A stretch of DNA of 64,000 nt from positions 122,835 through 186,834 of the forward strand of contig VMFP01000001.1 of assembly GCA_007376145.1 (NCBI GenBank), written 5' to 3'. The stretch is from Parcubacteria group bacterium Gr01-1014_38. GTDB taxonomy: Bacteria; Patescibacteriota; Andersenbacteria; UBA10190; CAIZMI01. Each line of letters begins with the position of its first letter. Positions within the stretch are counted from its first letter, which is position 1. Under the pieces are notes generated by a model that saw nothing but the letters and a program-made list of their open reading frames with translations, did no database searches and was not told where the DNA came from. Below, piece after piece: positions 1 through 64,000 of this stretch. The translations under genes were made by a program, and so were the position numbers.

Positions 1-1133
1 TCTGTCCCGCGGACGCCAAACCCCCCGGGGACGGCAATGCCGGCGGCATGCTGGAGTTCTTCCACGGGGAATTTCCCAGACTCAATCTGCTCCGCGTCTA
101 CCCACCAGAGGTCGAGACTGCGGCCATGCGCCCACGCAGCAGCTTTCAGCGCTTCGATGAGGCTCATGTACGTGTCCTTCATGTTGAGGTACTTCCCGAC
201 CATCGCGATGCGCACCGGCGGCTTGCGCCGCTTGATGGTGGCGACGAGGCGGTGCCAGATTCGATCATTGCGCGGGCGGAAGCCCAGCCCAAGTTTTTGC
301 GCGATGATGCGGTCAAGTCCGTGTGCTTCCATGTGGAGCGGGACTTCGTACATGCTCCCGACCGTTGGGACGGGAATCACCGACGCCACGTCCACATTGG
401 CGTAGAGGCTCAACTTTTCCAGTTGGGACTTTGAAATCGGATGGTCCGCACGGGCAATGATGACATCGGGTTGGATGCCGATGGCGCGAAGGTCCCGGAC
501 CGAATTCTGCGCTGGCTTTGTCTTAATTTCATCGCTGGCGGCGAGGTACGGCAGGAATGCGACGTGGACGTAGAGGACATTCTCCTTGCCGTCGTCGGCG
601 GCGAGTTGGCGTACGGCTTCCAGGAAGTGCGCGCCTTCGTAGTCGCCGACGGTTCCGCCCACTTCCACCAGGTGGATTTCTGCGTGACTCCGCCGGGCCG
701 CGGCCCACATGCGCCGCTTCACTGCATCGGTGACGTGCGGGATCATCTGCACAGTTTTTCCTAAGTACTTTCCTTCCCGCTCGGCCTGCGTCACCTCAAG
801 GTAAATTTGACCGGTCATCACCGAGCAATCTTTCGTCAGCGACTGATCGAGGAAACGTTCGTAGTGGCCGAGGTCGAGGTCGGTTTCCGCTCCGTCGTCC
901 GTCACGAACACTTCCCCGTGCTCACCGGGGTTCAACGTTCCCGCGTCCACATTGAGGTACTGATCAAATTTCTGCGTGTTCACGCGGAACCCGCGCGCCT
1001 TCAAGATGTTCCCGATGCTTGCGGTCGTTACACCCTTCCCAAGTCCAGAGAGCACCCCGCCGGTGACGATGATGAGCTTCGGGATTTTCCCGCGAGTGCG
1101 TTCGCGCCGCGCTGGTTTATGCTTTGCCACCAT
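1..1133 (-). CDS. pyrG: CTP synthase, N-terminal ~377 aa; 3' end runs off window left edge
   Basis: Own minus-strand translation from ATG at 1133 gives MVAKHKPARRERTRGKIPKLIIVTGGVLSGLGKG..., the CTP synthase N-terminal synthetase domain. Not in ORF track because no stop in window. Start may be slightly downstream since it overlaps rplI stop by 17 nt. Confidence 0.85.
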   Translation of the reverse strand, partial: MVAKHKPARRERTRGKIPKLIIVTGGVLSGLGKGVTTASIGNILKARGFRVNTQKFDQYLNVDAGTLNPGEHGEVFVTDDGAETDLDLGHYERFLDQSLTKDCSVMTGQIYLEVTQAEREGKYLGKTVQMIPHVTDAVKRRMWAAARRSHAEIHLVEVGGTVGDYEGAHFLEAVRQLAADDGKENVLYVHVAFLPYLAASDEIKTKPAQNSVRDLRAIGIQPDVIIARADHPISKSQLEKLSLYANVDVASVIPVPTVGSMYEVPLHMEAHGLDRIIAQKLGLGFRPRNDRIWHRLVATIKRRKPPVRIAMVGKYLNMKDTYMSLIEALKAAAWAHGRSLDLWWVDAEQIESGKFPVEELQHAAGIAVPGGFGVRGT

Positions 1134-1614
1134 CCGTCTTCTCCTTTCTGCTCCGGGGGGCGTCCTGCAGTTTTCCTCCGACGACGACCGTTACCTCCGC
1201 CTCGAGCCCGTGTGGGAATTCCAACGTGACCGTATGTTGGCCAGGTTCATGGATCGGCAGTGGGAGGCGGACCACATCCGCAGGCAGCGAGATGTGCAGC
1301 GCGTTCTCGATGGCAGCGACAACCTCCTTGGCCGTGACGGCTCCGTGAAGTTTCTCCTGCGGGCCAAGTGGTCGCTCCAGGCGAATGGTTTTTTGGTCCG
1401 TGAGCTCCGCGAGTCTCTGCATCGTCGCGAGTTCTTCTTCCGAGGCCCGTGTGGCCCGTGCCTTCTGTGCTTCGGCTGTTCGGGCGTGGCTTCCGGTTGC
1501 GACGGCGGCCAGTTCGCGGGGGAAGAGGAAATTCCGTGCGTAGCCATCGGCGACTTCGACCACCTCGCCGGCCTGGCCGAGGTTCTTGACATTCTCGAGG
1601 AGTACCACCTTCAT
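1117..1614 (-). CDS. rplI: 50S ribosomal protein L9
   Basis: MKVVLLENVKNLGQAGEVVEVADGYARNFLFPRELA matches the L9 N-terminal signature; 165 aa. Confidence 0.85.
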   Translation of the reverse strand: MKVVLLENVKNLGQAGEVVEVADGYARNFLFPRELAAVATGSHARTAEAQKARATRASEEELATMQRLAELTDQKTIRLERPLGPQEKLHGAVTAKEVVAAIENALHISLPADVVRLPLPIHEPGQHTVTLEFPHGLEAEVTVVVGGKLQDAPRSRKEKTDGGKA

Positions 1615-1632
1615 CGCCTGGGGTGAGGAACT

Positions 1633-1911
1633 CTACCGTGAGCGGATTTCGAAATGAGTAAACTCGCCGGTGGCGAGTTCTTCTGCGACGTCCACCCCCG
1701 TGACCTTTGCACCATCGGGCCCACGGTAACAGAAAGCGCGGAGCACCTCTAGGGTCTCTTCTGCTCCCTCAGCGACCACGTGTACGCCGCCATCCTCACT
1801 GTTACGCACGTAGCCGGTCACGCCGAGCTTCGCGGCGAGTTCCCGGACGCTCCACCGAAACCCAATGCCCTGTACGCGACCGTGAATCGTACAGATCAGG
1901 CGCTTCTGCAT
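1633..1911 (-). CDS. acyP: acylphosphatase
   Basis: Internal start MQKRLICTIHGRVQGIGFRWSV...GYVRNSEDGGVHVVAEG; the VxGxVQGVxFR and GxVxN motifs are typical of acylphosphatase. 92 aa from ATG at 1911; the longer ORF-track N-terminus is Arg-rich junk. Confidence 0.75.
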   Translation of the reverse strand: MQKRLICTIHGRVQGIGFRWSVRELAAKLGVTGYVRNSEDGGVHVVAEGAEETLEVLRAFCYRGPDGAKVTGVDVAEELATGEFTHFEIRSR

Positions 1912-1969
1912 CGTCGGTCCCTCGTATTCCCCCTGTCCTGTGCTCTCTTCCGTCAACCTCCTGCGTGCC

Positions 1970-3190
1970 CTATGGCCGCACGCGCTGGCGGAGCACTTCG
2001 AATCCCTTTTCCAGGATCTCGTCCGGGTCTTCCGTGGGGTTCTCATCCTTCACTTCGATCGATGGTGCAATGCCCTGCTCATCAATCTCGCGCCCGCGTG
2101 GTGTGTGCCAGCGCGCCACCGTGACACGAACCGTCGCGCCATCCGAGAGTTTCACGAGCTCCTGCACGGAACCTTTCCCAAAGGTCCGTTCGCCGATCAC
2201 GGAGATGTCGCGTTGCTCCTGAAACGCGGCGGCAAGAATTTCCGAAGCTGAGGCCGATCCGCCGTTCACGAGGACGACGAGTGGGAGTGAAACAAGATCT
2301 CCTGGACCGTCCGTGCGGTTTTCGGTTCGCGGGAGGCCCTGTCGTGGGACTTCTTCAACGACGAGCGTTCCTCGCGGAAGGAAATGCCCGGCGACGGCCA
2401 CTCCTACGTCGAGGAGGCCGCCGGGGTTATTGCGAAGGTCGAGCACGATTCCCCGCGCCCGTGTCGCGAGCAGTTCCCGCGCGGCCTGATCCACACGGCG
2501 CGGGGTATCTTCATTGAAGGCGCTGATCATCAGGAGCGCAAGCCCATCCCGCAGCTCGAGCTTCACGCTCTCAATGGCAATGCGCTCGCGGCGAACGGTG
2601 AAATCGAGGAGTTCCTCCCCTCCTTCGCGGGCAATGGTCAGGCGCACCGTGGTCCCCGGCTTCCCGCGAATCTTGGACACGATGTCGGCGAGCGTTATCC
2701 GTTGATCGACGGACTGTCCGTCGATTTTCACAATTACGTCGCGCGCGCGAATACCCACACGTTCCGCCGGTGAGCCGCGCAGGGGCGCAATGACCGTCAC
2801 GAGGCTGCGCCGGAGACCGATCTCGATGCCGATCCCTGAGAACGCGCCATCGAGATCCTCCTCGAACTGTTTGCTTTCCTCTGGATCGGCGTAGGCGCTG
2901 TACGGATCGCCGGTACCGGCGACGATCCCCCGGAGCGCACCGCGGGCCAGACGCTCGTCCTCCAAGGGTCCCGAAAACTTGTCGTGGAGGACATCCCACA
3001 CCTCGCGCATCTGGTCCGTATCCAGCGGGGCCGGAAGCTCGCCTGGCGCCGTGAGTCGTGGACTCGAGCTGGCGGTCGTGCGGAGAGCCGGTTTCAGCGT
3101 TTGGACGTCGAGTCGCCCGACGGCCACGCCGCCGAGGAAGGCCGCGATGATGACGGTCGCCGTGGAGAAGCGCTTGATGGGCAGGTTCAT
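1970..3190 (-). CDS. ctpA: carboxyl-terminal processing protease (S41 peptidase) with PDZ domain
   Basis: N-terminal TM helix, PDZ-like segment, LDLRNNPGG and [21 protein letters not shown]41 catalytic motifs. Confidence 0.85.
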
Positions 3191-4575
3191 CGGGTCAGTT
3201 GCATATGGAGCTCCTGGAGCTGCTCCCGTTCTAGGGGGGATGGAGCGCCGAGGAGTACTTCTTCCCCGTTCTGGTTCTTCGGGAACGCAATCACTTCTCG
3301 AATGCTCGGCTCGCGGAGCATGACCATGAGCAGGCGATCCACCCCAGGGGCAATGCCGCCGTGTGGAGGAACACCGAATTCAAAGGCCTCTAAGAGGTGC
3401 CGGAATTGCTGCTTCGCCTTCTCCATATCAAGGCCGATAAGCCCAAAGATCTTCTCCTGGAGCGCGCGGTCGTGAATGCGGATGCTTCCGCCGCCCACCT
3501 CGACGCCGTTGCAGACGAGGTCGTACTGTGTGCTCCGCACGCGGTGCGGATCCTGGTCGAGCACGAGGATGTCCTCCGGGAGGGGAGACGTGAACATATG
3601 GTGGGAAGGAGCGTAGTGCCCCTCTTCGAGTTCCGACTCGAAGAGGGGGAAATCCATCACCCAGGCGAACGCGAGCGCTCCCGACGCTTTCTCGGTGTCG
3701 GTGCGAAGGTCCGGGCGATCCGTCCCGTACTTCTCCATCGCTTCCGTGTAGGAGAGCCGCGGAAAAGGCTGCCGCGCAATCGGCGCGCCGAGGCTGGCCA
3801 CGACCGTCGTGAAGAGGTGTTCAGTCAGGTTCAGGACATCCTCGCGGCCGACGAAACTCATCTCGAGGTCGAGTTGGGTGAACTCGGGTTGCCGGTCTCC
3901 TCGCTGATCTTCATCGCGGAAACACCGGGCGATTTGAAAATACCGGTCGAACCCGGCCACCATGAGAAGCTGCTTGTACTGCTGCGGTGACTGCGGGAGA
4001 GCGTAGAACATCCCGGGATAGAGGCGGGAGGGAACCACGTAATCACGAGCGCCTTCTGGCGTACTCTTCGTGAGGATCGGGGTCTCAATTTCCAGGAACC
4101 CCTCCGCGTGAAGAAAGGCGCGAATTTCCGTGATGAACCGATCGCGCAGCGCGAGATTCCGCTGGAGGCGAGTCCGCCGGAGATCCAGGAAGCGGTACCG
4201 GAGGCGCACGTCCTCGCCGACCGGTGTTTCCTGTGCAATCTCAAATGGCGGAGTCTTTGCGACCGCGAAGGTCTCCACGGTCGCGACGTGCACTTCAATA
4301 TCCCCCGTCGGGATTTTCGGGTTCTTGAGGCGCTCCGGACGTAGAGCGACGGTGCCACTGACGCGGATCACGTCTTCGTCGTGAAGTTCGACCGGTGGTG
4401 CTTCTGCTTTGAATACGAGTTGTGTCACGCCGTACCGGTCGCGGAGATCGACGAATCGTACGCCGCCGTGGTCACGGCGGGCATGGACCCATCCGCAGAG
4501 CGTCACCGTCTGGCCGGCGTGTTCAGCGCGGAGCGCTCCGCAGGTGTGCGTCCGGTAGGTTGTCGCGTCCGTCAT
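3187..4575 (-). CDS. aspS: aspartate--tRNA ligase, compact bacterial-type form lacking the GAD insertion domain (462 aa)
   Basis: Class II motifs [52 protein letters not shown] and GGSIRIH..; only ~25 residues separate DRPDLR from the FPLFE region where E. coli AspS has a ~100-aa GAD domain. Confidence 0.9.
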
Positions 4576-4612
4576 GTGTGGTCAGCGTAGCCGAGAACAG
4601 CGCCACGAGACA

Positions 4613-4650
4613 AGAAAAAAGACCCGTTCCTCCGGAACGAGTCTTTTTGG
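4613..4650. terminator. bidirectional rho-independent terminator candidate (A6-stem-TTTTT)
   Basis: aaaaaa GACCCGTTCC tcc GGAACGAGTC ttttt: 10-bp stem with one mismatch flanked by A-run and T-run; sits just after the stop of the minus-strand ORF 4670..5323. Confidence 0.5.
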
Positions 4651-4669
4651 TAGGCTCTTCTTCCTCCTT

Positions 4670-5323
4670 TCAGACGGCCGTCGCTTGCGGAGCTGGGTGC
4701 ACCTGAATTTGGTCTCCGGTGAAGCGAAGAAGGTAGTCGGGCTGAATCGGCGTGGCCGCGTCACCGAGGCGATTCCCGTCTGCGTCCTTCCGCCACACCT
4801 TCACGGGGTTACCGAGGTTGTCAAGCAAAGGCTTGCGAGCCGTGAGGCAGATGTCCACCGCGTGTTCCCCGCAGACCTCTTGGCCGCCCACGATGAGGGG
4901 GTTGAGGAACGCTCGCACCTGCCACATTGCTTCTACGCACATCGTGTGGAGTGCCTGCTGAACAAGAGGGCGAGTATTGACGAACTGATTGGTCGGTTGG
5001 GCGTACTCACACCGTGCGAACACGAAGCGCACCACGGAGAATCCCTTGTTGTCCTGATTGCGCCGCTGCGAGAAGGCGTCCACCATTGCATAGCCACCCC
5101 GCTCCAACTCGCCGAGGAACTCGACGAGCCCGACGTTCTCGACGGGCGCGATGGCGGGTTCACGGCTTGGAGGGCGCGCACGCTTGCGCGTCTCGTCCGG
5201 TGTCTCGTCCTCGCGTTGATGTATACAGCGAGGGACGACCTTGGGGTTGGAGAAGCTGAACTGCAAAGCGATCAGCCTCACCGCTCTGCTCACGTTGATC
5301 AGACCTTGCGTTGTAGCGTCCAC
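4670..5323 (-). CDS. hypothetical protein (217 aa)
   Basis: Balanced amino-acid composition compared with the overlapping plus-strand ORF; followed on its strand by the terminator at 4613-4650. No family recognised. Confidence 0.45.
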   Translation of the reverse strand: MDATTQGLINVSRAVRLIALQFSFSNPKVVPRCIHQREDETPDETRKRARPPSREPAIAPVENVGLVEFLGELERGGYAMVDAFSQRRNQDNKGFSVVRFVFARCEYAQPTNQFVNTRPLVQQALHTMCVEAMWQVRAFLNPLIVGGQEVCGEHAVDICLTARKPLLDNLGNPVKVWRKDADGNRLGDAATPIQPDYLLRFTGDQIQVHPAPQATAV

Positions 5324-5674
5324 TACCGGCTCCTTTCAAAAAGAGAAACGAACTCGTTGACAACGAGCGAAAGCTTTGAAAGAACGAAGCTCCGTACTCT
5401 ACCAGCGTCCTACACGCGCGCACCTTCACTGCGTAGTCGCTGGCCGGAGTAATGCCCCTGGGACCAGGGAGTCGGGAACGCCCGCGTTGTTCCTTAGATC
5501 CCTCCAGGAGTGGCGGCGCTGTGGAGGGACAGCACCGCCGCTCCCGGAGACGTCTCTGTGGATACAAGCTTGTACCGGTGGGTATCGCTTGAAACCCCAG
5601 GGAGAACCCCCATGACGAACATCGCACTATACCGCGGGCTTGTCTGTCTGTCAAGAGGCCGCTAGACTGCGCCT

Positions 5675-5749
5675 GCCCCCGTGGCGTAATGGCAGCGCAC
5701 GCGCCTTTTAAGCGCTGAGGTCCCAGTTCGAATCTGGGCGGGGGCACCA
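5675..5749 (+). tRNA. tRNA-Lys (anticodon UUU) with encoded CCA
   Basis: Manual fold: acceptor GCCCCCG/CGGGGGC, D-stem GCGT/GCGC, anticodon loop CTTTTAA (anticodon TTT), variable GAGGT, T-arm CCCAG-TTCGAAT-CTGGG, discriminator A then CCA. Confidence 0.85.
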
Positions 5750-5961
5750 CACTTCGCCCTCGGCCCGGCTCGGGCTTCGCGTGTCAGGCCATGCCGCTTC
5801 ATCTCGGGGGCCTTCGAGTACTTCCCGCGAAGTGTGCCCCGCGAAGCGAAGTAGCGAAGTGGGGCACCCTATGCTATGCTTGTGGATAAGGGGATCTCAG
5901 CTTTCAGCAGGATTTTCCGGACGTCCTCCACTCGTACCAGCACAAAACACCACATCGTGAC

Positions 5962-6597
5962 ATGAAGCGTGCCTTTCTCTTCTCCAGCGGGATCACCGCG
6001 ATCATCGTCGGAGTGTTTGCCCTTGCCTACCTCACGTCGGCGGGCACCAGTCAATTCGCTTTCACGGGCCAGGCGACCGTCCGTGGGCACGACGTGAGCG
6101 GGAAAACCATGGACGTGTACTTTACGAAGCTCTCGGAGCGCGCGCAGGCGCTGGGGTTGGGGAACAGCATCACGGTCAGCGTCGGCAGCGCGACATTCCA
6201 TAAGCGCGCGGCGGACGGAACGCTCCGGCGGGTGAAACAGGGGAACATCGCTGTCGGGGATCGAGCGACCGTCCGGGGGTCGGTGAAGAACAACGACCGC
6301 TTCGTCGCGTCCCGGGTCGAGGTTGTGGATACGGGTTTCGTCATGACCGGGAAGCTCCGAACATTTAATCGGACTCTCCGCCGGATGACGGTTGACGTCA
6401 CCACCTCGACGTACAAGCCCACTCGGTACCAAGACAAGACTGTGGAGTTCATCTTCTCCGAAGCGACGAAGTTTTATACGCAGGGCGTGGGCAAATCAAT
6501 TGAGGACGTGACCGCGAGCGATCAGAAGGTCCGCGTGCAAGGAAAGGAAGTGGGTACAGACCTCGAGGTCACGTCCATGAATGAAAATGTTCCCTAA
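5962..6597 (+). CDS. hypothetical membrane-anchored/secreted protein (211 aa)
   Basis: N-terminal hydrophobic segment MKRAFLFSSGITAIIVGVFALAYL; beta-rich Thr/Val-rich body; paralogous features with the next ORF. Confidence 0.55.
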   Translation: MKRAFLFSSGITAIIVGVFALAYLTSAGTSQFAFTGQATVRGHDVSGKTMDVYFTKLSERAQALGLGNSITVSVGSATFHKRAADGTLRRVKQGNIAVGDRATVRGSVKNNDRFVASRVEVVDTGFVMTGKLRTFNRTLRRMTVDVTTSTYKPTRYQDKTVEFIFSEATKFYTQGVGKSIEDVTASDQKVRVQGKEVGTDLEVTSMNENVP

Positions 6598-6619
6598 TTC
6601 TTAACACACCAAACGACAC

Positions 6620-6994
6620 ATGAAGAAACGCGCTTTTCTGCTCTTGGTGGGCATCGCCGCAGCTTTCGTGGTGGTCGCGAGCATCGCCGCCGTGACCCTC
6701 GCACAGACGCCGCCCTACGCGGTCAAGATCCGCGTGGTGGATAAAATCGAGTCGGCGAAGATCTTCGAGGGATTTGTGCTCGAACAGACCCGAGGGAAGA
6801 CCTCGATTCTCGGGGATCAGATAAACTTCCGGGTCCTGAGCACGACCACCGCGTTTACGAAGGGAAGCAAGGGGCGGTCAACCAAAGACTGGCTCAGCGG
6901 TCTCAAGAACGAGGACGTTGTGACGGCCACCGGGTGGTATCGGTCGTCCGACAAGACATTCGAGCTGGCGAAGGTCGTCAATCGCTCACGGTAG
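6620..6994 (+). CDS. hypothetical secreted protein (124 aa), paralog-like to 5962..6597
   Basis: Signal-peptide-like MKKRAFLLLVGIAAAFVVVASIAAVTLAQT; similar N-terminus and beta-strand pattern to upstream ORF. Confidence 0.55.
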   Translation: MKKRAFLLLVGIAAAFVVVASIAAVTLAQTPPYAVKIRVVDKIESAKIFEGFVLEQTRGKTSILGDQINFRVLSTTTAFTKGSKGRSTKDWLSGLKNEDVVTATGWYRSSDKTFELAKVVNRSR

Positions 6995-7083
6995 TCGGAG
7001 CCTCTCAAACGCGGGCGCGCCAAACCGACCGGGCAATGCCCGGCGGGGCGTTGCGCCCGTCCGGCAGGTAGGCGAGACGCCTC

Positions 7084-8178
7084 TTATCTCCGCAGTGTTC
7101 CGGCTTCCACAAACCGGCGGAGAAGTTCTTCTTGTTCGCGATTCACTCGCTTGGGGACGTCAATCACGGTCGTGATGACGTGATCGCCTCGTTTCCCCGT
7201 CTCTCCGCGTCTCCCGATCACGATGCCGCGTCCACGCAAGCGGAATTCCGATCCCGACGGCGTGCCTCGAGGGATCTCCAGGGTCGTTTTCCCATCGAGC
7301 GTCTCTACTTCGACGGTTCCTCCTAAGACTGCGGTGGTGAACGGCACGGCAATGGTTGAGCGGACGTCCTGTTCGTCTCGGGAGAAGGCGGGATGCCGCT
7401 TCACGCGCACGGTCACATACAAGTCTCCCGCTGGTCCCCTGCGCGGCCCGACTTCTCCCTCACCGGTGATGCGGATGCGTGTGCCGTCATCGAGCCCCGC
7501 CGGAATTTTCACGCGCAGCGTCTCGCGCTGATGGGCACGGCCGGTCCCACTGCACGCCGAGCAAAGCGTCTGCGGTCGCTTCCCTTCCCCACCGCAGTCG
7601 GGACACACCGACCGGTGCAGCATGGCGCCGAAGAACGTTCGGACCTGGCGCTCGACAACACCGGAGCCGGCACAGGTTGCGCAGGTGGCAATGGGCGTGC
7701 CGGGTTTCGCTCCGCTCCCCCCGCAGGTGGGGCACGTGCGGAGACGCTCAAGGATCAGGTCGCGCGTCGTCCCGCGTGCCATCTCTTCGAACGAGATTGT
7801 CACGTCGGTTGCACGGTCATCGCCACGCTCCGCCACGCGCGTTCGGCGACGCCCAAAGGCGCCGCCGAAGAGATCTCCGAAGAGGTCCTCGAACCCCGTA
7901 AATTCCCGCTGGAACACCTCGAACGGGTCGAAGCCGAAGCCCTGTGCGCCGCCGGGAGACCCGCCACTCTCGAACGTAGCCCCAAACCGGTCGTACTGCG
8001 CGCGTTTCTCCGAGTCGCCGAGAACCTGGTACGCCTCGTTGATTTCCTTGAATTTCTCTTCGTTCCCCGTCGGCTTGTCGGGGTGATACTGAAGTGCGAG
8101 TTTCCGGTAGGCACGCTTCACCTCGTCCGCGGAAGCGGAGCGTTCAACGCCGAGGGTGTGGTAGTAGTCTTTGGGCAT
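7084..8178 (-). CDS. dnaJ: chaperone DnaJ
   Basis: J-domain YYHTLGV...[15 protein letters not shown] region, four CxxCxGxG zinc-finger repeats ([32 protein letters not shown]). Confidence 0.9.
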
Positions 8179-8195
8179 CGGGCTTTTGAGTTCTG

Positions 8196-8456
8196 TTACC
8201 GCTCGTACACGTCTTTGCGGTGCCCAATCGTGGCGAATAACGCGGTATCGGTTTCCGTGAAGAGGAAGAGCACGCGATAGACCTGCGTCACCCGGAAGGA
8301 GAACGTCAACGACTCCCCGTGGAGTTTCTTGACGTGGAGTCGTGGGTCACGCCAGTTCTTCCGAAAGATCCCTTCCTGCCTGCGGTACAGGACCTGAATG
8401 TCTCGTGGGAGTTTCCGGAACTGTTTAGAAAATTCGTCAGTGTAGAGAATCTTCAT
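8196..8456 (-). CDS. RelE/ParE-family type II toxin (86 aa)
   Basis: [21 protein letters not shown]...[12 protein letters not shown] resembles RelE/ParE/YoeB toxins including C-terminal HRKDVY; 4-nt overlap with upstream antitoxin-like ORF. Confidence 0.7.
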
Positions 8457-8686
8457 ACGCGCCGGCGGACACGCCCTGCACGCCAGTCACGGACTGCACG
8501 ACGCAGGGAGGCGCGGAGCCGCGCGGCATCTTTGTAGTCATTGAACGATTCCTCTGGGATCTCCGAGCTTAGCTCCTCGAAGACTCGCCGGGAGAGCTCC
8601 GAGAGGGAAAATCCATAGCGAAGCGCCAAGCGAGCGAGACGATCTTTCGTCTGCTTCGGGAGGTCAATCGTGAGTCTAGTGCTCAT
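8453..8686 (-). CDS. ribbon-helix-helix (CopG-like) antitoxin candidate (77 aa)
   Basis: Internal ATG at 8686: MSTRLTIDLPKQTKDRLARLALRYGFSLSELSRRV...; RHH-like beta strand plus two helices. Stop overlaps toxin start (ATGA arrangement). Confidence 0.6.
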   Translation of the reverse strand: MSTRLTIDLPKQTKDRLARLALRYGFSLSELSRRVFEELSSEIPEESFNDYKDAARLRASLRRAVRDWRAGRVRRRV

Positions 8687-8909
8687 TGGAGAGGAGTGTA
8701 CCTTGGCTAAACATTCGGAGTCAAAGAGCGCGAGCTTCCGGAGCCGGAAGGCGAAGTGGGGCCTGCACCGCGAAGTCCCGCCGCAGGCGGGACGAAGTGG
8801 GGTACGCGCGCTTGATATCGTCGGAAGGGGCACCTCTTGACACCCCAAGGACAGAATAGTAATCTTGAGATGGCATTGGTTCCTTCTTTTAAAGAGGTGA
8901 GGTGCGCTG

Positions 8910-9200
8910 ATGTTGAATCAGGAGGGTATGTCGGAGGTTGGCTCACACATCCAGAAGGCTGTTGGTCTACGGCTCCGCATTAGGCAGCTTTCCTCTCAAG
9001 AATTTGCGGAGTTCCATGATTTGATTCGGCGCATGAGCGTTGATGACCTCTGGCAATTCGTACTTCTTGTGGAGAAGTACTCAGGTGGGCCGCCTCCCGA
9101 GAGCGAGCTCGAAGCAATGAGGACCAGGGTGTGGGAAAAGCTTCGGCAACACCTAATCCAGAGTCGGCTCGAGCGCAGCGAAGAATCAGAGACTTTGTAG
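8910..9200 (+). CDS. small hypothetical protein (96 aa), lower GC than surroundings
   Basis: ORF MLNQEGMSEVGSHIQKAVGLRLRIRQLSSQEFAEFHDLIRRMS...; local GC ~52% versus ~63% flanks; opposite strand to the chaperone operon. Confidence 0.35.
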   Translation: MLNQEGMSEVGSHIQKAVGLRLRIRQLSSQEFAEFHDLIRRMSVDDLWQFVLLVEKYSGGPPPESELEAMRTRVWEKLRQHLIQSRLERSEESETL

Positions 9201-9236
9201 TTCCTGCTATTCGTGACCCAGAAGGGATCATCTGGG

Positions 9237-11108
9237 TCACTTTTTCTCTGCCTCTCCCTCGACGGTCTTTCCGCCAGCGGGTTCTTGAACTGGCTGTTGC
9301 GCAGCCTGCTGCTGATACATCGCAGCTCCGATCTTCATGACCGTCTGGTTTAGGTCTTCGATGGCTTTCTTGAGCGCGGGGGTGTCTTCGCCTTTCTGCG
9401 AGGACTGCACAGCCTCGAGCTTTCCTTCAATCTCCTTCTTCACGTCGGCCGGCACTTTGTCGCCCATTTCCCGGAGAGTCTTTTCCGTCTGGTACACCAT
9501 CGCTTCCGCTTGATTACGGGTTTCGATCGCTTCCTTCTTCTTCTGGTCTTCCTCCGCATGCGCGGCCGCATCCCGCGTCAGACGCTCGACTTCGTCCTTC
9601 GAAAGGCCGGAAGACCCTTGGACGGTAATTTTCTGCTCCCGGCTCGTGGCCTTGTCCTTTGCGGAGACGGTCAGGATCCCGTTCGCGTCAATGTCAAAGG
9701 AGACCTCGATCTGGGGGACGCCGCGCGGCGCGGGCGGAATGCCGTCGAGGATGAATCGCCCCAGACTCTTGTTATCGGCAGCCATCTCGCGCTCTCCCTG
9801 GAGGACGTTGATTTCCACCTGCGGCTGGCTGTCGGACGCCGTCGAGAAGACTTGTGACTTCCGCGTCGGCACCGTCGTGTTCTTCGCAATGAGCGGGGTG
9901 CGAACGCTCCCGAGCGTTTCGAGGCCCAGCGTGAGTGGTGTCACGTCGAGGAGGAGGACGTCCTTCACGTCGCCCTGGAGAATCCCGCCCTGGATCGCGG
10001 CGCCGACCGCGACGACTTCATCCGGGTTTACGTCCTTATGCGCCTTTTTTCCAAACAAGCCTTCGACGGCCTCGATCACCTTCGGCATGCGGATTTGGCC
10101 GCCGACGAGGACCACTTCGTCGATATCCTTCGGCTCCAGTTTGGCTTCCGCCAGTGCTTCTTTCGTGAGCGCGATGGTGCGGTCCACGTATTCGCCGACG
10201 AGCTCTTCGAGCTTCGCGCGGGTGAGCTTTAGGAGGAGGTGCTTCGGGCCGGAGGCATCGGTGGTGATGAATGGCTGGTTGATCTCCGTTTCCGACACTG
10301 TGGAGAGCTCGATCTTCGCCTTCTCCGCGGCTTCCTTGAGGCGCTGGAGCGCGATGGGATCCTTGCTCAAGTCGATGCCGTACTGCTTCAGGAACTCACC
10401 TGTCATCCAGTCAATAATCTTCTGGTCAAAGTCGTCTCCGCCGAGGTGCGTATCCCCGTGCGTGGCTTTCACTTCGATGGTTTCCGGAGCGACCTCCAGG
10501 ATGGAGAGGTCGAACGTTCCGCCGCCCAGGTCGTATACGACGATCCGTTCTTCTTTCTTCTTCTCGAGCCCATAGGCCAAGGCAGCCGCCGTCGGTTCGT
10601 TCAGGATGCGGCGGACGTTGAACCCGGCAATCGTGCCGGCATCTTTCGTCGCCTTACGCTGGGAGTCGTCGAAGTACGCGGGGACGGTGATGACGGCATC
10701 GGTGATGTTCTCGCCAAGTTTCTCCTCTGCATCGGCCTTGAGCTTCTGCAAGACCATGGCGGAGATTTCCGCCGGCTTATACCACTGGTCCCCCATATTC
10801 ACCTCGACGCCGCCCTCCGCACTCTCGCGGATATCAAACGGCAGGAGGTCTTGGTCGCGCTGGATTTCGGGGTCGGAGAACCGCCGGCCGATGAGTCGCT
10901 TAATGGAGTAAAGTGTGTGTTCGGGGTTCGTCACCGCTTGGCGTTTCGCCGTAATGCCGACGTGACGATCGCCGGTCTTCGCGATTGCAACGACGGACGG
11001 AGTTGTCCGCGCTCCCTCGCGATTTTCGAGAACGCGCGGCTTGCCACCTTCGATGATGGCCATACAGGAGTTCGTCGTTCCGAGGTCGATTCCAAGAATC
11101 TTGGGCAT
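9237..11108 (-). CDS. dnaK: chaperone DnaK (Hsp70)
   Basis: [37 protein letters not shown] and C-terminal substrate-binding/lid regions; 623 aa. Confidence 0.95.
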
Positions 11109-11158
11109 GAGTGTGAAGCGTAGGAGTGAGAGGATGAGTGCTCAGACGCGAGCTGGTC

Positions 11159-11671
11159 TCACGTCTCAGAACTCTTTGAAACCTTTACGCGCGCTGCCCG
11201 CAAGACCTGACCATTCCGCAGATACCCGGCCGCAAGCACTTCCGTAATCGTGCCAGCGGAAAGATGGGATGGCTCTTCCGCGACTGCCTCGTGAAGCTTC
11301 GGATCGAACGGCGACCCGACCTCACCAGTGGCAGTCACTCCGGCCTCTTGGAGGAACGAACGAAAGGCTTGGTAGATCTGGACGATACCCGTGGTCCACG
11401 GATGGGATTTGAGTTCCTCCGGGGTGTGGCGCATTGCTGCCTCAAAGTAGTCCAGAAGAGAAATCAAGTCCTTGAGGACGCTATCTTGCGCTGCATCGGA
11501 GGCATGTGCAAGACGGTCTTCCAGATCCTTCCGCAGGTTCTCGTAGTCCGCGAGTGCCCGCTGCCAGCCGGCAAGATGCTCGGAGGCGGCAGCTTCTGCC
11601 GCTGCCAGTCGGGGATCCGTGTTCGTTCGGTGGACGGTTCCCGCTGGGAGACCGCGGAGCGGAGCCGGCAT
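11159..11671 (-). CDS. grpE: nucleotide exchange factor GrpE
   Basis: RALADYENLRKD coiled-coil and C-terminal beta domain typical of GrpE; its start shares one nucleotide with the hrcA stop (TGATG). Confidence 0.85.
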   Translation of the reverse strand: MPAPLRGLPAGTVHRTNTDPRLAAAEAAASEHLAGWQRALADYENLRKDLEDRLAHASDAAQDSVLKDLISLLDYFEAAMRHTPEELKSHPWTTGIVQIYQAFRSFLQEAGVTATGEVGSPFDPKLHEAVAEEPSHLSAGTITEVLAAGYLRNGQVLRAARVKVSKSSET

Positions 11672-12387
11672 CAGAGAGACCGGAGGGTATGGACTGCGCG
11701 GAGAATCCGCATGTTTCTCGTGTACGGCATGCGGAGGGGCCCGATGAGTGCCGCAAGCAGCTGGAGTCCGGTGGGCAGCATCGGCGCTGTCACGAGCATG
11801 CTGACATGCTCCGCCCGTGCGACTGGATTCTCTCCATCGATAAAGACGGTCGGTTGCCCATCGGCCACGTGGGCCATCAATGTCTCACTGTGTTCCTCGA
11901 ATGCCTGGAGGACACGCTCCAGATCGTGGGCCGTCTCCCCGTCGGTGAGTTCACGCATGCGGAAGAGATTGGCCAACCCGGCTGGCTCCCGGACCACTGC
12001 CTCCGGAAGTATCGCCACCACCGCCAACGTCCCCGAGAGACGCGCGAGCAGCTGCGCCAGTTCGCGGGCGAGTGCGGCTTCCTGACTCGGATCAACGGCC
12101 GGTGCGAACCGGCGAAGCGCGGCAACGGCGGCTGGCGACGGAGCGCGGGCTCCCGCGTGATCCACGTAGTAGCGATACCCCAAGCGCGTTGGGACGCGTC
12201 CAGAAGACCGATGCGGATGTTCCAGAAACCCTTCGTCTTCGAGTTGAGCAAATTCGGCGCGGACGGTCGCGGAACTCCAGGGAAGGCGTACCCGTTCCAG
12301 CAGAGCTTCTGACCCAACCGGAATCCCCGTCCGGATGTACTCCCGAACGGCGGTGCAGAGAAGCGTGGATTGTCGGTCCGTGAGCAT
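11671..12387 (-). CDS. hrcA: heat-inducible transcription repressor HrcA
   Basis: MLTDRQSTLLCTAVREYIRTGIPVGSEALL...SSGRVPTRLGYRYYVDH matches the HrcA N-terminal wHTH and conserved region. Start set to ATG at 12387; the longer ORF-track N-terminus would translate the CIRCE element. Confidence 0.85.
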   Translation of the reverse strand: MLTDRQSTLLCTAVREYIRTGIPVGSEALLERVRLPWSSATVRAEFAQLEDEGFLEHPHRSSGRVPTRLGYRYYVDHAGARAPSPAAVAALRRFAPAVDPSQEAALARELAQLLARLSGTLAVVAILPEAVVREPAGLANLFRMRELTDGETAHDLERVLQAFEEHSETLMAHVADGQPTVFIDGENPVARAEHVSMLVTAPMLPTGLQLLAALIGPLRMPYTRNMRILRAVHTLRSL

Positions 12388-12388
12388 G

Positions 12389-12415
12389 TTTAGCACTCTC
12401 GCGCTTTGAGTGCTA
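12389..12415. promoter_or_regulatory. CIRCE operator (HrcA binding site) TTAGCACTC-N9-GAGTGCTAA
   Basis: Perfect consensus inverted repeat ttagcactc tcgcgcttt gagtgctaa immediately upstream of hrcA. Confidence 0.9.
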
Positions 12416-12417
12416 AA

Positions 12418-12447
12418 AGTATGCGCCCCCGCTCTTGCCGTTGTCAA
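12418..12447 (-). promoter_or_regulatory. sigma-A type promoter candidate for hrcA operon (TTGACA -N18- CATACT) preceding CIRCE
   Basis: Minus-strand reading: TTGACA acggcaagagcgggggcg CATACT tttagcactc; the classic promoter-then-CIRCE layout. Confidence 0.45.
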
Positions 12448-12475
12448 GGGTTGTTTGCTACGGTGAAGGGCTTCC

Positions 12476-13027
12476 ATGAATCAAACACGTCTCACAATCA
12501 TCCTCTCCGGCCTTGCGATCGTCGTGGTCGCAGCCGCTGCCGGGTACGGACTCGGAATGCTGGCGGAAAAGCGGGTCGCTCCAGAAGCGCCGCGCACCCC
12601 GGAAGCTACCGCATTGCCGTCTCCCAGTCCTTCCCTTCCCTTACCCAGTCTGACTCCGACCGCGTCGCCCCTCCCCGCTTCTCCGCGGGTTCCCGCCGCC
12701 GCCCCCACCGGGCCGGACCAAGGACCCCCAGAGCCGGTATTCCGCGTGGTGATCGAACCCTTCCCCACGGTCGTGCGGGCCGGAACCCCGCTGCGTGTCC
12801 GCTGGCAGATTCACGGACCCGCCGGGCTCCAAGGCGCCGCCACGAGACTCGTCGTGGTTCCGGAACAAGGGTCACCGGTGGTCAGTGCAGTCGCGCCCTC
12901 CGCTCTCTTCCCCGCGCGCTTCGAGGCGACGGTGACGGCCCCGGATCGCGGTCGCATGCTGCTCGTCGCCGAAGCCACGGCAAATGGTCAAACGGTGCAC
13001 GCCAAGCAGCGCGTCGTGGTTGAATAA
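12476..13027 (+). CDS. hypothetical membrane-anchored Pro-rich protein (183 aa)
   Basis: N-terminal TM LTIILSGLAIVVVAAAAGYGLGML, Pro/Ser-rich linker, beta-rich C-terminal domain; divergent from hrcA. Confidence 0.5.
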   Translation: MNQTRLTIILSGLAIVVVAAAAGYGLGMLAEKRVAPEAPRTPEATALPSPSPSLPLPSLTPTASPLPASPRVPAAAPTGPDQGPPEPVFRVVIEPFPTVVRAGTPLRVRWQIHGPAGLQGAATRLVVVPEQGSPVVSAVAPSALFPARFEATVTAPDRGRMLLVAEATANGQTVHAKQRVVVE

Positions 13028-13153
13028 GTAACCCCCACAACGCGTAAGCGGCACGAGGGCGCTCCTCGCTTTCCTCGCTCGCCCCACCATGATGGACCCT
13101 CTGCGGTGGACGTGCCGGTGACTGGCATGGTAGTGTGATCGCGCGTCCACCGT

Positions 13154-14452
13154 ATGGGGTCCATCACACGCTCAATGCAGACGCCGCCAATACAGCCGGT
13201 CCCTCCACAGGAAGGAGGAGGAAAGAAGAAAAATCTTTTGATGCTCGTGGTTGTGGCCACGATGGTGGGGGTGGCTTCTGTGTTGTTTCTTCTCACCATT
13301 CGCATACAACAAGGGGATGGAGGACTTCCGGAGAGAACTTCCGAGGAAGTTGGGCAGCCATCAACGATGATGCCGCAGTCTCAAGTAATCCCCCCGCAGG
13401 CGACCGGACAGAGGACAAGAGTTATCTACGCAACGTACGAGGACCCAAACGTGAATATTTACTCTGCCCTGCCAGACGGCTCTGACCGGAAGATCGTAGT
13501 TTCCGAAAAGCCGCCGGCGTTCCAGTCCGGTCTCGAGGCCATGCTCCGGTTGAGGGTTTCGCCACGACGCGATCTCCTTGCCTACGCACTCTATCCCAGA
13601 GACACCATTTCAATTGTCAACACTACTGGTGAGCGCCTCCGTACCGTACGCGGCGATTTCCAGTCCTTTGGGTGGTCGCCTGATGGGGAAAACTTTCTGT
13701 ATAATCTACAGCTTCCGTCGTCTTCATCGGATACGGGGGGCGTATCTCTGCAAGGGCCTGCTCGAGAATGGTATCTTCTCAATGCGGGAACCGGAGAGGA
13801 AAGTCTCCTTGCTTCACGCGATGTTCACCGCGACGAGCTTATCGCATGGGCGGAACGCGAAAAAGTTTTGTTCGCCGATCACGTCCTGGGAAGTAAAAGC
13901 TATTACCTCTTTGACGTGAACAAGAAAGAATCATCTCCGCTGCCCAATGTTGAACAGTGGATGGACATGAGGAAAGTTTCTGTAAGCCCATCAGGTAGAC
14001 GGCGAGTACTATTTGCAGTACCCAGTCCCATCGGTCGTAGCGGCGGGTTGTGTGAATTTCTTGAGTTTGGAGAGGAATGGCAGTTCAAGCAACTCCTGTT
14101 TTCAGAGAGGTGCCAGTCGGGGAGCCTCTACGGCGATCTCGGGTGGAACGGAGACGACGAGTTGTTTTATACGGAAGCAACGACGGAGCCACCACAGGGG
14201 TTAAGTCTTGTCAACGACTCGATCAATAAATATGATTTTCGGACGAGACAGCGAAAGCCAGTTCTCTCGCGTGCAGGACGAGAAAGGTATCAGCTAGCGG
14301 GAGTGCTGGAAGGACAAGGGCTCCTCGTTTTGAAGAGGGTCATCGGGAACCCGGAGTACGTATTAGAGGTTCGCAGTTTTGATGGTCGTGAGCCCGTGAC
14401 TATTCATTCGAGTAATCAGGAGGGTATGATTGTTGATTGGGTGCGAGAATAG
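13154..14452 (+). CDS. membrane-anchored TolB-like beta-propeller protein (432 aa), lower GC
   Basis: TM LLMLVVVATMVGVASVLFLL then repeated WSPDG / VSPSG propeller-blade motifs; local GC ~50%. Confidence 0.6.
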   Translation: MGSITRSMQTPPIQPVPPQEGGGKKKNLLMLVVVATMVGVASVLFLLTIRIQQGDGGLPERTSEEVGQPSTMMPQSQVIPPQATGQRTRVIYATYEDPNVNIYSALPDGSDRKIVVSEKPPAFQSGLEAMLRLRVSPRRDLLAYALYPRDTISIVNTTGERLRTVRGDFQSFGWSPDGENFLYNLQLPSSSSDTGGVSLQGPAREWYLLNAGTGEESLLASRDVHRDELIAWAEREKVLFADHVLGSKSYYLFDVNKKESSPLPNVEQWMDMRKVSVSPSGRRRVLFAVPSPIGRSGGLCEFLEFGEEWQFKQLLFSERCQSGSLYGDLGWNGDDELFYTEATTEPPQGLSLVNDSINKYDFRTRQRKPVLSRAGRERYQLAGVLEGQGLLVLKRVIGNPEYVLEVRSFDGREPVTIHSSNQEGMIVDWVRE

Positions 14453-14538
14453 AACGAGCGATTTCAACGTGACACATCCCCGACTTGGGGTTACGTTGAA
14501 TAGTTGGGGGCGTTCCGCGTTGGTCGGCGGAGGGAACG

Positions 14539-15699
14539 TCAGCGTCTGAAGACCAGATAGAGACGGTTTGCGTGAACCGGATCTGCCACGACGAAGCGGA
14601 GGGAGGCGCGGAGCGGCGTGTCGAGCGCGCGCCAGGTGTTGCCGTCATCGGTTGAGGAGAACAGTACGGAGCCGGACGCCGCCCAGAGTGTCCCGTTCGG
14701 ACTCTGGGCGATGCTGACGACTGGCGTCCGGACCGTTCCGGATGATGGAAGCTTCAGCTTCGTCCATGTGTCGCCGTCATCATCGGAACGGTAGAGCGCG
14801 GATTGCGTTCCGACGAGCATTGGCGTTCGCCCTTCGACGGGTTTCAGAAAGAGCACCGCATGCGCCGGATCCCGCGGCTCGCCGAACCCAACCGGGAGGA
14901 GTCCAGGGTCATCGCGTTCTCTCTGGTCTCGTGTTCGGCCCAGCCGCACGAGATCCCCACTCGTCCCGCCATCGGATGAACGCACCAAGCTTCCGTCCGT
15001 CAAGCGGATGAGGAGCAGCGCTCCGGCGGCGGGGGACACTTTCAAGCCCGTAATGCCCTGTTGGAAGGAGCGGCGTGTCTGCCAGTGAATGCCTCCGTCG
15101 GTCGAGACGAGGAGTGCGCCCGTGCTCGTTCCCGCGTACACGACTTCCGGAGAGCGAGCATCGTGTGCCACCACCGTGACCATGGCACGTACCTCGCGTC
15201 GCCGTCGGACGAGTGCTCCCACCTCCACCGTGGCCGTTGGGGCGGTGAACACTTCCGCCCAGGTTTCCCCTGCGTCGAGCGACTTCCAGATTTTTCCGCG
15301 CTGATTCGGAGCAGGTGCCGCGCCGGCCGCGAGGAGAATGCGGGGATTCCGGGGGTGGACGCTCACGCCGTGGACTTCTCCCGCGGGAATCGCGAGACGC
15401 TCCCAGCGGTCCCCCGCCGATGTCGTGCGGAACAAACCTTCGTCTGCCGCGAGATAGAGCGTGTCTGGAGCGACGCGAGCCGATTCTACGTGGCGCGGCC
15501 GAACGGCGGAGAGGTTTCCGCCGTCAGCGAGGAGGACCTTCTGAAAAAAGGTGATGCCCCCGTCGTCCGACCGATAGATGCCGCCGGGAGGAAGGGGGGA
15601 TGCTTGTGGGCCGGATTCCCGCACGCATCCTGCGCCGACGAACGGAAATGCTCCAAGGAGCACTATCAGACGGATCAATCCTTGACGGGTCGTCCACAT
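14539..15699 (-). CDS. BNR/Asp-box repeat lipoprotein (sortilin/Ycf48-like beta-propeller)
   Basis: Start at ATG 15699 gives a lipoprotein signal peptide with lipobox (VGAGC); 6-7 SxDxGxTW Asp-box repeats (YRSDDGGITF, KSLDAGETWAEV, VSTDGGIHWQT, YRSDDDGDTWTKL, SSTDDGNTWRAL). The longer upstream ORF-track extension is non-protein-like. Confidence 0.65.
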   Translation of the reverse strand: MWTTRQGLIRLIVLLGAFPFVGAGCVRESGPQASPLPPGGIYRSDDGGITFFQKVLLADGGNLSAVRPRHVESARVAPDTLYLAADEGLFRTTSAGDRWERLAIPAGEVHGVSVHPRNPRILLAAGAAPAPNQRGKIWKSLDAGETWAEVFTAPTATVEVGALVRRRREVRAMVTVVAHDARSPEVVYAGTSTGALLVSTDGGIHWQTRRSFQQGITGLKVSPAAGALLLIRLTDGSLVRSSDGGTSGDLVRLGRTRDQRERDDPGLLPVGFGEPRDPAHAVLFLKPVEGRTPMLVGTQSALYRSDDDGDTWTKLKLPSSGTVRTPVVSIAQSPNGTLWAASGSVLFSSTDDGNTWRALDTPLRASLRFVVADPVHANRLYLVFRR

Positions 15700-15741
15700 G
15701 CCACCATCCAGCTTCTCGCAAACTGGCTCTCTTGAAAACCC

Positions 15742-16815
15742 ATGGAACGAGGAGGTCTTTTTATGCGACGTTCTGAAGGGTTGCGCCCGCTCTTTGCCGT
15801 CGTCGCGGATTTTCATCTCCGGACGCCGGCCGAAGAAGCGTACGAGCGCTTTCGAGGGCATGTTCTTTCTTTTGCCATGGTTCCTGAAAGATTCTATGCT
15901 GACGATATGCGGAGGGAAATTTCCACCGGAGAGCTCCGCTGGATTCATATCACGGATCCGAAGGAAGGCGATCTCCAGTTCCTTCGCGAGGAACTCGGCT
16001 TTCATGCGCTGGACGTTGAGGAATGCCGCCGTCCCAGCCTCCGCCCAAAAGTGGAATCGCACCCCGAGTACCTGTTTCTCGTCGTCCATGCCCCGACGCA
16101 CCTGCGCGAGGAACGTGCCACCCTCCCTGCCGAGTTCGATGTCTTCGTTACCCCAAACACCCTCGTCACGGTTCACGCCGCTTCTGCGTCGCACCTGGAT
16201 GGGTTCTTCCGCGACGTCTCAACAAACGACGACCTGAAAACGCGCGTCGTCGGACGCGATACGGCGTACCTTCTTTACCGCATCCTCGACCACCTGTTCG
16301 AGACGGCCTTTCCCATGCTCGACCACATCACGGAGCACCTGACAGAGGTGGAGAAAAAGATTTTCACCGGCCACGAGCGGCAGATGGTTTCCGAGCTTTC
16401 GCTGATTCAGAGGGATCTCACAGGATTTCGGAGTATTGTGCGTCCCCAGCGGCACCTGTACGAAGCTGGGACGCTCCACGGCAGTTGGAATTCCCCCGCC
16501 GTCGCGGTCGTCTTCCGAAGCGTGCACGGAAAACTGACGCGCTTGTGGGACCACCTGGAAACTTTGTGGGAGCGCGCTGAAGCGCTCGCGGAGACCAACG
16601 CCGTGCTCGTGAACTACAAGCTCAATGAGTTTGTAAAAATCCTCACGGTCCTCGGCGCCTTCTTTATCCCGCTCGGTCTCATTGGACAGACGGCGGTCTT
16701 CATCCACGGCGGAATTCCCTTGCTGAATCGCCTTGTGTTCTTGGGCATCATCTGCGTCATGCTGCTCGTGGTCTACGTGGTGTTGTGGAACGCCAAGAAA
16801 CGGAAAATTCTCTAG
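15742..16815 (+). CDS. corA: CorA-family divalent cation transporter
   Basis: Cytoplasmic N-domain then two C-terminal TM helices (ILTVLGAFFIPLGLIGQ ... LVFLGIICVMLLVVYVVLW) and basic tail KKRKIL; CorA-like architecture. The canonical GMN motif is not obvious. Confidence 0.7.
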   Translation: MERGGLFMRRSEGLRPLFAVVADFHLRTPAEEAYERFRGHVLSFAMVPERFYADDMRREISTGELRWIHITDPKEGDLQFLREELGFHALDVEECRRPSLRPKVESHPEYLFLVVHAPTHLREERATLPAEFDVFVTPNTLVTVHAASASHLDGFFRDVSTNDDLKTRVVGRDTAYLLYRILDHLFETAFPMLDHITEHLTEVEKKIFTGHERQMVSELSLIQRDLTGFRSIVRPQRHLYEAGTLHGSWNSPAVAVVFRSVHGKLTRLWDHLETLWERAEALAETNAVLVNYKLNEFVKILTVLGAFFIPLGLIGQTAVFIHGGIPLLNRLVFLGIICVMLLVVYVVLWNAKKRKIL

Positions 16816-17462
16816 CCGCTCGCGCCGAGGTTGCCGCATGGGTCTCCCGCGCGCTCGGCGGCGTGGTGGAGTGGAGTCGTCGCTGCGCGGTACGGCCGGT
16901 CGTCCGCGTCTTACCGACTAAGGTGACGCCGAACCGGCTTTCCGGGTTGCGGCTGGTACTTGCGGGGATGCTTGCTGGGCTGCTCTGGCGCGGAGAGTTT
17001 CTTTTCGCCGCCTGGACGTATGCAGGAGCGCTGTATACCGACGCGCTCGATGGAGAGGTCGCGCGGCTCCGAGATGCGCGCACCCGGTTTGGCGCACGTC
17101 TTGATCCCTCTGTGGACAAAGTCCTCCACGGCGTCCTGTTTCTGTATTTTTGGAGCGAGGCTCCGGTATTGCTCGGTCTGCTCTTGCTTCTCGACCTCGG
17201 TCTCTTTCTCATCGGTTTGACACTGGTCTTGAGGTCAAGAGCACCATCGCGGGATCTGTCGGCTTCCGTCTTCGGCCGCTGGAAAATGATCTTCCAGGCC
17301 CTTGCCTGCGCGGCCTTGTTGTGGAACGTGCTCATCCCTTCCCTCCCCTTCCCGCGTCCGACGGTCGTCGCGCTCTTGTCGCTTGCGCTCGCTTTTGCCT
17401 TCTTGTCCGTGGTGGGGTACATCCGGAGATTTCGCGTAAGAGAAAAGAGCCCCTCGCTTTGA
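16785..17462 (+). CDS. pgsA: CDP-alcohol phosphatidyltransferase (PgsA-like); true start probably downstream (GTG) of listed start
   Basis: DALDGEVARLRDARTRFGARLDPSVDKV matches D-G-x2-A-R...G-x3-D-x3-D motif; multiple TM helices. Listed start overlaps corA by 30 nt. Confidence 0.7.
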   Translation: MERQETENSLAARAEVAAWVSRALGGVVEWSRRCAVRPVVRVLPTKVTPNRLSGLRLVLAGMLAGLLWRGEFLFAAWTYAGALYTDALDGEVARLRDARTRFGARLDPSVDKVLHGVLFLYFWSEAPVLLGLLLLLDLGLFLIGLTLVLRSRAPSRDLSASVFGRWKMIFQALACAALLWNVLIPSLPFPRPTVVALLSLALAFAFLSVVGYIRRFRVREKSPSL

Positions 17463-17492
17463 ACGAGAGGCTCGTTGAAAAAACGGAACACG

Positions 17493-18410
17493 TTACGGTG
17501 CGGCCTGCAGCTCCTCGTACACCTGCCTGGCGATGTTGTCGAGGTAGGTGGCGAGTGGCAGGGTGAGTGAAGAGATGAGTCCACAGGCGCACATGACGAA
17601 ACCTTCACCGCCGAACGAATGCTGAAAGACTGACTGCACCGGAGCACCGCACTCGCGAAGAGCGCGCTCGACCACGAGATTTTGATACTCCACGAAGGGC
17701 TGGTTCGAGAGTACCAAGTAGAACCCAGGTCGCGGCTTGTGCTTGGTAAACCACTCCTTGGCGGTGTCACCAGTGTTCGGTGGTCGCGTTCCGCCGTCAG
17801 TCTTCGGTTGGAGCGGTGTGTTCACCAGTTCGTACTTCCACTCTGGGGGAAGCTGCGACTGCTGCCAGGTGAACTCCATCATCTCGGCCTCGGTCGTCGG
17901 CATCCGCTCTGGCGCAGTCCACCCCTCCTTGAAGGGAAGTTCGGCCGGAGTACAGAGCACCTCACGACTCTCTTTCACGGGATCGAGCGGGCGAGCGCCA
18001 CCGAAGAGGTAGGCTTTCCAGTCGCGCTGGAAATCAACGCGCGGTGCGAACGTGGTGAAGTCCTGCAGGCGGCTGACGACACGAGGTCGCAGTGCGCCGA
18101 GGAGGACCATGCCTTCGTAGATGACGGGTCGCGGCTCAGACGGCGGGTACTCCGGTGGGAACTCCAGGAAAGGTGGAACTTCATCGATGCAGTCCAGCTC
18201 ACGCAACAGAGCGAGATCGTCATCCTTCGGCGGCTCCCCCTTGATCTGGAATCGAAGGTAGCCCTCCTTGAACCACTTTTGCTGGAGACGGTCGTTGAGG
18301 TCCTTGGGCGACACGTCGTCGGGCACGTCAATGCCGTACTTGCGGCAGAGGACGAGCAGCTTCGGAACCGGTCGGCTATTCTGAAGTGGGCCATTCTGAA
18401 TCAAGCGCAC
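17493..18410 (-). CDS. hypothetical protein (305 aa)
   Basis: Protein-like composition, no family recognised; adjacent to IS element. Confidence 0.45.
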   Translation of the reverse strand: MRLIQNGPLQNSRPVPKLLVLCRKYGIDVPDDVSPKDLNDRLQQKWFKEGYLRFQIKGEPPKDDDLALLRELDCIDEVPPFLEFPPEYPPSEPRPVIYEGMVLLGALRPRVVSRLQDFTTFAPRVDFQRDWKAYLFGGARPLDPVKESREVLCTPAELPFKEGWTAPERMPTTEAEMMEFTWQQSQLPPEWKYELVNTPLQPKTDGGTRPPNTGDTAKEWFTKHKPRPGFYLVLSNQPFVEYQNLVVERALRECGAPVQSVFQHSFGGEGFVMCACGLISSLTLPLATYLDNIARQVYEELQAAP

Positions 18411-18489
18411 GGTATGCCCTCCGCATACGAGGAAATAGGTTGTGAGAGTTCAGATCCCAGAACGTCTGGGGACCAAAACCATAGCATGT

Positions 18490-19616
18490 CTCATCCCCCA
18501 TGTCAAGGAAATGTATTGTGCCACCACATTTTGCACTGCTCCGGGTACTTTTCCCCAAGGAACTGAACCGGTGATTTGAGCCCGAGGGCGTGGTGCGGCC
18601 GCTCGGTGTTGTGCCAGAGGAGATGCTCGACGAGCCGGACGTTGAACCGTCGAACGTCAAGGAGGAGTCCCGCGTGATAGTTCACGAACTCCTCCTGAAG
18701 GGTGCGGTTGAACCGCTCGTCGTGCGGGTTCATGCGCGGGCACTGCGGGTACGTCTTCCAGTGGGTGAGGTGCTGGTTCCGGACCTCGGCGGCAAAGCGC
18801 TTCTTGAACTCACTCCCGTTATCGGAGAGGACGTAGACCCAGGGAACCGGGAAGACCCGACGGACAAGGCGGAAGAACTCCGCCGCAGCCTGGGAGGCAT
18901 GACTCCGTGTCGCCCACGCGAAGGAGAACCGGGAGTGCGTATCGGTGAACGTGAGGAGGTACCGCCGCGTCCCGTGGAGGAACCGTTCAATGGTATCAAG
19001 GGTCACGAGATGGCCGGGATAGTCCGCGTGGAAGCCCTTCGGCTTCCGGAGGACATGTTCTCGCTTCCTCGGAACGATCCGCCCGTCGTGCCGGACCTTC
19101 TCCGGGAACAGGCGGAGGCCGCCGAGGTCGTGAATGAGACGAGCGACCGTGCGCGCAGAGGGAACGGAGAGCCTCCGTGCGATGCAGAACGGTCGGAGGA
19201 GCACGGCACACTTCGCGGGGCCGAGGTTCGGGTGTTCCTCACGGAGACGCCGGATCTCCGCGAGGACCTCCGGGGGCCACTCCGCGGTTCTCCGCCGGAG
19301 CGTGTGCGGCTTCGTACTCTTCGGGTTCAGGGCTTCCGGCATCCCACCACCCTCACGGAGCTGCTGCTTCCAGAGGAAAAGGGTTCTCCGAGACACACGG
19401 AAGGCCTCCTGGGTGGCCGCGAGGCCGTGCCGCTCCCAGAAGGCGAGGATGCGGGCGCGGTCTGTCGCTGAGCGGGTGATCATATGGGACCAGCGGAGCG
19501 CATAGTCCGACAGGCGCACAAACCCCCGGACACCGTACGAGAGACGGAGCACCCGCATCAGCGCTTCCGTGAACCACGCTCCAGGGAGTGCAAAATGTTT
19601 CTGGCACTATGCAGGA
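18490..19616. mobile_element. IS481-family insertion sequence (~1.1 kb) with ~30-bp imperfect terminal inverted repeats
   Basis: Single DDE transposase ORF flanked by IRs: left tgtattGTGCCAccACATTTTGCACTgctccggg (18512-18545, overlapping transposase 3' end) and right (revcomp of 19581-19615) cctgcataGTGCCAgaaACATTTTGCACTccctgg. Confidence 0.75.
18503..19558 (-). CDS. IS481-family DDE transposase (rve integrase core)
   Basis: N-terminal HTH, then HLVTLDT (D), VLSDNGSEF (D), ERFNRTLQEEF (E) and ERPHHALGLKSP: typical rve-domain IS481 transposase, 351 aa. Confidence 0.85.
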   Translation of the reverse strand: MRVLRLSYGVRGFVRLSDYALRWSHMITRSATDRARILAFWERHGLAATQEAFRVSRRTLFLWKQQLREGGGMPEALNPKSTKPHTLRRRTAEWPPEVLAEIRRLREEHPNLGPAKCAVLLRPFCIARRLSVPSARTVARLIHDLGGLRLFPEKVRHDGRIVPRKREHVLRKPKGFHADYPGHLVTLDTIERFLHGTRRYLLTFTDTHSRFSFAWATRSHASQAAAEFFRLVRRVFPVPWVYVLSDNGSEFKKRFAAEVRNQHLTHWKTYPQCPRMNPHDERFNRTLQEEFVNYHAGLLLDVRRFNVRLVEHLLWHNTERPHHALGLKSPVQFLGEKYPEQCKMWWHNTFP

Positions 19617-19620
19617 AAAA

Positions 19621-19646
19621 CCGCCTAACGCGAGCGCGCTAGGCGG
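19621..19646 (-). terminator. rho-independent terminator of pgeF (hairpin CCGCCTA..TAGGCGG followed by T5 on minus strand)
   Basis: ccgcctaacgcgagcgcgctaggcgg followed on the minus strand by TTTTT (plus aaaaa at 19616-19620), directly between pgeF stop and the IS right end. Confidence 0.5.
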
Positions 19647-19668
19647 TGCTTTGGAGAACGAGGAGCGG

Positions 19669-20466
19669 TTACTGCTGTTCCAACCACGCGATGCTGAAGT
19701 TGCGTCCGTCTACGTCTTGCTTTCCAGATTTGAAACGCGTGTACGACCAGTACGGCGGCTCTCCATTCTCCATCGCGCAGCAGGTGCACGTCGTGTCCCA
19801 GCTGATATTCTCTTCCGGGACGCCGACCTGCAGGAGGAGTCCACGCGCCAACGCGTAGAGGTCCACGGAGACGTGACCAGGCCCTGCGGGACTTTGCGTC
19901 GTTCTCCCGAGACACTGGGCAAGAAGTTCGGGACGGCGACTGCGTTTCGGCTCCAGAATCTCTGGCTTGTCGTCGTACTCTGGCAGCCAACAGCACGGAC
20001 CGACGCCGCCCTGAATCCACGCGTGCGTCTGTTTTGGATCGAAATACTCGATCGCCGACTCGATGACGTTCTTTCCATCTTGGTCAGCGCGAATCAGACA
20101 GCGATACCCGGCGTGGAGCACGGCCAATTGATCATTCTGCTGCAGGAAGACGAGCGGGCAGTCGCCGTTGAAAATGGCGATACCCGTGAGTGGGCCGGTC
20201 ACGATGCCGCCGTCCGCCGGGCTGCGCGTGCGGACAAACCCCGTCGGCCACGAGTCTCCTGTGGTCCAACTATCGTCGTCTTCGTGGAGGTGGGCAACGC
20301 GGTTGCTGAATTGCACCCATGGTCCAAAGATCCATGGCATGTGCGGAGGGAGATGCTTCTCCTTTGCCCGCATCAGCGTCTTGAGGAATTCTTCCCGGGG
20401 CTGGCTTGTCGGATGAAAGTTTCCGTCTTTGACACCAATCATTATTCGTCGCATGATCAGCGCCAT
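19669..20466 (-). CDS. pgeF: peptidoglycan editing factor PgeF / YfiH-family (DUF152, LACC1-like)
   Basis: DCPLVFL, LHAGYRCL and GPCCW...CC motifs match the YfiH/PgeF family Zn-binding signature; 265 aa. Confidence 0.8.
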   Translation of the reverse strand: MALIMRRIMIGVKDGNFHPTSQPREEFLKTLMRAKEKHLPPHMPWIFGPWVQFSNRVAHLHEDDDSWTTGDSWPTGFVRTRSPADGGIVTGPLTGIAIFNGDCPLVFLQQNDQLAVLHAGYRCLIRADQDGKNVIESAIEYFDPKQTHAWIQGGVGPCCWLPEYDDKPEILEPKRSRRPELLAQCLGRTTQSPAGPGHVSVDLYALARGLLLQVGVPEENISWDTTCTCCAMENGEPPYWSYTRFKSGKQDVDGRNFSIAWLEQQ

Positions 20467-20540
20467 CAGTTGTTCTCCTTTCGTTTGAAAAGAACCGGGC
20501 GATGCATGCCAAAGGCGAGTCTATACGATCCCCGGCGCTT

Positions 20541-20580
20541 TGTCCAGAATCTGTATTGTGCCACCACATTTGGGACTCCG
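20541..20580. repeat. orphan copy of the IS481 left-terminal repeat (same orientation as IRL)
   Basis: tgtccagaatcTGTATTGTGCCACCACATTTgggactccg vs IS left end tgtcaaggaaaTGTATTGTGCCACCACATTTtgcactgctccg: 20/20 core identity plus flanking similarity; lies in the pgeF-cysS divergent intergenic region. Confidence 0.55.
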
Positions 20581-20648
20581 CGCGGGAGTGCTCCACATCA
20601 CGCGCTTCTTCACGCAGTGGTGAGTGCAGGGTAGGCTGAAGAAAGTCC

Positions 20649-22157
20649 ATGGTCTTGCACCTCTCGAATACGTTGACGAAAACGAAAGCAGAGATCACGC
20701 CAAGCAATCCCGACGGGATTCTGCGTCTGTACCACTGCGGGCCGACGGTGTACGGCACGCCGCACTTGGGAAACATCCGGCGATTCTTGGTCGCGGATCT
20801 CCTCGTACGGACCGCGCGGTTTCTCGGATACCGCGTGCGGAGCGTGATGAACATTACGGATGTCGGGCATCTCTTGGACGCTGACCACAATGCTGCGGGC
20901 ACTGACCGCATGCTCGTTGCCGCCCAGCGAGAGGGGAAAACGCCGCAGCAGATTGCGGCAAAGTACACAGCGGAGTTTTTCGAAGCACTCGCCGCAATAC
21001 GCGCGGAACCCGCGGACTACTACCCCCGCGCAACGATGCACATTCCGCAGATGCAGGCGATCATCCAACGCTTGATCGAGAAAGGATTGGCGTATGAGAC
21101 AAGCTCTGGCGTGTACTTCGATGTCACGAAGTGGCCGAGCTACGGGAAGCTCTCCGGGAATACGCTCGACGCTATCCGTGCCGGTGCGCGGGTGGATGTC
21201 CGCGAGGAGAAACATCATCCCGCGGACTTCGCACTCTGGGTCAAAGCGCCCAAAGAGCATCTCATGCAGTGGGACTCTCCGTGGGGCCGTGGCTATCCCG
21301 GTTGGCACATTGAATGTTCTGCGATGAGCATGCAGCTCCTCGGAGAGACCATTGATGTGCACACCGGCGGTAAAGACAATGTCTTTCCGCACCACGAGAA
21401 TGAAATCGCCCAAAGCGAAGGAGCGACGGGAATCCCCTTCGTCCACACCTGGCTCCATAACGAATTCCTCGAGCTGCAGGACCCTTCGACGGGCTCTGGG
21501 CAAGAGGAGAAGATGTCTAAGAGTGAGGGAGACATTCTGACCATCAACGATGTAAAAGCTCGCGGCTATGATCCGCTCGCTTTTCGGCTGCTCTGTCTCC
21601 AAACGCATTACCGCTCGAAACTCCACTTCTCGTGGGAGAGCATGGATGCGGCGGCATCTGCGCTGAAGAGTCTCCGTGATTTTGTCCGGAGGCTGGGAGA
21701 AGTGCGGGATGCGGCAACGGACAACAGGCAGCCGGTAGCAGGGAACGGACTTGCGGCGTTGGAGCAGCGATTTACCGACGCGCTGGCTGACGATCTGGGC
21801 TCCCCGCAAGCACTTGCGGCGGTGTTTGACTTTCTTCGTGAAGTGAATCCAAAACTCCAGTCAGGCGAGTTGGGCGCGGATGACGCAGAGGCGATTCGCG
21901 TGACGTTCCGGAAGCTCGATACCGTGCTCGCGCTCCTGGATGTGGACGTGCCACTTCCCTCCCCCGACGTTCCCGCCGAGGTTCAAAAACTTGTGGCCGA
22001 TCGCGAAGACGCCCGCCGCCGCCGGGATTTCGCTGCCGCCGATCGTCTCCGGAGCGACATCCGCGCTCATGGCTATACTGTCGATGACACGCCTCAAGGT
22101 CCGCGCGTTACGCAAAGTTCTACTGCTGGCGGAAATCGTACAGCGCGGACTTCTTGA
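20649..22157 (+). CDS. cysS: cysteine--tRNA ligase
   Basis: HIGH motif CGPTVYGTPHLGN, Zn-binding HIECS, KMSKS motif KMSKSEGD; 502 aa. Confidence 0.9.
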   Translation: MVLHLSNTLTKTKAEITPSNPDGILRLYHCGPTVYGTPHLGNIRRFLVADLLVRTARFLGYRVRSVMNITDVGHLLDADHNAAGTDRMLVAAQREGKTPQQIAAKYTAEFFEALAAIRAEPADYYPRATMHIPQMQAIIQRLIEKGLAYETSSGVYFDVTKWPSYGKLSGNTLDAIRAGARVDVREEKHHPADFALWVKAPKEHLMQWDSPWGRGYPGWHIECSAMSMQLLGETIDVHTGGKDNVFPHHENEIAQSEGATGIPFVHTWLHNEFLELQDPSTGSGQEEKMSKSEGDILTINDVKARGYDPLAFRLLCLQTHYRSKLHFSWESMDAAASALKSLRDFVRRLGEVRDAATDNRQPVAGNGLAALEQRFTDALADDLGSPQALAAVFDFLREVNPKLQSGELGADDAEAIRVTFRKLDTVLALLDVDVPLPSPDVPAEVQKLVADREDARRRRDFAAADRLRSDIRAHGYTVDDTPQGPRVTQSSTAGGNRTARTS

Positions 22158-22188
22158 CACGTGCCCGGCGCCCATGATAATTTCGTTT
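22154..22188 (+). promoter_or_regulatory. near-consensus sigma70 promoter (TTGACA-N17-TGATAAT) upstream of the low-GC island
   Basis: ttgacacgtgcccggcgcccatgataat: -35 TTGACA, 17-nt spacer, extended -10 TGaTAAT; ~70 nt upstream of the FGE-like gene, which has a GGAGGA RBS. Confidence 0.45.
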
Positions 22189-22258
22189 GCTGCTTCGTGT
22201 TGCTACTTCAGGGAAGTAGCGGGTGTCCTTTCACAATCTGAATCTGGAGGAACAAGCG

Positions 22259-23173
22259 ATGAGAAGATCCTTTCTAGAAAAGCTTGCTCGGTATTCCGAC
22301 GATTACTCTGCGGAGTGCCTCGTTCCCACCGGCAGCTTTTCGCAAGGCTGCTCAGTGGCCGATCACCGAAAAATGTGTGAGGAGTTTGATTACCACGTGT
22401 ATCCTCTTTCTTGGTTTGATGATGAGACTCCACAGCGACGGGTGTTCCTCTCCGCCTACTACATTGATCGCTACCCCATTACTAACGCGCAGTTTGCCCT
22501 TTTCGTTCTTGAGACTGGTTACGAGACAGTGGCTGAACAGTCGGAAGGTGGACTGGTGTTCACTCGGCGCGGGTGGGAGTGGGTAAGAGGTGCGTGCTGG
22601 TACAGACCGACGGGTCCGCGAAGTTCCGTCGGCAGGCGTCAGTATCACCCCGTTTGTCAGATTTCTTGGCGTGACGCTCATTCCTACGCCGCTTGGAGAA
22701 GTAAAAGGCTTCCAACGGAGTCTGAATGGGAAAAGGCCTGCCGAGGCACTGATGGAAGAAGATGGCCGTGGTCTAATGAGTGGAAACCAGGTGTTTGTGG
22801 CTCAGTAGAATATCACGCAAAAGCCAACTTTAACACTCGAGAGGAGTGGCGCAACTGGTGGGAATCAGTCTATCGGCCCCACCTTACTTTCACCAAGCCG
22901 GTTGGATCTTACCCTAGGTCAGTGTCTGTGTATGGCATCCACGACATGGTGGGCTGTTTGTACCAATGGGTAGAAGACTGGTATGGCCCCTACAGCAGGA
23001 AAGCTACGTATAGAGGAGAATACGGTTACTTTCTAGGAAGAAACACGCTGAAGGTTGTGCGTGGCGGATGCTGGATGAATTTTAAGTTCCAAGTCAGAAC
23101 GTGTGAACGCATGGCGTCAGCCCCGCTTGTCTCTACATTCGTGCACGGTTTCCGATGCGCTCGCACCGCGTAG
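22259..23173 (+). CDS. formylglycine-generating-enzyme (FGE/SUMF1/EgtB-C)-family protein
   Basis: YYIDRYPITNAQFALFV, GWEW, RGGCWMN and FRCA motifs of the FGE-sulfatase fold; start set to ATG 22259 preceded by GGAGGA (ORF-track start 22223 is a GTG). Local GC ~48%. Confidence 0.75.
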   Translation: MRRSFLEKLARYSDDYSAECLVPTGSFSQGCSVADHRKMCEEFDYHVYPLSWFDDETPQRRVFLSAYYIDRYPITNAQFALFVLETGYETVAEQSEGGLVFTRRGWEWVRGACWYRPTGPRSSVGRRQYHPVCQISWRDAHSYAAWRSKRLPTESEWEKACRGTDGRRWPWSNEWKPGVCGSVEYHAKANFNTREEWRNWWESVYRPHLTFTKPVGSYPRSVSVYGIHDMVGCLYQWVEDWYGPYSRKATYRGEYGYFLGRNTLKVVRGGCWMNFKFQVRTCERMASAPLVSTFVHGFRCARTA

Positions 23174-23257
23174 GACGGTTTGTGTTCGGTTTTACCGAGT
23201 CTCAGATTTATACACAATCGAGTCAGAAATCAGGCTGAGTCTTGGTGGCTCGGCGTA

Positions 23258-24034
23258 ATGACAAAGAAAGAGAGGCATCCTATGGACAGACCTAATGTAG
23301 GACTCGTTGTTACAGGTGGAAGTACCGGTATCGGTCGCAGCATTGCTCTCGAATATGCTGCAGCCTATCCAAAGTCGAGCGTTGTCCTTGTTGCACGGGA
23401 GAAAGGTAGGCTCACAAAGGTTAAAGGAGAGATTGAGAGGCGCGGATCAAGGTGTATTGTATATGCAGGCGACCTGCGTGACCCAGCATTCATTCAGGGT
23501 TTCATTAGGGACATAAGGCTTCGAGGTCTCTCGATAACCCATCTGGTGAATAATGTGGGGTCGTCGCGCGAAGGCTCAGGAATTCTGAGCGTCACCGGGG
23601 AGGAGTGGTACGCTTCACTTCAGCTGAACCTAAACGCCGCATTTTTCTGCGCTAAAGGCGTGGTCGAACTGATGCTAAGCAAGGGTTGGGAGGGGGCGAT
23701 TGTGAATGTAAGCGCAATTGCTGCCCGTATCGGAATGCCTAAAGTTGCATTCACAACAGCGAAAGCTGGGCTGATTGGAATGACACGGTCACTCGCTCGT
23801 GTATTAGCCGCTCATGGAATTCGAGTGAACGCAGTTCTCCCTGGAGCTATCGATACTCCCGCAACTCGACATTGGACAGAAAGACAACGCAAGGACATCT
23901 GCCGGAAGATTCCTCTCGCCCGCATCGGCAAGCCCGAGGAAGTGGCTTCGGTCGTGGTATTCCTGCTTTCAGAGAAAGCCTCGTACGTTACCGGCCAGAC
24001 CATTGACGTTAATGGTGGCTGGCACATGAAATGA
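23258..24034 (+). CDS. short-chain dehydrogenase/reductase (SDR) family protein; catalytic Tyr position occupied by Phe
   Basis: TGGSTGIGRSIA Rossmann motif, NNVG, and AFTTAKAGLIG where canonical SDRs have YxxxK (e.g. NYAAAKAG). Alternative start at 23282 (MDRPNVGLVVTGG). Confidence 0.75.
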   Translation: MTKKERHPMDRPNVGLVVTGGSTGIGRSIALEYAAAYPKSSVVLVAREKGRLTKVKGEIERRGSRCIVYAGDLRDPAFIQGFIRDIRLRGLSITHLVNNVGSSREGSGILSVTGEEWYASLQLNLNAAFFCAKGVVELMLSKGWEGAIVNVSAIAARIGMPKVAFTTAKAGLIGMTRSLARVLAAHGIRVNAVLPGAIDTPATRHWTERQRKDICRKIPLARIGKPEEVASVVVFLLSEKASYVTGQTIDVNGGWHMK

Positions 24035-24267
24035 GGTTACTGATTATTCCGAGCGTATTCACGCGGTGGGTACGCTCTTTTCTGTGTCTGTACAAAGATG
24101 GATGATGTGGAATATGCTTTCGTGGCTTCGAAGAGATTCTGAGGCAACGGACCTAGTACCGCTTTCGTATCAGTAGTGCAAAAAAGTGCTTGAAAGACAG
24201 ATTCGTGACCTTTCACTGAAGCTTATGATTCAATGCCAACCACGAGATTCAAAAAGTCAACCAAGTA

Positions 24268-24765
24268 ATGTTTATCGTCTCTATGGGGAATAACGCGTTG
24301 GTAGAGTGTACAACTCTCTACGGGGATCGGAAGTTAGTGAAAGCAAGTGCACTGACGTTCCGCCCAGCGGCTTACGCACTTGTTTTGCGTGAAGGCAAGT
24401 TGTTGCTCGTAAATACGCGGAGTACAGGAAAGTGGTTCTTCCCGGGCGGCGCAATCGAGCGGGGGGAGACGATGAGAGATGGTATCCTGCGAGAGGTCCG
24501 GGAGGAAACCGGAGTCGAAATTGAAGTCAGGGAATTGTTTCAGTGTAAAGAGAGCTTTTTTTACTATGATCCTTGGGACGCCGCATACCATAGTTTCTCC
24601 TTCTTCTACACCGCCGTTCCAAAGACCTTTGAATTGACGGAAGCGTATAACGCAGAGGATAAGGAGGCGAAAAGTCCCGCGTGGGTAGACGTGAAACAAC
24701 TTAAAGCAAGCGATTTCCAGTTACTCGCGGGAGAAATATTTGAGGCATTCATTCGCACAACATAA
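24268..24765 (+). CDS. NUDIX hydrolase
   Basis: Nudix box GGAIERGETMRDGILREVREETGV (GX5EX7REUXEEXGU); 165 aa; AT-rich upstream intergenic region. Confidence 0.75.
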   Translation: MFIVSMGNNALVECTTLYGDRKLVKASALTFRPAAYALVLREGKLLLVNTRSTGKWFFPGGAIERGETMRDGILREVREETGVEIEVRELFQCKESFFYYDPWDAAYHSFSFFYTAVPKTFELTEAYNAEDKEAKSPAWVDVKQLKASDFQLLAGEIFEAFIRTT

Positions 24766-24826
24766 AATCTGTGGGGGTATGTCTCGGAAGTGGACGCACG
24801 TTTTACCGTCGCGTTTCGTTTTTCAC

Positions 24827-25546
24827 TCAATCGGTGGGCGTCACGTGACTTTCCGGCGGATACTTTTGCGCCCACAGTTGAAGCCAGGTGGCTTGTCTCG
24901 CGTTTACCCCGCCGCGGAACGCGCGGGATTCCTGAATGGCAAGGTCCATCGGCCATCCTTGTACGGCGTACCGGTAGAGCGCGGTCATGGTCCCCGTGCG
25001 GCCGATGCCGCCACGGCAGTGGATGTGGACCGGCTGGTTCTCCGGATTCGTGACAAACCACAGGAACTGCTCGGCTTGATCTTCGGTCGGCGGCTGTCCG
25101 TCTGTGAGCGGGATGTGGAGATACGTCAGCCCGAGATTGGTAAAGCCTTGGAGTTTCGCATCGTCGCCAATTTCTCCGCGTTCCCCATCCGTTCGGAGAT
25201 TGACGACCGATTTCCACCCACGCTCTTTCAGCCAGGTAAACTCTGAAACGAGAGGCTGGCCGGAGCGCGAGAATACCCCCGACACCGGTATAGCAAAGGA
25301 CCAGAATCCGTAGGCCGACGGCGCATCGTCCGGAATCTGTTCACGCGGTCCGACGAAGGAGACTCGCTCGGCGACTGGCGCCGCCGAAGATCCGGGGCTG
25401 ACCAACGATGCGGCTGGCGTGGATAACGCCTCTGGCGCGTTTCCCCCGGTGCGCATCCGCCATCCGGGGAGGCGCACCAGGGCAACGACACCCGTGACGA
25501 ACGCGAGGAGGGTGACCACCGCGATGCTCAAGCGCAGCGGCCTCAT
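24827..25546 (-). CDS. secreted/membrane-anchored dual-specificity (tyrosine) protein phosphatase
   Basis: N-terminal TM/signal, then VHIHCRGGIGRTGT = HCxxGxxRT(G) PTP/DUSP active-site loop. Confidence 0.7.
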   Translation of the reverse strand: MRPLRLSIAVVTLLAFVTGVVALVRLPGWRMRTGGNAPEALSTPAASLVSPGSSAAPVAERVSFVGPREQIPDDAPSAYGFWSFAIPVSGVFSRSGQPLVSEFTWLKERGWKSVVNLRTDGERGEIGDDAKLQGFTNLGLTYLHIPLTDGQPPTEDQAEQFLWFVTNPENQPVHIHCRGGIGRTGTMTALYRYAVQGWPMDLAIQESRAFRGGVNARQATWLQLWAQKYPPESHVTPTD

Positions 25547-26637
25547 GACTCACGGTGATCAAGAGCAAGTGAGGACGGAAATCCGGCCGACGCACCTTGT
25601 CTCGGCGTTCCTGCTCCATACTGCCAGACGATCTCGCGGGTGCGGGGGTTCACTTCAATGATACGGTTGCGGCCCGCCTCGGCAATGAGGACATTCCCGT
25701 TTCCCAGCTTCGCGGCATCTGCCGGGTACTGAAGGCGCGATCCATCCGCGAGCTCGTGGAGCGTCCAAAGAATCTCTCCGCGGTGATTGATTTCAAAGAC
25801 CTCGTTCTTCTGACGGTCCTCGAGCACAAACGTGCTTTCCACGGTCGGGAATACGTGCTGGAGCCATTTCGCGTCCGGTTTCGTCCACTCCCAGAGGATC
25901 TCCTGCGTGGCGCGGTCAACGAGAATCAGTTTCTTTTCCAGGGTGTCAGTGATGAGAATCTGCTGCCCGTTCTCGAGAGGGATTGCGTGGGTATTGCCAC
26001 GGAGGAGACCGGGGCCTGTTCCCATGGTCAGCGTTTTTCCATACTGCCAGACGACGTCATTCGTCCTCTGGTCCACAACAATCACTCGTCGGTTGTTTCC
26101 GTCGTTGATGAGCACTTCATGGTCGTTGAGCTTGAAGGCTTTGTCTGGCTGGTGGAGGTAGCCCTTCCCATGTCCCTGGACGCCGCGGACGCCGTACTGC
26201 CAGACCAGCGCGTGGGTCTTCCGATCAAGTTCTTGCACCATCATGCCTTCCCCATCCGCGATGATGAGATTCCCGTTCGGCGCAGCGGTGACGTACTCGA
26301 TGTGGACACTGTAACTCCGCAGGGGGATCGGCGGGCTCGCCATGTGCTACTCCCAGACGCGTTCTCCCGCGCGGTTCACCGCGTATACGGTGTTGCCGGT
26401 AAAGTTCGAGATCCAGAGGGTGGTGAACCCTGCTTGGGGAAAGAACGGAGGTTGGCGGGTTGCGAGCGGAAGAGCGATGCGGTCGCGCGCGATCCAGAAC
26501 CCGATGCCCAGCGCGGCAATCGCCAGCACGACGAGGAGAAGACGGGGCACCCACGGCATGAGTATTGCTGTGCTGTTCTTAAGCATAGCGGACGTTGCGC
26601 AGCAGCACATTTCGCGAATGAAAAGAACCCGCGGCAA
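25543..26637 (-). pseudogene. membrane-anchored PQQ-like beta-propeller protein interrupted by a single in-frame TAG (26347-26349)
   Basis: ORFs 26347..26637 and 25543..26343 are in the same frame separated by TAG-CAC-ATG. Repeated blade motif (IIEVNPRTREIVWQYG, VIVVDQRTNDVVWQYG, LILVDRATQEILWEWT) continues across the stop: ...VYAVNRAGERVWE*HMA, where the TAG sits where blades have Y/W. Confidence 0.6.
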
Positions 26638-26664
26638 CCAGTGGCTGTCGCGGGAGTGTTGGAA

Positions 26665-26997
26665 CTACCCTGCGGGGGAGACGACGCTCTGCCTCAGGAC
26701 ACGGGACACAAACCCTGCGAGATCCTCGACCGTTACCAGTGAGGGGATCGTCGCGATGATGTTCGCCAGGCACTGTCTCCGTTTCTCGAGCGAAGGGCCA
26801 GGGAGACCTCGGATGGTGGCGATCAGGTCCTCGGCAGTGTGCACCTTTTGCTTTCCGAGCTCTCCTGCAGCCTGGGCGAGTGCAGCGGTACCCCTCGGGA
26901 CAATTTCCGTCAGCTGCGTACAGAACCCGGTGATGTGCGATTCTTCCCACCCACGGATGTCTTCCGGTGTCGGCCACGCGCTTGGGGACTCTTCCAC
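26665..26997 (-). CDS. hypothetical protein (110 aa)
   Basis: Protein-like composition; no family recognised; possibly co-transcribed with the propeller/phosphatase genes. Confidence 0.35.
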   Translation of the reverse strand: MEESPSAWPTPEDIRGWEESHITGFCTQLTEIVPRGTAALAQAAGELGKQKVHTAEDLIATIRGLPGPSLEKRRQCLANIIATIPSLVTVEDLAGFVSRVLRQSVVSPAG

Positions 26998-27105
26998 GGC
27001 GCACTCCTTTCTCTCCGGTGCCGTGTGAACGAACGTTCTTGAAGGAGAGGGTCGAGAAACCGCTTCTCGGTCTCCTCAAGAGAGGCATGATATACTCGTT
27101 CTGCC

Positions 27106-28509
27106 ATGCCTGTAAAGTCTGGAGTCTCCGGCGACCATCTCCCCCCGCATAACCTCGAAGCGGAGGCATCCGTGCTCGGAGCGCTTCTCCTCGACCACGA
27201 AGCGGTCGTGAAAATCGCCGATTTTCTCCGGCCACAGGACTTTTACTCCCCAAGCCACGCGACGATCTACGCCGCGATGGTTGAACTCTTCGAGCGCCGG
27301 GATCCGATCGATGTCCTCTCCGTCACGAACCGCTTGGCGGAAAAGAAAGAGTTGGAGATCGTCGGTGGCGAAGCCGCTCTCGCTTCTCTCGCCGCGTCTG
27401 TTCCAACGGCAGGTCACGTTGTCCACTACGCGCGGATCGTCCAGAAGAAAGCCACGCTCCGCCGCCTCATCAGCGCCGCGGCAGACATCCACGATCTCGG
27501 GTTCACCGAGGAAGAGGAAGTGGATCGCGTGCTCGACGACGCCGAGCAGAAGCTCTTTGCCGTGTCCCAGCAGCACCTGCGCCAGACCTTTGTGCCGGTC
27601 CGTGAGGTGCTCGCCGACGCGTTCCAGCGCATTGATGCGCTCCACAAGGGCGGCGCGGCCTACCGAGGCATTCCGTCTGGATTGAAACCGCTCGACGATA
27701 TTCTCTCCGGACTCCAGAAGTCCGATCTCGTGATTCTCGCGGCGCGCCCAAGTGTCGGGAAAACGTCCCTCGCCCTGGACATTGGCCGGCATATCGCCGT
27801 TCGGGAGAAGGTTCCCGTGGGGATCTTCTCTCTCGAGATGAGCAAGGAGCAGCTCGCCGACCGTTTGATCTGCGCGGAAGCCGCCGTGGACTTATGGAAA
27901 ATGCGCACCGGGCGTCTCTCCAGCGAGGGGTTCCCCCACGACGATTTCTCGAAGATCAACCATGCGATGGCGATCCTTGCGGAAGCGCCGATCTACATTG
28001 ACGATTCCGCCACGAGCAACGTCTTGGAAATTCGCACGCTCGCGCGCCGTCTTCAGGCGGAGCACGGCATCGGGTTTCTCGTGCTCGACTACTTGCAGCT
28101 CATGGAGGGCCCGCGGGCCCGCGAAGGTCGCGTGCAGGAAGTGAGCGAGATTTCGCGCGCGCTCAAAGGACTCGCGCGAGAGCTGAATATCCCCGTGCTT
28201 GCCGTTTCCCAACTGTCGCGGGCGGTAGAAGGACGGAGTCCTCCCGTGCCGAAGCTCTCTGACCTCCGTGAGTCTGGCTCCATCGAGCAAGATGCGGACG
28301 TCGTCCTCTTCCTCTACCCGAGCGGCCGACACGAAAAGACCGTGGAGCACCCGAACATCGTCGACGTCATCATCGCCAAGCACCGGAATGGTCCCATCGG
28401 AACGGTGTCGCTCTTCTTCCGTTCCGAGAGTGCGTCCTTCTCGGTGCTGGATGTTCGACACGCGGAGACTCCCGCGACCGCTCCGGCGGCTGCGGTGGTG
28501 AGCCGCTGA
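27106..28509 (+). CDS. dnaB: replicative DNA helicase DnaB
   Basis: N-terminal PPHNLEAEASVLGALLLD, Walker A ILAARPSVGKTSLAL, Walker B FLVLDYLQLM, H4 motif RNGPIG; 467 aa. Confidence 0.9.
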   Translation: MPVKSGVSGDHLPPHNLEAEASVLGALLLDHEAVVKIADFLRPQDFYSPSHATIYAAMVELFERRDPIDVLSVTNRLAEKKELEIVGGEAALASLAASVPTAGHVVHYARIVQKKATLRRLISAAADIHDLGFTEEEEVDRVLDDAEQKLFAVSQQHLRQTFVPVREVLADAFQRIDALHKGGAAYRGIPSGLKPLDDILSGLQKSDLVILAARPSVGKTSLALDIGRHIAVREKVPVGIFSLEMSKEQLADRLICAEAAVDLWKMRTGRLSSEGFPHDDFSKINHAMAILAEAPIYIDDSATSNVLEIRTLARRLQAEHGIGFLVLDYLQLMEGPRAREGRVQEVSEISRALKGLARELNIPVLAVSQLSRAVEGRSPPVPKLSDLRESGSIEQDADVVLFLYPSGRHEKTVEHPNIVDVIIAKHRNGPIGTVSLFFRSESASFSVLDVRHAETPATAPAAAVVSR

Positions 28510-28545
28510 CGCTTTTGAGCGGGTTGACGCCGTCAGTCGCGCGGT

Positions 28546-29169
28546 ATGGCGATTCCTCTCCTCCCCGCGTCGCTCCGAAACCTGATGAGAGATTTGGAGC
28601 GACTCCCCGGGGTTGGCCCGAAGAGCGCCCAGCGGATGGTCTTCGCCCTCCTCCGGCGACCCGCGGAAGAACTGGAGCGCTTTGCGTCTGACCTCCTCGC
28701 ACTGCGCGCCGCGAAGACCTGTCGGACCTGCGGCATGCTCGCCGAACAAGAGCAGTGCACGATCTGCCGCGATCAAACACGTGTGTCCGCGATCCTCTGC
28801 GTGGTGGAAACCCCACTCGACGTCATTGCCATTGAACGGACGGGCGAATACCGGGGGCGCTACCACGTGCTCGGAGGTGTCCTCTCTCCGCTTGAACACA
28901 TTGGTCCCGAACAGCTTTCGATTCCCCAACTCCTTCAGCGCGTGAAAGACGAGTCTCCGCAAGAAATCATCCTCGCGTTGAATCCGAGTACCGAAGGCGA
29001 AACCACCGTGCTCTACCTCCAGGACTTACTGAAAGAATTTTCCGGGACAATCACCCGCCTCGCCCGCGGGCTGCCGACGGGCGCAGCGCTAGAATTCGCT
29101 GATGATTTGACCATCGCGCGAGCCATTGCAGAACGACGAGAAGTACAGCGGCAGCCAGCCGCCGCATGA
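28546..29169 (+). CDS. recR: recombination protein RecR
   Basis: HhH LPGVGPKSAQRMVFAL, C4 zinc finger CRTCGMLAEQEQCTIC, Toprim domain; 207 aa. Confidence 0.9.
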   Translation: MAIPLLPASLRNLMRDLERLPGVGPKSAQRMVFALLRRPAEELERFASDLLALRAAKTCRTCGMLAEQEQCTICRDQTRVSAILCVVETPLDVIAIERTGEYRGRYHVLGGVLSPLEHIGPEQLSIPQLLQRVKDESPQEIILALNPSTEGETTVLYLQDLLKEFSGTITRLARGLPTGAALEFADDLTIARAIAERREVQRQPAAA

Positions 29170-29178
29170 GGAATAGAA

Positions 29179-29210
29179 AAGCGCTGCTGGCAATGACCAG
29201 CAGCGCGTGT
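29179..29210. terminator. convergent terminator hairpin between recR and M16 peptidase
   Basis: aaaa GCGCTGCTGG caatga CCAGCAGCGC gtgttg: perfect 10-bp stem. Confidence 0.5.
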
Positions 29211-29231
29211 TGAAGCAGTAAATCTCCAACC

Positions 29232-30503
29232 TTACTCAACCTGCCCCGTGCCTAGGAAAATGATCGTCCGGGCCCGGTCGGGTGTAAGAGCATCGAGGAG
29301 CTCCACCACTTCTTGGTGCGGCGTTCCCGTGAGCAAGTGCACGTACGTCTCATCGTCGAGCTCTTCGCCCGCAGCCGTAAGACGTCGGTCAGCGATCTTC
29401 GTGTACGCATGTGGGTCAACGACCCGCATGCCGGGGGTGGAGCGAATTGCATCCTGACTATACTCGTACCAGCTTGGATCCCTGGGCTGGGCGTCTTGCA
29501 GGACATCCCGGAATGCCTCACGAAGGGCATCGGTCTTGTCTATCTCTGTTCCTGCGAGGAATCCCCAGAACCCGCCGTCTGGACCGAGTACACTAAAGAT
29601 CTCTGCACCATAAACAAGCTGTCGCTCTTCTCGGGTGATCCGGAGGAGCGGAGCGGTCGTATCACCGTCAGTGAGGAGGTGCTCGAGTCGTGTCCAGCGG
29701 CGGAACTGTGCCGGATCATCGCCCCGGGAGGCTACCGGGAACAAGAGGAAGACGACGGATGTCTGAAAGGGCGTCTCAATCTCGGTCGTGTTCCCACACT
29801 CCCAAGAAGGAAGTTCACCATACGACGCAGGGGCTCGTCGCTCCGTAAGAGGGAGATTAGAAAGCGCTGACGCGCTTTCCGCCACCACCTCACGGAGTTC
29901 GTCGGGAGAGCAATCTCCGGCAACGAAGAGGACTGTCCGTGACCGTGCATACCCCCGCGCGTGGGATCGCCGGAGCAGTTCAGGAGTCATGCCGCTGACG
30001 GCTGCCTCCGAACCAATCGGGAGATGGCCAAGAGGGTGATCGCCCCAGAGAAGAGGAAAGAGGTGGTAGAGAGCCGATGCAAATGCGTCGGAGAGGCGGT
30101 CACGGCGTTCTTTCACGATGATTTCCCGTTCGGCCGTAATGGCGGCGTCTGTCATCATCGGTTCCGCGACGAGGTTAGCAGTCACGTCGAGTGCTTCGCG
30201 CCAGAACCGTTTCGGCACGTGTGCCCAGAAGGTGGTTGAGACCAAGCCAGTCTCCGCAGTCACAAGACCGCCGTACCGTGCATACCGATCCGCAGTTTCG
30301 GCTGGACCATTCGGATATTTCTTGGTCCCGCGGAACGGAACATGCTCGAACCAGTGGTAGATCCCGTCGTCGCCAACCGTACGATCATCGGCACTCCCCG
30401 TGAACATGATCCACCGGATGCTAAAGGGATTCACTGCCTCGGGGAGTTGCTGGAAAAAGACAGGAATCCCATACGCGCCATCAATTCGCCTGAACTGAAT
30501 CAC
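29232..30503 (-). CDS. M16-family (pitrilysin/insulinase-like) zinc peptidase
   Basis: Inverted zinc-binding motif HWFEHVPFRGT (HxxEH) and M16 fold length (423 aa); AT-rich TTGACG-N17-TATAAG promoter-like sequence upstream. Confidence 0.8.
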   Translation of the reverse strand: MIQFRRIDGAYGIPVFFQQLPEAVNPFSIRWIMFTGSADDRTVGDDGIYHWFEHVPFRGTKKYPNGPAETADRYARYGGLVTAETGLVSTTFWAHVPKRFWREALDVTANLVAEPMMTDAAITAEREIIVKERRDRLSDAFASALYHLFPLLWGDHPLGHLPIGSEAAVSGMTPELLRRSHARGYARSRTVLFVAGDCSPDELREVVAESASALSNLPLTERRAPASYGELPSWECGNTTEIETPFQTSVVFLLFPVASRGDDPAQFRRWTRLEHLLTDGDTTAPLLRITREERQLVYGAEIFSVLGPDGGFWGFLAGTEIDKTDALREAFRDVLQDAQPRDPSWYEYSQDAIRSTPGMRVVDPHAYTKIADRRLTAAGEELDDETYVHLLTGTPHQEVVELLDALTPDRARTIIFLGTGQVE

Positions 30504-30643
30504 GAGTGTCCTCCCGTGGAACTTCGCGCTCCACTCAAAACTCTACTGACATTCAAATGAACAGCACCGTGCTGTTCACGGTGCCCAGCAGCTTATATCA
30601 CCATGATATTTTCGTCAAGGCAAACTGTTCCCTCCAAAAATCG

Positions 30644-30964
30644 CTAGAAGTTAATCTCCCCTATTTTCACTTCCGTATAGTGTTGCCGATGGCCGAACTT
30701 TTTGCGGTAGCGCTTTTTGGCCTTGAATTTGATGCCGATGACTTTGTCGTGGCGGCCGTGTTTCGCGATCGTGCCAGTGACGACAGCGCCGGGCACCGTC
30801 GGGTGGCCCACGCGGACCTCTTCCCCACGCGCGAGGAGGAGGACTTCGGGAAACGTCACCGCTGCCGACGGCTCACCATCGAGTTTCTCCACGCGCATCG
30901 TGTCGCCCGGCCGGACGAGCACTTGTTTTCCACCGGTGGCGATCACCGCGAGCACGTCACTCAT
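30644..30964 (-). CDS. rplU: 50S ribosomal protein L21
   Basis: MSDVLAVIATGGKQVLVRPGD...; L21 signature (AVIETGGKQYKV). 106 aa. No rpmA (L27) immediately downstream. Confidence 0.85.
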   Translation of the reverse strand: MSDVLAVIATGGKQVLVRPGDTMRVEKLDGEPSAAVTFPEVLLLARGEEVRVGHPTVPGAVVTGTIAKHGRHDKVIGIKFKAKKRYRKKFGHRQHYTEVKIGEINF

Positions 30965-30965
30965 A

Positions 30966-31082
30966 CCCCGTTAGAAACTACGTAAAAAGCGCGCCCCGAG
31001 CGCTTTTTCGCGAAGAGAATAGTGAAACGGAAGACGGAGTATCTCATGTGGAAGTGGAGGCTGCTAGATGTTTCTAACGGGG
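30966..31082 (-). promoter_or_regulatory. structured leader/attenuator candidate upstream of rplU: 13-bp perfect IR (CCCCGTTAGAAAC / GTTTCTAACGGGG) enclosing a terminator-like hairpin (30984-31008)
   Basis: IR arm 30966-30978 abuts the rplU start codon (would occlude the RBS); partner arm 31070-31082; inner AAAAAGCGC-gccccga-GCGCTTTTT perfect 9-bp hairpin with flanking A/T runs. Confidence 0.45.
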
Positions 31083-31096
31083 CATACCGCGACATG

Positions 31097-32101
31097 CTAG
31101 GGATTCTTCCCTTTCCCGTCAACCAAGAAGGTCGGCCGGCGCGTAAGGGTGAAGAAAATCACCGCAGCGCCGCTCGCCGCGAGGAGGAGCACTTTCCAGG
31201 GCGTGGGAAGCGTCACAGCGGCCACGGCGAGTCCGGCAGAGACCACGGTGTACAACGCGAGGATGGACCGAGGAGACCAGGCCTTGGCGAGCAGACGGTG
31301 ATGGAAATGCGTGCGGTCGCCTCGGAACGGTGAACTGCCCCGGCGAATCCGCGCGGTCACCACAGAGACCGCGTCGAGGAGCGGGATGGCTCCGACGACC
31401 GACAGCGTGGCGATCTTGCTCGATCCTTGGACGGAGAGGACCGCCAGGAGGAACCCCAGGAACCACGCGCCGGGTGTCCCCAACACAAGGCGGGCCGGCG
31501 GGAAATTCCAGAAAAGGAAGCCGGCGGTCGCCGCCGCAGCGAGGAACGCTGGCAGGGCGACCACTGGTTCATTCACCTGCGGGAGCAGACTCGTTACCCC
31601 GATGGCGAGAAAACCAATGGTGCTGACGGTTGCCGCGAGACCATCCATGCCGTCGAGGAAATTCACGGCGTTCATGAGAACGAGAATCCAGAGCACCGTG
31701 AGTGCCGCGCCGGGGAACGGAAACCCCCCGATCTGCCAGTGGTCTAAGGTGATGAGCCCGCCGGTTGGATTGGTCACGTACTCCACAGCGATGCCCCCGA
31801 CGAAGACAGCACCGATGCTCGCCAGGAGCTGCCCGAGGAGCTGCGGGAGTGGACCGAGCCCCCGCCACAGATCCCAAAGCCCGACCGCCACGATCGTGAT
31901 CGTCGCCAGGCCCATGCCCAGCGCACTCCGTGGCGAGAGACTTCCGGTGAGCCCGCTCAAGATCCACCAGGCCAGCAGTGTGCTGATGCCTCCGGTTGCC
32001 GCGACGCCGCGCGCCGCGGTGAGTCGGATCCGTTCACCGCCCCAGCGTGCCGCGCTTCCCAGTGCCAGACTGAGAGTAAACGCACCAAAGAACGGAATCA
32101 T
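31097..32101 (-). CDS. polyprenyl-phosphate N-acetylhexosamine-1-phosphate transferase (WecA/MraY family)
   Basis: NAVNFLDGMDGL motif and 10-11 TM helices typical of the MraY/WecA/WbpL family; 334 aa. Confidence 0.8.
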   Translation of the reverse strand: MIPFFGAFTLSLALGSAARWGGERIRLTAARGVAATGGISTLLAWWILSGLTGSLSPRSALGMGLATITIVAVGLWDLWRGLGPLPQLLGQLLASIGAVFVGGIAVEYVTNPTGGLITLDHWQIGGFPFPGAALTVLWILVLMNAVNFLDGMDGLAATVSTIGFLAIGVTSLLPQVNEPVVALPAFLAAAATAGFLFWNFPPARLVLGTPGAWFLGFLLAVLSVQGSSKIATLSVVGAIPLLDAVSVVTARIRRGSSPFRGDRTHFHHRLLAKAWSPRSILALYTVVSAGLAVAAVTLPTPWKVLLLAASGAAVIFFTLTRRPTFLVDGKGKNP

Positions 32102-32126
32102 TCCGTTGGCTGGAGACGCGCGTTGG

Positions 32127-33866
32127 TCACCGCCGACTCACCGCCGTCGTGAGGAGCGGTGCGCGCACTCGCATCGGTTCCACGCGCACTTTCGGTGTCA
32201 CCCAGAACCCGAGGTACGTTCCCAGGAGCAGGCGGGTCTGCGCATCCACGGCCGGAAGTGCACCGAGGACGGAAGTAATGATCGGCGTCAGCACCCACTG
32301 GAACACCATCCAGAGGTACCGCCGACGCGGCGTTCCTGGTGGAGCCGGAGGGAGCAGGAGCAGCGAGAGCGTCGCGTTGAGGATCAGACCCACCATACCG
32401 ATGGTGAGGAGCGTGCGCGTGACGCGGGGGAGGTTGAACGCCAGCACGGTTCGCTGGAATTCGACGTTGCCGAACAGCACGGGGATCCAGCCGAGGAACG
32501 CGAGGATGAGCGCGGCGGTGGCCCACGAGTGCCAAGCCTCGAGCATCGCCCCGGCGCGCAGGAATCGTTCACGAACCGGAATTGCAGAACGTTGCAGAAA
32601 TGCCTTCGCAATGAACGGAAAGTTCTCAATGCCCCACGCCCAGCGTCGCTTTTGTTTGTACTGATTGATGAACGTCTGCACGAGCGTCGGCGCGCAGGTC
32701 ACGTCCATGGAGACCGTCGCGTCCATGGGCACGGTGCGGTACGCGCCTTGGTAGTGAACATACGCCTGCCAGAAGATGCGCGAGTCCTCCGACACGACCG
32801 TCGGGTCCCAGAATCCTGCGTCGACGAGGGCGCGGAAGGGCATAGCGTGGGAGGAGTACGTCACCATCCGCTCGGACCGCGCGAACTGAATTAAGATCCA
32901 GAATGTTGAGTTTGTGGAGATTACTCGCGTGAACGCCGGTGCTTCCCAGATATTATTGTGGTAGAGCGGGAGTGGCTGATAGCTGCAGCGGAGGCGGTCT
33001 GCAGTCACGAGGTACGTATACGTTAGCACGCCAAAGTACTCGGGCGACGGGACGGTGTCGGCGTCGAAGTTGGAGATGAGCACCTGTTCGTACGGAATTC
33101 CCCCGGCATCAAGGAGTTGTTGAACGACGCGCGCCGCGTAGCTCGCGTTTGCCGACTTTACCTGCCGCTCGCCGGGAATCCCGTCAGGGTGCACGGTGGT
33201 CAGGAAGCGACCGAAGGTGTTTTTGTACCGCGCTTCCAGTGCTCGCTGTACGACCGCGGCGTGCTCGCCAGCCCGTTCTTCCAGCGCCACGATCACCCAG
33301 AGGCGCTCTTTGGGATAGATCGCCGCCGCCAGAGCGTCGAGGCTCTGCGTGAGGAGCAGCAGCGGCTCTTTGTAGGTTGGGAGAATCACGACGTGGAGAA
33401 TGTCGGTCCACCGAGGAACATCCGTTGGCCACTGATCATCCGGCCGCCGCAGCCGCAAGAGATCGTTCCGGAACAGGAGTTCCTGCCGGAGAGTTTTTCC
33501 CGATCTCTGACGCTCACTGCCCGAGGTTTCCGCAACCTGTCGTTCAACATCGCGGATGCGGGCGTCCACCACCTCCAGCGCGCGGCGCGGATCGTCCAGC
33601 AGCTGAAGGCGGGCGATCCAGTCCGTTCCCCGCATGCGCCGGAGCGTCCGGTAGCTGGCAATGAGGTTCGTGGCGACGTGGAGCGCACGCACGAGCCAGT
33701 AGAAGTCGTAGAAGATGAGGAATACCGCCACCAGGAGCGGTTGCGTGAAGGCCAGAACCGTCAATCCGACGAGCGTGCCCCAGACGAGGAGCCCGGGAAT
33801 GCTCTCCAGGGTGCGCCGGAGCAGGAGTTCGCTATCGAACGTGAGGAGAGGAGTCGCGTGACGCAT
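32127..33866 (-). CDS. processive family-2 glycosyltransferase (cellulose/chitin-synthase-like) with multiple TM helices
   Basis: ILPTYKEP, DADT and QYKQKRRWAWG (QxxRW) motifs; N- and C-terminal TM clusters; 579 aa. Confidence 0.75.
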   Translation of the reverse strand: MRHATPLLTFDSELLLRRTLESIPGLLVWGTLVGLTVLAFTQPLLVAVFLIFYDFYWLVRALHVATNLIASYRTLRRMRGTDWIARLQLLDDPRRALEVVDARIRDVERQVAETSGSERQRSGKTLRQELLFRNDLLRLRRPDDQWPTDVPRWTDILHVVILPTYKEPLLLLTQSLDALAAAIYPKERLWVIVALEERAGEHAAVVQRALEARYKNTFGRFLTTVHPDGIPGERQVKSANASYAARVVQQLLDAGGIPYEQVLISNFDADTVPSPEYFGVLTYTYLVTADRLRCSYQPLPLYHNNIWEAPAFTRVISTNSTFWILIQFARSERMVTYSSHAMPFRALVDAGFWDPTVVSEDSRIFWQAYVHYQGAYRTVPMDATVSMDVTCAPTLVQTFINQYKQKRRWAWGIENFPFIAKAFLQRSAIPVRERFLRAGAMLEAWHSWATAALILAFLGWIPVLFGNVEFQRTVLAFNLPRVTRTLLTIGMVGLILNATLSLLLLPPAPPGTPRRRYLWMVFQWVLTPIITSVLGALPAVDAQTRLLLGTYLGFWVTPKVRVEPMRVRAPLLTTAVSRR

Positions 33867-33881
33867 GGGTCGGCCCGACGT

Positions 33882-34412
33882 TTACGGCGTGAGTCGGAAA
33901 TTCAGTCTCGCGATGAAGAGCAGGACGCCGAGGAACCCGATGAGAATGGGGATGGTTGCCGCCAGGAACATAACCGCAGCCGCCGGCTGCGAGGAGCGGA
34001 GTCTGACAGCCAGAAGGGTGTTGCCGGTGACCATCGTCGCCGCAATGCCGGCCAGCCACTGAAATTCGGCACGGGTTCCGAGAAGATCCACGCCCGTGTC
34101 GATGTTGGCGTGAAGCTTCACTCCCTCTAGGGGGAGAGTACGCCAGAGTGCGAAAAACCCTGCGCCGAACAGCACGAAGAGGAGCACGTCGCAGAGCGCG
34201 AGGAGCCGAATGGGTTTCGGGACACTCTGCAGCGTGAGGAGACGCATGAAGGGAGAGAGCATAGGCCATTCCGGCGCCTGCGGCAAGCGGAGTCGAAAGA
34301 CGTTAGGGAAGCTCGGCATAGTCGCAAATCTTCCGGAAATCGCAAAAACGGCAGTGGTGTCCTGGCGTGGGACGGAAATCTCCACTCCGAATCCGCGCCG
34401 CGATGTCCTCAA
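33882..34412 (-). CDS. hypothetical small membrane protein (start uncertain)
   Basis: Three to four hydrophobic helices; sits just upstream of the GT2 gene on the same strand. Confidence 0.4.
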   Translation of the reverse strand: MRTSRRGFGVEISVPRQDTTAVFAISGRFATMPSFPNVFRLRLPQAPEWPMLSPFMRLLTLQSVPKPIRLLALCDVLLFVLFGAGFFALWRTLPLEGVKLHANIDTGVDLLGTRAEFQWLAGIAATMVTGNTLLAVRLRSSQPAAAVMFLAATIPILIGFLGVLLFIARLNFRLTP

Positions 34413-37218
34413 CCCGCTTCACCGTTTCCGCATCCTGTTCCGGCGTGCGGGTGGTTTCCTTCTCTTCCCCCGTTTCCACATACGCGAAGCGTAACCGCGC
34501 TGGTTCGAGCCCGAGCGCTTTCCGTGCCGCGAGGGCATAGATGGAGAGCTGCGTATCGCTCCTCGCGTCTTTTCCCTTCCCCTCCCCGGTTTTGAAATCG
34601 GTAATCAGGACTTTGCCGTGGTCTTTGGTCCGGTCAATCCGGTCAATGCGGCCGGTGACCCGCGTCGTTTCGAGGAGAAACGAAAACGGAATTTCCGCTG
34701 CCAGCGGCGGAACCATCAGGAGTTCCGGGTGTGCAGAGAGGTATGTCTGGAGTGCCGCGCGCCCTGCCTCTTTCCGCGCCGCTTCGTGCTCCGGACTTTC
34801 ATAGCCCTCGGAGATCCAGTGTTGTTCGAACCACGTGAGCACCTCGAGGAGAGAAGGCTTGTGCCCTGAAGCAATCGCCGTTCCGACGCGGTGCAACACC
34901 GCGTGGATCGTGTTGCCAAACGCAAGCGTGTGTTGCGGCCTGGTTGGGACGCGGAGCACGTAATGGAACTCGTACTTTAAGGGACAGGTTTCGTACTCGG
35001 CAATTTTTGAGGCGCTCAAACTGAGCGCACCATCCACGATCCGCTCCGGCGGGGTTGCCACGCGCAGCGGAAGGGAGAGCTGTTCGCTCGGCGACTTTGG
35101 TTCGCCGGTCACGGTGACAGAGGGAATCTGCGCTTCCGCGATGAAGGGCGAGGGTTTCCGGTGCGTCTTGGATCCCGCTGCCATCGTCGACGACGTGACG
35201 ATGAAGCGCTCTTGCGCGCGCGTCATCGCGACGTAGAAAAGGCGGCGCTCTTCGAGGACGTGCATGGTCCGTTCATCCAGGGTCCCCTGGAGCGCGCTGG
35301 CCGGGACAAGCTCCGACGGAAGCTCGAGCAGCCGCCGCCTCCCGCGCGCCGGGTAGCGATCGGCGGTCGCACCAATGACGAAGACAATCGGAAATTCCAA
35401 TCCTTTCGCCGCGTGGACGGTCAGGAGATGCACGGCGTCGGCCTCTGGCGGGAGGTCGGCGGCCGGCGGGCCCTGACCGCTGTCGGAAGCCGCGTCGAGG
35501 AGTTCAAGGAACTCGAGAAAATTCCCGTCAGGCATACCTTGTTCCAGCGCTCGGATGTAGGCGAGAAACGCCTGGAGGTTCGGCAGCACTTCTGGGTGTC
35601 CTTCGCTCTCCTGAATCGCGTGCTTCAAGATGCCGCTGTGTTCGAGAAATTCCAGGTAAACGGTGGACGGGCGGAGCGTCCGGAACGCCGTGAGGTGCCG
35701 CTCGAGGAGTGCGACGAGGCGCGCGAGTCCGTCCCTGCTTGACGTCGCCAGGGTTGCCGACGTCGTCGGCCGCTTCAAGAACGGAAGGACGGCGTCGGGG
35801 TTCTGCCGGAGCTCGCTCAAGAGGCGTGCCCGGTCGGAAGTGCTCACTCCGAGCGCTGGATGCGTGATGAGACGAAACAGCGCGCTGGCGTCGCGCGGAT
35901 CCCCGAGGAGGCGCAGGTATGCCAGAGCATCCTTAACTTCCGGTCGGGCGAGGAGACCGCGCGCTTCGGACACCGTGTGGGGGATGTCACGTCGGAGAAG
36001 CGAGGAAGCGAGATCGCCCGCTTGCGCATTCGTGCGGGCGAGCACCGCCATCTCGCGGTAGGCTTTCCCCTCGTCCACGAGGCGGAGAATCTCCTCCGCC
36101 ACCCACGCGAACTCTTCCTCTTCGGTGGCGAAGTGCCGGTGCTCCACGAGCACTCCCGGCGGTGCAGAGCCTTGACGAACCAAGCGCTTGCTGATGTCTG
36201 CGGTCGCCTCCAGACGGTACGGGTTATTCTGCTGGATGAGTCGGTAGGCGGCGTCTAAGAGTACTTGCGGCGAACGGAAGTTGTCCGTGAGGACCATGAG
36301 TGATGTCTTGGGAAACCGCTCGCGGAACTGGAGGACATTCCCGACGTTAGAGCCGCGGAAGGCAAAGATCGCCTGGTCGTCGTCCGAAGCGACGAAGAGG
36401 TTTCCGGCGGGCCCGGCCAGCAATTCCAGAAGGTGCAACTGCGTCGCATTCGTGTCTTGGAATTCGTCGACGAGGATCTCCGTGAATCGTCCGCGGTACT
36501 TCTGCGCAATCGCCGGGCGCTCCTGGAAGACGCGGATGGTTTCGAGGAGGAGATCGCCGAAGTCGAAGACGCCCTTCTCGCGCTGCAGGGCGACATACGC
36601 GTGGTACACGGCGGCGAGTTCCCGCCAGTGCGCGGAATCTTCCGCGTCCACGCTCGCAACGGTTTCCGCGTGGCGTTCCAGCATCTCGGGCGTGGTCCCC
36701 TGGTCTTTGGCTTGGTTGAAGAATTCGACGAGCGCTTGGACGAATTTGGTCGGGTTGCCTAAGGGGCGGTACCGCGACAGCGGCAAGGAGAAGAGGTTTC
36801 GCTTGAGGAGAAGCCAGGCCTCGGGGGAAGAGAGGATGCGGAATCGAGGGTCGAGACCGATCGCGAATGCTTCTTCGCGCAGGACATATTCCCCGAACCC
36901 GTGGAAGGTTCCGACCCACGGGCGGAAGGCGCTGATGGGGAGCGCGAGGTCGGTTCTCGCCTCGAGTTCGGCAGAGGCCTTTTCGGTGAACGTGAGCGCG
37001 AGGATATTCTGCGGGGGGACGCTTTGGTGGTTCGTGAGCCAGGCGATCCGCTCCACGAGGACCCGTGTTTTGCCGGTTCCCGCTCCGGCGAGCACGAGCG
37101 CTGGTCCCTCGCCGTGCGTGACTGCCGCGCGCTGGGCATCCGTGAGATGCGAGAATTCGCTTGCCTCGGTGCGTTCCTGCGTCCGTGTTCGTGCACGTTG
37201 CTTCCTCGCCATATCCAC
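34303..37218 (-). CDS. UvrD/PcrA-family ATP-dependent helicase fused to a C-terminal PD-(D/E)XK nuclease with Cas4/AddB-like Cys cluster
   Basis: Walker A AGAGTGKT, UvrD motifs (ALTFTEKA, VDEFQDTN, TVHAAKGLEF, VAMTRA); C-terminal IAEYETCPLKYEF ... YVETGEEKE ... CRFCDFRKIC = C-Xn-CxxC-X5-C plus nuclease motif. 971 aa. Confidence 0.85.
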   Translation of the reverse strand: MDMARKQRARTRTQERTEASEFSHLTDAQRAAVTHGEGPALVLAGAGTGKTRVLVERIAWLTNHQSVPPQNILALTFTEKASAELEARTDLALPISAFRPWVGTFHGFGEYVLREEAFAIGLDPRFRILSSPEAWLLLKRNLFSLPLSRYRPLGNPTKFVQALVEFFNQAKDQGTTPEMLERHAETVASVDAEDSAHWRELAAVYHAYVALQREKGVFDFGDLLLETIRVFQERPAIAQKYRGRFTEILVDEFQDTNATQLHLLELLAGPAGNLFVASDDDQAIFAFRGSNVGNVLQFRERFPKTSLMVLTDNFRSPQVLLDAAYRLIQQNNPYRLEATADISKRLVRQGSAPPGVLVEHRHFATEEEEFAWVAEEILRLVDEGKAYREMAVLARTNAQAGDLASSLLRRDIPHTVSEARGLLARPEVKDALAYLRLLGDPRDASALFRLITHPALGVSTSDRARLLSELRQNPDAVLPFLKRPTTSATLATSSRDGLARLVALLERHLTAFRTLRPSTVYLEFLEHSGILKHAIQESEGHPEVLPNLQAFLAYIRALEQGMPDGNFLEFLELLDAASDSGQGPPAADLPPEADAVHLLTVHAAKGLEFPIVFVIGATADRYPARGRRRLLELPSELVPASALQGTLDERTMHVLEERRLFYVAMTRAQERFIVTSSTMAAGSKTHRKPSPFIAEAQIPSVTVTGEPKSPSEQLSLPLRVATPPERIVDGALSLSASKIAEYETCPLKYEFHYVLRVPTRPQHTLAFGNTIHAVLHRVGTAIASGHKPSLLEVLTWFEQHWISEGYESPEHEAARKEAGRAALQTYLSAHPELLMVPPLAAEIPFSFLLETTRVTGRIDRIDRTKDHGKVLITDFKTGEGKGKDARSDTQLSIYALAARKALGLEPARLRFAYVETGEEKETTRTPEQDAETVKRVEDIAARIRSGDFRPTPGHHCRFCDFRKICDYAELP

Positions 37219-37412
37219 TAGCCAGTATACGGCGTTTCCCTACCTTTCTTGACAAGGTGCCAGCGGCATGCGACACTCTCCCTTACGAGGGAAACGTTCC
37301 TCATCAGCAGACGTGCATAGACTATTCGCGTATACCAATCGTGAGGGGTCGAGCGTCAGCGAGAGCGAAAGCCAACCTCGGTCTCTTCACGAAAGGCGGT
37401 GACTACTTCTTT

Positions 37413-37706
37413 ATGAACCAGGATTCTGGTGAGCGTCAGATGTTTGACGCCACGTGTTCGAATTGCAACCAACCCACCCAGGTGCCGTTCCAGCCGACGG
37501 GTGAACGTCCGGTCTACTGCAGCAACTGTTTCCGGCAGGTCCGCGGCGAGCGTCGCGGGCCGGGAGGGGGTGGACAGGGTGGCGATCGGCCAATGTACGA
37601 CGCGACGTGCTCCACCTGCGGCAAGCCGACCCAAGTGCCCTTCCGTCCCACGGAAGGTCGCCCGGTCTACTGCCGCGAGCATTATCGAGGCCCAAGCCGC
37701 GCGTAA
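37413..37706 (+). CDS. small protein with two tandem CxxC-N17-CxxC zinc-ribbon repeats (97 aa)
   Basis: MFDATCSNCNQPTQVPFQPTGERPVYCSNCF and MYDATCSTCGKPTQVPFRPTEGRPVYCREHY tandem repeat; ATG at 37413 with AGGCGG RBS-like sequence upstream. Confidence 0.55.
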   Translation: MNQDSGERQMFDATCSNCNQPTQVPFQPTGERPVYCSNCFRQVRGERRGPGGGGQGGDRPMYDATCSTCGKPTQVPFRPTEGRPVYCREHYRGPSRA

Positions 37707-37777
37707 CAGACGCGGCTCAACCGAGTACGAAGAGCGCGCCGCAAGGCGCGCTCTTCTTGTGTGTAGAACGGGAATGC

Positions 37778-47537: not shown

Positions 47538-48596
47538 TCACCGCGCCACGACGAGACTCCGCCGGTACGCGGGGAGATTTTCCAGGGCCATGCCGATTCC
47601 CTGGATCACGCAGCGCAGGGGGTCGTCTGCCACCGTGCAGGGGACCATCGTGATCTTCGCGATGAGCTTGTCCATGTTGCTCAAGAGGGCGGTCCCTCCG
47701 GTGAGGACAATCCCCTTGTCAATGATGTCGGCGGCGAGTTCCGGCGGGGTTTCTTGGAGCACCTGGCGTGCCGTGTGCGTAATCGTTTCGAGTTCTTCCT
47801 GCATGGCCTCGGTGACTTTGTTCGAGGTGATGGTCACTTCCTTCGGAAGACCCGTTGCGACGTCCCGGCCGCGGATCTCGTGCGGACGATCTTCCTCGGT
47901 TGGGGTCGCAGAGCCGATCGCGATCTTGATCTCCTCCGCGGTGCGTTCGCCAATCGCCAAGCCGTACTTTTTTCGCACGTATTCAGCGATTGCAGCATCG
48001 AGCCGGACGCCGCCGACGCGCGCCGAGGCGGTCGCGACCAAGCCGCCGAGCGAGATCATCGCCGCTTCCGTGACCCCGCCACCCATGTGGACGATCATGT
48101 GGCCGGACGACTCCGCAATCGGCAGACCCGCGCCGATCGCCGCCGCCACCGGTTGCTTGACCAGGTAGACGCGTCGCGCGCCTGCGCGCATGGCGACTTC
48201 GAAGACCGCGCGGCGCTCGGTCGAGGTGATCCCTGCCGGGACCGACACCATGACTTCGGGACGGAACACGCGGAAGGTGACGCCACCGACGCGCTCCAGG
48301 AAGAGTTCCAGCATTGCTTCGGTAACGCGGAAGTCAGCGATGGCCCCTTCGCGCAATGGCTGGGAGGCCTGAATGTTCTCTGGTGTGCGCCCGAGCATCT
48401 CCTTTGCCGCTTGACCGATGGCGAGGACCCGATGGTCATCAAGGGCGAGCGCGACGACCGACGGCTCGTGGATGACGATCCCGCGACGAGGCAAGTACAC
48501 GATGGTCTTCGTGGTGCCAAGGTCAATCCCGACGCGGCGCGTCAGCATAGTTGCAGGGTACCAAGGTATTCTGCTAGAAGGAAAGTGCTCGTGCAT
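47538..48596 (-). CDS. mreB: rod-shape-determining protein MreB (possible internal start at 48548)
   Basis: GIDLGTTKT phosphate-1, actin-fold motifs, GGGVTEAAMISLGG, VLTGGTALL; 336-352 aa. Confidence 0.9.
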   Translation of the reverse strand: MHEHFPSSRIPWYPATMLTRRVGIDLGTTKTIVYLPRRGIVIHEPSVVALALDDHRVLAIGQAAKEMLGRTPENIQASQPLREGAIADFRVTEAMLELFLERVGGVTFRVFRPEVMVSVPAGITSTERRAVFEVAMRAGARRVYLVKQPVAAAIGAGLPIAESSGHMIVHMGGGVTEAAMISLGGLVATASARVGGVRLDAAIAEYVRKKYGLAIGERTAEEIKIAIGSATPTEEDRPHEIRGRDVATGLPKEVTITSNKVTEAMQEELETITHTARQVLQETPPELAADIIDKGIVLTGGTALLSNMDKLIAKITMVPCTVADDPLRCVIQGIGMALENLPAYRRSLVVAR

Positions 48597-48623
48597 CCAA
48601 CAACGCGACGCGCCTTCCGCACG

Positions 48624-50045
48624 ATGGCGTGGGTGATCTTCCTTGTGGGGTCACCCCTTCTCTTGGCCTATGCCTGGGGGTACCGCGTGTCGCTGTCGCA
48701 CCCCCGTGCATCGCTCGTTCCTGCCGGACCGACGGTTGGCGCGATGGTCATCCGCTCCATCCCGCGCGGCGCGCGTGTGCTCCTTGATGGGCGTGTGGTC
48801 GACGAGCGCACTCCCGCCGGCATCAGCAGGATTCCTGTCGGGGTGCACCTGGTACGGATTGAGAAGCAGGGGTATCGGCCGTACGAGAAGCGACTCGAGG
48901 TGTTCGGCGGACAGGTGGCCGATCTCCTTCACGTGCGGTTGATTCCCCAGACCATCGAGGAGGAAATTGTCCGCACCGGAGTATCCGGCGTGTGGATCTC
49001 GCCCGATGAACGCTGGGTGATTCTCCGGGAAGAGCCGCTGCTCACCATTCTCCCCCGGCGCGTGCTCACCACCCTCTCGCCCGAGAGAACGGTGCGCGAG
49101 GCTGATGGTCTCCAGGTCCGCCTGCCCCGCCACCGGACCGGCGAGATCGCGTTCTTCTGGGCGCCGAGTGGGGAGAGCGTGGCGGTTGGTCTGCACCGGG
49201 CGGAAGAGACCGAGCAGATGACGTTCTTCCCAGACAGTCTCGCGCTGATCGATCTCGCCGATGGCCGACTCCGGCCGATGCCGCCGCGGACCAAGCTGGT
49301 GGGATGGAGTCCCGTCGGGCCAGAGCGCGTCCTCCTCCTCACGGCGGAGGGAGACCTGCTGGGGCTTCCCGCGCAGGCCACGACGCCAGAGAAACTCGCC
49401 TCCGGCATTCTCGCAGCGGCGATTCATCCTCGCGGCATCCTCGTCCAGCGCGCGACGCAAGGTGCGAGCGAACCACCCTTTGGTTTCGTGCGCGACGGAG
49501 GAGAATTTCAACCCTTCACACCACCGTTTCCTGAACCGGCCGGGGCGCTGCAGGTTTCTCCGGAGGGAACTCTCGCGGGGGTATCGAAGGACGGAACGCT
49601 GTTCCTCTTCACTGCGGAGGATCAGGCCTGGCGAGCCGTCGCGCAGGGCGTGCGCCGCTTCGCCTGGTCTCCCGACGGTCAGAAGCTGCTCATCCAGGAA
49701 TCCGCGTTCGATGTCTCGGTGCTGAACGTGTCGGAGGATCGCAGCGTCTTAAAAAGGCTTCAGCCGGAATTTCTCCTGCGGATGTCACTCCCTCTCCGGA
49801 ATCTCCAATGGTTCCCGGACAGTCAACATCTCCTCTATTTCGATCAGGATATTCTTCGTCTCCTCGACATCGATCCCCGTGGCGGGCATCGAACCGAGGA
49901 CCTCATCTCCGTTGATCGTGGTGGTGCCCTCGCCGTCGTTTTCGAGGGCGGTGCGCTCGTCACCGTGACGGCACGCCGTTCCGTCTCCGACCGCTCAGCG
50001 GATGTCCTCCTTCGTCTCTTCCTCCGGACGCCGGACGACCGCTAA
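48624..50045 (+). CDS. membrane-anchored PEGA-domain protein (start uncertain: GTG 48591 or ATG 48624)
   Basis: TM MAWVIFLVGSPLLLAYAWGY then PEGA domain (MVIRSIPRGARVLLDGRVVDERTPAGISRIPVGVHLVRIEKQGYRPYE), long beta-rich C-terminal region with WSPDG-like repeats. The upstream 1.3 kb of the 904-aa ORF-track entry is antisense to mreB and rejected. Confidence 0.65.
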   Translation: MAWVIFLVGSPLLLAYAWGYRVSLSHPRASLVPAGPTVGAMVIRSIPRGARVLLDGRVVDERTPAGISRIPVGVHLVRIEKQGYRPYEKRLEVFGGQVADLLHVRLIPQTIEEEIVRTGVSGVWISPDERWVILREEPLLTILPRRVLTTLSPERTVREADGLQVRLPRHRTGEIAFFWAPSGESVAVGLHRAEETEQMTFFPDSLALIDLADGRLRPMPPRTKLVGWSPVGPERVLLLTAEGDLLGLPAQATTPEKLASGILAAAIHPRGILVQRATQGASEPPFGFVRDGGEFQPFTPPFPEPAGALQVSPEGTLAGVSKDGTLFLFTAEDQAWRAVAQGVRRFAWSPDGQKLLIQESAFDVSVLNVSEDRSVLKRLQPEFLLRMSLPLRNLQWFPDSQHLLYFDQDILRLLDIDPRGGHRTEDLISVDRGGALAVVFEGGALVTVTARRSVSDRSADVLLRLFLRTPDDR

Positions 50046-51298
50046 GGTTCACCGCGTTCCCGCACACCGTCGCGGGCACAGCGGTCGTAGTATTGGAGAA
50101 GCTGGTTGGCGATGGATTGCGGAGCAAACCGCTCCTTGACGTACGCGCGCGCAGCGTCGCCCATCGCCGTGGCGTCGTCCCGATTCCGGAGAAGACGAAT
50201 CAGTGCTCCCGCGAGTGCTGACGGATCGTTGGGCGGTACGAGTGCTGCCGTCTGCGACGTCGTCGTTTCTAAAACGCCGCCGAGATCCGACGCGACGAGA
50301 GGCCGAGCACGGGCTCCGGCCTCCAATGCTGCGCGCCCGAACGGTTCTTCCCAGAGGTGAGCGGACACGACGATGGCCGAACGGTCCATGAGGTCGGAAA
50401 CCTCGGCTGGTGGGACGGCGCCGTGGAACGTGACGGCATCACGGAGGCCTAAGCGATCAGCGAGCGCGCGGTACCGCGGGAGTTCTCCACTGCCGGCGAG
50501 GTGGAGGCGGAGATCAGGAAATGTCTTTTGCGCCTCCGCGACGGCCTGGAGAAGAATGTCCGTTCCCTTCGTCGTTTCCAGGCGGCCCGCCGCACAGAGG
50601 ACATTTTCCTCCGGACGGGGGACGAGCGGCGTCGTCAGCCAACGTGGATCCACGGGGTTTTGGAGGATCATGGTCTGCACCGTCGGGGGAGGACGGAGGC
50701 GCGCCTCCACGCGCCTCCGGAGGCACTGACTCGTGTAGAGGTGGTGAGGAATGCGGCGGAAGGCGCGGGTACGAAAGCCGAGATTTCCTTTGTACTGCGC
50801 CACGCGGAATGGCTTCCGCGGGAGGGAGGCTTCCACGACGCGGTGGCACCGAAAGAGGACGTTCGTCCAGAAGCAGCCGTCGCAGGAGGAGCCGTCCCAC
50901 CACATGTTGTTCGTGGTCCCGCAGATCGGTGCGTAGTCGCGGATCGTGACGATGCGGTGCGGATGGGGGAGGAACGAGAGCGACAAGGCGCTGCGGAACT
51001 CTTGCGCATGGATGACGTCGGGCTGCAGCGCGTGTCTTGGAAGCAGCGCGGCGACGGTCTGTGCCGCTGCGCGACTCACCAAGACTTCCCGAAGCGGCTT
51101 TGACCACCAGGAGAGGAGCGGGCGCGTGCGGATCACCCGGACGCCGTGGAGAACGTCGTCCCCTTCCCCCGCCGCTCCGCAGACGACGGTGACGCTCGCG
51201 CCGGTCGCCGCCAGTGCTTCCGCGATCAGCTGCGTGGAGATTTCCCCGCCGCCGAGGACATCCGGCGGGTAGCGGGCGGAGAGGAAGAGCACCCGCAT
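50042..51298 (-). CDS. GT4-family glycosyltransferase
   Basis: Start at ATG 51298 (MRVLFLSARYPPDVLGGGEIS); C-terminal EEPFGRAALEAGARARPLVASD GT4 motif. The ORF-track N-terminal extension is Arg/Pro-rich. Confidence 0.75.
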   Translation of the reverse strand: MRVLFLSARYPPDVLGGGEISTQLIAEALAATGASVTVVCGAAGEGDDVLHGVRVIRTRPLLSWWSKPLREVLVSRAAAQTVAALLPRHALQPDVIHAQEFRSALSLSFLPHPHRIVTIRDYAPICGTTNNMWWDGSSCDGCFWTNVLFRCHRVVEASLPRKPFRVAQYKGNLGFRTRAFRRIPHHLYTSQCLRRRVEARLRPPPTVQTMILQNPVDPRWLTTPLVPRPEENVLCAAGRLETTKGTDILLQAVAEAQKTFPDLRLHLAGSGELPRYRALADRLGLRDAVTFHGAVPPAEVSDLMDRSAIVVSAHLWEEPFGRAALEAGARARPLVASDLGGVLETTTSQTAALVPPNDPSALAGALIRLLRNRDDATAMGDAARAYVKERFAPQSIANQLLQYYDRCARDGVRERGEP

Positions 51299-52425
51299 CA
51301 GCCGCTCCGCGGGCTCAAGACCTTCGCGTAGACCGCCAGGGTCGCGGCGAGCATGTTCTCTCGCGTGAACTGCGCGGCACGGGCGAGTCCGCGCCGCCGG
51401 AGTTCTGCGCGGAGCGGCGCGTCGGTCAGGACCAAGGCGAGGCCTTCCGCGATTGCTTCGGTGTCTTCCGGGTTCACGAGGATCGCCGCATCGCCTACGA
51501 CTTCCGGAAGGCTGGAACGGTTCGACGTCACCACCGGCGTCCCGCACGCCATGGCTTCAAGCGGCGGGAACCCGAATCCTTCGTCGAGCGACGGGAATGC
51601 CAGCACCGTCGCTGCGTGGTACCAGAGGCGGAGCGCCGCATCGTTTGATTCCTCCACGAGACGGACGGTGCGGTCGAGGTGAAGTCGCGCAATCGTCTCA
51701 CGGAGTTCACGGCGACCGGACGCCACGCCCGCATCGCCAATCTTCACGAAGCGAACGTTCGGAACCCGTTGCCGGACGAGCGCGAGTGCTTCCAAAAGGC
51801 GACGGAGGTTCTTCCGCCGGTGCTCACTTCCTACGTAGAGAACCAGGGGAGGGTGATCGCAGAGATCTGCATCCGCAAGGAACCGCTTCCCTTCCTCGGT
51901 CTGCCAGAGCGCTCCTTGGAAGCGCAGGGATTCCGAACCCGAGGGGGGAATGACGGAGAGCCGCGCGTCCGGCACTTTATACTGTGCCCGAACATCCCGC
52001 GCGGTCGCCTCTGAATAGGTGAGAAGGTGCGCCGCATTTCTGATCCCGCGGTAGAGGATGCGCGCTACCGTTCCCCCAAAGAGCACCTGCGGGTCGCGGA
52101 GCTCGATGAGGTCCCAGACCGTGACGACGGATCGTTCAGGGGCTCTCCGTGCAAGAAACGCGAGCGTTTGGTTGGTGAAGTGCAGGATGCCCTCTGGCGG
52201 CGTGCGCAGGAGGCTTCCGGCAACGAGCCAGAACGCCGGCTTCCCGCCCGGCAGGCGCGGAACGATCCGAACGATCCTCCCGTTCTGCTCAATCGCCGAC
52301 ATCCGATGATCCAGCGTCAGGATCGTGACATCCTGTCCAGCGGCACGTAAGGCCTCCCGAAGCATTCCCACCGGCTTTCCGACGCCGGACGTTGCAGACG
52401 CGTTGGTGATGAGTGTGATCTTCAT
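51298..52425 (-). CDS. GT4-family glycosyltransferase
   Basis: Start at ATG 52425 (MKITLITNASATSGVGKPV); C-terminal LDEGFGFPPLEAMACGTPVV; stop overlaps next gene start (ATGA). Confidence 0.75.
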   Translation of the reverse strand: MKITLITNASATSGVGKPVGMLREALRAAGQDVTILTLDHRMSAIEQNGRIVRIVPRLPGGKPAFWLVAGSLLRTPPEGILHFTNQTLAFLARRAPERSVVTVWDLIELRDPQVLFGGTVARILYRGIRNAAHLLTYSEATARDVRAQYKVPDARLSVIPPSGSESLRFQGALWQTEEGKRFLADADLCDHPPLVLYVGSEHRRKNLRRLLEALALVRQRVPNVRFVKIGDAGVASGRRELRETIARLHLDRTVRLVEESNDAALRLWYHAATVLAFPSLDEGFGFPPLEAMACGTPVVTSNRSSLPEVVGDAAILVNPEDTEAIAEGLALVLTDAPLRAELRRRGLARAAQFTRENMLAATLAVYAKVLSPRSG

Positions 52426-53579
52426 GGTGCCGGCCGCTCGGGCTCTCCGGTGTGTTCGAGCACCCGTGCGTAGACCTCCAAGGTCTGGCGCGCGGTTCGC
52501 TCCCATGTGAATTGCTGAATCCAGGCTCGGCCCTGCTCGACGAGGCGCGTCCGTACGCCTTGGTCCGCGAGGAGGAGACGAAGCGCGGACGTGATTTCTT
52601 CTTCGTCCTCCGGATCCACGAGCAGCGCCGCAGGGCCGACGACCTCCGGGAGGCTCCCGCGCGCACTCACGAGGACCGGCGTCCCGCACGCCATGGCTTC
52701 AAGCGGCGGGAACCCGAATCCTTCATCCTGGCTCAAGAACGCAAAGGCATCGGCACTGCCGTACAGCGTTGGAAGATCCGCGCTCTCCACCCGACCCAGA
52801 AAGCACACGCGATCCTTCAGTCGTGGGTCACGGGCGGCAGCGACGACGCGCTCGGTTTTCCAACCCCACCGACCTGCAATGACGAGGGTATGCGGGAACT
52901 CGCCGACCACGCGTGCAAAGGCTCGGAGCAACCGGTCGACGTTCTTCCGTGGCTCAATGGTTCCGACGGTGAGCACATACGGTGTCGCACCGAGACCGAG
53001 CCGCGCCAAAAGCGCCGCGCGAGCGTCTGGTGCCGCCGGGGCAAAGGTCGGTTCGATGCCGGGGGTGGTCACGGTAATGCGGTCTGCTGGCACACCGAGC
53101 GTATCCACGATGGCCCGTTTCGATGCTTCGGAAATCGTCACGATCGCCGTGGCGTGACGTGCGGCGGCAGGCAGTTCCAGGCGCCAGTAGGTCCGCTGGG
53201 CGACCGTCTGCGTTCTTGGATGCGTGAGGGAGATCACGTCGTAGATCGTCGTGACGACCGGTGGGAACCCGCGGCGGAATGGAGTGCCGCTTGGCTTCGT
53301 CAGGTGCACGAGGCGAGGGCGCAATCTACGAATCGCGCGCGGGAGCGCCACAAGGTTCCAGTAGGGGCGCAGCCACGGCGTGGCCGGCGGTACCGCCAGA
53401 CTCGGGAAATTTCTGACGGCGGTCTGGCCCCGCTGGTGGTCACAGATAACCGTGAGCGTAAGCGGTGGGTCCAGCTGCGTAAAGCCGTCCAGCAAGCCGC
53501 GGATGTACCGAACGACTCCCCCCGCTGGCCCGGACAGTGCGCGGGCCTCGAGAGCCACCAGCGGTGGCGATGCCGTCAT
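52422..53579 (-). CDS. GT4-family glycosyltransferase
   Basis: C-terminal QDEGFGFPPLEAMACGTPVL motif nearly identical to the neighbouring GT4 (paralogs); ATGA overlaps on both sides. Confidence 0.75.
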   Translation of the reverse strand: MTASPPLVALEARALSGPAGGVVRYIRGLLDGFTQLDPPLTLTVICDHQRGQTAVRNFPSLAVPPATPWLRPYWNLVALPRAIRRLRPRLVHLTKPSGTPFRRGFPPVVTTIYDVISLTHPRTQTVAQRTYWRLELPAAARHATAIVTISEASKRAIVDTLGVPADRITVTTPGIEPTFAPAAPDARAALLARLGLGATPYVLTVGTIEPRKNVDRLLRAFARVVGEFPHTLVIAGRWGWKTERVVAAARDPRLKDRVCFLGRVESADLPTLYGSADAFAFLSQDEGFGFPPLEAMACGTPVLVSARGSLPEVVGPAALLVDPEDEEEITSALRLLLADQGVRTRLVEQGRAWIQQFTWERTARQTLEVYARVLEHTGEPERPAP

Positions 53580-54766
53580 GGGCGCTCCTGCAATTGCCCG
53601 ACGAGAATGCGGGTGGAGCGGACCGTCTTCGTGAGTCGGGCAAACAGAGCCTCATAGCGATCAGCGATGTCCCGGATGAGGAACGACTGCATGGCGTGGC
53701 GGTTCGTCTCCGCGAAACGCTTCCGAAGGTCCGCATCCGCGAGGAGCACGCGGAGCGCTGACGCGAGTTGGTCCGATCGCTGCGGAGGAGTGAACAGCGC
53801 GTTCTCCCCGGCGCGGAGGATGTCTGTCTGGCCGCCTTGGTCCGTACAGACAATGGGAAGCCCCGCGTACATCGCTTCGAGGAACACGATGCCGAATCCT
53901 TCATGGAGCGAAGCGGAAACAAAGAGGTCGGCGGCTCGAAGGAGCTGCCATTTCCGGTCTTCCGTCACTGCGCCTTCGAACGTGACCTGCGGCCGCACGC
54001 CAAGGCGCTCCGCCGTACCTTCGAGTGGGTGCAGAAGCGGACCATCCCCCATGACATGCAGGTGCACATCCTTTCTTTTCAGGAGCGCGAGAGCCTCGAG
54101 AAGGTCCTTGTGGGCCTTTCGGGGTATGAGACGCCCAACCGTGACGAGGCGCCACGGTGCACCGTGACTCGCGGTGACGGGAGGGAGCACAGCCGGCGGA
54201 ACCAAACCGAGGGGGATGACGGCGAGGTTGTTCGGCGCGCGGTGGTACAAGATTGCGCGCCGTTTCGTATCCTCCGAAATCGCCGTGACCGCGTCCGCGT
54301 GACGGATCACCCACCGTACCACGGCCCGAACCACCGGATTCCGGTGGGCAGCGATTCCCGCCGTGGGATTGGGATCAAAGATATCCGCACCGATGAGCGT
54401 GAGGACCACCGGAATTCGGCGCAGGCGCCCGAGGAGGACTGCGGGGAGTCCCGAAGGAACGGCGAAAAGGGCGTGAATGAGGTCCGGGCGAGTCTTGTTG
54501 GTCGCACGCAGGCCAGCGAGGAGCGCGGACGGAACGAACGTCGCCATGGAACGGAGCGTCGCCACCGGCATCTGACATCGCCCCCACACCGGAACGCGAA
54601 TGATCCGGACGCCGTTGACGACTTCCGCCTTGGGGAGGCCACGGAAGTGCGTCGTGAGGATCGTGACCTCGTTCCGCGCGGCGAATGCCTCCGCGAGATC
54701 CCGATGGGCCACTCCTCCTCCGCCCCCGAGAGGCGGGTATTCGTAATTGATGAGCAGCAGCCTCAT
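53576..54766 (-). CDS. GT4-family glycosyltransferase
   Basis: MRLLLINYEYPPLGGGGGVA N-terminus, C-terminal LHEGFGIVFLEAMYAGLPIV motif. Confidence 0.75.
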   Translation of the reverse strand: MRLLLINYEYPPLGGGGGVAHRDLAEAFAARNEVTILTTHFRGLPKAEVVNGVRIIRVPVWGRCQMPVATLRSMATFVPSALLAGLRATNKTRPDLIHALFAVPSGLPAVLLGRLRRIPVVLTLIGADIFDPNPTAGIAAHRNPVVRAVVRWVIRHADAVTAISEDTKRRAILYHRAPNNLAVIPLGLVPPAVLPPVTASHGAPWRLVTVGRLIPRKAHKDLLEALALLKRKDVHLHVMGDGPLLHPLEGTAERLGVRPQVTFEGAVTEDRKWQLLRAADLFVSASLHEGFGIVFLEAMYAGLPIVCTDQGGQTDILRAGENALFTPPQRSDQLASALRVLLADADLRKRFAETNRHAMQSFLIRDIADRYEALFARLTKTVRSTRILVGQLQERP

Positions 54767-56823
54767 CGCGGGCCTTTTCTCACCGAAGGATTTTCCACAA
54801 AAAGTTCCGAGCCGTCAATGGAGAAGGAGAAGGCATGCGATCCCGGCGCAAGGGTGCCGAGAGGAATGAAGGCGGTTCCATCGGACGACACGGTGACCGG
54901 TGCCGGTCCGGTCGGGGTTTGGAGCTGAATCTTCCGCGTCCTTGGGTCGAGGACGCGGAAGGAGAGCGTGGCGGGAACCGCGTCTCCGCCAAGTACCCGG
55001 ATGGAAAACGTCGCACGGGGTTGAATCTTGACGCGTCGCCGATCTCCAGAACTCGAGGGCACGGCGTCCCACCCTGACCCAGGGACTCCCACCAATGCGG
55101 ACGTTGTTTCGGGCCATGGCGGCACGCGGTAGAGCGTCGTCCCCTCGCCGACGTTCTCTGCATGCAGACCCGCGCCACGGAGCAGCCGGTGGAGGACGTG
55201 GAATTCTGCTGGCGTCACCGCGACCAATCCTTTTGGACTGGAACGGAGTGTCGGCATCCCCATCACGTATTCGTGAATGATCACCGCGATGACTCTCTCG
55301 CTGGCAAGTGCGGCATGGACCATTTCGGCGGGCATCTGGCCGAAGAGCGTCGAACGCTCGAAGTCGTCGGGACGAACGGCGAGGAGCGCACCGACGACAG
55401 GGACGCGGAGCGGAGCTTCGCGCGCTGCCCGATCTTGCACGCGCTCGAAGACGTTGCTGGCGAGAATACGGCGGCGGTGGACCGTGGACGCGTACTGGGC
55501 GCGTGAGGCAACGAGGTAGTCGGTGGCGGCAGGAATTTCGAGGAGGAGTCCTGCTGGTCCAGCGGTGAGCGTGGTGGAGAATTGGGAGATCGTCGCTTCC
55601 TGCACCGGGAAGGTGCTTGGAAGAATTTCCAGCACGAGCGCTCCCGCGAGAAGAAACGCGGCGGCCCGCGGGAGCCTGCTGACGCCGATGCTCGCCAGCA
55701 GCGGGAGAGCCAACGCCGGCAAGACGAGAAATCGGTTTACCGTTCGAACCGCGGAGAACACAGGGAACTCGTCATAGAGCTGTGCGCCAAGCGAGGTGCG
55801 CGGCGCAAACGCAAGGAGGAGCCCGGCGACGACCAGCGAGCCGAGGAGCGCGAGGTGCTGCCAGCGACCTTCCCGCCAGAGTCTCCGCACACCCACGACC
55901 GCGACCACCGGCGCGAGGAGGCCGAGAGTATGGACGTAGTCGGCCACGGCCTGGCGCGGAGTCCCATACCGATTCGGAGAGTGGCGAAAGAGATGGAAGG
56001 TCGGAGGGGAGAGTATCGTTTCGACCGTTGGTGCAAACCGCCGTCGCTGTTCCGAACCGAGGTTGAAGGCGGAGTCGGCGCGCGATGCTTTCTTCAGCTC
56101 TTCTCGGAAGGGGAACATTCCAAGCGCGCCGACGAGGAAAAGGAAGGTGAGGGCGAGGATGATTCCTTGGCGAGTCCGAAGCGTCTGCACAGCCTGGTGC
56201 CAGAAGATGGCTATCGTCAGTGCGGCGGCAAGGAGTGTCGCAAGAAACAGCATATGCTCGGTCCACGACGTCCCGACGAACGCCGCAGCAGCGACGAGCG
56301 TTCGTGGGAGTGACGGACGCTGGAGCAGCCACAGGAGCGCTGCCATGCTGAGTGGAATCCAGAAGAGTTGCATGGCGCCGAAATGCCCGAGGCTCTGCGC
56401 GATGCGGTACGGCGCGAACGCCGTGAGGAACCCGGCGACCGCCGCTGGTCCACGCGCGATTCCCAAGCGTCGAGCGAGTCCATACGTGGCGAGTGCCGTC
56501 AGCGGGAATTGGAGAATCCACACGAGGTTGTATCCCAGAGGATCGCCGAAGACTCCGTGGAGCGGGATCCACGGCAGCGGGCCAAAGTTCCTCACGGGGT
56601 CGTCGGCAATGGTGAGCGTCCGGCGGGACAGCGCTTCGGTGAAGGCGGAGGAACGCCAGAGCGTCTGATACGGATCGCCGCCGAGCCCGAGCACCGACGT
56701 CCGGAGATTCGGCAGGTGCGTGCCGATGAGGAGCAATGCCCCGATGAGCGCCAGCGCGCACAGCGCGAGCGGAACCAGGACACGACGTCGGGCCTCTGCT
56801 TGGAAAAGCGGGAGCGCCTGCAC
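54763..56823 (-). CDS. large polytopic membrane protein (686 aa), probable glycosylation-locus component (YfhO/GT-C-like)
   Basis: About 12 TM helices in N-terminal two-thirds then a soluble C-terminal beta-rich domain; translationally coupled to flanking GTs. Confidence 0.55.
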   Translation of the reverse strand: MQALPLFQAEARRRVLVPLALCALALIGALLLIGTHLPNLRTSVLGLGGDPYQTLWRSSAFTEALSRRTLTIADDPVRNFGPLPWIPLHGVFGDPLGYNLVWILQFPLTALATYGLARRLGIARGPAAVAGFLTAFAPYRIAQSLGHFGAMQLFWIPLSMAALLWLLQRPSLPRTLVAAAAFVGTSWTEHMLFLATLLAAALTIAIFWHQAVQTLRTRQGIILALTFLFLVGALGMFPFREELKKASRADSAFNLGSEQRRRFAPTVETILSPPTFHLFRHSPNRYGTPRQAVADYVHTLGLLAPVVAVVGVRRLWREGRWQHLALLGSLVVAGLLLAFAPRTSLGAQLYDEFPVFSAVRTVNRFLVLPALALPLLASIGVSRLPRAAAFLLAGALVLEILPSTFPVQEATISQFSTTLTAGPAGLLLEIPAATDYLVASRAQYASTVHRRRILASNVFERVQDRAAREAPLRVPVVGALLAVRPDDFERSTLFGQMPAEMVHAALASERVIAVIIHEYVMGMPTLRSSPKGLVAVTPAEFHVLHRLLRGAGLHAENVGEGTTLYRVPPWPETTSALVGVPGSGWDAVPSSSGDRRRVKIQPRATFSIRVLGGDAVPATLSFRVLDPRTRKIQLQTPTGPAPVTVSSDGTAFIPLGTLAPGSHAFSFSIDGSELFVENPSVRKGPR

Positions 56824-56825
56824 GG

Positions 56826-58901
56826 TTACTCCATCACTGGTCGGAGTCCAAGGAGCCCGCGAGAGCGATGCGTGGTAAGGAGGTCGCGCGGAGAGACCGT
56901 TCGGTTTCCAACGCCAAAGTGAGGAGCCGATTTCTCCTGCGGGGCAGCGCGGAGTGTTGGCGCCTCACCAGGGCTCGTTCCTTCGGTGGTGAGCAGCGTG
57001 ATGAATGTTCCCGGCTCTTGAACCAGCAGCGGCTCAAGAGAGAAACGCACCCACTGGTTATCGTCTTCGCCGCGGATCGGGAGACGATTTGCGCGGACAT
57101 CGGGTCCCTCCACGGTCTGGCGGAGACGGAGGACGAACGTTCCCATATCCGCGCGTCCGGAATAGGTTGCGACGAGTGTCTCCACGCCACGGAGCGTTCC
57201 GGCGGAGACGGGAAGCTCCGCCACCACCACTGATTCCTGCGTTAGCTCGCCGAGAATACCCGTATAGGCCGGCTGGTGGTATACCCATGCGTAGGGCAGC
57301 CCGTTCACCGTCGCGGTGAAGACGGGCGTCCGTCGGCGGTAGTATTCGTCGATGAAATCGTTCGCGGGGTGATCGGGAGACCGGCCAAACATGTTGCGGT
57401 AGAGCACGACGTATCCAACCCGGAGTTGATCTCGGGCACTCAAATGAAAGACTGGCCGGTGGACGAGCGCCTTGAGCTCTTCTGGGTACCAGGAGGCCAC
57501 GGCGATCTTCCCGCCGTCATCGAGTTGATTGAGGTACCGCGCAACCTGATCGAGTCCCTCCCCCCAGCCGAGCTCCTGACTGAAGCTTGGTGGAAACAAG
57601 CGGTTATAGTACGCGAGCGCATACGGGCCAAGGAAGAGAAGTTCTCCCGCCAGCGGCAGGACGGCAAGGAGGAACACCGTTTTTGCCGCTCGGGCTTCCG
57701 TCCACTGCGGACGAACACGGCTGACGAGCGCCGCCAGCCCGATCACGCCGAGGAGGTTCACCACGGGGAACACGGGAAGCAGATAGCGGTCGCCCTTCTT
57801 GGCCCCAAACGTCATGGCCGCGGTGAAGAGCACGACGAACGCGAGAAGGATCCAAAGCGTACGGCGGGATGTCCCGCTCAGCGTCGCGAGCTTTGGCATG
57901 CTTACCGGCAGAAGCAGGAGAAGGGCGGCCAACCCGATCAGTGAAGGGATGGTCGTGCGTGCGAGCAGCGTGCTGGGGTAATGCCAGGGCTTAATGCTGT
58001 ACGCATCGGCCATGTGGTGCGGGGTAGAGAAAGCCGCCGAAAGGTCACGCTGAACAATTTTGACGTTTCCCACCGGATCCGGTACCCAGAGCAATCCCGG
58101 CCACAAGACCAGGGTCGTCGCCACGATGATCACCAGCCACTGCCCGAGAAGGCGAAGGCGGACTCGCCCCTCTTCCCTCCCCCAGGCCTGCCGATCCGCA
58201 AACAGGCTGAGTGTTGCCATGGGCAGCAGAATCAACCCAGGGATCTTCGAAAGGATCGCGAGTGCGCCAAAGATTCCCGACCAGACGAGCGCGGCGGAGG
58301 GCACGGTGTGCGGATGTTCCTCTCTCCCCTGCATTGCGGCGAGAAAGAGGATGAGCGAGAGTGCGGTAAAGCCCGCGAGGAGCGCGTCGACATGCACCAC
58401 CTTGCTGTAGCCGATCAGGAACGGATCGAGCGCGATCACGAGTGCCGCTGCACGTGCCACCCAAGGTCTCGTCAGGCGCCGCAGAGCAAGGAACAGCGCG
58501 GCGACCAGTACGCTGTTGAGGAGCGCGAACGTCACCTGGGTCCCCTGGATGAAGAGTTGGAGCGACTCTGCGGTGAACGGGATATTTTTTAGGCGTGCAA
58601 TGATCCGCACGCTGATTCCCACCAGCCACAGGGTGGGAATGCCCGGATGCGTCGTCTGCAAGGTCTCATTGAAGTGAAACTCCTGGACCGCTTGGAGGAA
58701 ATTCACGCCTCGCCCCATCCAGCTTTTCTCGTCTGCGGTCAGGAACAGGCCAATACCGATGAGGCGTGGCGCCAGGGCAATGAGGAAGAGTACCCCGGTC
58801 TCACCAAGGAGTTTCCGACGTTCTGGAGACTGCAGCCATCGCCGCATTCGCACCGAGTGTACCACCGGTGAGGCCTCCCTGCCCTTTGAGGCGCGGGACA
58901 T
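56826..58901 (-). CDS. GT-C glycosyltransferase, ArnT/PMT-like (GT39/GT83), paralog 1
   Basis: First-loop DE motif LTADEKSWMGRG, about 11 TM helices, C-terminal soluble domain (...DNQWVRFSLEPL...). Start taken at ATG 58901; alternative GTG at 58919. Confidence 0.7.
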   Translation of the reverse strand: MSRASKGREASPVVHSVRMRRWLQSPERRKLLGETGVLFLIALAPRLIGIGLFLTADEKSWMGRGVNFLQAVQEFHFNETLQTTHPGIPTLWLVGISVRIIARLKNIPFTAESLQLFIQGTQVTFALLNSVLVAALFLALRRLTRPWVARAAALVIALDPFLIGYSKVVHVDALLAGFTALSLILFLAAMQGREEHPHTVPSAALVWSGIFGALAILSKIPGLILLPMATLSLFADRQAWGREEGRVRLRLLGQWLVIIVATTLVLWPGLLWVPDPVGNVKIVQRDLSAAFSTPHHMADAYSIKPWHYPSTLLARTTIPSLIGLAALLLLLPVSMPKLATLSGTSRRTLWILLAFVVLFTAAMTFGAKKGDRYLLPVFPVVNLLGVIGLAALVSRVRPQWTEARAAKTVFLLAVLPLAGELLFLGPYALAYYNRLFPPSFSQELGWGEGLDQVARYLNQLDDGGKIAVASWYPEELKALVHRPVFHLSARDQLRVGYVVLYRNMFGRSPDHPANDFIDEYYRRRTPVFTATVNGLPYAWVYHQPAYTGILGELTQESVVVAELPVSAGTLRGVETLVATYSGRADMGTFVLRLRQTVEGPDVRANRLPIRGEDDNQWVRFSLEPLLVQEPGTFITLLTTEGTSPGEAPTLRAAPQEKSAPHFGVGNRTVSPRDLLTTHRSRGLLGLRPVME

Positions 58902-59663
58902 CCTGCATGGCTCTACCACGCGAAAGACCGATTGTCAAACTCTTGACACGCGCTACGGACGGTACCATACTCGCTTCCACTGGTGTTCTTTGTCATAAAG
59001 TCGTGCCGGTCAGACGGTGACGAAACTCCGAGGAGACGCGCAAGCGTCAAGAGAGTCCCGGAGGTGACCGTTCAAGCCGGTCGAATGCGCGCAGAAGGGT
59101 AGGAATAACATTTCACCTTCCAGGTGTTGCCCTCGTCGCACACAGCAGGACTCGATGAGGGAAATTCCCCACGCCTGAAGGAGGTAGGTGGAACAGTCCA
59201 AACTGCGTACACGCTTGTCTCTTCCGGCCGGAAACGACAAGCGGCGCTACGCGGGGGAGTAGCCGTCGAACGGAGAATACTGCGTGTATGCAGGAAGTTC
59301 AGTCTCAAAAGGGCTCGCGGACTCTCGTGGCATATTCGTGAACCTCATGAATATGTCTAGTGGCATATTCATATAAACCTCATGAATATGACGCGGAAGG
59401 AGTACTGCCCTGGACGGACTTCTTGATATACCGCATGAAGGGAATATTCCCCTCGACGCTTGCGAAGAGAGGAGGAACCTGCCCCTTCTAAGACTAAACC
59501 TATTCTTCTGCGCGATTTGTCCTCTTTCATTGTCGTTCCCAGGCACCATTGTCGTTCCCAGACATCAGGGCATTTGCTCTCTTTATGTCCGTCTGGCCGG
59601 GGCATTTGCTCTCTTTTGTCTGGGAGCACCCCCGCTCGTCCCCATCGGCGAGCGGGATTTTTC

Positions 59664-61649
59664 TTATTCCGAGTGCGAGGCGTCTCCTTGGTAGACGAGC
59701 GCGTATGCGAGATCCCCTTCTGCGAGAGACGCCGCCCGCTTCTCTCCCGACCGGAGCGGTCGTCGGAGCACCACCAGGCGTCCCGGGAGGATGTCGTTCG
59801 GTTGATACCGAACGGTGACGGCATTGCCGGGCTCCCCGGAGGGCGAAGTGAGCGCAACGTAGTAGGTCACCCCCTTAGAGTTCGGGAGCGGTTCAAAGCG
59901 AATTTCTTTCCAGGCGTTGTCCTCCAAACGGCTCACGCCTATCCGGACCGTGCGCAGATCGGCACCGTCGGGATTCTCGCGGACGTGGAGGAGAAGCTCC
60001 CCCCGATTGCTCCGAGACGAGAACGTCGCAAAGACCAGCCGTACGCCGCTCAATCCATCCGATTCCGCGACGACTGTTTGGCCGACCTCGACCGTTGTCG
60101 GGGCATTCCCGGTACCGCGCTCCGGCGCGCCGGCACGGACAATTTCTCCTACGTGCTTTGGAAAGCGATCCACAGAATCTCGCGCGTAGATCCAGGCCAT
60201 CTCGAGACCGACAACGCGGATTACCGCTACCGGTTCCACGTTTGCAAATTCCTCGAGGACCCTCGTCGGACCGGAATCCGCCGGTCGCCCCCGCATATTT
60301 CGATAGGTCACCACGTAATCCACGCGCGCATCATCGCGGCTGCTTAAGCTCATGGTTGTCCCGCGGAAAAACTCCCGGAAGATGATGGGATACCAGGTCG
60401 CCACCTGGAGTTCTGGAGCAAGGGGATGGGCATTGAGTACTGCCGCAGCCCGCTCGAGTCCTTCGCCCCACCCCGCTTGGGTGGGCTCTTCCTTCGGACT
60501 GAAGGGACTGACGTACGCCAGGGCATAGGGACTGAGCTGAAGGTTGAGAACGGCAAGAACGCAGATGGTGCCGGCGGCGAGAAGTTTTCCGAAGCGATCT
60601 CGGCGGATGAGTTCACCGAGGCTGACCCCCGCGAAGACATCGAGCACGAGAAGTGCCGGAAGAAGGTAGCGATCGGCGCGCTTCTCTACGAGATTCACGA
60701 AGAGGAAAAACCCTCCGAAGAAGAGGAGGAATACCAATGCCTCCCGGCGCCGGTGGGCAGCGCGAAGACATGCGAGCGCTCCCAGTGCGGCGAACAGGAG
60801 AGTGACCGGCGTCGTGCGGGCAAGAAGCGCACGGGCGTAGAAGAGATTGTCGCGCGTCCGGACTTCCGCCGATTCACCGAAGTGTGACAGCGTAACGACG
60901 GACTGGACGTCGCGAGCAGCGTATCGGACATTCGGGAGAACGTTCAGCCACATGGAGGGCCACAGAATCAGGAAGGTCGCGGTGGTAACACCGACCCAGG
61001 TCGCCGTATCGCGAATCCATCGAGCCCGCATGTCTGGAACGAGCAGAAACACCCCGGCGGCGAAGGGGACGAGGAAGACCGCCGGGAGTTTCGTGAGCAG
61101 CGCGAGCCCCCCGAGAAATCCGGAAAGAACAAGAATCCGGCGTGCGCCTTGGCGGACGTACCAGAGGGCGGTAAGGACCGAGAGGAGCATGAGAATCGCG
61201 AGGAGGGCATCCACATGCGCGAGCTGGGAATACCCAACGAAAAACGGATTCAGGGTAAGGAGCACGCCAGCACCAAGACCACTGCGGACACCCCAGAGTC
61301 GTGCCACGAGGGCAGCAGCCATCCCGGTCCCAAGGGATACCGCGATGGCGATAGGAAGCTTCCCCGCGGAACGGAAGGAGCCGACGGTCGGGCTTTCCAT
61401 GCGCTCTCCCGTCAGCCATTCTCGCGCTTCAATGCCCGCACCGATGAGAAGCATCGCGGTGACGCCGGGATGGGTTCCCTGGAAGGTGCCGCCGGGATCC
61501 CCACGGCGGAGCGCAGTCGTGAACGACTGCGCGCGGAACATCCACTGCGGTTCGTCCGCGGTGAGGATCGCGCCGAGACCCTGCAGTCGAACGAGCAGCG
61601 CGAGCGTCGCCGTGATAAGTCCTACCATGACGAGCGGACGGAATGCCAT
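59664..61649 (-). CDS. GT-C glycosyltransferase, ArnT/PMT-like, paralog 2
   Basis: ILTADEPQWMFRAQSF DE motif, multi-TM core, C-terminal domain ...LRTVRIGVSRLEDNAWKEIRFEPLPNSKGVTYYVALTSPSGEPGNAVTVRY. Confidence 0.7.
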   Translation of the reverse strand: MAFRPLVMVGLITATLALLVRLQGLGAILTADEPQWMFRAQSFTTALRRGDPGGTFQGTHPGVTAMLLIGAGIEAREWLTGERMESPTVGSFRSAGKLPIAIAVSLGTGMAAALVARLWGVRSGLGAGVLLTLNPFFVGYSQLAHVDALLAILMLLSVLTALWYVRQGARRILVLSGFLGGLALLTKLPAVFLVPFAAGVFLLVPDMRARWIRDTATWVGVTTATFLILWPSMWLNVLPNVRYAARDVQSVVTLSHFGESAEVRTRDNLFYARALLARTTPVTLLFAALGALACLRAAHRRREALVFLLFFGGFFLFVNLVEKRADRYLLPALLVLDVFAGVSLGELIRRDRFGKLLAAGTICVLAVLNLQLSPYALAYVSPFSPKEEPTQAGWGEGLERAAAVLNAHPLAPELQVATWYPIIFREFFRGTTMSLSSRDDARVDYVVTYRNMRGRPADSGPTRVLEEFANVEPVAVIRVVGLEMAWIYARDSVDRFPKHVGEIVRAGAPERGTGNAPTTVEVGQTVVAESDGLSGVRLVFATFSSRSNRGELLLHVRENPDGADLRTVRIGVSRLEDNAWKEIRFEPLPNSKGVTYYVALTSPSGEPGNAVTVRYQPNDILPGRLVVLRRPLRSGEKRAASLAEGDLAYALVYQGDASHSE

Positions 61650-61660
61650 CGGGGTCTTGG

Positions 61661-63445
61661 CTACTCCCGCCCACCGCGCGACTCGACTGAGCTCGTCGAA
61701 GTCCGGCGGAGAATCGTAATGGGGTTCCCGAGATTTTCGATTTCGGCGATGGGTTCGAACTCCGCGTTCACGAACTGTTCAATCTCGGGGTACTCCCGGA
61801 AGTAGGAAAAGGCGGTCAGCTGCTCATGGACCACCCACCGAATGTCCGAGCGGACGGCGGCGACCATCGCTTCTACGGGCGCCATGTAGATGTTGCGAAC
61901 CTGCGGCTCGATATAGCCGTAGGCGTAGTGGGTCGGGTGGGCGACGTCAAACAAGACCCGGTGCCCGGAGAGTACGGGAAGAGCGACGGCAGCCGTGAGG
62001 ATGGGCTCTTCCTTTGGAACCTGGCGTCGGAGAACCGCCGCGGCTTCCTCCAGCGACGAACGGTCGAATGTTCCGGTATGCGCGAAGACGTATCCGGAAC
62101 GAGCCGAGGCGTACGCGCCCCACGCCACGAGTACTCCGAGGAGAACCAGGACGGGAGCGCGGCGCCGGTACTCGGCGGCAAGCCAGGCGCCTCCGAGCGC
62201 AGCGAGGAGGGTGAGCGGCGGGAGAAACTCCGCGAGGTAGTTCGCAGTAAACTTAATCCACGAGGCGTAGAGGACCGTGGTTCCCAAGAGCCAGAGGAGC
62301 GGAACACCGACAGCAGGCAGGATTGTCTTCCGTAATGCCGGAACCTCCTCCTCTGGGCTCGGGGCCTGTTCTCGTGAGGAGACAGCAAGGATGGCGATGC
62401 TTGCGCTCATCACGAGCCAGAACGGCCAGAGGGCAAACGCGAAGTGCTCCGGACGCTCGTACGCTTGAAGGAAGCGACCAGAGAACCAGACCGCGGCCAG
62501 CGGGATGAGCCATCCCACGCGCGACCAGCGTCGGCCCCGCGCGGTGGAACGGAGAATCTGCTCCATGCTTGCGCCAAGACCGACGAGCGCAAGGAACAAC
62601 ACTGGCAGTCCCTCACGGAAGATCGGGAGCACTCCCTGAATAAGGGCGCGTCGGCGCTCTTCGGCAGTCGCGGTCGTGTCTGGATCGATTGCCGCGACGT
62701 CGACCCCAAGGAAGTACCGGACACCGGGCGTTCCGTACCAGTGCTGGATTTCCGCCGTGAGTCCGCCAAAGGCAATGAGAAATCCCACGAGCGTCCAGCC
62801 GACGCGTTGGAGGCGTGCGCGCCACGGGAGCGTCGAGAAGAGCAGAATCCCCAGAGCGGGGAGCGCGGCCGCGGCGGATGTCTTTCGTGCGCCGAACGCG
62901 AGTGCCAAGAGGACGCCGGCAAGGACGAGGAGCACCCACCCAAGGATCCTCCGCCGCGCTCGGTTCTCTTGAGGATTCACCAGACTGTGCGCGAACAACG
63001 CCAACCCGCCGGCGAGGAGCAAGAGTTGGAGCGGTTGCGCATGAAGGTAGATGCTGAAAATCACCGGAGCAGCAGGAAGGAGCCACAGACCGGCGATGCG
63101 CAGCGATGGGAGGCCTTTTCCATGAGCATTGCGGCCCAGCGCGAGCAGAGGAAGAAGCGTGAGAAGACTCGCGACGATGCTCACGAGCCGACTCGTGAGC
63201 ATCGTCGGTTCGGGCTTGAGACGGAGAAAGGCGGCGACGACCTGAACCACCGTCGGGGTTTTTAAGATTCCATCTCCTCCCGGGAGCCGTCCGTGAGAGA
63301 ACGTCCACGCGTCGTAGAGCATGCTCCCCTCGTCGTTGGTGACGGGTAAACGTTCGGCATACAGGAGACGGAAGAAGAACCCGCCGAGGAGAAGCACCGC
63401 AAGCATGAAAAGGAGCACCGGCCGGCGGACCCGAGGGCGGATCAT
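61661..63445 (-). CDS. GT-C glycosyltransferase, ArnT/PMT-like, paralog 3 (internal ATG 63445 with AGGAG RBS; reading frame stays open upstream to the window edge)
   Basis: PVTNDEGSMLYDAW DE motif and multi-TM core after MIRPRVRRPVLLFML; GTAGGAGCCCCCCCG precedes ATG 63445. Confidence 0.6.
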   Translation of the reverse strand: MIRPRVRRPVLLFMLAVLLLGGFFFRLLYAERLPVTNDEGSMLYDAWTFSHGRLPGGDGILKTPTVVQVVAAFLRLKPEPTMLTSRLVSIVASLLTLLPLLALGRNAHGKGLPSLRIAGLWLLPAAPVIFSIYLHAQPLQLLLLAGGLALFAHSLVNPQENRARRRILGWVLLVLAGVLLALAFGARKTSAAAALPALGILLFSTLPWRARLQRVGWTLVGFLIAFGGLTAEIQHWYGTPGVRYFLGVDVAAIDPDTTATAEERRRALIQGVLPIFREGLPVLFLALVGLGASMEQILRSTARGRRWSRVGWLIPLAAVWFSGRFLQAYERPEHFAFALWPFWLVMSASIAILAVSSREQAPSPEEEVPALRKTILPAVGVPLLWLLGTTVLYASWIKFTANYLAEFLPPLTLLAALGGAWLAAEYRRRAPVLVLLGVLVAWGAYASARSGYVFAHTGTFDRSSLEEAAAVLRRQVPKEEPILTAAVALPVLSGHRVLFDVAHPTHYAYGYIEPQVRNIYMAPVEAMVAAVRSDIRWVVHEQLTAFSYFREYPEIEQFVNAEFEPIAEIENLGNPITILRRTSTSSVESRGGRE

Positions 63446-64000
63446 CGGGGGGGCTCCTACGGCTGCCAGCGCGAGAGCGACTGCCGCTCCGCCGGTCAGC
63501 GAGAAGACGGTGACGCGCCGCGTTTCTTTGCGCATGAATCGCACGGCGTCGAGGACTGCGAGACGCACGCGTTCCCCGAGCGAGATGCGATGCACGACCG
63601 CAAAGGCGAGATCGGCGCTCCGCATCTCCGCTTGCTGAACGGCCTCGGGCGCATTCCGCTCTCCGTGGAATACGTAGAGGCTGGAGGGTCCGCCTTTCAC
63701 GTATGGATTTCCTGCACTGAAATCAACGGTGATCGCGTCTCCCGGTCGAGACTGCGGAGAGCGGAGCGACGCGTAATAGGTCTGCCCCGAGGAGTCCAGG
63801 ACTGGCGCAAACGTGAACGTGTACCATTCGTGGTCCCGGAACTGGCGGGCCGGAACGCGAGCCGTTCGGAGTGCGGTGGGAGCATCGGGACTGCGGCGCA
63901 GCTCAAACACGACTTCCCCCGTTGCTCGCCGGTTGCTGTACGTCGCAATCTGGAACGCGACGCCGCGTAAGGATGGGCGCAGCGATTCAAACGTTTGGCC
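63446..64000 (-). CDS. C-terminal domain of an upstream GT-C paralog (paralog 4, N-terminus beyond window) continuing in frame, with no stop, into paralog 3
   Basis: Own translation to the window edge: GQTFESLRPSLRGVAFQIATYSNRRATGEV-VFELRR...LRTARVPARQFRDHEWYTFTFAPVLDSSGQTYYASLRSPQSRPGDAITVDF, which aligns with the C-terminal domains of paralogs 1 and 2. Confidence 0.5.

Follow-up and report, generated by a model that had tools for sequence, protein, structure and literature searches.

A RelE-type toxin-antitoxin gene pair located directly ahead of dnaJ in a Parcubacteria clade

The nearest solved relative of the toxin-antitoxin (TA) pair described here is RelB-RelE3 of Methanocaldococcus jannaschii (PDB 3bpq), and other RelBE relatives are M. 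tuberculosis RelBE2 (3g5o), T. thermophilus RelE (2khe), and E. coli RelBE (4fxe). The pair resembles RelBE in gene order, with a small antitoxin gene ahead of the gene for a toxin of ~85 aa, as well as in its overlapping stop and start codons, in the predicted RelE fold of the toxin, and in the probable RHH-like N-terminus and the C-terminal helix of the antitoxin. Unlike RelBE, the family found here falls below the Pfam and NCBIfam thresholds, is largely unnamed, carries an invariant serine in place of K52, and is known from sequence alone. YafQ-DinJ and YoeB-YefM contain ribosome-dependent mRNases that belong to one superfamily with the toxin (fold TM 0.77–0.80); however, their identity to it is 12–19%, and the YoeB/YafQ catalytic sets (Glu/His) are not evident in the toxin. 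DinJ, the partner of YafQ, is an RHH antitoxin and is among the fold matches of the antitoxin in this study, whereas YefM, the partner of YoeB, is not an RHH protein. A TA pair directly ahead of a chaperone-system gene on one strand, and probably in one transcript, is likewise characteristic of tripartite toxin-antitoxin-chaperone (TAC) systems (HigBA plus a SecB-like chaperone). In contrast to TAC, the chaperone here is the ordinary DnaJ of the genome in place of a dedicated SecB paralog, the antitoxin shows no extension, and the cassette has no chaperone neighbour in three of four other contexts. The system at this locus, a RelE-type TA pair directly ahead of dnaJ, is of an ordinary kind, and what is unusual is its location. 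We consider it likely that the pair is a functional module that was inserted long ago in the 5′ end of dnaJ, has its own promoter, and forms a unit with dnaJ.

Gene content of the dnaK-dnaJ spacer

Pfam searches of the window, which is the whole 64-kb stretch of DNA analysed, placed hrcA, grpE, dnaK, and dnaJ on the minus strand. The spacer between dnaK and dnaJ occupies 8179–9236 (1,058 bp), and both the Pfam matches and the ORF coordinates agree with the original prediction that the canonical hrcA-grpE-dnaK-dnaJ operon is broken by a spacer of ~1.06 kb. The features of the locus are as follows.

7084..8178, minus strand: intact dnaJ, 364 aa, start at 8178
8196..8456, minus strand: toxin of the RelE family, 86 aa, ATGA overlap with the antitoxin gene
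8453..8686, minus strand: antitoxin, 77 aa, start at ATG 8686 and not at TTG 8848 as given by the ORF lister
8695..8724, minus strand: promoter-like site of the TA pair, TTGACT-18-TACACT (consensus match), ending 9 nt before the antitoxin ATG
8726..8740, minus strand: RKLAL segment, CGGAAGCTCGCGCTC
8741..8801, minus strand: 61-nt insertion in the dnaJ stub, two tandem short-repeat units, CCCCACTTCG ... CGCGG(G/T)GCA
8802..8876, minus strand: dnaJ 5′ stub, 25 codons, MPSQDYYSVLGVSRGAPSDDIKRAY, ribosome-binding site retained
8910–9200, plus strand: 96-aa orphan ORF with a strong Shine-Dalgarno sequence (GAGGTGAGG) and a predicted terminator
9213..9240, no strand assigned: 10-bp GC-rich hairpin spanning the dnaK stop, fold energy −19.2 kcal/mol
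9237..11108, minus strand: dnaK, PF00012 (E = 1e-249), stop at 9237
11159..11671, minus strand: grpE, PF01025 (E = 9e-34)
11671..12387, minus strand: hrcA, public gene call, 238 aa
12390..12416, no strand assigned: CIRCE operator, perfect TTAGCACTC-N9-GAGTGCTAA, directly upstream of the hrcA start

An alternative hrcA ORF of 268 aa, starting at 12477, would overrun the CIRCE operator.

We identified 92 homologs of the toxin, each 85–86 aa in length. The family profile matched RelE3 of M. jannaschii in the PDB over its full length (E = 4e-7) and matched Rv2866/RelE2 and E. coli RelE more weakly; the identity of the toxin to any solved RelE was 23–28%. The AF2 model (pLDDT 92.3) showed a β-α-α-β-β-β topology with strands at residues 2–5, 51–55, 60–68, and 71–79 and helices at residues 7–15 and 18–33, and its top Foldseek matches were RelE3, YafQ, YoeB, and RelE (TM 0.68–0.80). 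The active site of E. coli RelE, which we take from RelE-ribosome structures to consist of the basic and aromatic residues K52, K54, R61, R81, and Y87, provided the reference for alignment. R55, R61, R80, and Y84 of the toxin, which are invariant or nearly so, align to K54, R61, R81, and Y87, respectively, and the position of K52 is occupied by S53, which is invariant in the toxin family. The conserved RelE catalytic residues, proposed in the original prediction as a check on the toxin, are kept at four of these five positions on alignment, and the C-terminal HRK..Y motif is identical in RelE3. The profile, the predicted fold, and the active-site positions identify the toxin as a putative RelE-family mRNA interferase, and it is presumably a ribosome-dependent mRNA endonuclease.

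No NCBIfam or PADLOC match was obtained for the toxin. Its best Pfam match was PF05016 ‘ParE_toxin’ at 17.4 bits, followed by PF24732 ‘ParE_like’, and ParE and RelE have one common fold, which would be consistent with a ParE-type gyrase poison in place of an mRNA interferase. However, PF05016 spans both RelE and ParE, and the match lies under the 23-bit gathering threshold. RelE, YafQ, and YoeB head the profile and fold searches, whereas ParE2 appears in the Foldseek list at rank 34 or lower with E above 2e-3, and the RelE-type R, R, and R residues and the C-terminal motif are invariant or nearly so. These results make a gyrase poison very improbable.

In regards to the antitoxin, all 17 homologs were encoded immediately upstream of a toxin gene. 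The best Pfam score was 16.6 bits, below the gathering threshold of 20.5 bits; RHH_1 was matched by 6 of the 18 family members, with a best E-value of 6e-4 that is also sub-threshold, and further sub-threshold matches were to DUF6290, NikA-like, and FitA-like families. No NCBIfam or PADLOC match was found. The AF2 monomer (pLDDT 72) consisted of an extended segment at residues 1–10 and helices at residues 11–23, 28–42, and 54–69, and the top Foldseek matches were the RHH proteins ParD, Arc, DinJ, VapB, FitA, and CdbA, all with E > 0.2 and thus not significant. According to these models, the N-terminal domain is probably a ribbon-helix-helix, and the C-terminal helix is presumed to bind the toxin. 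The RHH-like antitoxin and RelE-like toxin, predicted originally as a pair with an ATGA overlap on the operon strand, constitute a real type II pair.

The dN/dS values were 0.06–0.12 for the toxin and 0.10–0.13 for the antitoxin, i.e., about 0.1 and equal to that of dnaJ, at dS values of 0.8–2 that are saturating. Both genes are under strong purifying selection. A decaying, non-functional relic might be suspected from the lack of any curated family assignment and the loss of the pair in some relatives; however, both frames are intact, all family-invariant residues are present, and a dN/dS equal to that of dnaJ is not that of a relic, so that decay is hardly credible.

The antitoxin-toxin pairing was also found at loci L003, L007, L009, L177, L178, L179, and L180. 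Elsewhere in the CPR, the cassette occupies mreB/dus, fpg/suhB, and Mur ligase/oxidoreductase gaps, and a fourth site away from dnaJ (L180) lies downstream of uvrA and 1.2 kb upstream of groES-groEL. These occurrences speak for mobility of the compact two-gene cassette, which is widespread in Patescibacteria (CPR). The RelE subfamily is common in this group and poorly annotated: Pfam, NCBIfam, and PADLOC make no call for it, and most public copies are nameless.

The dnaJ stub and the age of the insertion

A truncated 5′ end of dnaJ at 8876..8802, absent from the original prediction, matches PF00226 positions 1–23 (E = 5.5e-5) and also the DnaJ equivalog. The region upstream of this stub (TTAAA..AGGAAC..ATGCCA) shows homology to the sequence around the dnaJ start in the outgroup L174, which lacks the TA pair, and the stub and its upstream region align to the L174 dnaJ start at 31–33 nt from the convergent ORF. 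Further stubs were found in L003, L011, L172, L173, and L178. This positional homology identifies the stub as the original dnaJ start at its ancestral position, and a J-domain stub at the old start shows that the TA insertion went into dnaJ itself. The RKLAL segment, in which 14 of 14 nt are kept in L003, is probably a final vestige of J-domain helix II, for which real dnaJ has CGGAAACTCGCACTT; the J-domain reading stops after RKLAL, just short of the HPD codons. The stubs of the window and L003 share 60% nucleotide identity despite dS > 1, a conservation that exceeds neutral expectation and hints at some residual constraint.

Three candidate readings of the stub were rejected. Translational bypass or recoding over the 61-nt insertion, with the direct repeats serving for take-off and landing, fails, as a hop across the 41-nt repeat distance leads to the wrong frame and no J-domain follows RKLAL. 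A ‘YHPD’ remnant after RKLAL was discarded, since the conserved TA promoter, with TTGAC as its −35 box, explains the sequence better. Gene conversion of the stub with the resident dnaJ was not supported: the identity of the window stub is 54% to its own dnaJ vs 67% to that of L174, and the stubs are no nearer to their own dnaJ than to the dnaJ of other genomes.

We propose that a cassette carrying its own promoter entered the 5′ end of dnaJ near codon 30, just short of the HPD motif, in a bacterium ancestral to a small Parcubacteria clade. Downstream of the cassette lies a new, complete 5′ end of dnaJ, and the old start codon, ribosome-binding site, and 25–30 J-domain codons would have been left as a dead stub beside a pre-existing convergent gene. 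Insertion into essential dnaJ could be tolerated because this replacement 5′ end exists downstream. The stub would then be an unusually clear record of the insertion of a TA cassette in an essential gene.

The distribution of the TA pair is patchy. Neither the outgroup L174 nor about 78 other CPR dnaK-dnaJ loci contained it, and tblastn (E up to 1e-3) revealed no TA remnants in the TA-negative spacers; ‘ALFAT/GH’ similarities noted by eye in L172 and L173 were within noise. DnaJ is at least 66% identical within the clade that carries the pair, and synonymous sites are saturated. In a quick neighbour-joining tree of DnaJ (no bootstrap), with TA status for about 10 of 21 tips and about 10 of about 25 clade members, TA-positive lineages branch throughout the clade, beginning at its base, and the TA-negative L011+L171 and L172+L173 are nested within it with their stubs still present. 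From these data, the pair appears to have been present already in the ancestor of a Parcubacteria clade and to have been lost later at least twice, and we infer a single insertion followed by loss. The comparison of dnaK-dnaJ spacing in relatives, suggested with the original prediction, supports an insertion that is absent from the outgroup; however, the pair looks ancestral to the whole clade, which comes near the lineage-wide ancestry that the prediction had regarded as adverse. Although CPR genomes are small and streamlined, the RelE-type pair described here has persisted beside an essential chaperone gene over a very deep divergence.

The 96-aa ORF has a different origin. A search of 1.8 billion representative proteins returned one homolog (38% identity, E = 4e-7), a 107-aa gene of L174 that shares the dnaK-dnaJ slot and the orientation, and no Pfam, NCBIfam, or PADLOC match was obtained. 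Judged from this positional homology, the ORF is a positional ortholog of the L174 gene and not cargo of the TA insertion. The proposed 1.06-kb insert is accordingly upheld for the TA pair, which is an insertion relative to the wider lineage, but not for the opposite-strand ORF, whose homolog occupies the slot in the TA-less outgroup. The ORF itself is real; however, its description as clearly lower in GC is overstated and not specific to the ORF because its GC content (0.533 vs a window mean of 0.612, sd 0.044 in 291-nt windows) corresponds only to the 6.8th percentile and the toxin gene is equally low (0.536).

The opposite-strand ORFs of the clade were also considered as one fast-evolving family, which was rejected at an hhalign probability of <1% among families A to D; the only related pairs were window/L174, L011/L171, and L172/L173. 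The dnaK-dnaJ gap of the clade contains orphan ORFs from five unrelated families, which marks it as a small hotspot of gene turnover.

Transcription and the link to chaperone genes

The CIRCE operator next to hrcA contains no mismatches, where 0.02 matches are expected by chance. A second CIRCE was not found in the 64 kb with up to 3 mismatches, including near the TA pair or dnaJ, nor was any found near the groES-linked TA copy (L180). A promoter-like sequence, TTGACA-18-CATACT, lies on the hrcA side at 12447..12418, which is a consensus match in a group whose promoters are poorly known. On the TA side, TTGACG-17-TA...T sites occur at an equal distance in four of the four TA-positive loci examined. 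Rfam searches gave nothing real over 7000–13000, where RsmY alone appeared at E = 0.73, and tRNA-Lys alone over the whole window. The terminator scan detected a T-run after the hairpin at 9213..9240 on the plus strand and none on the minus strand, which points to a terminator for the 96-aa ORF on the plus strand.

According to the original prediction, a TA module embedded in the heat-shock operon would bring the toxin under HrcA/CIRCE control or polar effects. One hrcA-grpE-dnaK-TA-dnaJ transcript is consistent with the common strand of all five genes, with the perfect CIRCE and promoter ahead of hrcA, and with the hairpin after dnaK, which lacks a U-run on the dnaK strand and may permit read-through. 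Published work ties RelE-family toxins to heat stress (YoeB, PMC4554461) and to DnaK (GraT, PMC7918210) in other bacteria, which we counted in favor of a single transcript. However, a convergent gene with a Shine-Dalgarno sequence and a putative terminator, together with the 10-bp GC-rich hairpin, stands between dnaK and the TA pair. The split between dnaK and the TA pair is older than the pair, since the outgroup L174 has the split as well, and the cassette appears to run from its own promoter in unrelated neighbourhoods. HrcA control, direct or polar, is unlikely because the sole CIRCE in the window is at hrcA, the convergent gene and hairpin intervene, and the TA promoter-like site is conserved; we hold a single heat-shock transcript to be unlikely as well.

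The intact dnaJ starts 17 nt past the toxin stop. The toxin-to-dnaJ gap, from gene coordinates, is 17 nt in the window and L003, 5 nt in L177, and 19 nt in L178, and no Shine-Dalgarno or promoter-like site was found in the 17-nt gap of the window. From this arrangement, dnaJ probably rides on the TA transcript; with its start 17 nt past the toxin stop, dnaJ would therefore depend at least partly on that transcript. A dependence of dnaJ on the TA promoter, if real, may have rendered the cassette hard to delete.

In the arrangement we favor, the hrcA-grpE-dnaK transcript would run from the CIRCE-controlled promoter to the strong hairpin facing the convergent gene, and antitoxin-toxin-dnaJ would form a second transcription unit from the TA promoter. 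The antitoxin-toxin complex would probably auto-repress this promoter, and depletion of the labile antitoxin would allow free toxin to cleave mRNA on the ribosome. As for an operator palindrome shared by the TA promoters, inspection by eye showed CGTTGAC-N11-GTCAACG in L003 but not in the window.

A TAC-like coupling, in which DnaJ/DnaK stabilise or release the antitoxin, would explain the lasting antitoxin-toxin-dnaJ linkage. The order of the three genes and their spacing of 5–19 nt are held through saturating divergence, and one other cassette copy lies 1.2 kb upstream of groES-groEL. Chaperone-dependent TA systems are described in PMC5105189 and PMC6377645, and a DnaK-GraT link in PMC7918210. 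However, no chaperone-addiction extension is visible because the antitoxin has the same length (76–78 aa) and an identical conserved C-terminus in non-chaperone contexts. DnaJ is an ordinary housekeeping copy that is present with or without the TA pair, the pair was apparently lost at least twice while dnaJ was kept, and chance could account for the proximity of a chaperone gene in one of four other contexts. Such coupling is therefore quite improbable, and we give equally little weight to the proposal that Hsp40/Hsp70 controls antitoxin stability or toxin release while auto-repression of the TA promoter sets dnaJ expression. If chaperone coupling were true, growth arrest would be tied directly to proteostasis in an ultra-small symbiont, and the groES-groEL-linked copy in another CPR genome would fit the theme. 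A functional RelE-type module forming a unit with dnaJ, the reading we prefer, provides a well-documented example without a new principle, and the understanding of TA systems is unchanged.

Repeat units in the stub

The predicted hairpin flanked by direct repeats is present, with its extent corrected from 8751–8806 to repeats CGAAGTGGGG at 8752–8761 and 8793–8802, 41 nt apart, and it resolves into two units of a short repeat. The 8-bp hairpin GTCCCGCC-GCA-GGCGGGAC at 8775–8793 is enclosed by the first unit. In the proposed history, a short palindromic repeat would have inserted into the stub twice, after the cassette, to give these direct repeats plus hairpin. The 10-mer CGAAGTGGGG is not rare in the window (8 matches with ≤1 mismatch vs 6.7 expected). 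The repeat is nevertheless not due to chance because unit 2 (8761..8739) recurs without a mismatch over 23 nt at a non-homologous site of a different genome, where it lies in frame in the dnaK tail (L173).

Rickettsia palindromic elements are short interspersed repeats whose insertion within genes is tolerated when in frame. The unit found here, with the consensus form CCCCACTYCG...CGCGGGGCA, resembles Rickettsia palindromic, REP, and MITE-like elements in being short and GC-rich, in its complementary CCCC/GGGG ends, and in its occurrence at several unrelated sites, and, like the Rickettsia palindromic type, it can lie in frame in a gene, here within the disordered DnaK tail of three relatives. 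In contrast to these elements, it is much shorter (about 23–50 nt) and is present in a handful of copies in the loci examined. We know of no transposase linked to it. Copies of the unit occur in the stub (window and L003), in the dnaK tail (L172, L173, and L174), and at 5826–5865 of the window, where the copy is non-coding and adjoins tRNA-Lys; similar copies are located at 7466 in L003 and 7274 in L171.

Toxin–antitoxin pair between dnaK and dnaJ

We examined the 1,058-bp spacer between dnaK and dnaJ, where the original prediction placed an inserted toxin–antitoxin (TA) pair of the RelE/RHH type, an opposite-strand ORF, and a hairpin between direct repeats. All of these were present, with a few coordinates off by 1–4 bases. 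The features are listed below; hrcA, grpE, dnaK, and dnaJ were assigned by Pfam.

Features of the hrcA-dnaJ region
12387..11671 (−), hrcA
11671..11159 (−), grpE
11108..9237 (−), dnaK
8910-9200 (+), opposite-strand ORF, 96 aa
8793-8802 and 8752-8761, direct copies of CGAAGTGGGG
8775-8793, 8-bp hairpin between the two copies
8686 (−), ATG, true start of the antitoxin ORF (77 aa), directly 5' of the toxin ORF
8456..8196 (−), toxin ORF, 86 aa
8178..7084 (−), dnaJ

The antitoxin and toxin ORFs share an ATGA overlap. The toxin is identical to the hypothetical protein G01um101438_153 of the metagenome-assembled genome of Parcubacteria group bacterium Gr01-1014_38 (CPR/Patescibacteria). Its single-sequence Pfam matches were below threshold (ParE_toxin, 17.4 bits vs a cut-off of 23), and no NCBIfam or PADLOC match was obtained. 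The family is tight (92 sequences, 85–86 aa), and a profile built from 41 of the 92 sequences matched RelE3 of M. jannaschii, whose structure is solved, over the full length (E = 4e-7), with weaker matches to M. tuberculosis RelE2, T. thermophilus RelE, and E. coli RelE. The AlphaFold model was confident (pLDDT 92.3) and had RelE topology, and Foldseek ranked RelE3, YafQ, YoeB, and RelE at the top (TM 0.7–0.8), with ParE2 much lower. We take K52, K54, R61, R81, and Y87 to have the roles in E. coli RelE described in published RelE-ribosome work. K54, R61, R81, and Y87 align to R55, R61, R80, and Y84 of the toxin, which are invariant or nearly so across the family, and the position of K52 is an invariant serine. 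The alignment thus does not show the loss of catalytic residues that would have spoken against the predicted toxin.

In regards to the antitoxin, its 17 homologs are 76–78 aa in length, and its gene lies just 5' of the toxin gene in every locus inspected. Sub-threshold Pfam matches of RHH types recur among the members (RHH_1, DUF6290, NikA-like, and FitA-like). The AF2 monomer (pLDDT 72) consists of an extended N-terminus, helices at 11–23 and 28–42, and a C-terminal helix at 54–69. RHH proteins make up almost all of its fold neighbours (ParD, Arc, DinJ, VapB, FitA, and CdbA), none of which reached statistical significance. The antitoxin is best read as a probable RHH type.

The dN/dS values between the window and the loci L003 and L178 (the L numbers denote other CPR/Patescibacteria loci) were 0.06–0.12 for the toxin and 0.10–0.13 for the antitoxin, the same level as for dnaJ (0.10), at dS of 0.8–2.1, which indicates that both are working genes. 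The pair is a genuine, conserved RelE-type TA of a poorly annotated CPR subfamily; literature search hits already mention such systems, and homologs of RelE, from CPR genomes. It is also a compact mobile cassette, found in the following contexts in the same orientation as its housekeeping neighbours.

Other contexts of the TA pair
L007, mreB - TA - dus
L009, fpg - TA - inositol monophosphatase
L179, Mur ligase - TA - FAD oxidoreductase
L180, uvrA - TA - two small genes - groES-groEL

In L007 and L009, the two loci read for this feature, a short upstream region belongs to the pair and shows no sequence relationship to its counterpart in the window.

Truncated dnaJ start and probable history of the spacer

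A 51-codon ORF (8876..8721, −) upstream of the pair opens with MPSQDYYSVLGVSRGAPSDDIKRAY and matches J-domain positions 1–23 (E = 5.5e-5); several equivalog models for DnaJ match it as well. After codon 25 of this stub, it is interrupted by a 61-nt insertion (8801..8741); if the 61 nt were deleted, the restored frame would continue with CGGAAGCTCGCGCTC (RKLAL, as in real DnaJ), after which the J-domain reading ends. A phmmer survey of 82 CPR dnaK-dnaJ loci gave a second J-domain fragment only in the window (8802-8876, −), L003 (4529-4600), and L011 (3895-4002). L003 has the layout of the window (stub, repeat, hairpin, TA pair, dnaJ), and in L011 the stub is immediately 5' of dnaJ without a TA pair. 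Decayed stubs were recognized by eye in three loci outside this survey: L172 (MTKNYCQTF..., ~1500-1640), L173 (MTKDYYRTPG..., ~490-630), and L178 (KKNYASESVDRTAS, ~1085-1160).

The stubs sit at the ancestral dnaJ start across the clade, with or without the TA pair. The dnaJ start of L174, a TA-less outgroup (DnaJ 54% identical), is 31 nt from a divergent small ORF, the window stub start is 33 nt from one, and the two start regions align (TTAAA..AGGAAC..ATGCCA......GATTACTAT). These results indicate that dnaJ originally began at the stub, which has kept its position. On this alignment, all that lies between codon ~30 and the ATG of today's dnaJ is an addition. It includes a second 5' end of dnaJ, which could have arisen by tandem duplication before the insertion or by recombination with a donor already carrying TA-dnaJ.

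At dS >1, three of the stubs (window, L003, and L011) share ~54–62% nucleotide identity and are still open and J-like, better preserved than expected of neutral DNA at such divergence. They show no upkeep of similarity to the resident dnaJ. Constraint may come from promoter-like hexamers on the antisense strand, which would serve the divergent small ORF (for example, TTGACA at 8838-8843 and TAATCT 17 nt on, read by eye and below the scanner threshold).

A DnaJ search delimited a discrete clade of ~25 sequences that are 66–79% identical to the window sequence; beyond the clade, identity drops to 56%. The pair is present in the window, L003, L177, L178, and, putatively, the search sequences P0104 and P0111, and absent from L011, L171, L172, and L173. 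In a DnaJ tree built by neighbour joining, lineages with the TA pair are spread over the clade from its base onwards, and those without it fall into two pairs nested within. This tree was quick and unbootstrapped. The simplest history, which we infer from it, would be that the TA pair was inserted once, in the ancestor of the clade, and was later deleted at least twice, leaving the stub behind. The pair would thereby have been fixed anciently inside the dnaJ 5' end. No TA lay between dnaK and dnaJ in the ~78 other CPR loci, where the spacing was ~100 bp to 3 kb. The pair is therefore an insertion relative to these, as originally predicted, but on the tree it appears ancestral to its own clade.

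The 96-aa ORF, predicted to be clearly lower in GC, has a GC of 0.533 (mean of the window, 0.612), but the signal is weak: among stretches of equal size the ORF ranks at the 6.8th percentile, and the GC of the toxin gene is just as low (0.536). It has a strong Shine-Dalgarno sequence (GAGGTGAGG) and a hairpin and T-run terminator at 9213-9240. Its single homolog among 1.8 billion representative proteins (107 aa, 38% identity, E = 4e-7) occupies the identical slot and orientation in L174, which indicates that the ORF is an old resident and not TA cargo. In closely related genomes, the slot is occupied by five or more kinds of small orphan ORF without relationship to one another (80–135 aa), mostly on the opposite strand and several with their own promoter-like sites; hhalign probabilities among families A to D were <1%. 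This makes the dnaK-dnaJ gap a minor gene-turnover hotspot.

Families of slot ORFs
A, window and L174
B, L011 and L171
C, L172 and L173
D, L003
E, L178 (same strand)

Short palindromic repeats, probably dispersed

On the coding strand, the 61-nt insert reads CCCCACTTCG - hairpin - CTTCGCGGTGCAGG - CCCCACTTCGCCTTCCGGCTCCG. The corresponding site of L003 carries an insert of this architecture too, but the inner hairpin differs. The second unit shares a 23-nt identity with an in-frame segment of the L173 dnaK C-terminal tail, and the L172 and L174 tail segments are nearly identical to it, encoding GNPT(S/P)P..S.GQ.

Repeat copies in the dnaK 3' coding end (encoding NPTSPSGSAGQ, disordered tail)
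L173, 84-116
L172, 1102-1134
L174, ~2295-2325

Related copies (GCACCCCACTYCGC...CTTCGCGGGGCA) occur in the window in a non-coding region adjoining tRNA-Lys (5826-5865), with similar ones in L003 (7466-7510) and L171 (7274). The recurring unit, CCCCACTYCG...CGCGGGGCA, is short, GC-rich, and palindromic, lies at non-homologous sites, and looks like a tiny REP/MITE-like element. Given these unrelated sites, the direct repeats around the hairpin are two tandem units of a short repeat that is probably dispersed in the clade; they would have been inserted into dead stub DNA. They are not target-site duplications of the TA cassette, and L177 and L178 carry the pair without the repeats.

The non-coding region at 5324-5961 (~640 bp), in which no Rfam family beyond tRNA was found, contains tRNA-Lys(UUU) (5675-5749, +) and several CGAAG/CTTCG-rich palindromes. 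The stub of TA-less L011 carries in frame, at another codon than the window insert, a perfect 14-bp-stem hairpin (3951-3984, ACCCCGTTAGAGGC-GTTGCC-GCCTCTAACGGGGT, −31.6 kcal/mol).

Probable transcription units

The suggested control of the pair by HrcA/CIRCE is unlikely. The 64 kb contain one CIRCE, a perfect copy at 12390-12416, with a promoter-like TTGACA-18-CATACT site on one side and the ATG of hrcA on the other. It is immediately 5' of the 238-aa hrcA start; a 268-aa ORF from 12477 would span both CIRCE and promoter, so 12477 is probably not the real start. On its 3' side, dnaK is followed by a 10-bp hairpin (−19 kcal/mol) and then a convergent gene. A promoter-like site, TTGACT-18-TACACT, ends 9 nt 5' of the antitoxin ATG, and L003, L177, and L178 have TTGACG-17-TA...T sites at the equivalent position. 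From toxin stop to dnaJ start there are 17 nt in the window, with no Shine-Dalgarno or promoter-like site, and 17, 5, and 19 nt in L003, L177, and L178, respectively. From these motifs we infer that hrcA-grpE-dnaK forms one transcription unit, controlled by HrcA, and antitoxin-toxin-dnaJ another, driven by the TA promoter; transcription of the pair is probably joint with that of dnaJ, starting at the promoter of the pair and not under HrcA. Read-through from dnaK is conceivable, since the hairpin lacks a U-run on the dnaK strand.

In L180 (2774-6261), a different CPR genome, a further copy of this TA family is found ~1.2 kb upstream of groES-groEL, with no CIRCE at that locus. This proximity may be coincidence or a hint of association with chaperone genes; a functional TA-chaperone link is possible, with little support.

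No recognizable Shine-Dalgarno sequence precedes dnaK (11108), grpE (11671), dnaJ (8178), or the antitoxin (8686), and strong ones precede the dead stub at 8876 (AAGGA) and the orphan ORF at 8910. The palindrome TATCATGGATGATA, ~50 nt 5' of dnaJ, is kept in the TA-less sisters L172 (~1590-1612) and L173 (~578-600) and might serve dnaJ as an operator or as part of a promoter.

What the first reader, a model, noticed from the sequence alone, without database searches (positions are those of the whole stretch)
22154..24780. Low-GC three-gene island (FGE/SUMF1-like, SDR with Tyr-to-Phe active-site change, NUDIX) after cysS
GC drops from ~64% to ~45-50% across 22.2-24.8 kb, with AT-rich intergenic spacers, and recovers sharply at 24.79 kb. 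That is a compositional signature of horizontal acquisition. The island begins with a near-consensus extended -10 promoter and a GGAGGA RBS. The SDR has AFTTAKAG where the catalytic YxxxK Tyr is expected, suggesting an inactive or non-canonical reductase. An FGE-fold oxygenase-like enzyme plus a NUDIX hydrolase suggests a small-molecule or nucleotide-sugar modification module of unknown function.
Basis: partly seen in the sequence, partly recalled or inferred. Interest (0 to 1): 0.5.

Follow-up and report, generated by a model that had tools for sequence, protein, structure and literature searches.

The report
Acquired three-gene island after cysS
A 2.7-kb low-GC block of three genes was inserted between two conserved genes of a Parcubacteria genome; it looks like a fragment of a rare, uncharacterised gene cluster, and its reductase has lost two catalytic residues, so it is a real but fairly ordinary case of gene transfer.

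Summary
Window 22154-24780 has 50.8% GC against 61.7% elsewhere, and it is the strongest GC and tetranucleotide outlier of the 64 kb. The gene calls (FGE-fold, SDR, NUDIX) are correct.

Horizontal acquisition is now shown by synteny. Two close relatives (CysS 75-77% identical) and two outgroups (57-64%) keep the surrounding gene order, and none has these genes next to cysS. In the close relatives cysS is followed within about 46-70 bp by the convergent phosphatase gene.

The FGE-fold protein belongs to the uncharacterised CalU17 family (42.6% identity to PDB 7ML6). It lacks the copper-binding cysteine pair of true FGE.

Only two close homologues turned up among about 15 billion proteins. Both are translationally coupled to a CapF/FdtA-like cupin that is absent here. 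One is followed by an SDR ortholog (54%) with an intact catalytic Ser and Tyr.

It is otherwise well conserved, so it is probably catalytically dead.

The NUDIX gene is a separate transcription unit behind a strong terminator. There is no sign that the three genes form a conserved trio. Function remains inferred: nucleotide-sugar or sulfur chemistry.

The parts
20649..22157 (+). cysS (cysteinyl-tRNA synthetase), the left flank. Homology to relatives ends at about 22112-22121 ('GPRVT'). The last 15 codons (22113-22157, 51% GC) are a tail not shared with relatives.
   Evidence: Pfam tRNA-synt_1e E 8.8e-91; tblastn against L086/L087; alignment of C-termini.
22113..24826 (.). Inserted island, about 2.7 kb, between the end of cysS homology and the stop codon of the convergent phosphatase gene.
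   Evidence: Empty site in L086, L087, L248 and L250. Outlier in GC, GC3 and tetranucleotide composition.
22154..22181 (+). Sigma-70-like promoter candidate, TTGACA-16-GATAAT. The -35 box overlaps the cysS stop codon.
   Evidence: Matches 11 of 12 positions. This is a consensus match only, not evidence of function.
22259..23173 (+). CalU17-like FGE-fold protein, 304 aa. GGAGGA RBS at 22246-22251. It lacks the FGE catalytic Cys pair.
   Evidence: PF03781 E 2.4e-53. PDB CalU17 7ML6 E 2.6e-62, 42.6% identity. Family motif GG(S/C)WMNF(R/K)(Y/F)QVR. Closest homologues P0122 at 60% and P0123 at 54%.
23258..24034 (+). FabG-like classical SDR. The annotated start is 23258; the start at 23282 has the better RBS. 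TGGSTGIG, Asn116 and Lys161 are kept. Catalytic Ser is replaced by Ala145 (GCA) and catalytic Tyr by Phe157 (TTC). Residue numbers count from the start at 23282.
   Evidence: Pfam. MAFFT alignment with 119 FabG-like hits, L001 SDR and E. coli FabG. HMMER alignments to 3OSU and 3LYL. The ortholog in L001 (54% identity) has Ser and Tyr.
24051..24087 (+). Intrinsic-terminator-like hairpin (12 bp stem) followed by a T-run, 17 nt after the SDR stop codon.
   Evidence: Terminator scan. RNA fold -19.0 kcal/mol, z = -3.63, 0 of 200 shuffles as stable.
24035..24267 (.). AT-rich spacer (43.8% GC). No ORF and no detectable gene remnant.
   Evidence: No Rfam match.
24268..24765 (+). NUDIX hydrolase, 165 aa, with an intact NUDIX box. 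It belongs to an uncharacterised subfamily of about 155-165 aa proteins. It is probably its own transcription unit.
   Evidence: PF00293 E 9.4e-21. Nearest cluster representative is 50% identical; 32 representatives at E<1e-30. Conserved columns are kept.
24827..25546 (-). PTP/DSP-type phosphatase gene, the right flank, convergent with cysS in the close relatives.
   Evidence: Pfam PTP-NADK E 2.9e-23. 64-66% identical to the L086/L087 orthologs.

Best explanation
The region is a horizontally acquired insertion of about 2.7 kb (window about 22113-24826). It landed in, or just after, the 3' end of cysS, between cysS and a convergent phosphatase gene, in a high-GC Parcubacteria genome (MAG Gr01-1014_38).

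It holds two transcription units:
1. A promoter-like site, a CalU17-family FGE-fold gene, a FabG-like SDR gene and a strong terminator.
2. A separate NUDIX hydrolase gene.

Shown:
- The insertion itself.
- The family assignments.
- The absence of the FGE copper-cysteine pair.
- The loss of the catalytic Ser and Tyr in the SDR.
- The FGE-SDR pair recurs in one other contig, where the SDR is intact.
- A CapF/FdtA-like cupin is translationally coupled to the FGE gene in both other members of the clade and is missing here.

Inferred:
- The island is a truncated piece of a larger cupin, CalU17-like, reductase cluster.
- In that cluster the FGE-fold protein acts on a nucleotide-activated keto-sugar or a sulfur-bearing intermediate, and a reductase acts alongside it on a step I cannot specify.
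- In this genome the reductase no longer catalyses hydride transfer. It is either a cofactor-binding pseudoenzyme or a gene at the start of decay, so the original pathway is probably not complete here.
- The NUDIX gene is a neighbour of uncertain functional link.
For: Insertion:
- Synteny across window 12.5-31 kb is conserved with L086 and L087 (CysS 77% and 75%). There cysS is followed within about 46-70 bp by the phosphatase gene.
- Outgroups L248 and L250 have cysS followed by dnaB.
- GC is 50.8% against 61.7%, GC3 is 0.49-0.55 against 0.67-0.81, and tetranucleotide distance is 5.3 SD above the mean.
- The CysS tail diverges after GPRVT.
- Three contigs carry the same arrangement.

FGE-fold protein:
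- CalU17 E 2.6e-62, 42.6% identity.
- No Cys at the FGE C336/C341 positions across the clade.

Cluster context:
- L001 has cupin, FGE (60%), SDR (54%, with Ser and Tyr), cupin and a methyltransferase.
- L002 has cupin, FGE (54%) and a non-orthologous NUDIX.
- L001 and L002 also share a class I/II aminotransferase.
- Five loci (L003-L007) holding more distant relatives (39-45% identical), several of them actinobacterial, all pair the gene with ThiS. Most also have a Zn-ADH, an NDP-sugar epimerase/dehydratase-type SDR and a cysteine desulfurase.

SDR:
- A145 and F157 sit at the FabG S138 and Y151 positions in MAFFT and in two HMMER pairwise alignments.
- There is no overall rate acceleration against the L001 ortholog: 10 versus 17 unique changes.

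Transcription units:
- Promoter-like site matching 11 of 12 positions, and a terminator with z = -3.63.
Against: - No mobility gene, tRNA or flanking direct repeat marks the island, so the insertion mechanism is unknown.
- Only two close homologues exist, so 'the cupin is a conserved partner' and 'the island is truncated' rest on n = 2. A cupin could lie elsewhere in the genome, outside the 64-kb window.
- All three ORFs are intact. The FGE and NUDIX proteins keep all family-conserved residues. The SDR shows no general decay. This fits a functional, rewired module as well as it fits a remnant.
- The biochemical function rests only on gene neighbourhoods. CalU17 has no published function that I could find.
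- Two of three clade members have some NUDIX gene next to the FGE gene, which may hint at a real link that I count as unproven.
Confidence: 0.6

Rival explanations
1. The island is a functional, self-sufficient module. The CalU17-like enzyme is the catalyst. The Ser/Tyr-less SDR serves as a nucleotide- or cofactor-binding, non-redox partner (scaffold, sensor or carrier). The NUDIX enzyme hydrolyses the nucleotide-linked product or by-product.
For: - All three ORFs are intact, with an RBS, a promoter-like site and a terminator.
- The SDR keeps the Rossmann motif, Asn and Lys, and shows no general acceleration.
- Ser-to-Ala and Tyr-to-Phe are conservative, structure-preserving changes.
- Inactive SDR subunits with structural roles are documented: BbsC in BbsCD, and PhBS-beta (PMC13418739).
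- A different NUDIX gene also follows the FGE gene in L002.
Against: - The documented inactive SDR subunits cited here (BbsCD, PhBS) pair with an active SDR paralog, and none is present in the window.
- The cupin coupled to the FGE gene in both other clade members is missing.
- The NUDIX gene sits behind a strong terminator and has no ortholog in the other clusters.
- There is one sequence only, so selection on A145 and F157 cannot be assessed.
Confidence: 0.25
2. The low-GC block is ancestral to this lineage and owes its composition to functional or expression constraints. The relatives lost it.
For: No mobility genes, att-like repeats or tRNA lie at the borders. A related FGE cluster occurs in L002, whose backbone composition resembles this lineage (tetranucleotide r 0.90-0.95).
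Against: - Four of four syntenic relatives, including two outgroups, lack it at this site.
- GC3, which is largely free of protein constraint, is 15-25 points lower than in the flanks.
- The L002 copy is at another locus and is less similar to ours (54%) than the copy in the unrelated low-GC contig L001 (60%).
Confidence: 0.04
3. The block is an assembly or binning chimera: foreign reads joined into the contig.
For: The genome is a metagenome-assembled genome. The composition shift is abrupt.
Against: - Both flanks return to conserved synteny, so two precise false joins would be needed.
- The same protein and neighbourhood are on three contigs of different length classes from different assembly sources.
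- The cysS reading frame continues through the left junction to a stop codon.
Confidence: 0.04
4. The block is an anti-phage defence or stress island in which NUDIX depletes a nucleotide and the FGE-fold protein and SDR act as accessory proteins.
For: The NUDIX gives a weak hit to the PADLOC candidate PDC-S07, E 2.6e-12. The genes are small, variable and horizontally moving.
Against: - The FGE-like protein and the SDR have no PADLOC hit.
- The NUDIX hit is at the level of generic NUDIX similarity.
- Viral contigs hold only FGE relatives of 31% identity or less.
- The homologues sit among biosynthetic-type neighbours: cupin, aminotransferase, methyltransferase, ThiS.
Confidence: 0.05

Closest known systems
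CalU17 (Micromonospora echinospora calicheamicin cluster; PDB 7ML6, 7MSY, 6VQP)
   Same: Full-length similarity: E 2.6e-62, 42.6% identity over 277 positions. It shares the N-terminal WFxDEtPQ motif and the GGSWMNF(R/K)(Y/F)QVR motif that replaces the FGE cysteine pair.
   Different: The closest non-CPR relatives of our protein (39-45% identical; loci L003-L007), which share this motif with CalU17, sit with ThiS, a Zn-ADH, an NDP-sugar epimerase/dehydratase-type SDR and a cysteine desulfurase. The genomic context of CalU17 itself was not examined. None of these partners is in our window. Here the host is a CPR bacterium and the partner is a classical SDR. CalU17 itself has no published function that I could find.
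Formylglycine-generating enzyme (SUMF1/FGE)
   Same: Same fold and Pfam family PF03781. HPV, RLPTExEWE and GFRCA motifs are present. E about 1e-30 to human and bacterial FGE structures.
   Different: The two copper-binding catalytic cysteines (human C336 and C341) are absent across the clade. In our protein a lineage-specific Cys271 is pulled onto C336 in one pairwise alignment, but every relative has Ser there. No link to sulfatase substrates was looked for.
EgtB / OvoA / SenA sulfoxide and selenoxide synthases
   Same: The C-terminal FGE-like domain is homologous: TIGR03440 E 7.6e-25 over model positions 191-413. This superfamily handles thiol and selenol substrates.
   Different: There is no N-terminal DinB-like iron-binding domain. 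Scores are far below the family cut-offs (87.9 against 360 bits).
FabG (3-oxoacyl-ACP reductase) and other classical SDRs
   Same: 37-46% identity to many FabG-annotated proteins. TGxxxGxG, NNxG, Asn, Lys and the PG motif are kept.
   Different: The catalytic Ser and Tyr are replaced (A145, F157). The loop between the Ser and Tyr positions is one residue shorter, a feature shared with the L001 ortholog. Scores fall below the NCBIfam FabG cut-offs: 210.6 against 222, and 196.9 against 297.75.
Inactive SDR subunits of heterotetrameric SDRs (BbsC of BbsCD; PhBS-beta of petunia benzaldehyde synthase)
   Same: These are SDR-fold proteins that lost catalytic-tetrad residues but keep the fold and serve structural roles (PMC13418739).
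   Different: Those proteins work with an active SDR paralog encoded alongside. No second SDR is present in the island or the window.
CapF/WbjC C-terminal cupin and FdtA/WxcM-like NDP-hexulose isomerase/epimerase cupins (partners in the homologous clusters)
   Same: The cupins coupled to the FGE gene in L001 and L002 match PF14667 and PF05523. This points to nucleotide-keto-sugar chemistry for the parent cluster.
   Different: No such cupin gene or remnant is present in this window.

Membership tests
Formylglycine-generating enzyme (FGE/SUMF1) | FGE-sulfatase fold (PF03781) above the gathering score | tested here: met
   181.9 bits against a cut-off of 23.3, E 2.4e-53.
Formylglycine-generating enzyme (FGE/SUMF1) | Pair of copper-binding catalytic cysteines (human C336 and C341) in the GGSYMCxxxxC segment | tested here: not met
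   The clade motif is GG(S/C)WMNF(R/K)(Y/F)QVR, with Asn and Val/Gln at those positions. The lone Cys271 is unique to this sequence.
Formylglycine-generating enzyme (FGE/SUMF1) | Sulfatase substrate genes with a CxPxR motif in the genome or neighbourhood | not tested
   No sulfatase search was run. The neighbours in the window are cysS, an SDR, a NUDIX and a phosphatase.
CalU17-like FGE-fold clade | Full-length sequence similarity to CalU17 with the shared clade motifs | tested here: met
   E 2.6e-62, 42.6% identity, residues 22-303 against 25-305. There are 51 invariant columns with nine relatives.
CalU17-like FGE-fold clade | Adjacent ThiS-type sulfur carrier, as in the more distant relatives L003-L007 | tested here: not met
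   No ThiS, Zn-ADH, extended SDR or cysteine desulfurase homologue is in the window. This is a context feature of one subclade, not a proven family requirement.
EgtB/OvoA sulfoxide synthases | N-terminal DinB-like iron-binding domain plus the FGE-like domain; equivalog score | tested here: not met
   Only model positions 191-413 match, at 87.9 bits against a cut-off of 360. The protein is 304 aa.
Classical SDR / FabG | Rossmann TGxxxGxG cofactor motif and the SDR fold | tested here: met
   TGGSTGIG is present. adh_short_C2 scores 175 bits and adh_short 136 bits.
Classical SDR / FabG | Catalytic tetrad Asn-Ser-Tyr-Lys | tested here: not met
   Asn116 and Lys161 are present. Ser is replaced by Ala145 and Tyr by Phe157 in MAFFT and HMMER alignments. 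The L001 ortholog has Ser and Tyr.
Classical SDR / FabG | NCBIfam FabG equivalog or subfamily cut-off | tested here: not met
   NF009466 scores 210.6 against 222. TIGR01830 scores 196.9 against 297.75.
NUDIX hydrolase superfamily | NUDIX box GX5EX7REUXEEXGU and the Pfam score | tested here: met
   GGAIERGETMRDGILREVREETGV is read directly from the sequence. PF00293 scores 74.7 bits against a cut-off of 21.1. Family-conserved columns are kept.
MutT (8-oxo-dGTPase) equivalog | Equivalog score cut-off | tested here: not met
   TIGR00586 scores 42.8 bits against 97.9. PDB hits are generic MutT/nudix proteins only.
Horizontally acquired genomic island | Atypical base, codon and oligonucleotide composition | tested here: met
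Horizontally acquired genomic island | Absent from the syntenic site in related genomes | tested here: met
   L086, L087, L248 and L250.
Horizontally acquired genomic island | Mobility signatures: integrase or transposase inside, tRNA target, flanking direct repeats | tested here: not met
   No tRNA lies within 16 kb. Only short, chance-level repeats were found. The nearest transposase, at 18503-19558, is separated from the island by two host genes.

The most novel reading that the evidence does not exclude
CalU17-family FGE-fold proteins, which lack the copper-cysteine pair, may be an unrecognised enzyme class. They would act on nucleotide-activated keto-sugars or thiocarboxylate-delivered sulfur, for example in thiosugar formation, together with a reductase. 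One version uses ThiS (seen mostly in actinomycetes), and another, cupin-coupled version circulates by horizontal transfer among CPR bacteria. The Ser/Tyr-less SDR would then be a natural substrate- or cofactor-binding pseudoenzyme retained for a non-redox role.
Probability: 0.15. Interest if true: 0.6.

Novelty: new member of a known kind. Interest (0 to 1): 0.33.

Why it matters
This is a clean, well-bounded example of recent gene gain in a Candidate Phyla Radiation genome, where streamlined genomes and host dependence make acquired metabolic genes informative. The empty sites in relatives are defined almost to the codon.

It also shows that the structurally solved but functionally orphan CalU17 family has a second, cupin-linked gene context outside actinomycete natural-product clusters. 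That narrows hypotheses for the family towards nucleotide-sugar or sulfur chemistry with a coupled reductase.

The naturally occurring Ser-to-Ala plus Tyr-to-Phe SDR, alongside an intact ortholog 54% identical, is a ready-made pair for testing whether such proteins are pseudoenzymes.

None of this overturns current understanding. The value is as a lead, not as a discovery.

Tried and rejected
- Flanking direct or inverted repeats and a tRNA target: nothing beyond chance.
- Remnants of the cupin, ThiS or other partner genes in the spacers or elsewhere in the window, by tblastn and six-frame reading: none.
- Rfam search of 21.5-25.5 kb: no match. The hairpin in the 5' UTR of the FGE gene is not more stable than shuffles, z = +0.40.
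- Genome-collection scan with the FGE alignment. The best GTDB representatives were Micromonospora and Actinomadura at 39-41%. No CPR genome was among the 80 loci kept, and the window's own genome was not among them either.
- Viral contigs: only relatives of 31% identity or less, so no phage vehicle is evident.
- JGI metagenome scan with the SDR. It was saturated by one generic peptide pattern, and nothing above 40% identity appeared.
- The word-indexed protein search for the SDR missed the 54% ortholog in L001, which was found only through the neighbourhood of the FGE homologue.
- Names for the nearest NUDIX relatives: all lie on short, unnamed metagenomic contigs.
- PADLOC defence models: no hit for the FGE-like protein or the SDR, and a generic-level hit for the NUDIX.
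- Literature on CalU17, its PDB codes, or FGE-like genes in enediyne clusters: nothing relevant.
- Relative-rate test for decay of the SDR: not significant.
- dN/dS was not attempted because synonymous sites are saturated at 54-60% protein identity.

Full report
**1. What is in the sequence**

The window comes from a 245.5-kb contig of the metagenome-assembled genome 'Parcubacteria group bacterium Gr01-1014_38'. The FGE-like protein, the SDR and CysS all have 100% hits to that genome.

After cysS (20649-22157, +) come three same-strand ORFs:
- an FGE-sulfatase-domain protein (22259-23173);
- a classical SDR (annotated start 23258, better RBS at 23282, end 24034);
- a NUDIX hydrolase (24268-24765).

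A convergent PTP/DSP-type phosphatase gene follows (24827-25546, -).

GC content and other composition measures:
- GC of 22154-24780 is 50.8%, against 61.7% for the rest. This is the lowest 2.6-kb stretch of the window, 3.8 SD below the mean.
- Third-position GC is 0.55, 0.49 and 0.55 for the three genes, against 0.67-0.81 for thirteen... more precisely for the ten neighbouring genes examined.
- The tetranucleotide distance from the window background is the largest in the window, 0.45 against a mean of 0.20 and SD of 0.047.

It is not an extended -10 in the strict sense. The GGAGGA RBS is present 7 nt upstream of the ATG.

**2. Is it an acquired island?**

I took the closest CysS relatives in the protein collection and fetched their contigs.

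L086 (CysS 77% identical) and L087 (75%) share the gene order of window 12.5-31 kb: BNR-repeat protein, CorA, CDP-alcohol phosphatidyltransferase, Cu-oxidase_4, cysS, phosphatase, PQQ-like (L087 only), DnaB, RecR and L21. In both, cysS is followed within about 46-70 bp by the convergent phosphatase gene.

Two outgroups, L248 (64%) and L250 (57%), have cysS followed directly by dnaB. None of the four has an FGE, SDR or NUDIX gene there.

The borders are well defined. CysS homology stops after 'GPRVT' (window about 22112), after which our protein has a different, 6-residue-longer tail of 51% GC. Phosphatase homology resumes at 24845, with the stop codon at 24827.

No tRNA, integrase or meaningful flanking repeat marks the borders, so the insertion mechanism is unknown.

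An assembly chimera is unlikely. Both flanks return to synteny, and the same protein with the same neighbours lies on three contigs of different length classes.

**3. The FGE-fold protein**

The best solved relative is CalU17 of the calicheamicin cluster (7ML6, 6VQP): E 2.6e-62 and 42.6% identity over nearly the full length. Canonical FGEs score only about 1e-30.

In an alignment with nine relatives, the segment that carries the two copper-binding cysteines in FGE reads GG(S/C)WMNF(R/K)(Y/F)QVR. One HMMER pairwise alignment places our Cys271 on human C336, but that residue is Ser in every relative. The catalytic pair is absent from the clade, so the protein is not an FGE.

It is not an EgtB/OvoA-type enzyme either. 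There is no DinB domain, and the score is 87.9 bits against a cut-off of 360.

I found no paper on CalU17.

**4. Where else the genes occur**

Only two proteins above 50% identity were found among about 15 billion: P0122 (60%) and P0123 (54%). The next hits are sequences of 45% identity or less, some from actinomycetes and others from unnamed metagenomic contigs.

L001 (P0122) is a 45%-GC contig of unrelated composition. Its order is cupin, FGE-like, SDR, cupin, SAM-methyltransferase. That SDR is 54% identical to ours. Every other SDR found is at most 46% identical, and at most 44% over most of its length.

L002 (P0123) has the order aminotransferase, cupin, FGE-like, NUDIX. Its NUDIX matches ours only around the NUDIX box, 42% over 71 residues, and is not an ortholog.

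In both contigs the cupin matches PF14667 and PF05523, the CapF/WbjC C-terminal and FdtA/WxcM types that bind NDP-hexuloses. In both, the cupin gene overlaps the FGE start codon. L001 and L002 also share a class I/II aminotransferase.

Neither a cupin nor the aminotransferase, nor any remnant of them, is in our window.

In the more distant relatives L003-L007 (39-45% identical; three are from named actinomycetes) the FGE-like gene always sits beside ThiS. It usually also sits with a Zn-ADH, an NDP-sugar epimerase/dehydratase-type SDR and a cysteine desulfurase.

Across the family the recurrent theme is therefore an FGE-fold protein plus a reductase, among nucleotide-sugar or sulfur-transfer genes. 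That is guilt by association, not proof.

The L002 backbone correlates at r = 0.94-0.95 in tetranucleotide use with L086 and L087, and at 0.90 with our backbone. L002 also comes from the same sequencing run as L087. It is probably the same lineage carrying the cluster at a different locus, again as a low-GC patch. Its FGE copy is less similar to ours (54%) than the L001 copy is (60%). This fits repeated, independent acquisition.

**5. The SDR**

Against 119 FabG-like hits, E. coli FabG and the L001 ortholog, our protein keeps TGGSTGIG, Asn116, Lys161 and the PG motif. It has Phe157 at Tyr151 and Ala145 at Ser138.

Independent HMMER alignments to S. aureus and Francisella FabG structures give the same register: 'nvsAiaa' against 'nlsSvvg' and 'sigSvvg'. 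The upstream strand, from the conserved Gly to the Ser position, is ungapped, which fixes the Ser assignment.

The L001 ortholog has Ser and Tyr. Both changes are single-nucleotide: GCA from TCA, and TTC from TAC.

Of the columns conserved in at least 90% of the family, our protein alone departs at four: G31K, A92V (in the NNAG motif), S145A and Y157F. Overall it has not evolved faster than its ortholog, with 10 against 17 unique changes (p = 0.25).

The protein therefore looks structurally maintained but catalytically disabled. From general SDR knowledge (my own background, not a tool result), substituting the catalytic Tyr with Phe or the catalytic Ser with Ala severely reduces or abolishes activity in the SDRs where it has been tested.

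Inactive SDR subunits are known (BbsC, PhBS-beta; PMC13418739), but those examples work with an active paralog, which is absent here.

**6. NUDIX and operon structure**

A 12-bp-stem hairpin with a T-run starts 17 nt after the SDR stop codon. Its z-score is -3.63, and 0 of 200 shuffles fold as stably. A 233-bp spacer of 44% GC without coding potential follows.

The NUDIX gene is thus probably a separate transcription unit. Its NUDIX box and all subfamily-conserved residues are intact. Its nearest relatives are 50% identical and lie on short, unnamed contigs. No specific function can be assigned.

**7. Verdict**

The feature is a real, recently acquired 2.7-kb insertion. It most likely represents a fragment of a rare cupin, CalU17-like, reductase cluster, with a reductase that has lost two catalytic residues, plus an adjacent NUDIX gene of uncertain linkage.

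The kind of thing, a small horizontally acquired island, is well known. The gene family is uncharacterised, but nothing here demands a new mechanism. Interest is modest.

Noticed in passing
window 18503-19558 (-): An rve-family (IS481-like) transposase with GC3 of 0.81 is absent from the syntenic position in L086 and L087. No terminal inverted repeats were found. It is a second, independent insertion 2.6 kb upstream of the island.
   Followed up: partly
window 17.4-20.6 kb compared with L086 4222-9960 and L087 4517-9861: The relatives carry an ~830-aa gene and a 261-aa gene (between Cu-oxidase_4 and cysS) that this window lacks. The outgroups L248 and L250 have cysS directly followed by dnaB, so the phosphatase and PQQ-like genes are themselves lineage-specific additions. 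The flanks of cysS are a hot spot of gene gain and loss in this clade.
   Followed up: partly
window 22113-22157: CysS ends in a 15-codon tail (QSSTAGGNRTARTS) unrelated to the 8-9 residue tails of the relatives. The insertion appears to have replaced the extreme 3' end of cysS, and the -35 box of the island's promoter-like site overlaps the new stop codon.
   Followed up: yes
window about 39900-42430: This is the second-strongest tetranucleotide outlier of the window (distance 0.33, about 2.8 SD; 54.5% GC at 40-41 kb). It overlaps a 625-aa ORF (40550-42427, -) with no Pfam match and may be another acquired gene.
   Followed up: no
window 13154-14452 (+): A 432-aa ORF with no Pfam match lies in a 55%-GC kilobase.
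   Followed up: no
L002 about 5700-10100 and 11466-13259: In this contig, whose backbone composition resembles the window's lineage, the cupin, FGE and NUDIX cluster lies in a 48-50% GC patch. Two further genes have 37-42% GC (one matches LPG_synthase_C). These are several compositionally foreign patches in a 56%-GC backbone.
   Followed up: partly
L003 7725-16888 (Streptomyces sp. NPDC056132): The ThiS, CalU17-like and NDP-sugar-epimerase trio lies directly beside phage tail genes (DUF6093, Phage_TTP_16, tape-measure protein). It is possibly cargo of a prophage.
   Followed up: no
L004 1141-12539: The CalU17-like, ThiS and Zn-ADH genes sit next to a 1770-aa KS-AT-DH-KR polyketide synthase, a cysteine desulfurase, a UDP-glucose dehydrogenase-type gene and an epimerase. 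This natural-product context is reminiscent of enediyne clusters with modified sugars.
   Followed up: no
L001 10503-11723 and 13993-14918: A ThiF-like protein matches the N-terminal half of the Rv1355c family model (E 1.2e-94), and a separate nitroreductase-fold gene lies nearby. Together they look like a split version of that fusion protein, a few kb from the cupin, FGE and SDR cluster.
   Followed up: no
one search compared: The word-indexed protein search did not return the 54%-identical SDR ortholog of L001, although it listed 37-46% FabG hits. Close relatives of very large families can be missed when only the 8000 top word-sharing candidates are scored.
   Followed up: yes

What the first reader, a model, noticed from the sequence alone, without database searches (positions are those of the whole stretch)
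48591..64000. Large cell-envelope glycosylation locus next to a PEGA-domain surface protein and mreB
About 14 kb on one strand encode, in order: an in-frame-fused GT-C4-GT-C3 pair, GT-C2, GT-C1 (after a 740-bp gap), a 12-TM membrane protein, four GT4 paralogs, and a fifth GT4 (50042-51298). Genes from the 12-TM protein onward are joined by ATGA start/stop overlaps, implying translational coupling. Multiple PMT/ArnT-like GT-C paralogs with the first-loop DE motif are typical of protein O-mannosyltransferases or lipid/glycan transferases acting outside the membrane. The divergently encoded PEGA-domain membrane protein (PEGA is common in S-layer/surface proteins) is an obvious candidate substrate. 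This looks like a dedicated surface-glycoprotein or glycolipid modification system; its specificity is unknown. A WecA-like initiating transferase plus a processive GT2 lie at 31-34 kb.
Basis: partly seen in the sequence, partly recalled or inferred. Interest (0 to 1): 0.6.

Follow-up and report, generated by a model that had tools for sequence, protein, structure and literature searches.

The report
CPR envelope glycan assembly locus
A tiny-genome candidate-phyla-radiation bacterium (Parcubacteria/Andersenbacteria lineage) carries a conserved locus of about 25 kb. It combines four membrane-embedded GT-C sugar transferases, five cytoplasmic GT4 transferases and a lipid-sugar donor synthase, and it most likely builds a cell-envelope glycan partly outside the membrane. 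It is a new variant of a known scheme, not a new kind of system.

Summary
The gene array is real and conserved, but several details in the finding are wrong.

**Corrections to the observation**
- There is no GT-C4–GT-C3 fusion. The source contig shows one 838-aa protein: a TM anchor, a jelly-roll domain homologous to the C-terminal domains of GT-C1 and GT-C2, and then a GT-C core.
- Four GT4 genes follow it, not five.
- The PEGA gene is convergent with the locus and divergent from mreB.

**What holds up**
- The first-loop DE motif is invariant in GT-C1, GT-C2 and GT-C3.
- An ArnC/GtrB-type polyprenyl-phosphate sugar synthase heads the locus, just outside the window.
- The core module, the 686-aa GT-C plus GT4 genes (four or three recovered) with a polyprenyl-phosphate-sugar-synthase-like GT2 next to it in most loci, persists across distant CPR genomes.

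**The PEGA protein**
- It is a membrane-anchored β-propeller with no Ser/Thr-rich tract.
- It pairs with mreB even where this locus is absent.

**Verdict**
This is most likely a two-compartment assembly line for an envelope glycan or lipoglycan, resembling mycobacterial LM/LAM synthesis and three-component glycosylation. Protein glycosylation is not excluded. The sugars, the acceptor and the flippase remain unknown.

The parts
61661..64000 (-). GT-C3: the 3' 2,340 bp of an 838-aa gene that starts 177 bp beyond the window end. Architecture: TM anchor, jelly-roll domain, two extra TM helices, then a GT-C core with an invariant TNDEG loop.
   Evidence: Gene call on the source contig and its translation. 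AF2 pLDDT 83. Foldseek hits to AglB, STT3, Emb, PglB, ALG9 and Pmt. Invariant T280-N281-D282-E283 in 14 orthologues. N-terminal domain vs GT-C2 C-terminus E 2e-21.
59664..61649 (-). GT-C2: 661 aa, PMT_2-type GT-C with a C-terminal jelly-roll domain.
   Evidence: PMT_2 E 1e-12. D32-E33 invariant in 6 orthologues. 31% identical to GT-C1. Absent from L010, L011, L012 and L022.
58848..59663 (.). 816-bp non-coding spacer between GT-C2 and GT-C1. It probably separates two transcription units.
   Evidence: GC 55%. No homologue in related loci, no convincing ORF and no Rfam hit. A G+C-rich hairpin lies at 59631-59656, directly after the GT-C2 stop. The spacer is only ~40-100 bp in L004, L007 and L008.
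56826..58847 (-). GT-C1: 673 aa, PMT_2/PMT-type GT-C with a C-terminal jelly-roll domain.
   Evidence: PMT_2 E 2e-7 and PMT E 9e-6. D39-E40-K41 invariant in 10 orthologues.
54763..56823 (-). GT-C(686): a GT-C-fold enzyme of a family not covered by the Pfam or NCBIfam models, with a C-terminal CBM35/CBM6-like beta-sandwich.
53576..54766 (-). GT4b: 396 aa, GT-B-fold cytoplasmic glycosyltransferase of the retaining family GT4.
   Evidence: Glycos_transf_1 E 2e-39. ATGA overlap with the 686-aa gene. Kept next to the 686-aa gene in every sufficiently long related locus.
52422..53579 (-). GT4c: 385 aa.
   Evidence: Glycos_transf_1 E 1e-35. PDB sequence matches to MshA 6.5e-20 and PimB' 6e-19. ATGA overlap.
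51298..52425 (-). GT4d: 375 aa, 37% identical to GT4c. No GT4d match in several relatives.
   Evidence: No GT4d match in L005, L007, L010, L011 and L012.
50042..51298 (-). GT4e: 418 aa, the last gene of the array.
   Evidence: Glycos_transf_1 E 2e-30. 1-nt TGATG overlap with GT4d. Its stop overlaps the PEGA stop by 4 bp.
48624..50045 (+). Neighbour gene: TM-anchored PEGA domain plus WD40/PD40-type beta-propeller protein (473 aa). Convergent with the locus and divergent from mreB.
   Evidence: PEGA E 4e-12. Orthologue profile vs PDB WD40 protein 2ymu E 1.5e-17. Synteny.
47538..48548 (-). mreB (336 aa), separated from the PEGA gene by a 75-bp divergent spacer.
   Evidence: MreB_Mbl. 90% identical in L003.
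46383..47531 (-). GT4f (382 aa), part of the conserved mreB-GT4f-secA block.
31097..33866 (-). WecA-like polyprenyl-phosphate HexNAc-1-P transferase (31097-32101) and a 579-aa GT2 (32127-33866). A possible initiating step, but 17 kb away and not seen within the sequence held for related loci.
   Evidence: PF00953 E 2e-27 and Glyco_trans_2_3 E 1e-6. TIGR02380 wecA 2.6e-22 versus mraY 5e-11, both below cut-off.

Best explanation
The locus is a two-compartment assembly line for a cell-envelope glycoconjugate of a CPR (Parcubacteria/Andersenbacteria-lineage) bacterium.

**Inferred steps**
1. In the cytoplasm, family-GT4 transferases (GT4a-e) use nucleotide sugars to build a lipid-linked oligosaccharide core. 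In this genome rmlD, gmhA, gmhB and an rfaE-domain-II gene lie just upstream, which hints at rhamnose and heptose.
2. An ArnC/GtrB-type GT2 at the head of the locus loads a monosaccharide onto polyprenyl phosphate.
3. After flipping by a transporter that was not found here, four GT-C-fold enzymes (GT-C3, GT-C2, GT-C1 and the 686-aa GT-C) transfer sugars from the lipid-phosphate donor to the growing glycan on the outer face of the membrane. Each enzyme uses its conserved first-loop Asp/Glu. Each carries a beta-sandwich or CBM-like domain that probably holds the glycan acceptor.

**Shown here:** the folds, the motifs, the donor-synthase homology and the synteny.

**Inferred:** the order of steps, a glycan (lipoglycan or wall polysaccharide) rather than a protein acceptor, and the identity of the sugars.
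For: **Four GT-C enzymes**
- GT-C1 and GT-C2 hit PMT_2.

**Conserved first-loop acidic residues**
- Invariant DE in GT-C1, GT-C2 and GT-C3, and invariant D50 in the 686-aa family.
- The positive-inside pattern places these loops outside the membrane (read from the sequence).

**Donor synthase**
- The locus GT2 matches ArnC at 5.7e-42 and GtrB at 6e-31 over its full length, and has two C-terminal TM helices.
- In distant loci (L013, L017, L019, L020, L021) a GT2 with similarity to the locus synthase sits divergently beside the 686-aa GT-C. The one checked against solved structures (L017) best matches Dol-P-Man synthase and ArnC.

**Glycan-acceptor hints**
- The 686-aa C-terminal domain resembles CBM35/CBM6.
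- The jelly-roll domain shared by GT-C1, GT-C2 and GT-C3 also exists as a stand-alone gene next to a DUF2142 membrane protein in an O-antigen-like Wzm/Wzt locus.
- The literature reports CBMs on glycan-acting GT-Cs (GT136, EmbA-C, AftD) (PMC11127046).

**Conservation**
- The full locus order is kept in at least 10 relatives down to ~30% identity.
- The core module of the 686-aa gene plus three or four GT4 genes is kept in more distant CPR genomes.
- Translational coupling by ATGA and TGATG overlaps.
Against: - No flippase (Wzx, ABC, GtrA, MATE or SMR) was found in the 64-kb window or in the 10 kb upstream.
- No initiating transferase lies inside the conserved locus. The WecA-like gene is 17 kb away.
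- No ligase or anchoring enzyme (such as an LCP protein) was seen.
- The acceptor type rests on analogy, because beta-sandwich domains are not proof of glycan binding.
- The GT4 matches to PimB', MshA and BshA are generic.
- The nucleotide-sugar genes were not recovered in the flanks available for relatives.
- There are no biochemical or expression data.
Confidence: 0.55

Rival explanations
1. This is a protein O-glycosylation system of the PMT or streptococcal Pgf type. The GT2 makes polyprenyl-P-sugar, and the PMT_2-type GT-Cs glycosylate extracytoplasmic proteins, possibly including the neighbouring PEGA/beta-propeller protein.
For: - PMT_2 and PMT Pfam hits and the loop-1 DE motif.
- NCBIfam lists PgfS (2e-44) among the hits of the locus GT2.
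- The PEGA gene is adjacent in all close and mid-distance relatives.
- In a distant lineage (L027, L033, L034) a non-orthologous PMT_2 GT-C is again convergent with the PEGA/propeller gene.
- A PD40-type propeller gene also follows the stand-alone jelly-roll/DUF2142 pair in L039.
Against: - The PEGA orthologues have no Ser/Thr-rich disordered tract. S+T is 11-15% overall and at most 20-37% in any 30-aa window. Known Pgf substrates are Ser/Thr-rich IDRs (PMC11092751).
- PEGA is convergent with the locus, and it pairs with mreB where the locus is absent, as in L029.
- The core module occurs without PEGA.
- No MIR or PMT_4TMC domain is present, and GT-C2 has no sequence match to solved PMTs.
- Five GT4 genes are not needed for single-sugar O-glycosylation.
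Confidence: 0.2
2. The 686-aa GT-C is an oligosaccharyltransferase-like enzyme. The four translationally coupled GT4s build an oligosaccharide on polyprenyl diphosphate, as in the pgl/agl logic. The 686-aa enzyme then transfers it en bloc to a protein or wall acceptor, and GT-C1, GT-C2 and GT-C3 decorate it afterwards.
For: - The 686-aa gene is tightly linked to the GT4 genes across CPR.
- A WecA-like initiator is present in the genome.
- GT4b has weak PglJ and PglH hits.
Against: - None of the four GT-Cs has a WWDxG motif.
- A polyprenyl-P-monosaccharide-synthase-like GT2 is the recurrent neighbour of the 686-aa gene in distant loci, which argues for a monosaccharide donor.
- No Wzx- or PglK-type flippase was found.
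Confidence: 0.12
3. The array is not one pathway. It is several independent glycosylation systems that merely cluster in a streamlined genome, for example a GT-C(686)/GT4 module plus separate PMT_2-type modifiers.
For: - The 686-aa gene and its GT4 genes travel alone in distant genomes.
- GT-C2 is absent from L010, L011, L012 and L022, and no GT4d match is found in several relatives.
- An 816-bp non-conserved spacer with a hairpin splits the array.
Against: - The order GT2-GT4a-epimerase-GT-C3-(GT-C2)-GT-C1-686-GT4s is kept down to ~30% identity.
- There is only one polyprenyl-P-sugar synthase for four GT-Cs in the locus.
- GT-C1 and the 686-aa gene are 2 nt apart.
Confidence: 0.1

Closest known systems
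Mycobacterial/corynebacterial PIM-LM-LAM and arabinogalactan pathways: PimA/PimB' (GT4), Ppm1 (GT2), and the GT-C enzymes PimE, MptA/B/C, EmbA-C and AftA-D
   Same: - The logic is the same: cytoplasmic GT4 steps, a polyprenyl-P-sugar synthase, then several extracytoplasmic GT-C enzymes.
- Some of those GT-Cs carry CBM domains, as here.
- GT4c matches PimB' at 6e-19.
   Different: - There is no detectable sequence homology to the mycobacterial GT-Cs.
- The host is a CPR bacterium, not an actinobacterium.
- The lipid anchor and the sugars are unknown.
- The genes here form one compact locus, whereas in mycobacteria they are dispersed (own knowledge).
Three-component extracytoplasmic glycosylation systems: GtrA/GtrB/Gtr*, CsbB/GtcA/YfhO, GacI-L, and the GT136 system (PMC11127046, PMC5836110)
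   Same: - A GtrB/ArnC-type synthase sits in the locus with GT-C transferases.
- A CBM-like domain on the GT-C is also described for GT136 (PMC11127046).
   Different: - No GtrA-, MATE- or SMR-type flippase was found nearby.
- There are four GT-Cs per synthase instead of one.
- Five GT4s are embedded, so this looks like core synthesis plus decoration rather than decoration alone.
Protein O-mannosyltransferases (PMT, GT39) and the streptococcal Pgf O-glycosylation system (PMC11092751)
   Same: - Loop-1 DE motif and PMT_2/PMT Pfam hits.
- A PgfS-like GT2.
   Different: - No MIR or PMT_4TMC domain.
- Jelly-roll or CBM-like domains are present instead.
- The neighbouring candidate substrate has no Ser/Thr-rich IDR.
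STT3/PglB/AglB oligosaccharyltransferases with pgl-type GT4 genes
   Same: - A GT-C next to several GT4 genes.
   Different: - The WWDxG motif is absent.
- There is no sequence-level homology.
- The recurrent partner is a monosaccharide-donor-synthase-like GT2.

Membership tests
GT-C fold glycosyltransferase superfamily | Multi-pass membrane core with the GT-C fold | tested here: met
   [not shown]
GT-C fold glycosyltransferase superfamily | Conserved acidic residue in the first extracytoplasmic loop | tested here: met
   DE is invariant in GT-C1 (10 sequences), GT-C2 (6) and GT-C3 (14). D50 of GGDP is invariant in 20 sequences of the 686-aa family.
GT-C fold glycosyltransferase superfamily | Uses a polyprenyl-phosphate-linked sugar donor | not testable with these tools
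   The only support is indirect: an ArnC/GtrB-type synthase lies in the locus.
Protein O-mannosyltransferase (PMT, GT39) | Match to the PMT model (PF02366) above the gathering score | tested here: inconclusive
   GT-C1 scores 25.9 bits against a cut-off of 22.7. GT-C2 scores 18.8 bits, below the cut-off. GT-C3 and the 686-aa protein have no hit. GT-C2 has no phmmer hit to any solved PMT.
Protein O-mannosyltransferase (PMT, GT39) | Accessory MIR (eukaryotic) or PMT_4TMC domain | tested here: not met
   Pfam finds neither domain. The accessory domains here are jelly-roll or CBM-like.
Protein O-mannosyltransferase (PMT, GT39) | Ser/Thr of secreted proteins as the acceptor | not testable with these tools
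   The neighbouring PEGA protein lacks a Ser/Thr-rich tract. This is indirect evidence only.
STT3/PglB/AglB oligosaccharyltransferase (GT66) | WWDxG motif in the extracytoplasmic domain | tested here: not met
   No WWD or WxDxG motif in any of the four GT-Cs.
Three-component (GtrA/GtrB/Gtr*) glycosylation system | GtrB/ArnC-type polyprenyl-phosphate glycosyltransferase encoded with the GT-C | tested here: met
   The 342-aa GT2 matches ArnC at 5.7e-42 and GtrB (sll0501) at 6e-31 over residues 3-299, and has two C-terminal TM helices. It is syntenic in L004, L005, L008, L010 and L011.
Three-component (GtrA/GtrB/Gtr*) glycosylation system | Dedicated small flippase (GtrA, GtcA, MATE or SMR type) in the locus | tested here: not met
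   No such Pfam family appears among the called genes of the window or of the 10 kb upstream. One could lie elsewhere in the genome.
Mycobacterial-type lipoglycan/arabinogalactan GT-C machinery | GT-C enzymes with carbohydrate-binding modules acting on a glycan chain | tested here: inconclusive
   The fold match to AftD and the CBM35-like tail fit. Glycan binding was not tested, and there is no sequence homology.
ArnT (GT83) lipid A modification | Lipid A acceptor and the arn operon context (ArnA, ArnB, ArnD) | tested here: not met
   The GT2 is ArnC-like, but no ArnA, ArnB or ArnD-type genes are in the locus. CPR bacteria are generally thought to lack an outer membrane (own knowledge, not tested here).

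The most novel reading that the evidence does not exclude
The 686-aa GT-C, its coupled GT4 genes and the polyprenyl-P-sugar-synthase-like GT2 beside it form a CPR-wide, previously unrecognised pathway. Under this reading it makes the main envelope lipoglycan or secondary wall polymer of these episymbiotic bacteria, a functional analogue of LTA or LM. The family of this GT-C has more than 2,000 representative clusters and is matched by no Pfam model. In the Andersenbacteria lineage the pathway would be spatially coupled to MreB-directed wall growth through the conserved membrane-anchored PEGA/beta-propeller protein encoded between the locus and mreB.
Probability: 0.15. Interest if true: 0.7.

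Novelty: new variant of a known kind. Interest (0 to 1): 0.4.

Why it matters
- CPR/Patescibacteria have very small genomes and depend on hosts, and their envelope chemistry is almost unknown (own knowledge).
- A conserved locus of about 25 kb with four extracytoplasmic GT-C enzymes is a large investment for such a genome. It is a concrete candidate for the surface glycan that mediates envelope integrity or host attachment.
- The work also defines a large GT-C family that the Pfam and NCBIfam models do not cover. It has 2,203 representative clusters at E<=1e-10.
- It identifies a mobile jelly-roll accessory module that can sit at either end of a GT-C or stand alone.
- None of this changes the known principles of GT-C glycosylation.

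Tried and rejected
- **Rfam on 46-64 kb:** no RNA family.
- **The 816-bp spacer:** no conserved ORF, no similarity to related loci, and no remnant of the 202-aa gene that fills the same gap in L005. The hairpin at ~59212-59243 is not significant, z -1.8.
- **Sequence searches of GT-C2 and of the 686-aa and 838-aa family profiles against PDB:** no hits at E<=1.
- **hhalign of the 686-aa family against the GT-C3 family:** not significant, so they are not recognisable paralogues.
- **Pfam on sampled distant members of the 686-aa family:** nothing, apart from sub-threshold DUF2079 and DUF6044 hits.
- **Domain-only homology search with the jelly-roll:** one hit only, because the word index limits short queries.
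- **Literature searches for CPR plus GT-C, PEGA plus MreB, and Parcubacteria plus mannosyltransferase:** nothing relevant.
- **An interim conclusion I dropped:** I first concluded that the distant mreB-PEGA pairs lacked any glycosylation gene, based on tblastn. Pfam then showed a non-orthologous PMT_2 GT-C convergent with PEGA in L027, L033 and L034, so I softened the claim.
- **GC3-based gene calling:** not discriminating at 62% GC.

Full report
**Origin of the sequence**

The window is part of a 245.5-kb metagenomic contig, ENA ERZ27284378 k139_493458. Two of its proteins are deposited as hypothetical proteins G01um101438_199 and _202 of 'Parcubacteria group bacterium Gr01-1014_38'. All 13 genome-collection loci that encode a relative of the 686-aa protein come from MAGs whose taxon labels are CPR/Patescibacteria (Andersenbacteria, or Candidatus Saccharibacteria), plus two labelled only 'bacterium'.

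**Anatomy, minus strand**

| Gene | Window coordinates | Size |
|---|---|---|
| GT-C3 | 61661 to the window end | 838 aa; the gene starts 177 bp beyond the window |
| GT-C2 | 59664-61649 | 661 aa |
| Spacer | 58848-59663 | 816 bp, non-coding |
| GT-C1 | 56826-58847 | 673 aa |
| 686-aa membrane protein | 54763-56823 | 686 aa |
| GT4b | 53576-54766 | 396 aa |
| GT4c | 52422-53579 | 385 aa |
| GT4d | 51298-52425 | 375 aa |
| GT4e | 50042-51298 | 418 aa |

The junctions are as follows:
- GT-C3 to GT-C2: an 11-nt gap.
- GT-C1 to the 686-aa gene: a 2-nt gap.
- 686/GT4b, GT4b/GT4c and GT4c/GT4d: ATGA overlaps.
- GT4d/GT4e: a TGATG overlap.

The PEGA gene (48624-50045, + strand) is convergent with GT4e, and their stop codons overlap by 4 bp. 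It is divergent from mreB (47538-48548) across a 75-bp spacer.

On the source contig, the region upstream of the window holds, in order:
- a 370-aa dehydratase/epimerase
- rmlD
- gmhA
- gmhB
- an IS481 transposase
- an rfaE-domain-II adenylyltransferase
- a 342-aa GT2
- GT4a
- a 331-aa NAD-dependent epimerase/dehydratase, directly before GT-C3

**Corrections to the observation**

*The 'GT-C4-GT-C3 fusion'.* The reading frame is indeed open to the window edge, but the gene starts 177 bp further on. It encodes a TM anchor and then a ~165-aa all-beta domain. That domain is 33% identical to the C-terminal domain of GT-C2 (E 2e-21) and also matches GT-C1 (E 2e-14).

The topology of GT-C3 can be read from the sequence. 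After the outside domain come two further TM helices joined by an Arg-rich loop, MIRPRVRRP. These helices bring the chain back so that the invariant TNDEG loop is again outside.

The same TM/jelly-roll/helix/TM module exists as a stand-alone 236-aa protein, P0190. It is encoded 6 bp after a DUF2142 membrane protein in an O-antigen-like locus. That locus holds Wzy_C, Bac_transf, Alg13/14-like genes, a GT2, a GT4, and Wzm/Wzt with a Wzt_C domain.

*The '12-TM membrane protein'.* This protein has no Pfam or NCBIfam hit. It folds confidently (pLDDT 90) into a GT-C enzyme:

| Method | Match | Score |
|---|---|---|
| Foldseek | AftD | 1.6e-8 |
| Foldseek | PglB, STT3, Emb, ArnT | further hits (E 3.7e-7 to 1.4e-4) |

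Its family keeps an invariant GGDPxQTxWR directly after TM1.

*The other counts.* Four GT4 genes follow the 686-aa gene, not five. A fifth (GT4a) lies upstream of the window and a sixth (GT4f) lies beyond mreB.

**The GT-C enzymes**

- GT-C1 and GT-C2 are 31% identical paralogues and hit PMT_2 above the cut-off.
- DE is invariant in all orthologues recovered, as are HVDA, KxP and DRY motifs.
- None of the four has a WWDxG motif.
- None has a sequence-level match in the PDB.
- The 686-aa family is not recognisably related to the GT-C3 family.
- The 686-aa family is large. It has 6,640 representative clusters at E<=1e-3 and 2,203 at E<=1e-10.
- Sampled members carry no Pfam domain above threshold. 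Where they are named, they are 'hypothetical protein' of Patescibacteria or Kerfeldbacteria.

**The donor side**

The 342-aa GT2 matches solved ArnC (5.7e-42) and GtrB (6e-31) over its whole length, and it has the two C-terminal TM helices of that family. NCBIfam lists ArnC and PgfS as its best hits, both below cut-off.

In distant loci (L013, L017, L019, L020, L021) a GT2 with similarity to this synthase sits divergently next to the 686-aa gene. For the L017 copy (~225 aa), the best solved relatives are Dol-P-Man synthase and ArnC. This recurrent pairing argues that the GT-Cs use polyprenyl-monophosphate monosaccharide donors.

**Conservation**

- The order GT2-GT4a-epimerase-GT-C3-(GT-C2)-GT-C1-686-GT4b-GT4c-(GT4d)-GT4e-PEGA-mreB-(x)-GT4f-secA is kept, as far as each contig extends, in L003/L009, L004, L005, L007, L008, L010, L011, L012, L022, L023 and L026. 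In these loci the 686-aa protein falls to 29-30% identity and PEGA to 27-28%.
- GT-C2 is absent from L010, L011, L012 and L022, and GT4d is not recovered in several relatives.
- The core module of the 686-aa gene with GT4b-d, and usually GT4e, is kept in more distant CPR genomes with otherwise different neighbours. These are L006 and L013-L020. No PEGA or mreB hit was found there.

**The PEGA protein**

It is a TM anchor, a PEGA domain and a WD40/PD40-type beta-propeller. The orthologue profile matches the WD40 protein 2ymu at E 1.5e-17. It has no Ser/Thr-rich region.

A scan of metagenomes with its family found the divergent mreB-PEGA pair in lineages where MreB is only 35-56% identical and this locus is absent. 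These are L027, L029 and L033-L036.

The picture is mixed, however:
- In L027, L033 and L034 the gene convergent with PEGA is a 442-444-aa PMT_2 GT-C that is not orthologous to GT-C1 or GT-C2.
- In L039 a PD40-type propeller gene follows the DUF2142/jelly-roll pair.
- In L029 the downstream neighbour is an unrelated soluble protein.

The firm statement is that mreB is the constant partner of PEGA. A looser association between extracytoplasmic propeller proteins and GT-C genes recurs. It could reflect substrate, scaffold or chance in genomes that are rich in GT-C genes.

**Mechanism**

The best-supported reading is a two-compartment pathway that follows known principles, namely three-component glycosylation (PMC11127046, PMC5836110) and mycobacterial LM/LAM/AG synthesis (own knowledge).
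1. GT4 enzymes build a lipid-linked core in the cytoplasm.
2. The ArnC/GtrB-type GT2 charges polyprenyl phosphate with a sugar.
3. Four GT-Cs, each with a beta-sandwich domain, elongate or branch the glycan outside the membrane.

CBMs on glycan-acting GT-Cs (GT136, Emb, AftD) are documented (PMC11127046). This is why I favour a glycan acceptor over a protein acceptor.

Several pieces are missing:
- No flippase, ligase or in-locus initiator was found in about 74 kb.
- The WecA-like gene and the 579-aa GT2 at 31-34 kb are plausible contributors, but they were not seen within the sequence held for related loci.
- The sugars cannot be assigned. The rhamnose and heptose genes upstream and a GT9 heptosyltransferase in L006 are only hints.

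**Novelty and verdict**

The fold, the chemistry and the pathway logic are all known. Three things are new:
- This conserved CPR locus with four GT-Cs.
- A large GT-C family that the Pfam and NCBIfam models do not cover.
- A jelly-roll module that occurs at the C-terminus, at the N-terminus or as a separate gene.

I rate it a new variant of a known kind, of moderate interest. No literature on it was found.

Noticed in passing
window 47538-50045; also L027, L029 and L033-L036: A divergent gene pair, mreB and a TM-anchored PEGA plus beta-propeller protein, is conserved across CPR lineages in which MreB is only 35-56% identical. This holds whether or not the glycosylation locus is present. No mreC or mreD was seen next to mreB in the window. 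The propeller protein might therefore be an MreB-associated envelope component, but that is speculation.
   Followed up: partly
L039 6613-9694 and L040 5742-8811: The N-terminal module of GT-C3 (TM, jelly-roll, helix, TM) occurs as a stand-alone 236-aa gene 6 bp downstream of a DUF2142 membrane protein. The locus is O-antigen-like, with Wzm/Wzt, and a PD40/Tricorn-type beta-propeller gene is convergent right after the pair.
   Followed up: partly
window 58848-59663: The 816-bp spacer between GT-C2 and GT-C1 has lower GC (55%, dipping to 47-50%). It has no ORF, no RNA family and no similarity to related loci. In relatives the same gap is ~40-100 bp, ~630 bp, or holds an unrelated 202-aa gene (L005). 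A G+C-rich hairpin (59631-59656) follows the GT-C2 stop.
   Followed up: partly
L001 2455-3513 (outside the window, ~4 kb beyond its 64000 end): An IS481-family transposase is inserted between gmhB and the rfaE-domain-II gene of the heptose-nucleotide gene set. A second rve-type transposase lies inside the window at about 18.5-19.6 kb.
   Followed up: no
window 46383-47531: A sixth GT4 (GT4f) sits between mreB and secA. The mreB-GT4f-secA block is conserved in L003, L007, L010, L011, L022, L023 and L026, sometimes with an extra GT4-like fragment in between.
   Followed up: no
window ~16785-17462 (+): A 225-aa CDP-alcohol phosphatidyltransferase (PF01066) lies here. This enzyme family includes phosphatidylinositol and phosphatidylglycerol-phosphate synthases, so it could matter if the glycan has a phospholipid anchor.
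   Followed up: no
window 37778-42427 (-): Several sizeable ORFs (625, 430 and 146 aa) have no Pfam or NCBIfam hit. They lie next to a PIN-domain gene, between secA and a UvrD/PD-(D/E)XK helicase-nuclease.
   Followed up: no
L006 16889-17977: In the most distant locus that has the 686-aa gene plus four GT4 genes, a GT9 heptosyltransferase, DegT aminotransferase, methyltransferases and two further PMT_2 GT-Cs surround the core module.
   Followed up: no

What the first reader, a model, noticed from the sequence alone, without database searches (positions are those of the whole stretch)
58920..59663. 740-bp noncoding island inside the glycosylation operon with tandem palindromic AT-rich sites and paired direct repeats
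Most genes in the locus are tightly coupled, yet GT-C2 and GT-C1 are separated by 740 bp with no convincing ORF. It contains: (i) two tandem copies of an AT-rich palindromic site, TGGCATATTCgtgaacctcATGAATATG (59329-59356) and TGGCATATTCatataaacctcATGAATATG (59362-59391), that look like a dimeric transcription-factor operator; (ii) two copies of cattgtcgttcccag (59528-59543, 59547-59562); (iii) two exact copies of gggcatttgctctcttt (59568-59584, 59600-59616); and (iv) a TGTCAAactcTTGACA palindrome (58933-58948) just upstream of GT-C1. This could be a regulatory hub or a small RNA gene.
Basis: seen in the sequence. Interest (0 to 1): 0.55.

Follow-up and report, generated by a model that had tools for sequence, protein, structure and literature searches.

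The report
Antisense structured RNA gene inside operon
The seemingly empty 0.8-kb gap between two glycosyltransferase genes most likely holds a separately transcribed, highly folded ~685-nt non-coding RNA gene on the opposite strand; its layout recurs at the same spot in related uncultured (Parcubacteria-labelled) bacteria, it matches no catalogued RNA family, and its function is unknown.

Summary
They are best read as parts of an RNA gene, not DNA operators. The window + strand is antisense to the operon. It carries a sigma-70-type promoter (TTGACA-17-CATACT, 58943-58971) and an intrinsic terminator (59631-59662), bracketing a ~685-nt stretch that folds far better than shuffles (z -7.0, against -2.7 for the other strand).

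The same gap occurs between the orthologous GT-C genes in 8 related lineages (10 units; two loci carry tandem copies). Every unit has:
- the TTGTCAA-N3-5-TTGAC promoter palindrome;
- a pyrimidine-rich 5' leader;
- a 12-24-bp long-range helix (P1), with compensatory changes at 10 of 15 pairs;
- A-rich junction strands;
- a terminator on the same strand.

Nine of the ten also have a pyrimidine-rich linker after P1.

Between two relatives, RNA core windows are 85-93% identical while four-fold degenerate sites are 42% identical. There is no Rfam match, no conserved ORF and no plasmid or phage match. The AT-rich palindromes and both direct-repeat pairs are window-specific tandem duplications that form hairpins. 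Only the TGTCAA/TTGACA palindrome is conserved.

No expression data exist. Function is unknown; a trans-acting or RNP role is my guess.

The parts
58932..58948 (.). Conserved palindrome TTGTCAA-ACTC-TTGACA. It supplies the -35 hexamer of the RNA promoter on the + strand (58943-58948) and a mirror TTGACA on the - strand (58938-58933) facing the downstream GT-C gene.
   Evidence: Found once in the window, with 0.02 expected. Present at the head of every related unit, including the second unit of tandem pairs and the short L010 variant, with a spacer of 3-5 nt.
58943..58971 (+). Sigma-70-type promoter TTGACA-17 nt-CATACT. The predicted start of transcription is about 58978 (+/-3).
   Evidence: 10 of 12 consensus matches. 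TTGAC is invariant in the aligned units. A weaker xAxAxT-like box sits 17 nt downstream in most units, but not in L010. Other genes in the window use canonical TTGACA/TATAAT-type promoters. The start site is inferred, not measured.
58978..59662 (+). Predicted primary transcript, ~685 nt: a structured non-coding RNA.
   Evidence: For the 744-nt island (58920-59663), MFE is -306.7 kcal/mol with z = -7.04 on the + strand, against z = -2.71 on the - strand. The 686-nt transcript itself has MFE -291.7. No Rfam match. No coding signal.
58978..59000 (+). 5' leader, 73% pyrimidine over its first 22 nt (..GGUGUUCUUUGUCAU..), predicted mostly unpaired.
   Evidence: No stable fold on its own. Unpaired probability is 0.60, against 0.35 for the whole RNA. 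A UGUUC/UUGUC-type motif lies near the predicted 5' end in the relatives. TGTTC occurs 14 times against 5.0 expected, z = 4.3.
59001..59084 (+). P0: a long irregular 5' hairpin.
   Evidence: MFE helices. A long hairpin in this position is predicted in 8 of 10 related units and is absent in L006 and L028. The P0 of the L004b/L005b pair shows 3 compensatory pairs.
59088..59103 (+). P1 5' strand, CGCGCAGAAGGGUAGG.
   Evidence: Pairs with 59499-59514 over 16 bp, including 2 G.U pairs. Unpaired probability in the ensemble is 0.00. Covariation across lineages is shown.
59104..59498 (+). P1-enclosed multi-helix domain of 395 nt. It begins with the A-rich junction AAUAAC and ends with the junction AAGACUAAA (59490-59498).
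   Evidence: Domain size ranges from 127 to 406 nt among the nine units measured. The junction strands are conserved as ..GG|A(G/A)AUA.. and ..GAYNAAA|CC... Interior helices are listed.
59323..59390 (+). It folds either as two hairpins or as one extended hairpin inside the variable domain.
   Evidence: TRF reports period 35, 2.0 copies. Fold energies are -15.5, -10.8 and -31.7 kcal/mol, with z from -3.1 to -5.9. Absent from relatives. No recurrence in the window.
59499..59514 (+). P1 3' strand, CCUAUUCUUCUGCGCG.
   Evidence: See the P1 5' strand. A descriptor built on this helix finds only the known units in 505 kb.
59515..59553 (+). Pyrimidine-rich single-stranded linker after P1.
   Evidence: 78% pyrimidine with unpaired probability 0.63. 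No stable fold alone. A comparable linker (72-83% pyrimidine) follows P1 in 9 of 10 units. The duplication itself is window-specific.
59554..59627 (+). Penultimate hairpin (CCCAGACA...UGUCUGGG).
   Evidence: -36.1 kcal/mol, z = -5.5; helices. A CCCAGGC-type hairpin precedes the terminator in L002 and L006.
59631..59662 (+). Intrinsic terminator: CCCGCUCGUC-loop-GGCGAGCGGG followed by AUUUUU. It ends 1 nt before the stop codon (59664-59666) of the convergent GT-C gene.
   Evidence: 10-bp stem with 8 G-C pairs and a T-run, on the + strand only; -20.5 kcal/mol. The stem base CCCGCUNG/CNAGCGGG is shared by 9 of 10 related units. Other terminator-like hairpins in the window have different stems. 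No U-run follows the hairpin on the gene strand.
58847..58918 (-). Region between the palindrome and the likely start of the downstream GT-C gene (ATG at 58847). It holds a TGGTAGAGC box (58918-58910), 14 nt after the mirror TTGACA, and a TGGTACACT box (58864-58856), exactly 8 nt before the ATG.
   Evidence: The distal box is TTGACA-N14-TG(G/T)-TA(G/C)A(G/C)C in win, L002, L003, L006, L004 and L005; it is present also in L011 by my reading of the printed sequence. The proximal box is invariant and is also present in the RNA-less loci L007 and L009. Reading these boxes as promoters is inference.

Best explanation
The island is a gene for a large structured non-coding RNA, transcribed from the window + strand, antisense to the glycosylation operon.

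RNA polymerase starts about 7 nt after the CATACT box of a TTGACA-17-CATACT promoter and stops at the intrinsic terminator at 59631-59662. The ~685-nt product has this layout:
- a short pyrimidine-rich 5' leader;
- a long hairpin (P0);
- a 16-bp long-range helix (P1) that closes a large, variable multi-helix domain through conserved A-rich junction strands;
- a pyrimidine-rich single-stranded linker;
- a penultimate hairpin and the terminator.

Their TGTCAA/TTGACA palindrome is its promoter.

Shown here: promoter and terminator signals, strand-specific fold stability, conserved synteny and architecture, P1 covariation, and sequence constraint above the near-neutral level.

Inferred, with about 0.3 confidence in this part: the RNA acts as a product, either as a trans-acting riboregulator or as a protein-binding scaffold or sponge. 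It would use the exposed pyrimidine-rich leader and linker (the recurring UUGUYC..UUCC-type motif) held on a stable structured core. Its expression would be coupled to the downstream GT-C genes through the shared back-to-back -35 region.
For: Transcription signals
- The promoter matches 10 of 12 consensus positions, and the terminator is on the + strand only.
- TTGAC is invariant, and a terminator lies on the same strand in all 10 related units.
- Other terminator-like hairpins in the window have different stems.

Structure
- z = -7.0 on the + strand against -2.7 on the - strand.
- Nine related units score z from -4.0 to -8.0 on this strand, always better than on the opposite strand.

Conservation
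- A 0.5-1.1-kb gap lies between the orthologous GT-C genes in L002, L003, L004, L005, L006, L011 and L028.
- L004 and L005 carry two tandem units, each with its own promoter and terminator.

P1 helix
- It is predicted in every unit.
- Of 15 aligned pairs, 10 have changes on both sides. 90% of cells are paired, against 26-51% in slid registers, and 0 of 500 shuffles reach the observed values.
- The G.U pairs fit only this strand.

Close pairs
- Consensus-fold energies are -110.8 and -148.8 kcal/mol, against -58+/-6 and -77+/-7 for column-shuffled alignments.
- 23 and 29 pairs use G.U and would break on the other strand.
- The L004b/L005b structure is 100% paired, against 36-48% when slid.

Constraint
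- Between L004 and L005, four-fold degenerate sites are 41.7% identical. RNA windows reach 85-93% (unit b core) and 88-100% (unit a terminator region).

Specificity
- A descriptor (perfect 12-bp long-range helix, AA|CC-type junction, TTGAC upstream, terminator downstream) finds only known units in 505 kb, with no false positives.

Not coding
- No frame-consistent conserved ORF and no recurrent SD-preceded small ORF.

Accessible segments
- The linker is 72-83% pyrimidine with unpaired probability 0.46-0.84, against a mean of 0.33-0.37.
Against: - There are no expression data; the start and end of the transcript are predicted only.
- The -10 boxes are weak in several lineages.
- Only 10 units in 8 lineages are available, all from metagenome assemblies.
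- Apart from the P1 region, the junctions and the terminator, the lineages cannot be aligned. MFE interiors differ in branch number, so a common core beyond P1 is not demonstrated.
- In the two-sequence alignments, the raw counts of compensatory pairs are not clearly above column-shuffle controls: 8 against a mean of 6.75 (maximum 11), and 16 against a mean of 10.4 (maximum 14).
- The RNA is dispensable at this locus. L007, L008 and L009 have a 40-47-nt gap, and L010 has a short element with no fold signal (z -1.3).
- No target or partner was found. A duplex scan of the window gave nothing beyond the RNA's own antisense.
- Enrichment of the pyrimidine motif is modest (z 4.3-5.0 among 1024-4096 k-mers).
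Confidence: 0.7

Rival explanations
1. Cis-acting transcription unit. What matters is the act of convergent and divergent transcription, not the RNA product. The antisense gene would insulate the operon: it collides with or pairs to read-through transcripts from the upstream GT-C gene, and it competes with the back-to-back promoter of the downstream GT-C gene. This would uncouple the two halves of the operon, in the manner of GadY or an excludon.
For: - The gene sits between two co-oriented genes, on the opposite strand.
- The upstream gene has no U-run terminator on its own strand in any locus, so read-through across the antisense of the RNA is plausible.
- The mirror TTGACA followed by a TG-TA-A-C box faces the downstream gene in most lineages.
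- Relatives without the RNA have the two genes 40-47 nt apart.
Against: - Interior RNA sequence is held at 85-93% identity while four-fold sites are at 42%.
- Helices are maintained through G.U-compatible and compensatory changes on one strand only.
- Fold z-scores of -4 to -8 recur in every lineage. None of this is needed for simple interference.
- The RNA does not overlap either coding sequence.
- The second unit of the tandem pairs keeps the palindrome without a divergent gene.
- This rival is not exclusive of the best explanation.
Confidence: 0.2
2. DNA-level regulatory hub. The tandem AT-rich palindromes would be operators for a dimeric transcription factor, and the other repeats further protein-binding sites controlling the GT-C genes.
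For: - The palindromes and repeats are real and non-random.
- The TTGTCAA..TTGAC palindrome is conserved.
Against: - The AT-rich sites and both direct repeats are absent from every related unit.
- They are absent from the rest of the window.
- They lie 380-700 bp from the downstream gene's start, inside a transcribed, terminator-bounded unit.
- They form stable RNA hairpins.
- The spacer of the conserved palindrome varies from 3 to 5 nt, which is unusual for a dimer operator. No second copy exists in the window even with 3 mismatches allowed.
Confidence: 0.06
3. Decaying remnant of a deleted gene or of an inserted mobile or repeat element, with no function.
For: - The element is present in some relatives and absent in others.
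- There are local tandem duplications.
- G+C is lower than in the flanks (0.49-0.59 against 0.60-0.67).
Against: - Position and architecture are kept across lineages whose flanking protein is only 54-76% identical.
- Sequence conservation is well above that of four-fold sites.
- P1 covaries.
- No residual ORF similarity.
- Single copy in the window.
- No match in plasmid or phage collections or viral contigs.
Confidence: 0.04
4. A long structured leader or riboswitch on the minus strand that controls the downstream GT-C gene.
For: A P1-closed multi-helix junction followed by a hairpin resembles riboswitch anatomy.
Against: - The fold signal is weaker on the minus strand in every unit.
- The G.U pairs become A.C mismatches on that strand.
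- The terminator's T-run is on the + strand only.
- The conserved TTGAC and the leader point away from the GT-C gene.
- The interior is not sequence-conserved, as an aptamer would be.
- No Rfam riboswitch match.
Confidence: 0.03

Closest known systems
Large 'ornate' bacterial ncRNAs of unknown or recently emerging function (OLE, ROOL, GOLLD, raiA/ModT)
   Same: - Independently transcribed.
- Several hundred nucleotides long.
- Multi-helix junctions, with far more structure than chance.
- Found by comparative analysis of long intergenic regions.
- Function not obvious from context.

(PMC12286853, PMC11706538 and PMC12265935 for what those classes are.)
   Different: - No match to any of their Rfam models.
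- Primary sequence is much less conserved here: only P1, the junction strands and the terminator base are shared between lineages.
- Distribution is narrow: one Parcubacteria-labelled clade, always in one operon.
- No associated protein gene.
Cis-encoded antisense RNAs between operon genes (GadY between gadX and gadW; excludon-type long antisense RNAs). This comparison rests on my own knowledge.
   Same: Encoded on the opposite strand in the spacer between two co-oriented genes. It could pair with read-through operon mRNA and split its expression.
   Different: - Much larger, and selected for its own fold on one strand.
- Does not overlap either coding sequence.
- Read-through of the operon across it is not shown.
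Multi-site sponge RNAs (CsrB/RsmZ for CsrA; CrcZ for Hfq/Crc). This comparison rests on my own knowledge.
   Same: Short motifs are repeated in exposed segments or hairpins of a stable RNA, and their copy number changes by local duplication. The window RNA has three such duplications.
   Different: The recurring motif is pyrimidine-rich (UUGUYC..UUCC), not GGA or CA-rich. Its enrichment is modest, and no binding protein is known.
Transcriptional riboswitches
   Same: A promoter is followed by a P1-closed junction domain and then an intrinsic terminator on the same strand.
   Different: - No gene follows in that orientation.
- The P1-enclosed domain varies from 127 to 406 nt and is not sequence-conserved.
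- I found no antiterminator pairing common to all lineages.

Membership tests
Any Rfam 15 family (4227 models, including OLE, ROOL, GOLLD, HEARO, raiA, 6S, RNase P, tmRNA, SRP, riboswitches and group I/II introns) | Covariance-model score at or above the family's gathering threshold | tested here: not met
   The only hit at gathering score in the window is a tRNA at 5675-5746. In the island, the best sub-threshold hits are 13.5-16.6 bits at E 1.4-6.5, and they are terminator-like or lie outside the island. No consistent weak hit appears across six related loci.
Independent bacterial ncRNA gene (sRNA-type transcription unit) | Own promoter on the RNA strand | tested here: met
   TTGACA-17-CATACT, 10 of 12 matches. 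TTGAC is conserved at the head of all 10 units. This is a sequence prediction only.
Independent bacterial ncRNA gene (sRNA-type transcription unit) | Rho-independent terminator on the same strand | tested here: met
   10-bp G+C-rich stem with a U-run at 59631-59662. A hairpin on the same strand ends every related unit; in L005b it is followed by CTATTTC rather than a T-run.
Independent bacterial ncRNA gene (sRNA-type transcription unit) | Detected transcript of defined length | not testable with these tools
   No transcriptome data are available here.
Conserved structured RNA | Base pairs maintained by compensatory substitutions across homologues | tested here: met
   For P1, 10 of 15 pairs change on both sides and 0 of 500 shuffles reach the observed values. 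For the other helices, only within-pair support is available, and that structure was derived from the same sequences.
Conserved structured RNA | A common secondary structure for the whole molecule across all lineages | tested here: inconclusive
   The skeleton is shared: leader, P1, junction strands and terminator in all 10 units, the linker in 9 and P0 in 8. The interiors cannot be aligned, and MFE branch patterns differ.
   The AT-rich palindromes are absent from relatives and from the rest of the window. The rest of the genome could not be searched.
Cis-antisense regulator (GadY/excludon type) | Overlap with, or proven pairing to, the transcript of the opposite strand | not testable with these tools
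   There is no overlap with either coding sequence. Read-through of the operon across the island is plausible, because the gene strand lacks a U-run terminator, but it is not shown.
Riboswitch / cis-regulatory leader | A conserved aptamer upstream of a regulated gene on the same strand | tested here: not met
   No gene lies downstream on the + strand; the next feature is the 3' end of a convergent gene. The interior is not sequence-conserved.
Interspersed repeat / MITE-type element | Multiple dispersed copies with terminal inverted repeats | tested here: not met
   Single copy in 64 kb, and no similarity elsewhere in the held loci. No plasmid, phage or viral match. The whole genome was not available.
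Small-protein gene / type I toxin | A conserved short ORF with a ribosome-binding site | tested here: not met
   Similarities between close pairs jump between frames and strands. No recurrent SD-preceded ORF and no hydrophobic peptide.

The most novel reading that the evidence does not exclude
This is a previously undescribed class of large (0.4-0.7 kb) structured ncRNA, confined to a lineage of Parcubacteria-labelled (candidate phyla radiation) bacteria. It occurs as two paralogous types: type a has a CUCGCAG-type P1 and type b a GCAGCAAGC-type P1. Both are present in tandem in some genomes and reciprocally lost in others. On this reading the RNA works as a product, either as a ribonucleoprotein scaffold or as a riboregulator using exposed pyrimidine-rich arms, to control the cell-surface glycosylation genes in which it is embedded.
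Probability: 0.4. Interest if true: 0.65.

Novelty: new member of a known kind. Interest (0 to 1): 0.55.

Why it matters
Conserved structured RNAs of several hundred nucleotides are rare in bacteria. The ones studied so far have turned out to be catalysts, RNP cores or unusual assemblies.

The organisms here carry Parcubacteria and Saccharibacteria (candidate phyla radiation) labels. As far as I know, such bacteria have reduced genomes. In my literature searches I found no catalogue of their regulatory RNAs.

An RNA gene held under stronger constraint than synonymous sites, sometimes duplicated, and always sitting inside a GT-C glycosyltransferase cluster would be a concrete handle on how these bacteria regulate their surface glycans.

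It also shows that an apparently empty gap in an operon can hide an antisense gene. Repeats that look like operators may instead be RNA hairpins created by local duplication.

Tried and rejected
- **Rfam.** I ran it at gathering score on the whole window, and at E<=10 on the island and on six related loci. Nothing relevant came back.
- **Direct alignment of the window island to the first relative.** It is essentially random outside the terminator.
- **Metagenome scan.** I used the most conserved 19-mer, GGACKAAACCCGCTTGCTG. All 15 hits lacked the P1 partner, the promoter palindrome and any flanking resemblance; from the flanks they read to me as coding sequence, several encoding ..LDETRLL... 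The same pattern gave 0 hits in viral contigs.
- **Plasmid and phage collections.** No match.
- **Coding potential.** Six-frame ORF comparison and SD-preceded small ORFs gave no conserved peptide.
- **Target search.** I computed duplex energies of the leader, linker and 19-nt repeat against the whole window. Only the RNA's own antisense stands out.
- **Regulon search in the window** for the AT-rich half-site, both direct repeats and the promoter palindrome gave no further copies.
- **Riboswitch-style alternative pairing.** The P1 5' strand can pair with the terminator 5' arm in L003, L006 and L011, but not in the window, L002 or L004a. I rejected it as a family feature.
- **Anti-Shine-Dalgarno mimicry.** A CCUCC motif is present in the tail of only 4 of 9 units by my reading, so this stays speculative.
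- **Compensatory-pair counts in two-sequence alignments.** These were not clearly better than column-shuffle controls, so I rely on consensus energy, strand asymmetry and P1 instead.
- **L003/L011 alignment.** MAFFT misaligned the 5' halves, so only the 3' tail is usable.
- **Literature searches** for a described RNA of this kind found nothing.
Full report
**Observation.** The genes around the finding lie on the minus strand. A PMT_2/GT-C protein is encoded at 59664-61649 and another at 56826-58919. The gene caller used for the public contig starts the second gene at 58847, so the non-coding island is 58848-59663, or 816 nt.

None of the AT-rich palindromes, the 15-mer or the 17-mer recurs elsewhere in the 64-kb window.

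**What the + strand shows.** The + strand is antisense to the operon. A consensus scan finds TTGACA-17 nt-CATACT at 58943-58971. It also finds a 10-bp G+C-rich hairpin followed by a T-run at 59631-59662.
- The T-run exists on this strand only.
- On the gene strand the hairpin is followed by GGUGCUCCC.
- The island folds at -306.7 kcal/mol, z = -7.0 against dinucleotide shuffles; its reverse complement gives z = -2.7.
- Rfam gives nothing at gathering score and nothing meaningful at E<=10.

**Relatives.** The window is a 245-kb metagenome contig. NCBI names the window's upstream GT-C protein as from a 'Parcubacteria group bacterium Gr01-1014_..' MAG. The window also carries secA, dnaK, dnaB, cysS and aspS, so it is chromosomal.

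Using homologues of the upstream GT-C protein, I fetched the same operon from other assemblies.
- A large gap between the two GT-C genes is present in L003, L011, L004, L005, L002 (L012 is the same sequence), L006 and L028. Their flanking protein is 76, 75, 71, 70, 67, 64 and 54% identical to the window's.
- L010 (54%) has a 339-nt gap.
- L007, L008 and L009 (57-59%) have only 40-47 nt.

**Shared anatomy.** Read on the strand equivalent to the window + strand, each gap holds one unit, or two tandem units in L004 and L005. Each unit shares the same anatomy:
- TTGTCAA-N3-5-TTGAC, with a weaker xAxAxT-type box 17 nt after TTGAC in most units;
- a pyrimidine-rich start containing UGUUC/UUGUC;
- usually a long hairpin (P0);
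- a 12-24-bp long-range helix (P1) whose 5' strand ends ..GG|A(G/A)AUA and whose 3' strand is preceded by ..GAYNAAA|CC;
- an interior of 127-406 nt;
- a pyrimidine-rich linker (absent in L028);
- a hairpin and a terminator.

The terminator stem base is CCCGCUNG/CNAGCGGG in 9 of 10 units. Other terminator-like hairpins in the window have unrelated stems.

**Is the structure selected?** P1 differs in sequence between lineages yet stays complementary. Examples are AAGGGUAGG/CCUAUUCUU, UGAGUGGG/CCCACUCA, CAAGCAGGGA/UCCCUGCUUG, CAAGCGGG/CCCGCUUG and AGUGUCGAGG/CCUUGACACU.

I built a hand-registered alignment of eight distinct P1 sequences (A3). In it the interior domain is replaced by a GAAA loop and the one bulged U of L002 is removed.
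- 10 of 15 pairs show changes on both sides.
- 90% of cells are paired, against 26-51% in slid registers.
- No shuffle out of 500 reaches the observed values.

All related units except the short L010 element fold with z from -4.0 to -8.0 on this strand, always better than on the opposite strand.

For the two alignable pairs, L004a/L005a and L004b/L005b:
- Consensus-fold energies are -110.8 and -148.8 kcal/mol, against -58+/-6 and -77+/-7 for column-shuffled alignments, and -88.8 and -105.3 for the opposite strand.
- 23 and 29 pairs use G.U in at least one sequence and would break on the other strand.
- The L004b/L005b structure is 100% paired, against 36-48% when slid.

One caveat applies. The raw number of compensatory pairs in these two-sequence alignments is not clearly above column-shuffle controls, and the structure was derived from the same sequences. 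I therefore give weight to energy, strand asymmetry and P1.

**Constraint.** Between L004 and L005 the flanking GT-C gene is 77% identical in protein, but only 41.7% identical at 324 four-fold degenerate sites. RNA windows reach 85-93% in the core of unit b and 88-100% in the terminator region of unit a. Both tandem copies are therefore under purifying selection well above the near-neutral level.

**Coding and mobility.**
- Six-frame comparison finds only short matches that jump between frames and strands.
- No SD-preceded small ORF recurs.
- There is no second copy in the window or the loci, and no match in the plasmid, phage or viral collections.
- A descriptor requiring a perfect 12-bp long-range helix, the AA|CC-type junction, TTGAC upstream and a terminator downstream finds only known units in 505 kb, with no false positives.

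- The AT-rich palindromes are one 35-nt unit duplicated in tandem, inside the variable P1 domain. They fold as two hairpins (-15.5 and -10.8 kcal/mol) or one extended hairpin (-31.7 kcal/mol).
- The CATTGTCGTTCCCAG pair is a 19-nt tandem duplication in the pyrimidine-rich linker.
- The GGGCATTTGCTCTCTTT pair lies in the penultimate hairpin, where the two copies cross-pair.
- None of these three is present in relatives.
- The TGTCAA-N4-TTGACA palindrome is the conserved element: it is the -35 region of the RNA promoter. Its mirror half faces the downstream GT-C gene and is followed 14 nt later by TG(G/T)-TA(G/C)A(G/C)C in most lineages.

**Two paralogous types.** P1 and the junctions fall into two types:
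- type a (CUCGCAG...): the window, L002, L004a and L005a;
- type b (GCAGCAAGC...): L003, L011, L006, L004b and L005b.

L004 and L005 carry both types in tandem, while the other lineages keep one or the other. This suggests an old duplication followed by reciprocal loss. That is an inference from ten units.

**Mechanism.** What is shown is a promoter-to-terminator unit on the + strand whose folded architecture and parts of whose sequence are under selection. What it does is not shown. My preferred reading, at about 0.3, is a product-level role. A stable core would present two exposed pyrimidine-rich segments for pairing with purine-rich RNA or for binding a protein:
- the leader, with unpaired probability 0.27-0.76;
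- the linker, with unpaired probability 0.46-0.84 and 72-83% pyrimidine, against a mean unpaired probability of 0.33-0.37 for the whole RNA.

Transcription would be coupled to the GT-C genes through the back-to-back -35 region.

The main rival, at about 0.2 and not exclusive, is a cis effect of convergent or divergent transcription that splits the operon. It fits the lack of a terminator for the upstream gene on its own strand. It does not explain the constraint on the RNA body.

A scan for targets inside the window found nothing. CCUCC-like motifs occur in only some tails. I found no riboswitch-type alternative pairing common to all lineages.

**Comparison with known systems.** It works most like an independently transcribed structured ncRNA. 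By size and folding it resembles the large RNAs of unknown function (OLE, ROOL, GOLLD, raiA), but it matches none of their models and is much less conserved in sequence. By position it resembles antisense RNAs such as GadY, but it overlaps no coding sequence. Literature searches found no description of it.

I therefore file it as a new family within a known kind. The evidence is limited to ten units from metagenome assemblies, and there are no expression data.

Noticed in passing
window 58856-58864 (minus strand); also L002, L003, L005, L006, L007, L009, L010 just upstream of the downstream GT-C gene: An invariant TG(G/C)TACACT box lies exactly 8 nt before the ATG of the downstream GT-C gene in every locus listed, including those without the RNA. 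It is either an internal extended -10 promoter giving a nearly leaderless mRNA, or a 6-codon N-terminal extension (M-V/L-H-S-x-x-M). Invariance at its synonymous positions favours a nucleotide-level signal.
   Followed up: partly
L004 5954-7005 and L005 2741-3884: These two loci each hold two tandem RNA units (types a and b), each with its own promoter palindrome and terminator. Other lineages keep only type a or only type b, which suggests an old duplication followed by reciprocal loss.
   Followed up: partly
L010 6167-6505: This is a short (339-nt) version of the gap. It keeps the TGTCAA-CAC-TTGAC palindrome and a terminator-like end, but shows no fold signal (z -1.3). It may be a degenerate relic or a different small RNA.
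   Followed up: partly
L002 versus L012: The intergenic RNA region printed for L012 reads the same as that of L002, although one record is labelled 'Candidatus Saccharibacteria' and the other 'Parcubacteria group bacterium Gr01-1014_106'. The taxonomic labels of these MAGs are not reliable. The window's G+C is about 0.6 around the island.
   Followed up: no
window 59006-59017/59589-59600 and 59039-59050/59453-59464: Two 12-nt Watson-Crick complementarities cross the P1 helix, so they could be pseudoknots or alternative folds. Counting one further nested helix, there are three such helices, against 0.5 expected in shuffles (maximum 3 in 40 shuffles).
   Followed up: partly
window 54763-56823 and 61661-63910 (minus strand): These two large operon proteins (686 and 749 aa) have no Pfam match. 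Their counterparts are conserved next to the GT-C genes in the related loci.
   Followed up: no
window 34303-37218 (minus strand): A 971-aa PcrA/UvrD-like helicase carries a C-terminal Cas4-like (PD-(D/E)XK) nuclease segment (residues 853-966).
   Followed up: no
window 3187-4575 (minus strand): The aspartyl-tRNA synthetase is only 462 aa and matches the 590-position bacterial profile in two stretches, so it probably lacks the usual insertion domain.
   Followed up: no
L013-L027 (metagenome hits): The 19-mer GGACGAAACCCGCTTGCTG occurs by chance in what read as high-G+C protein-coding genes; in several, the surrounding sequence encodes ..LDETRLL.. Exact-pattern scans with about 19 specified bases therefore still return only false positives for this RNA.
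   Followed up: yes
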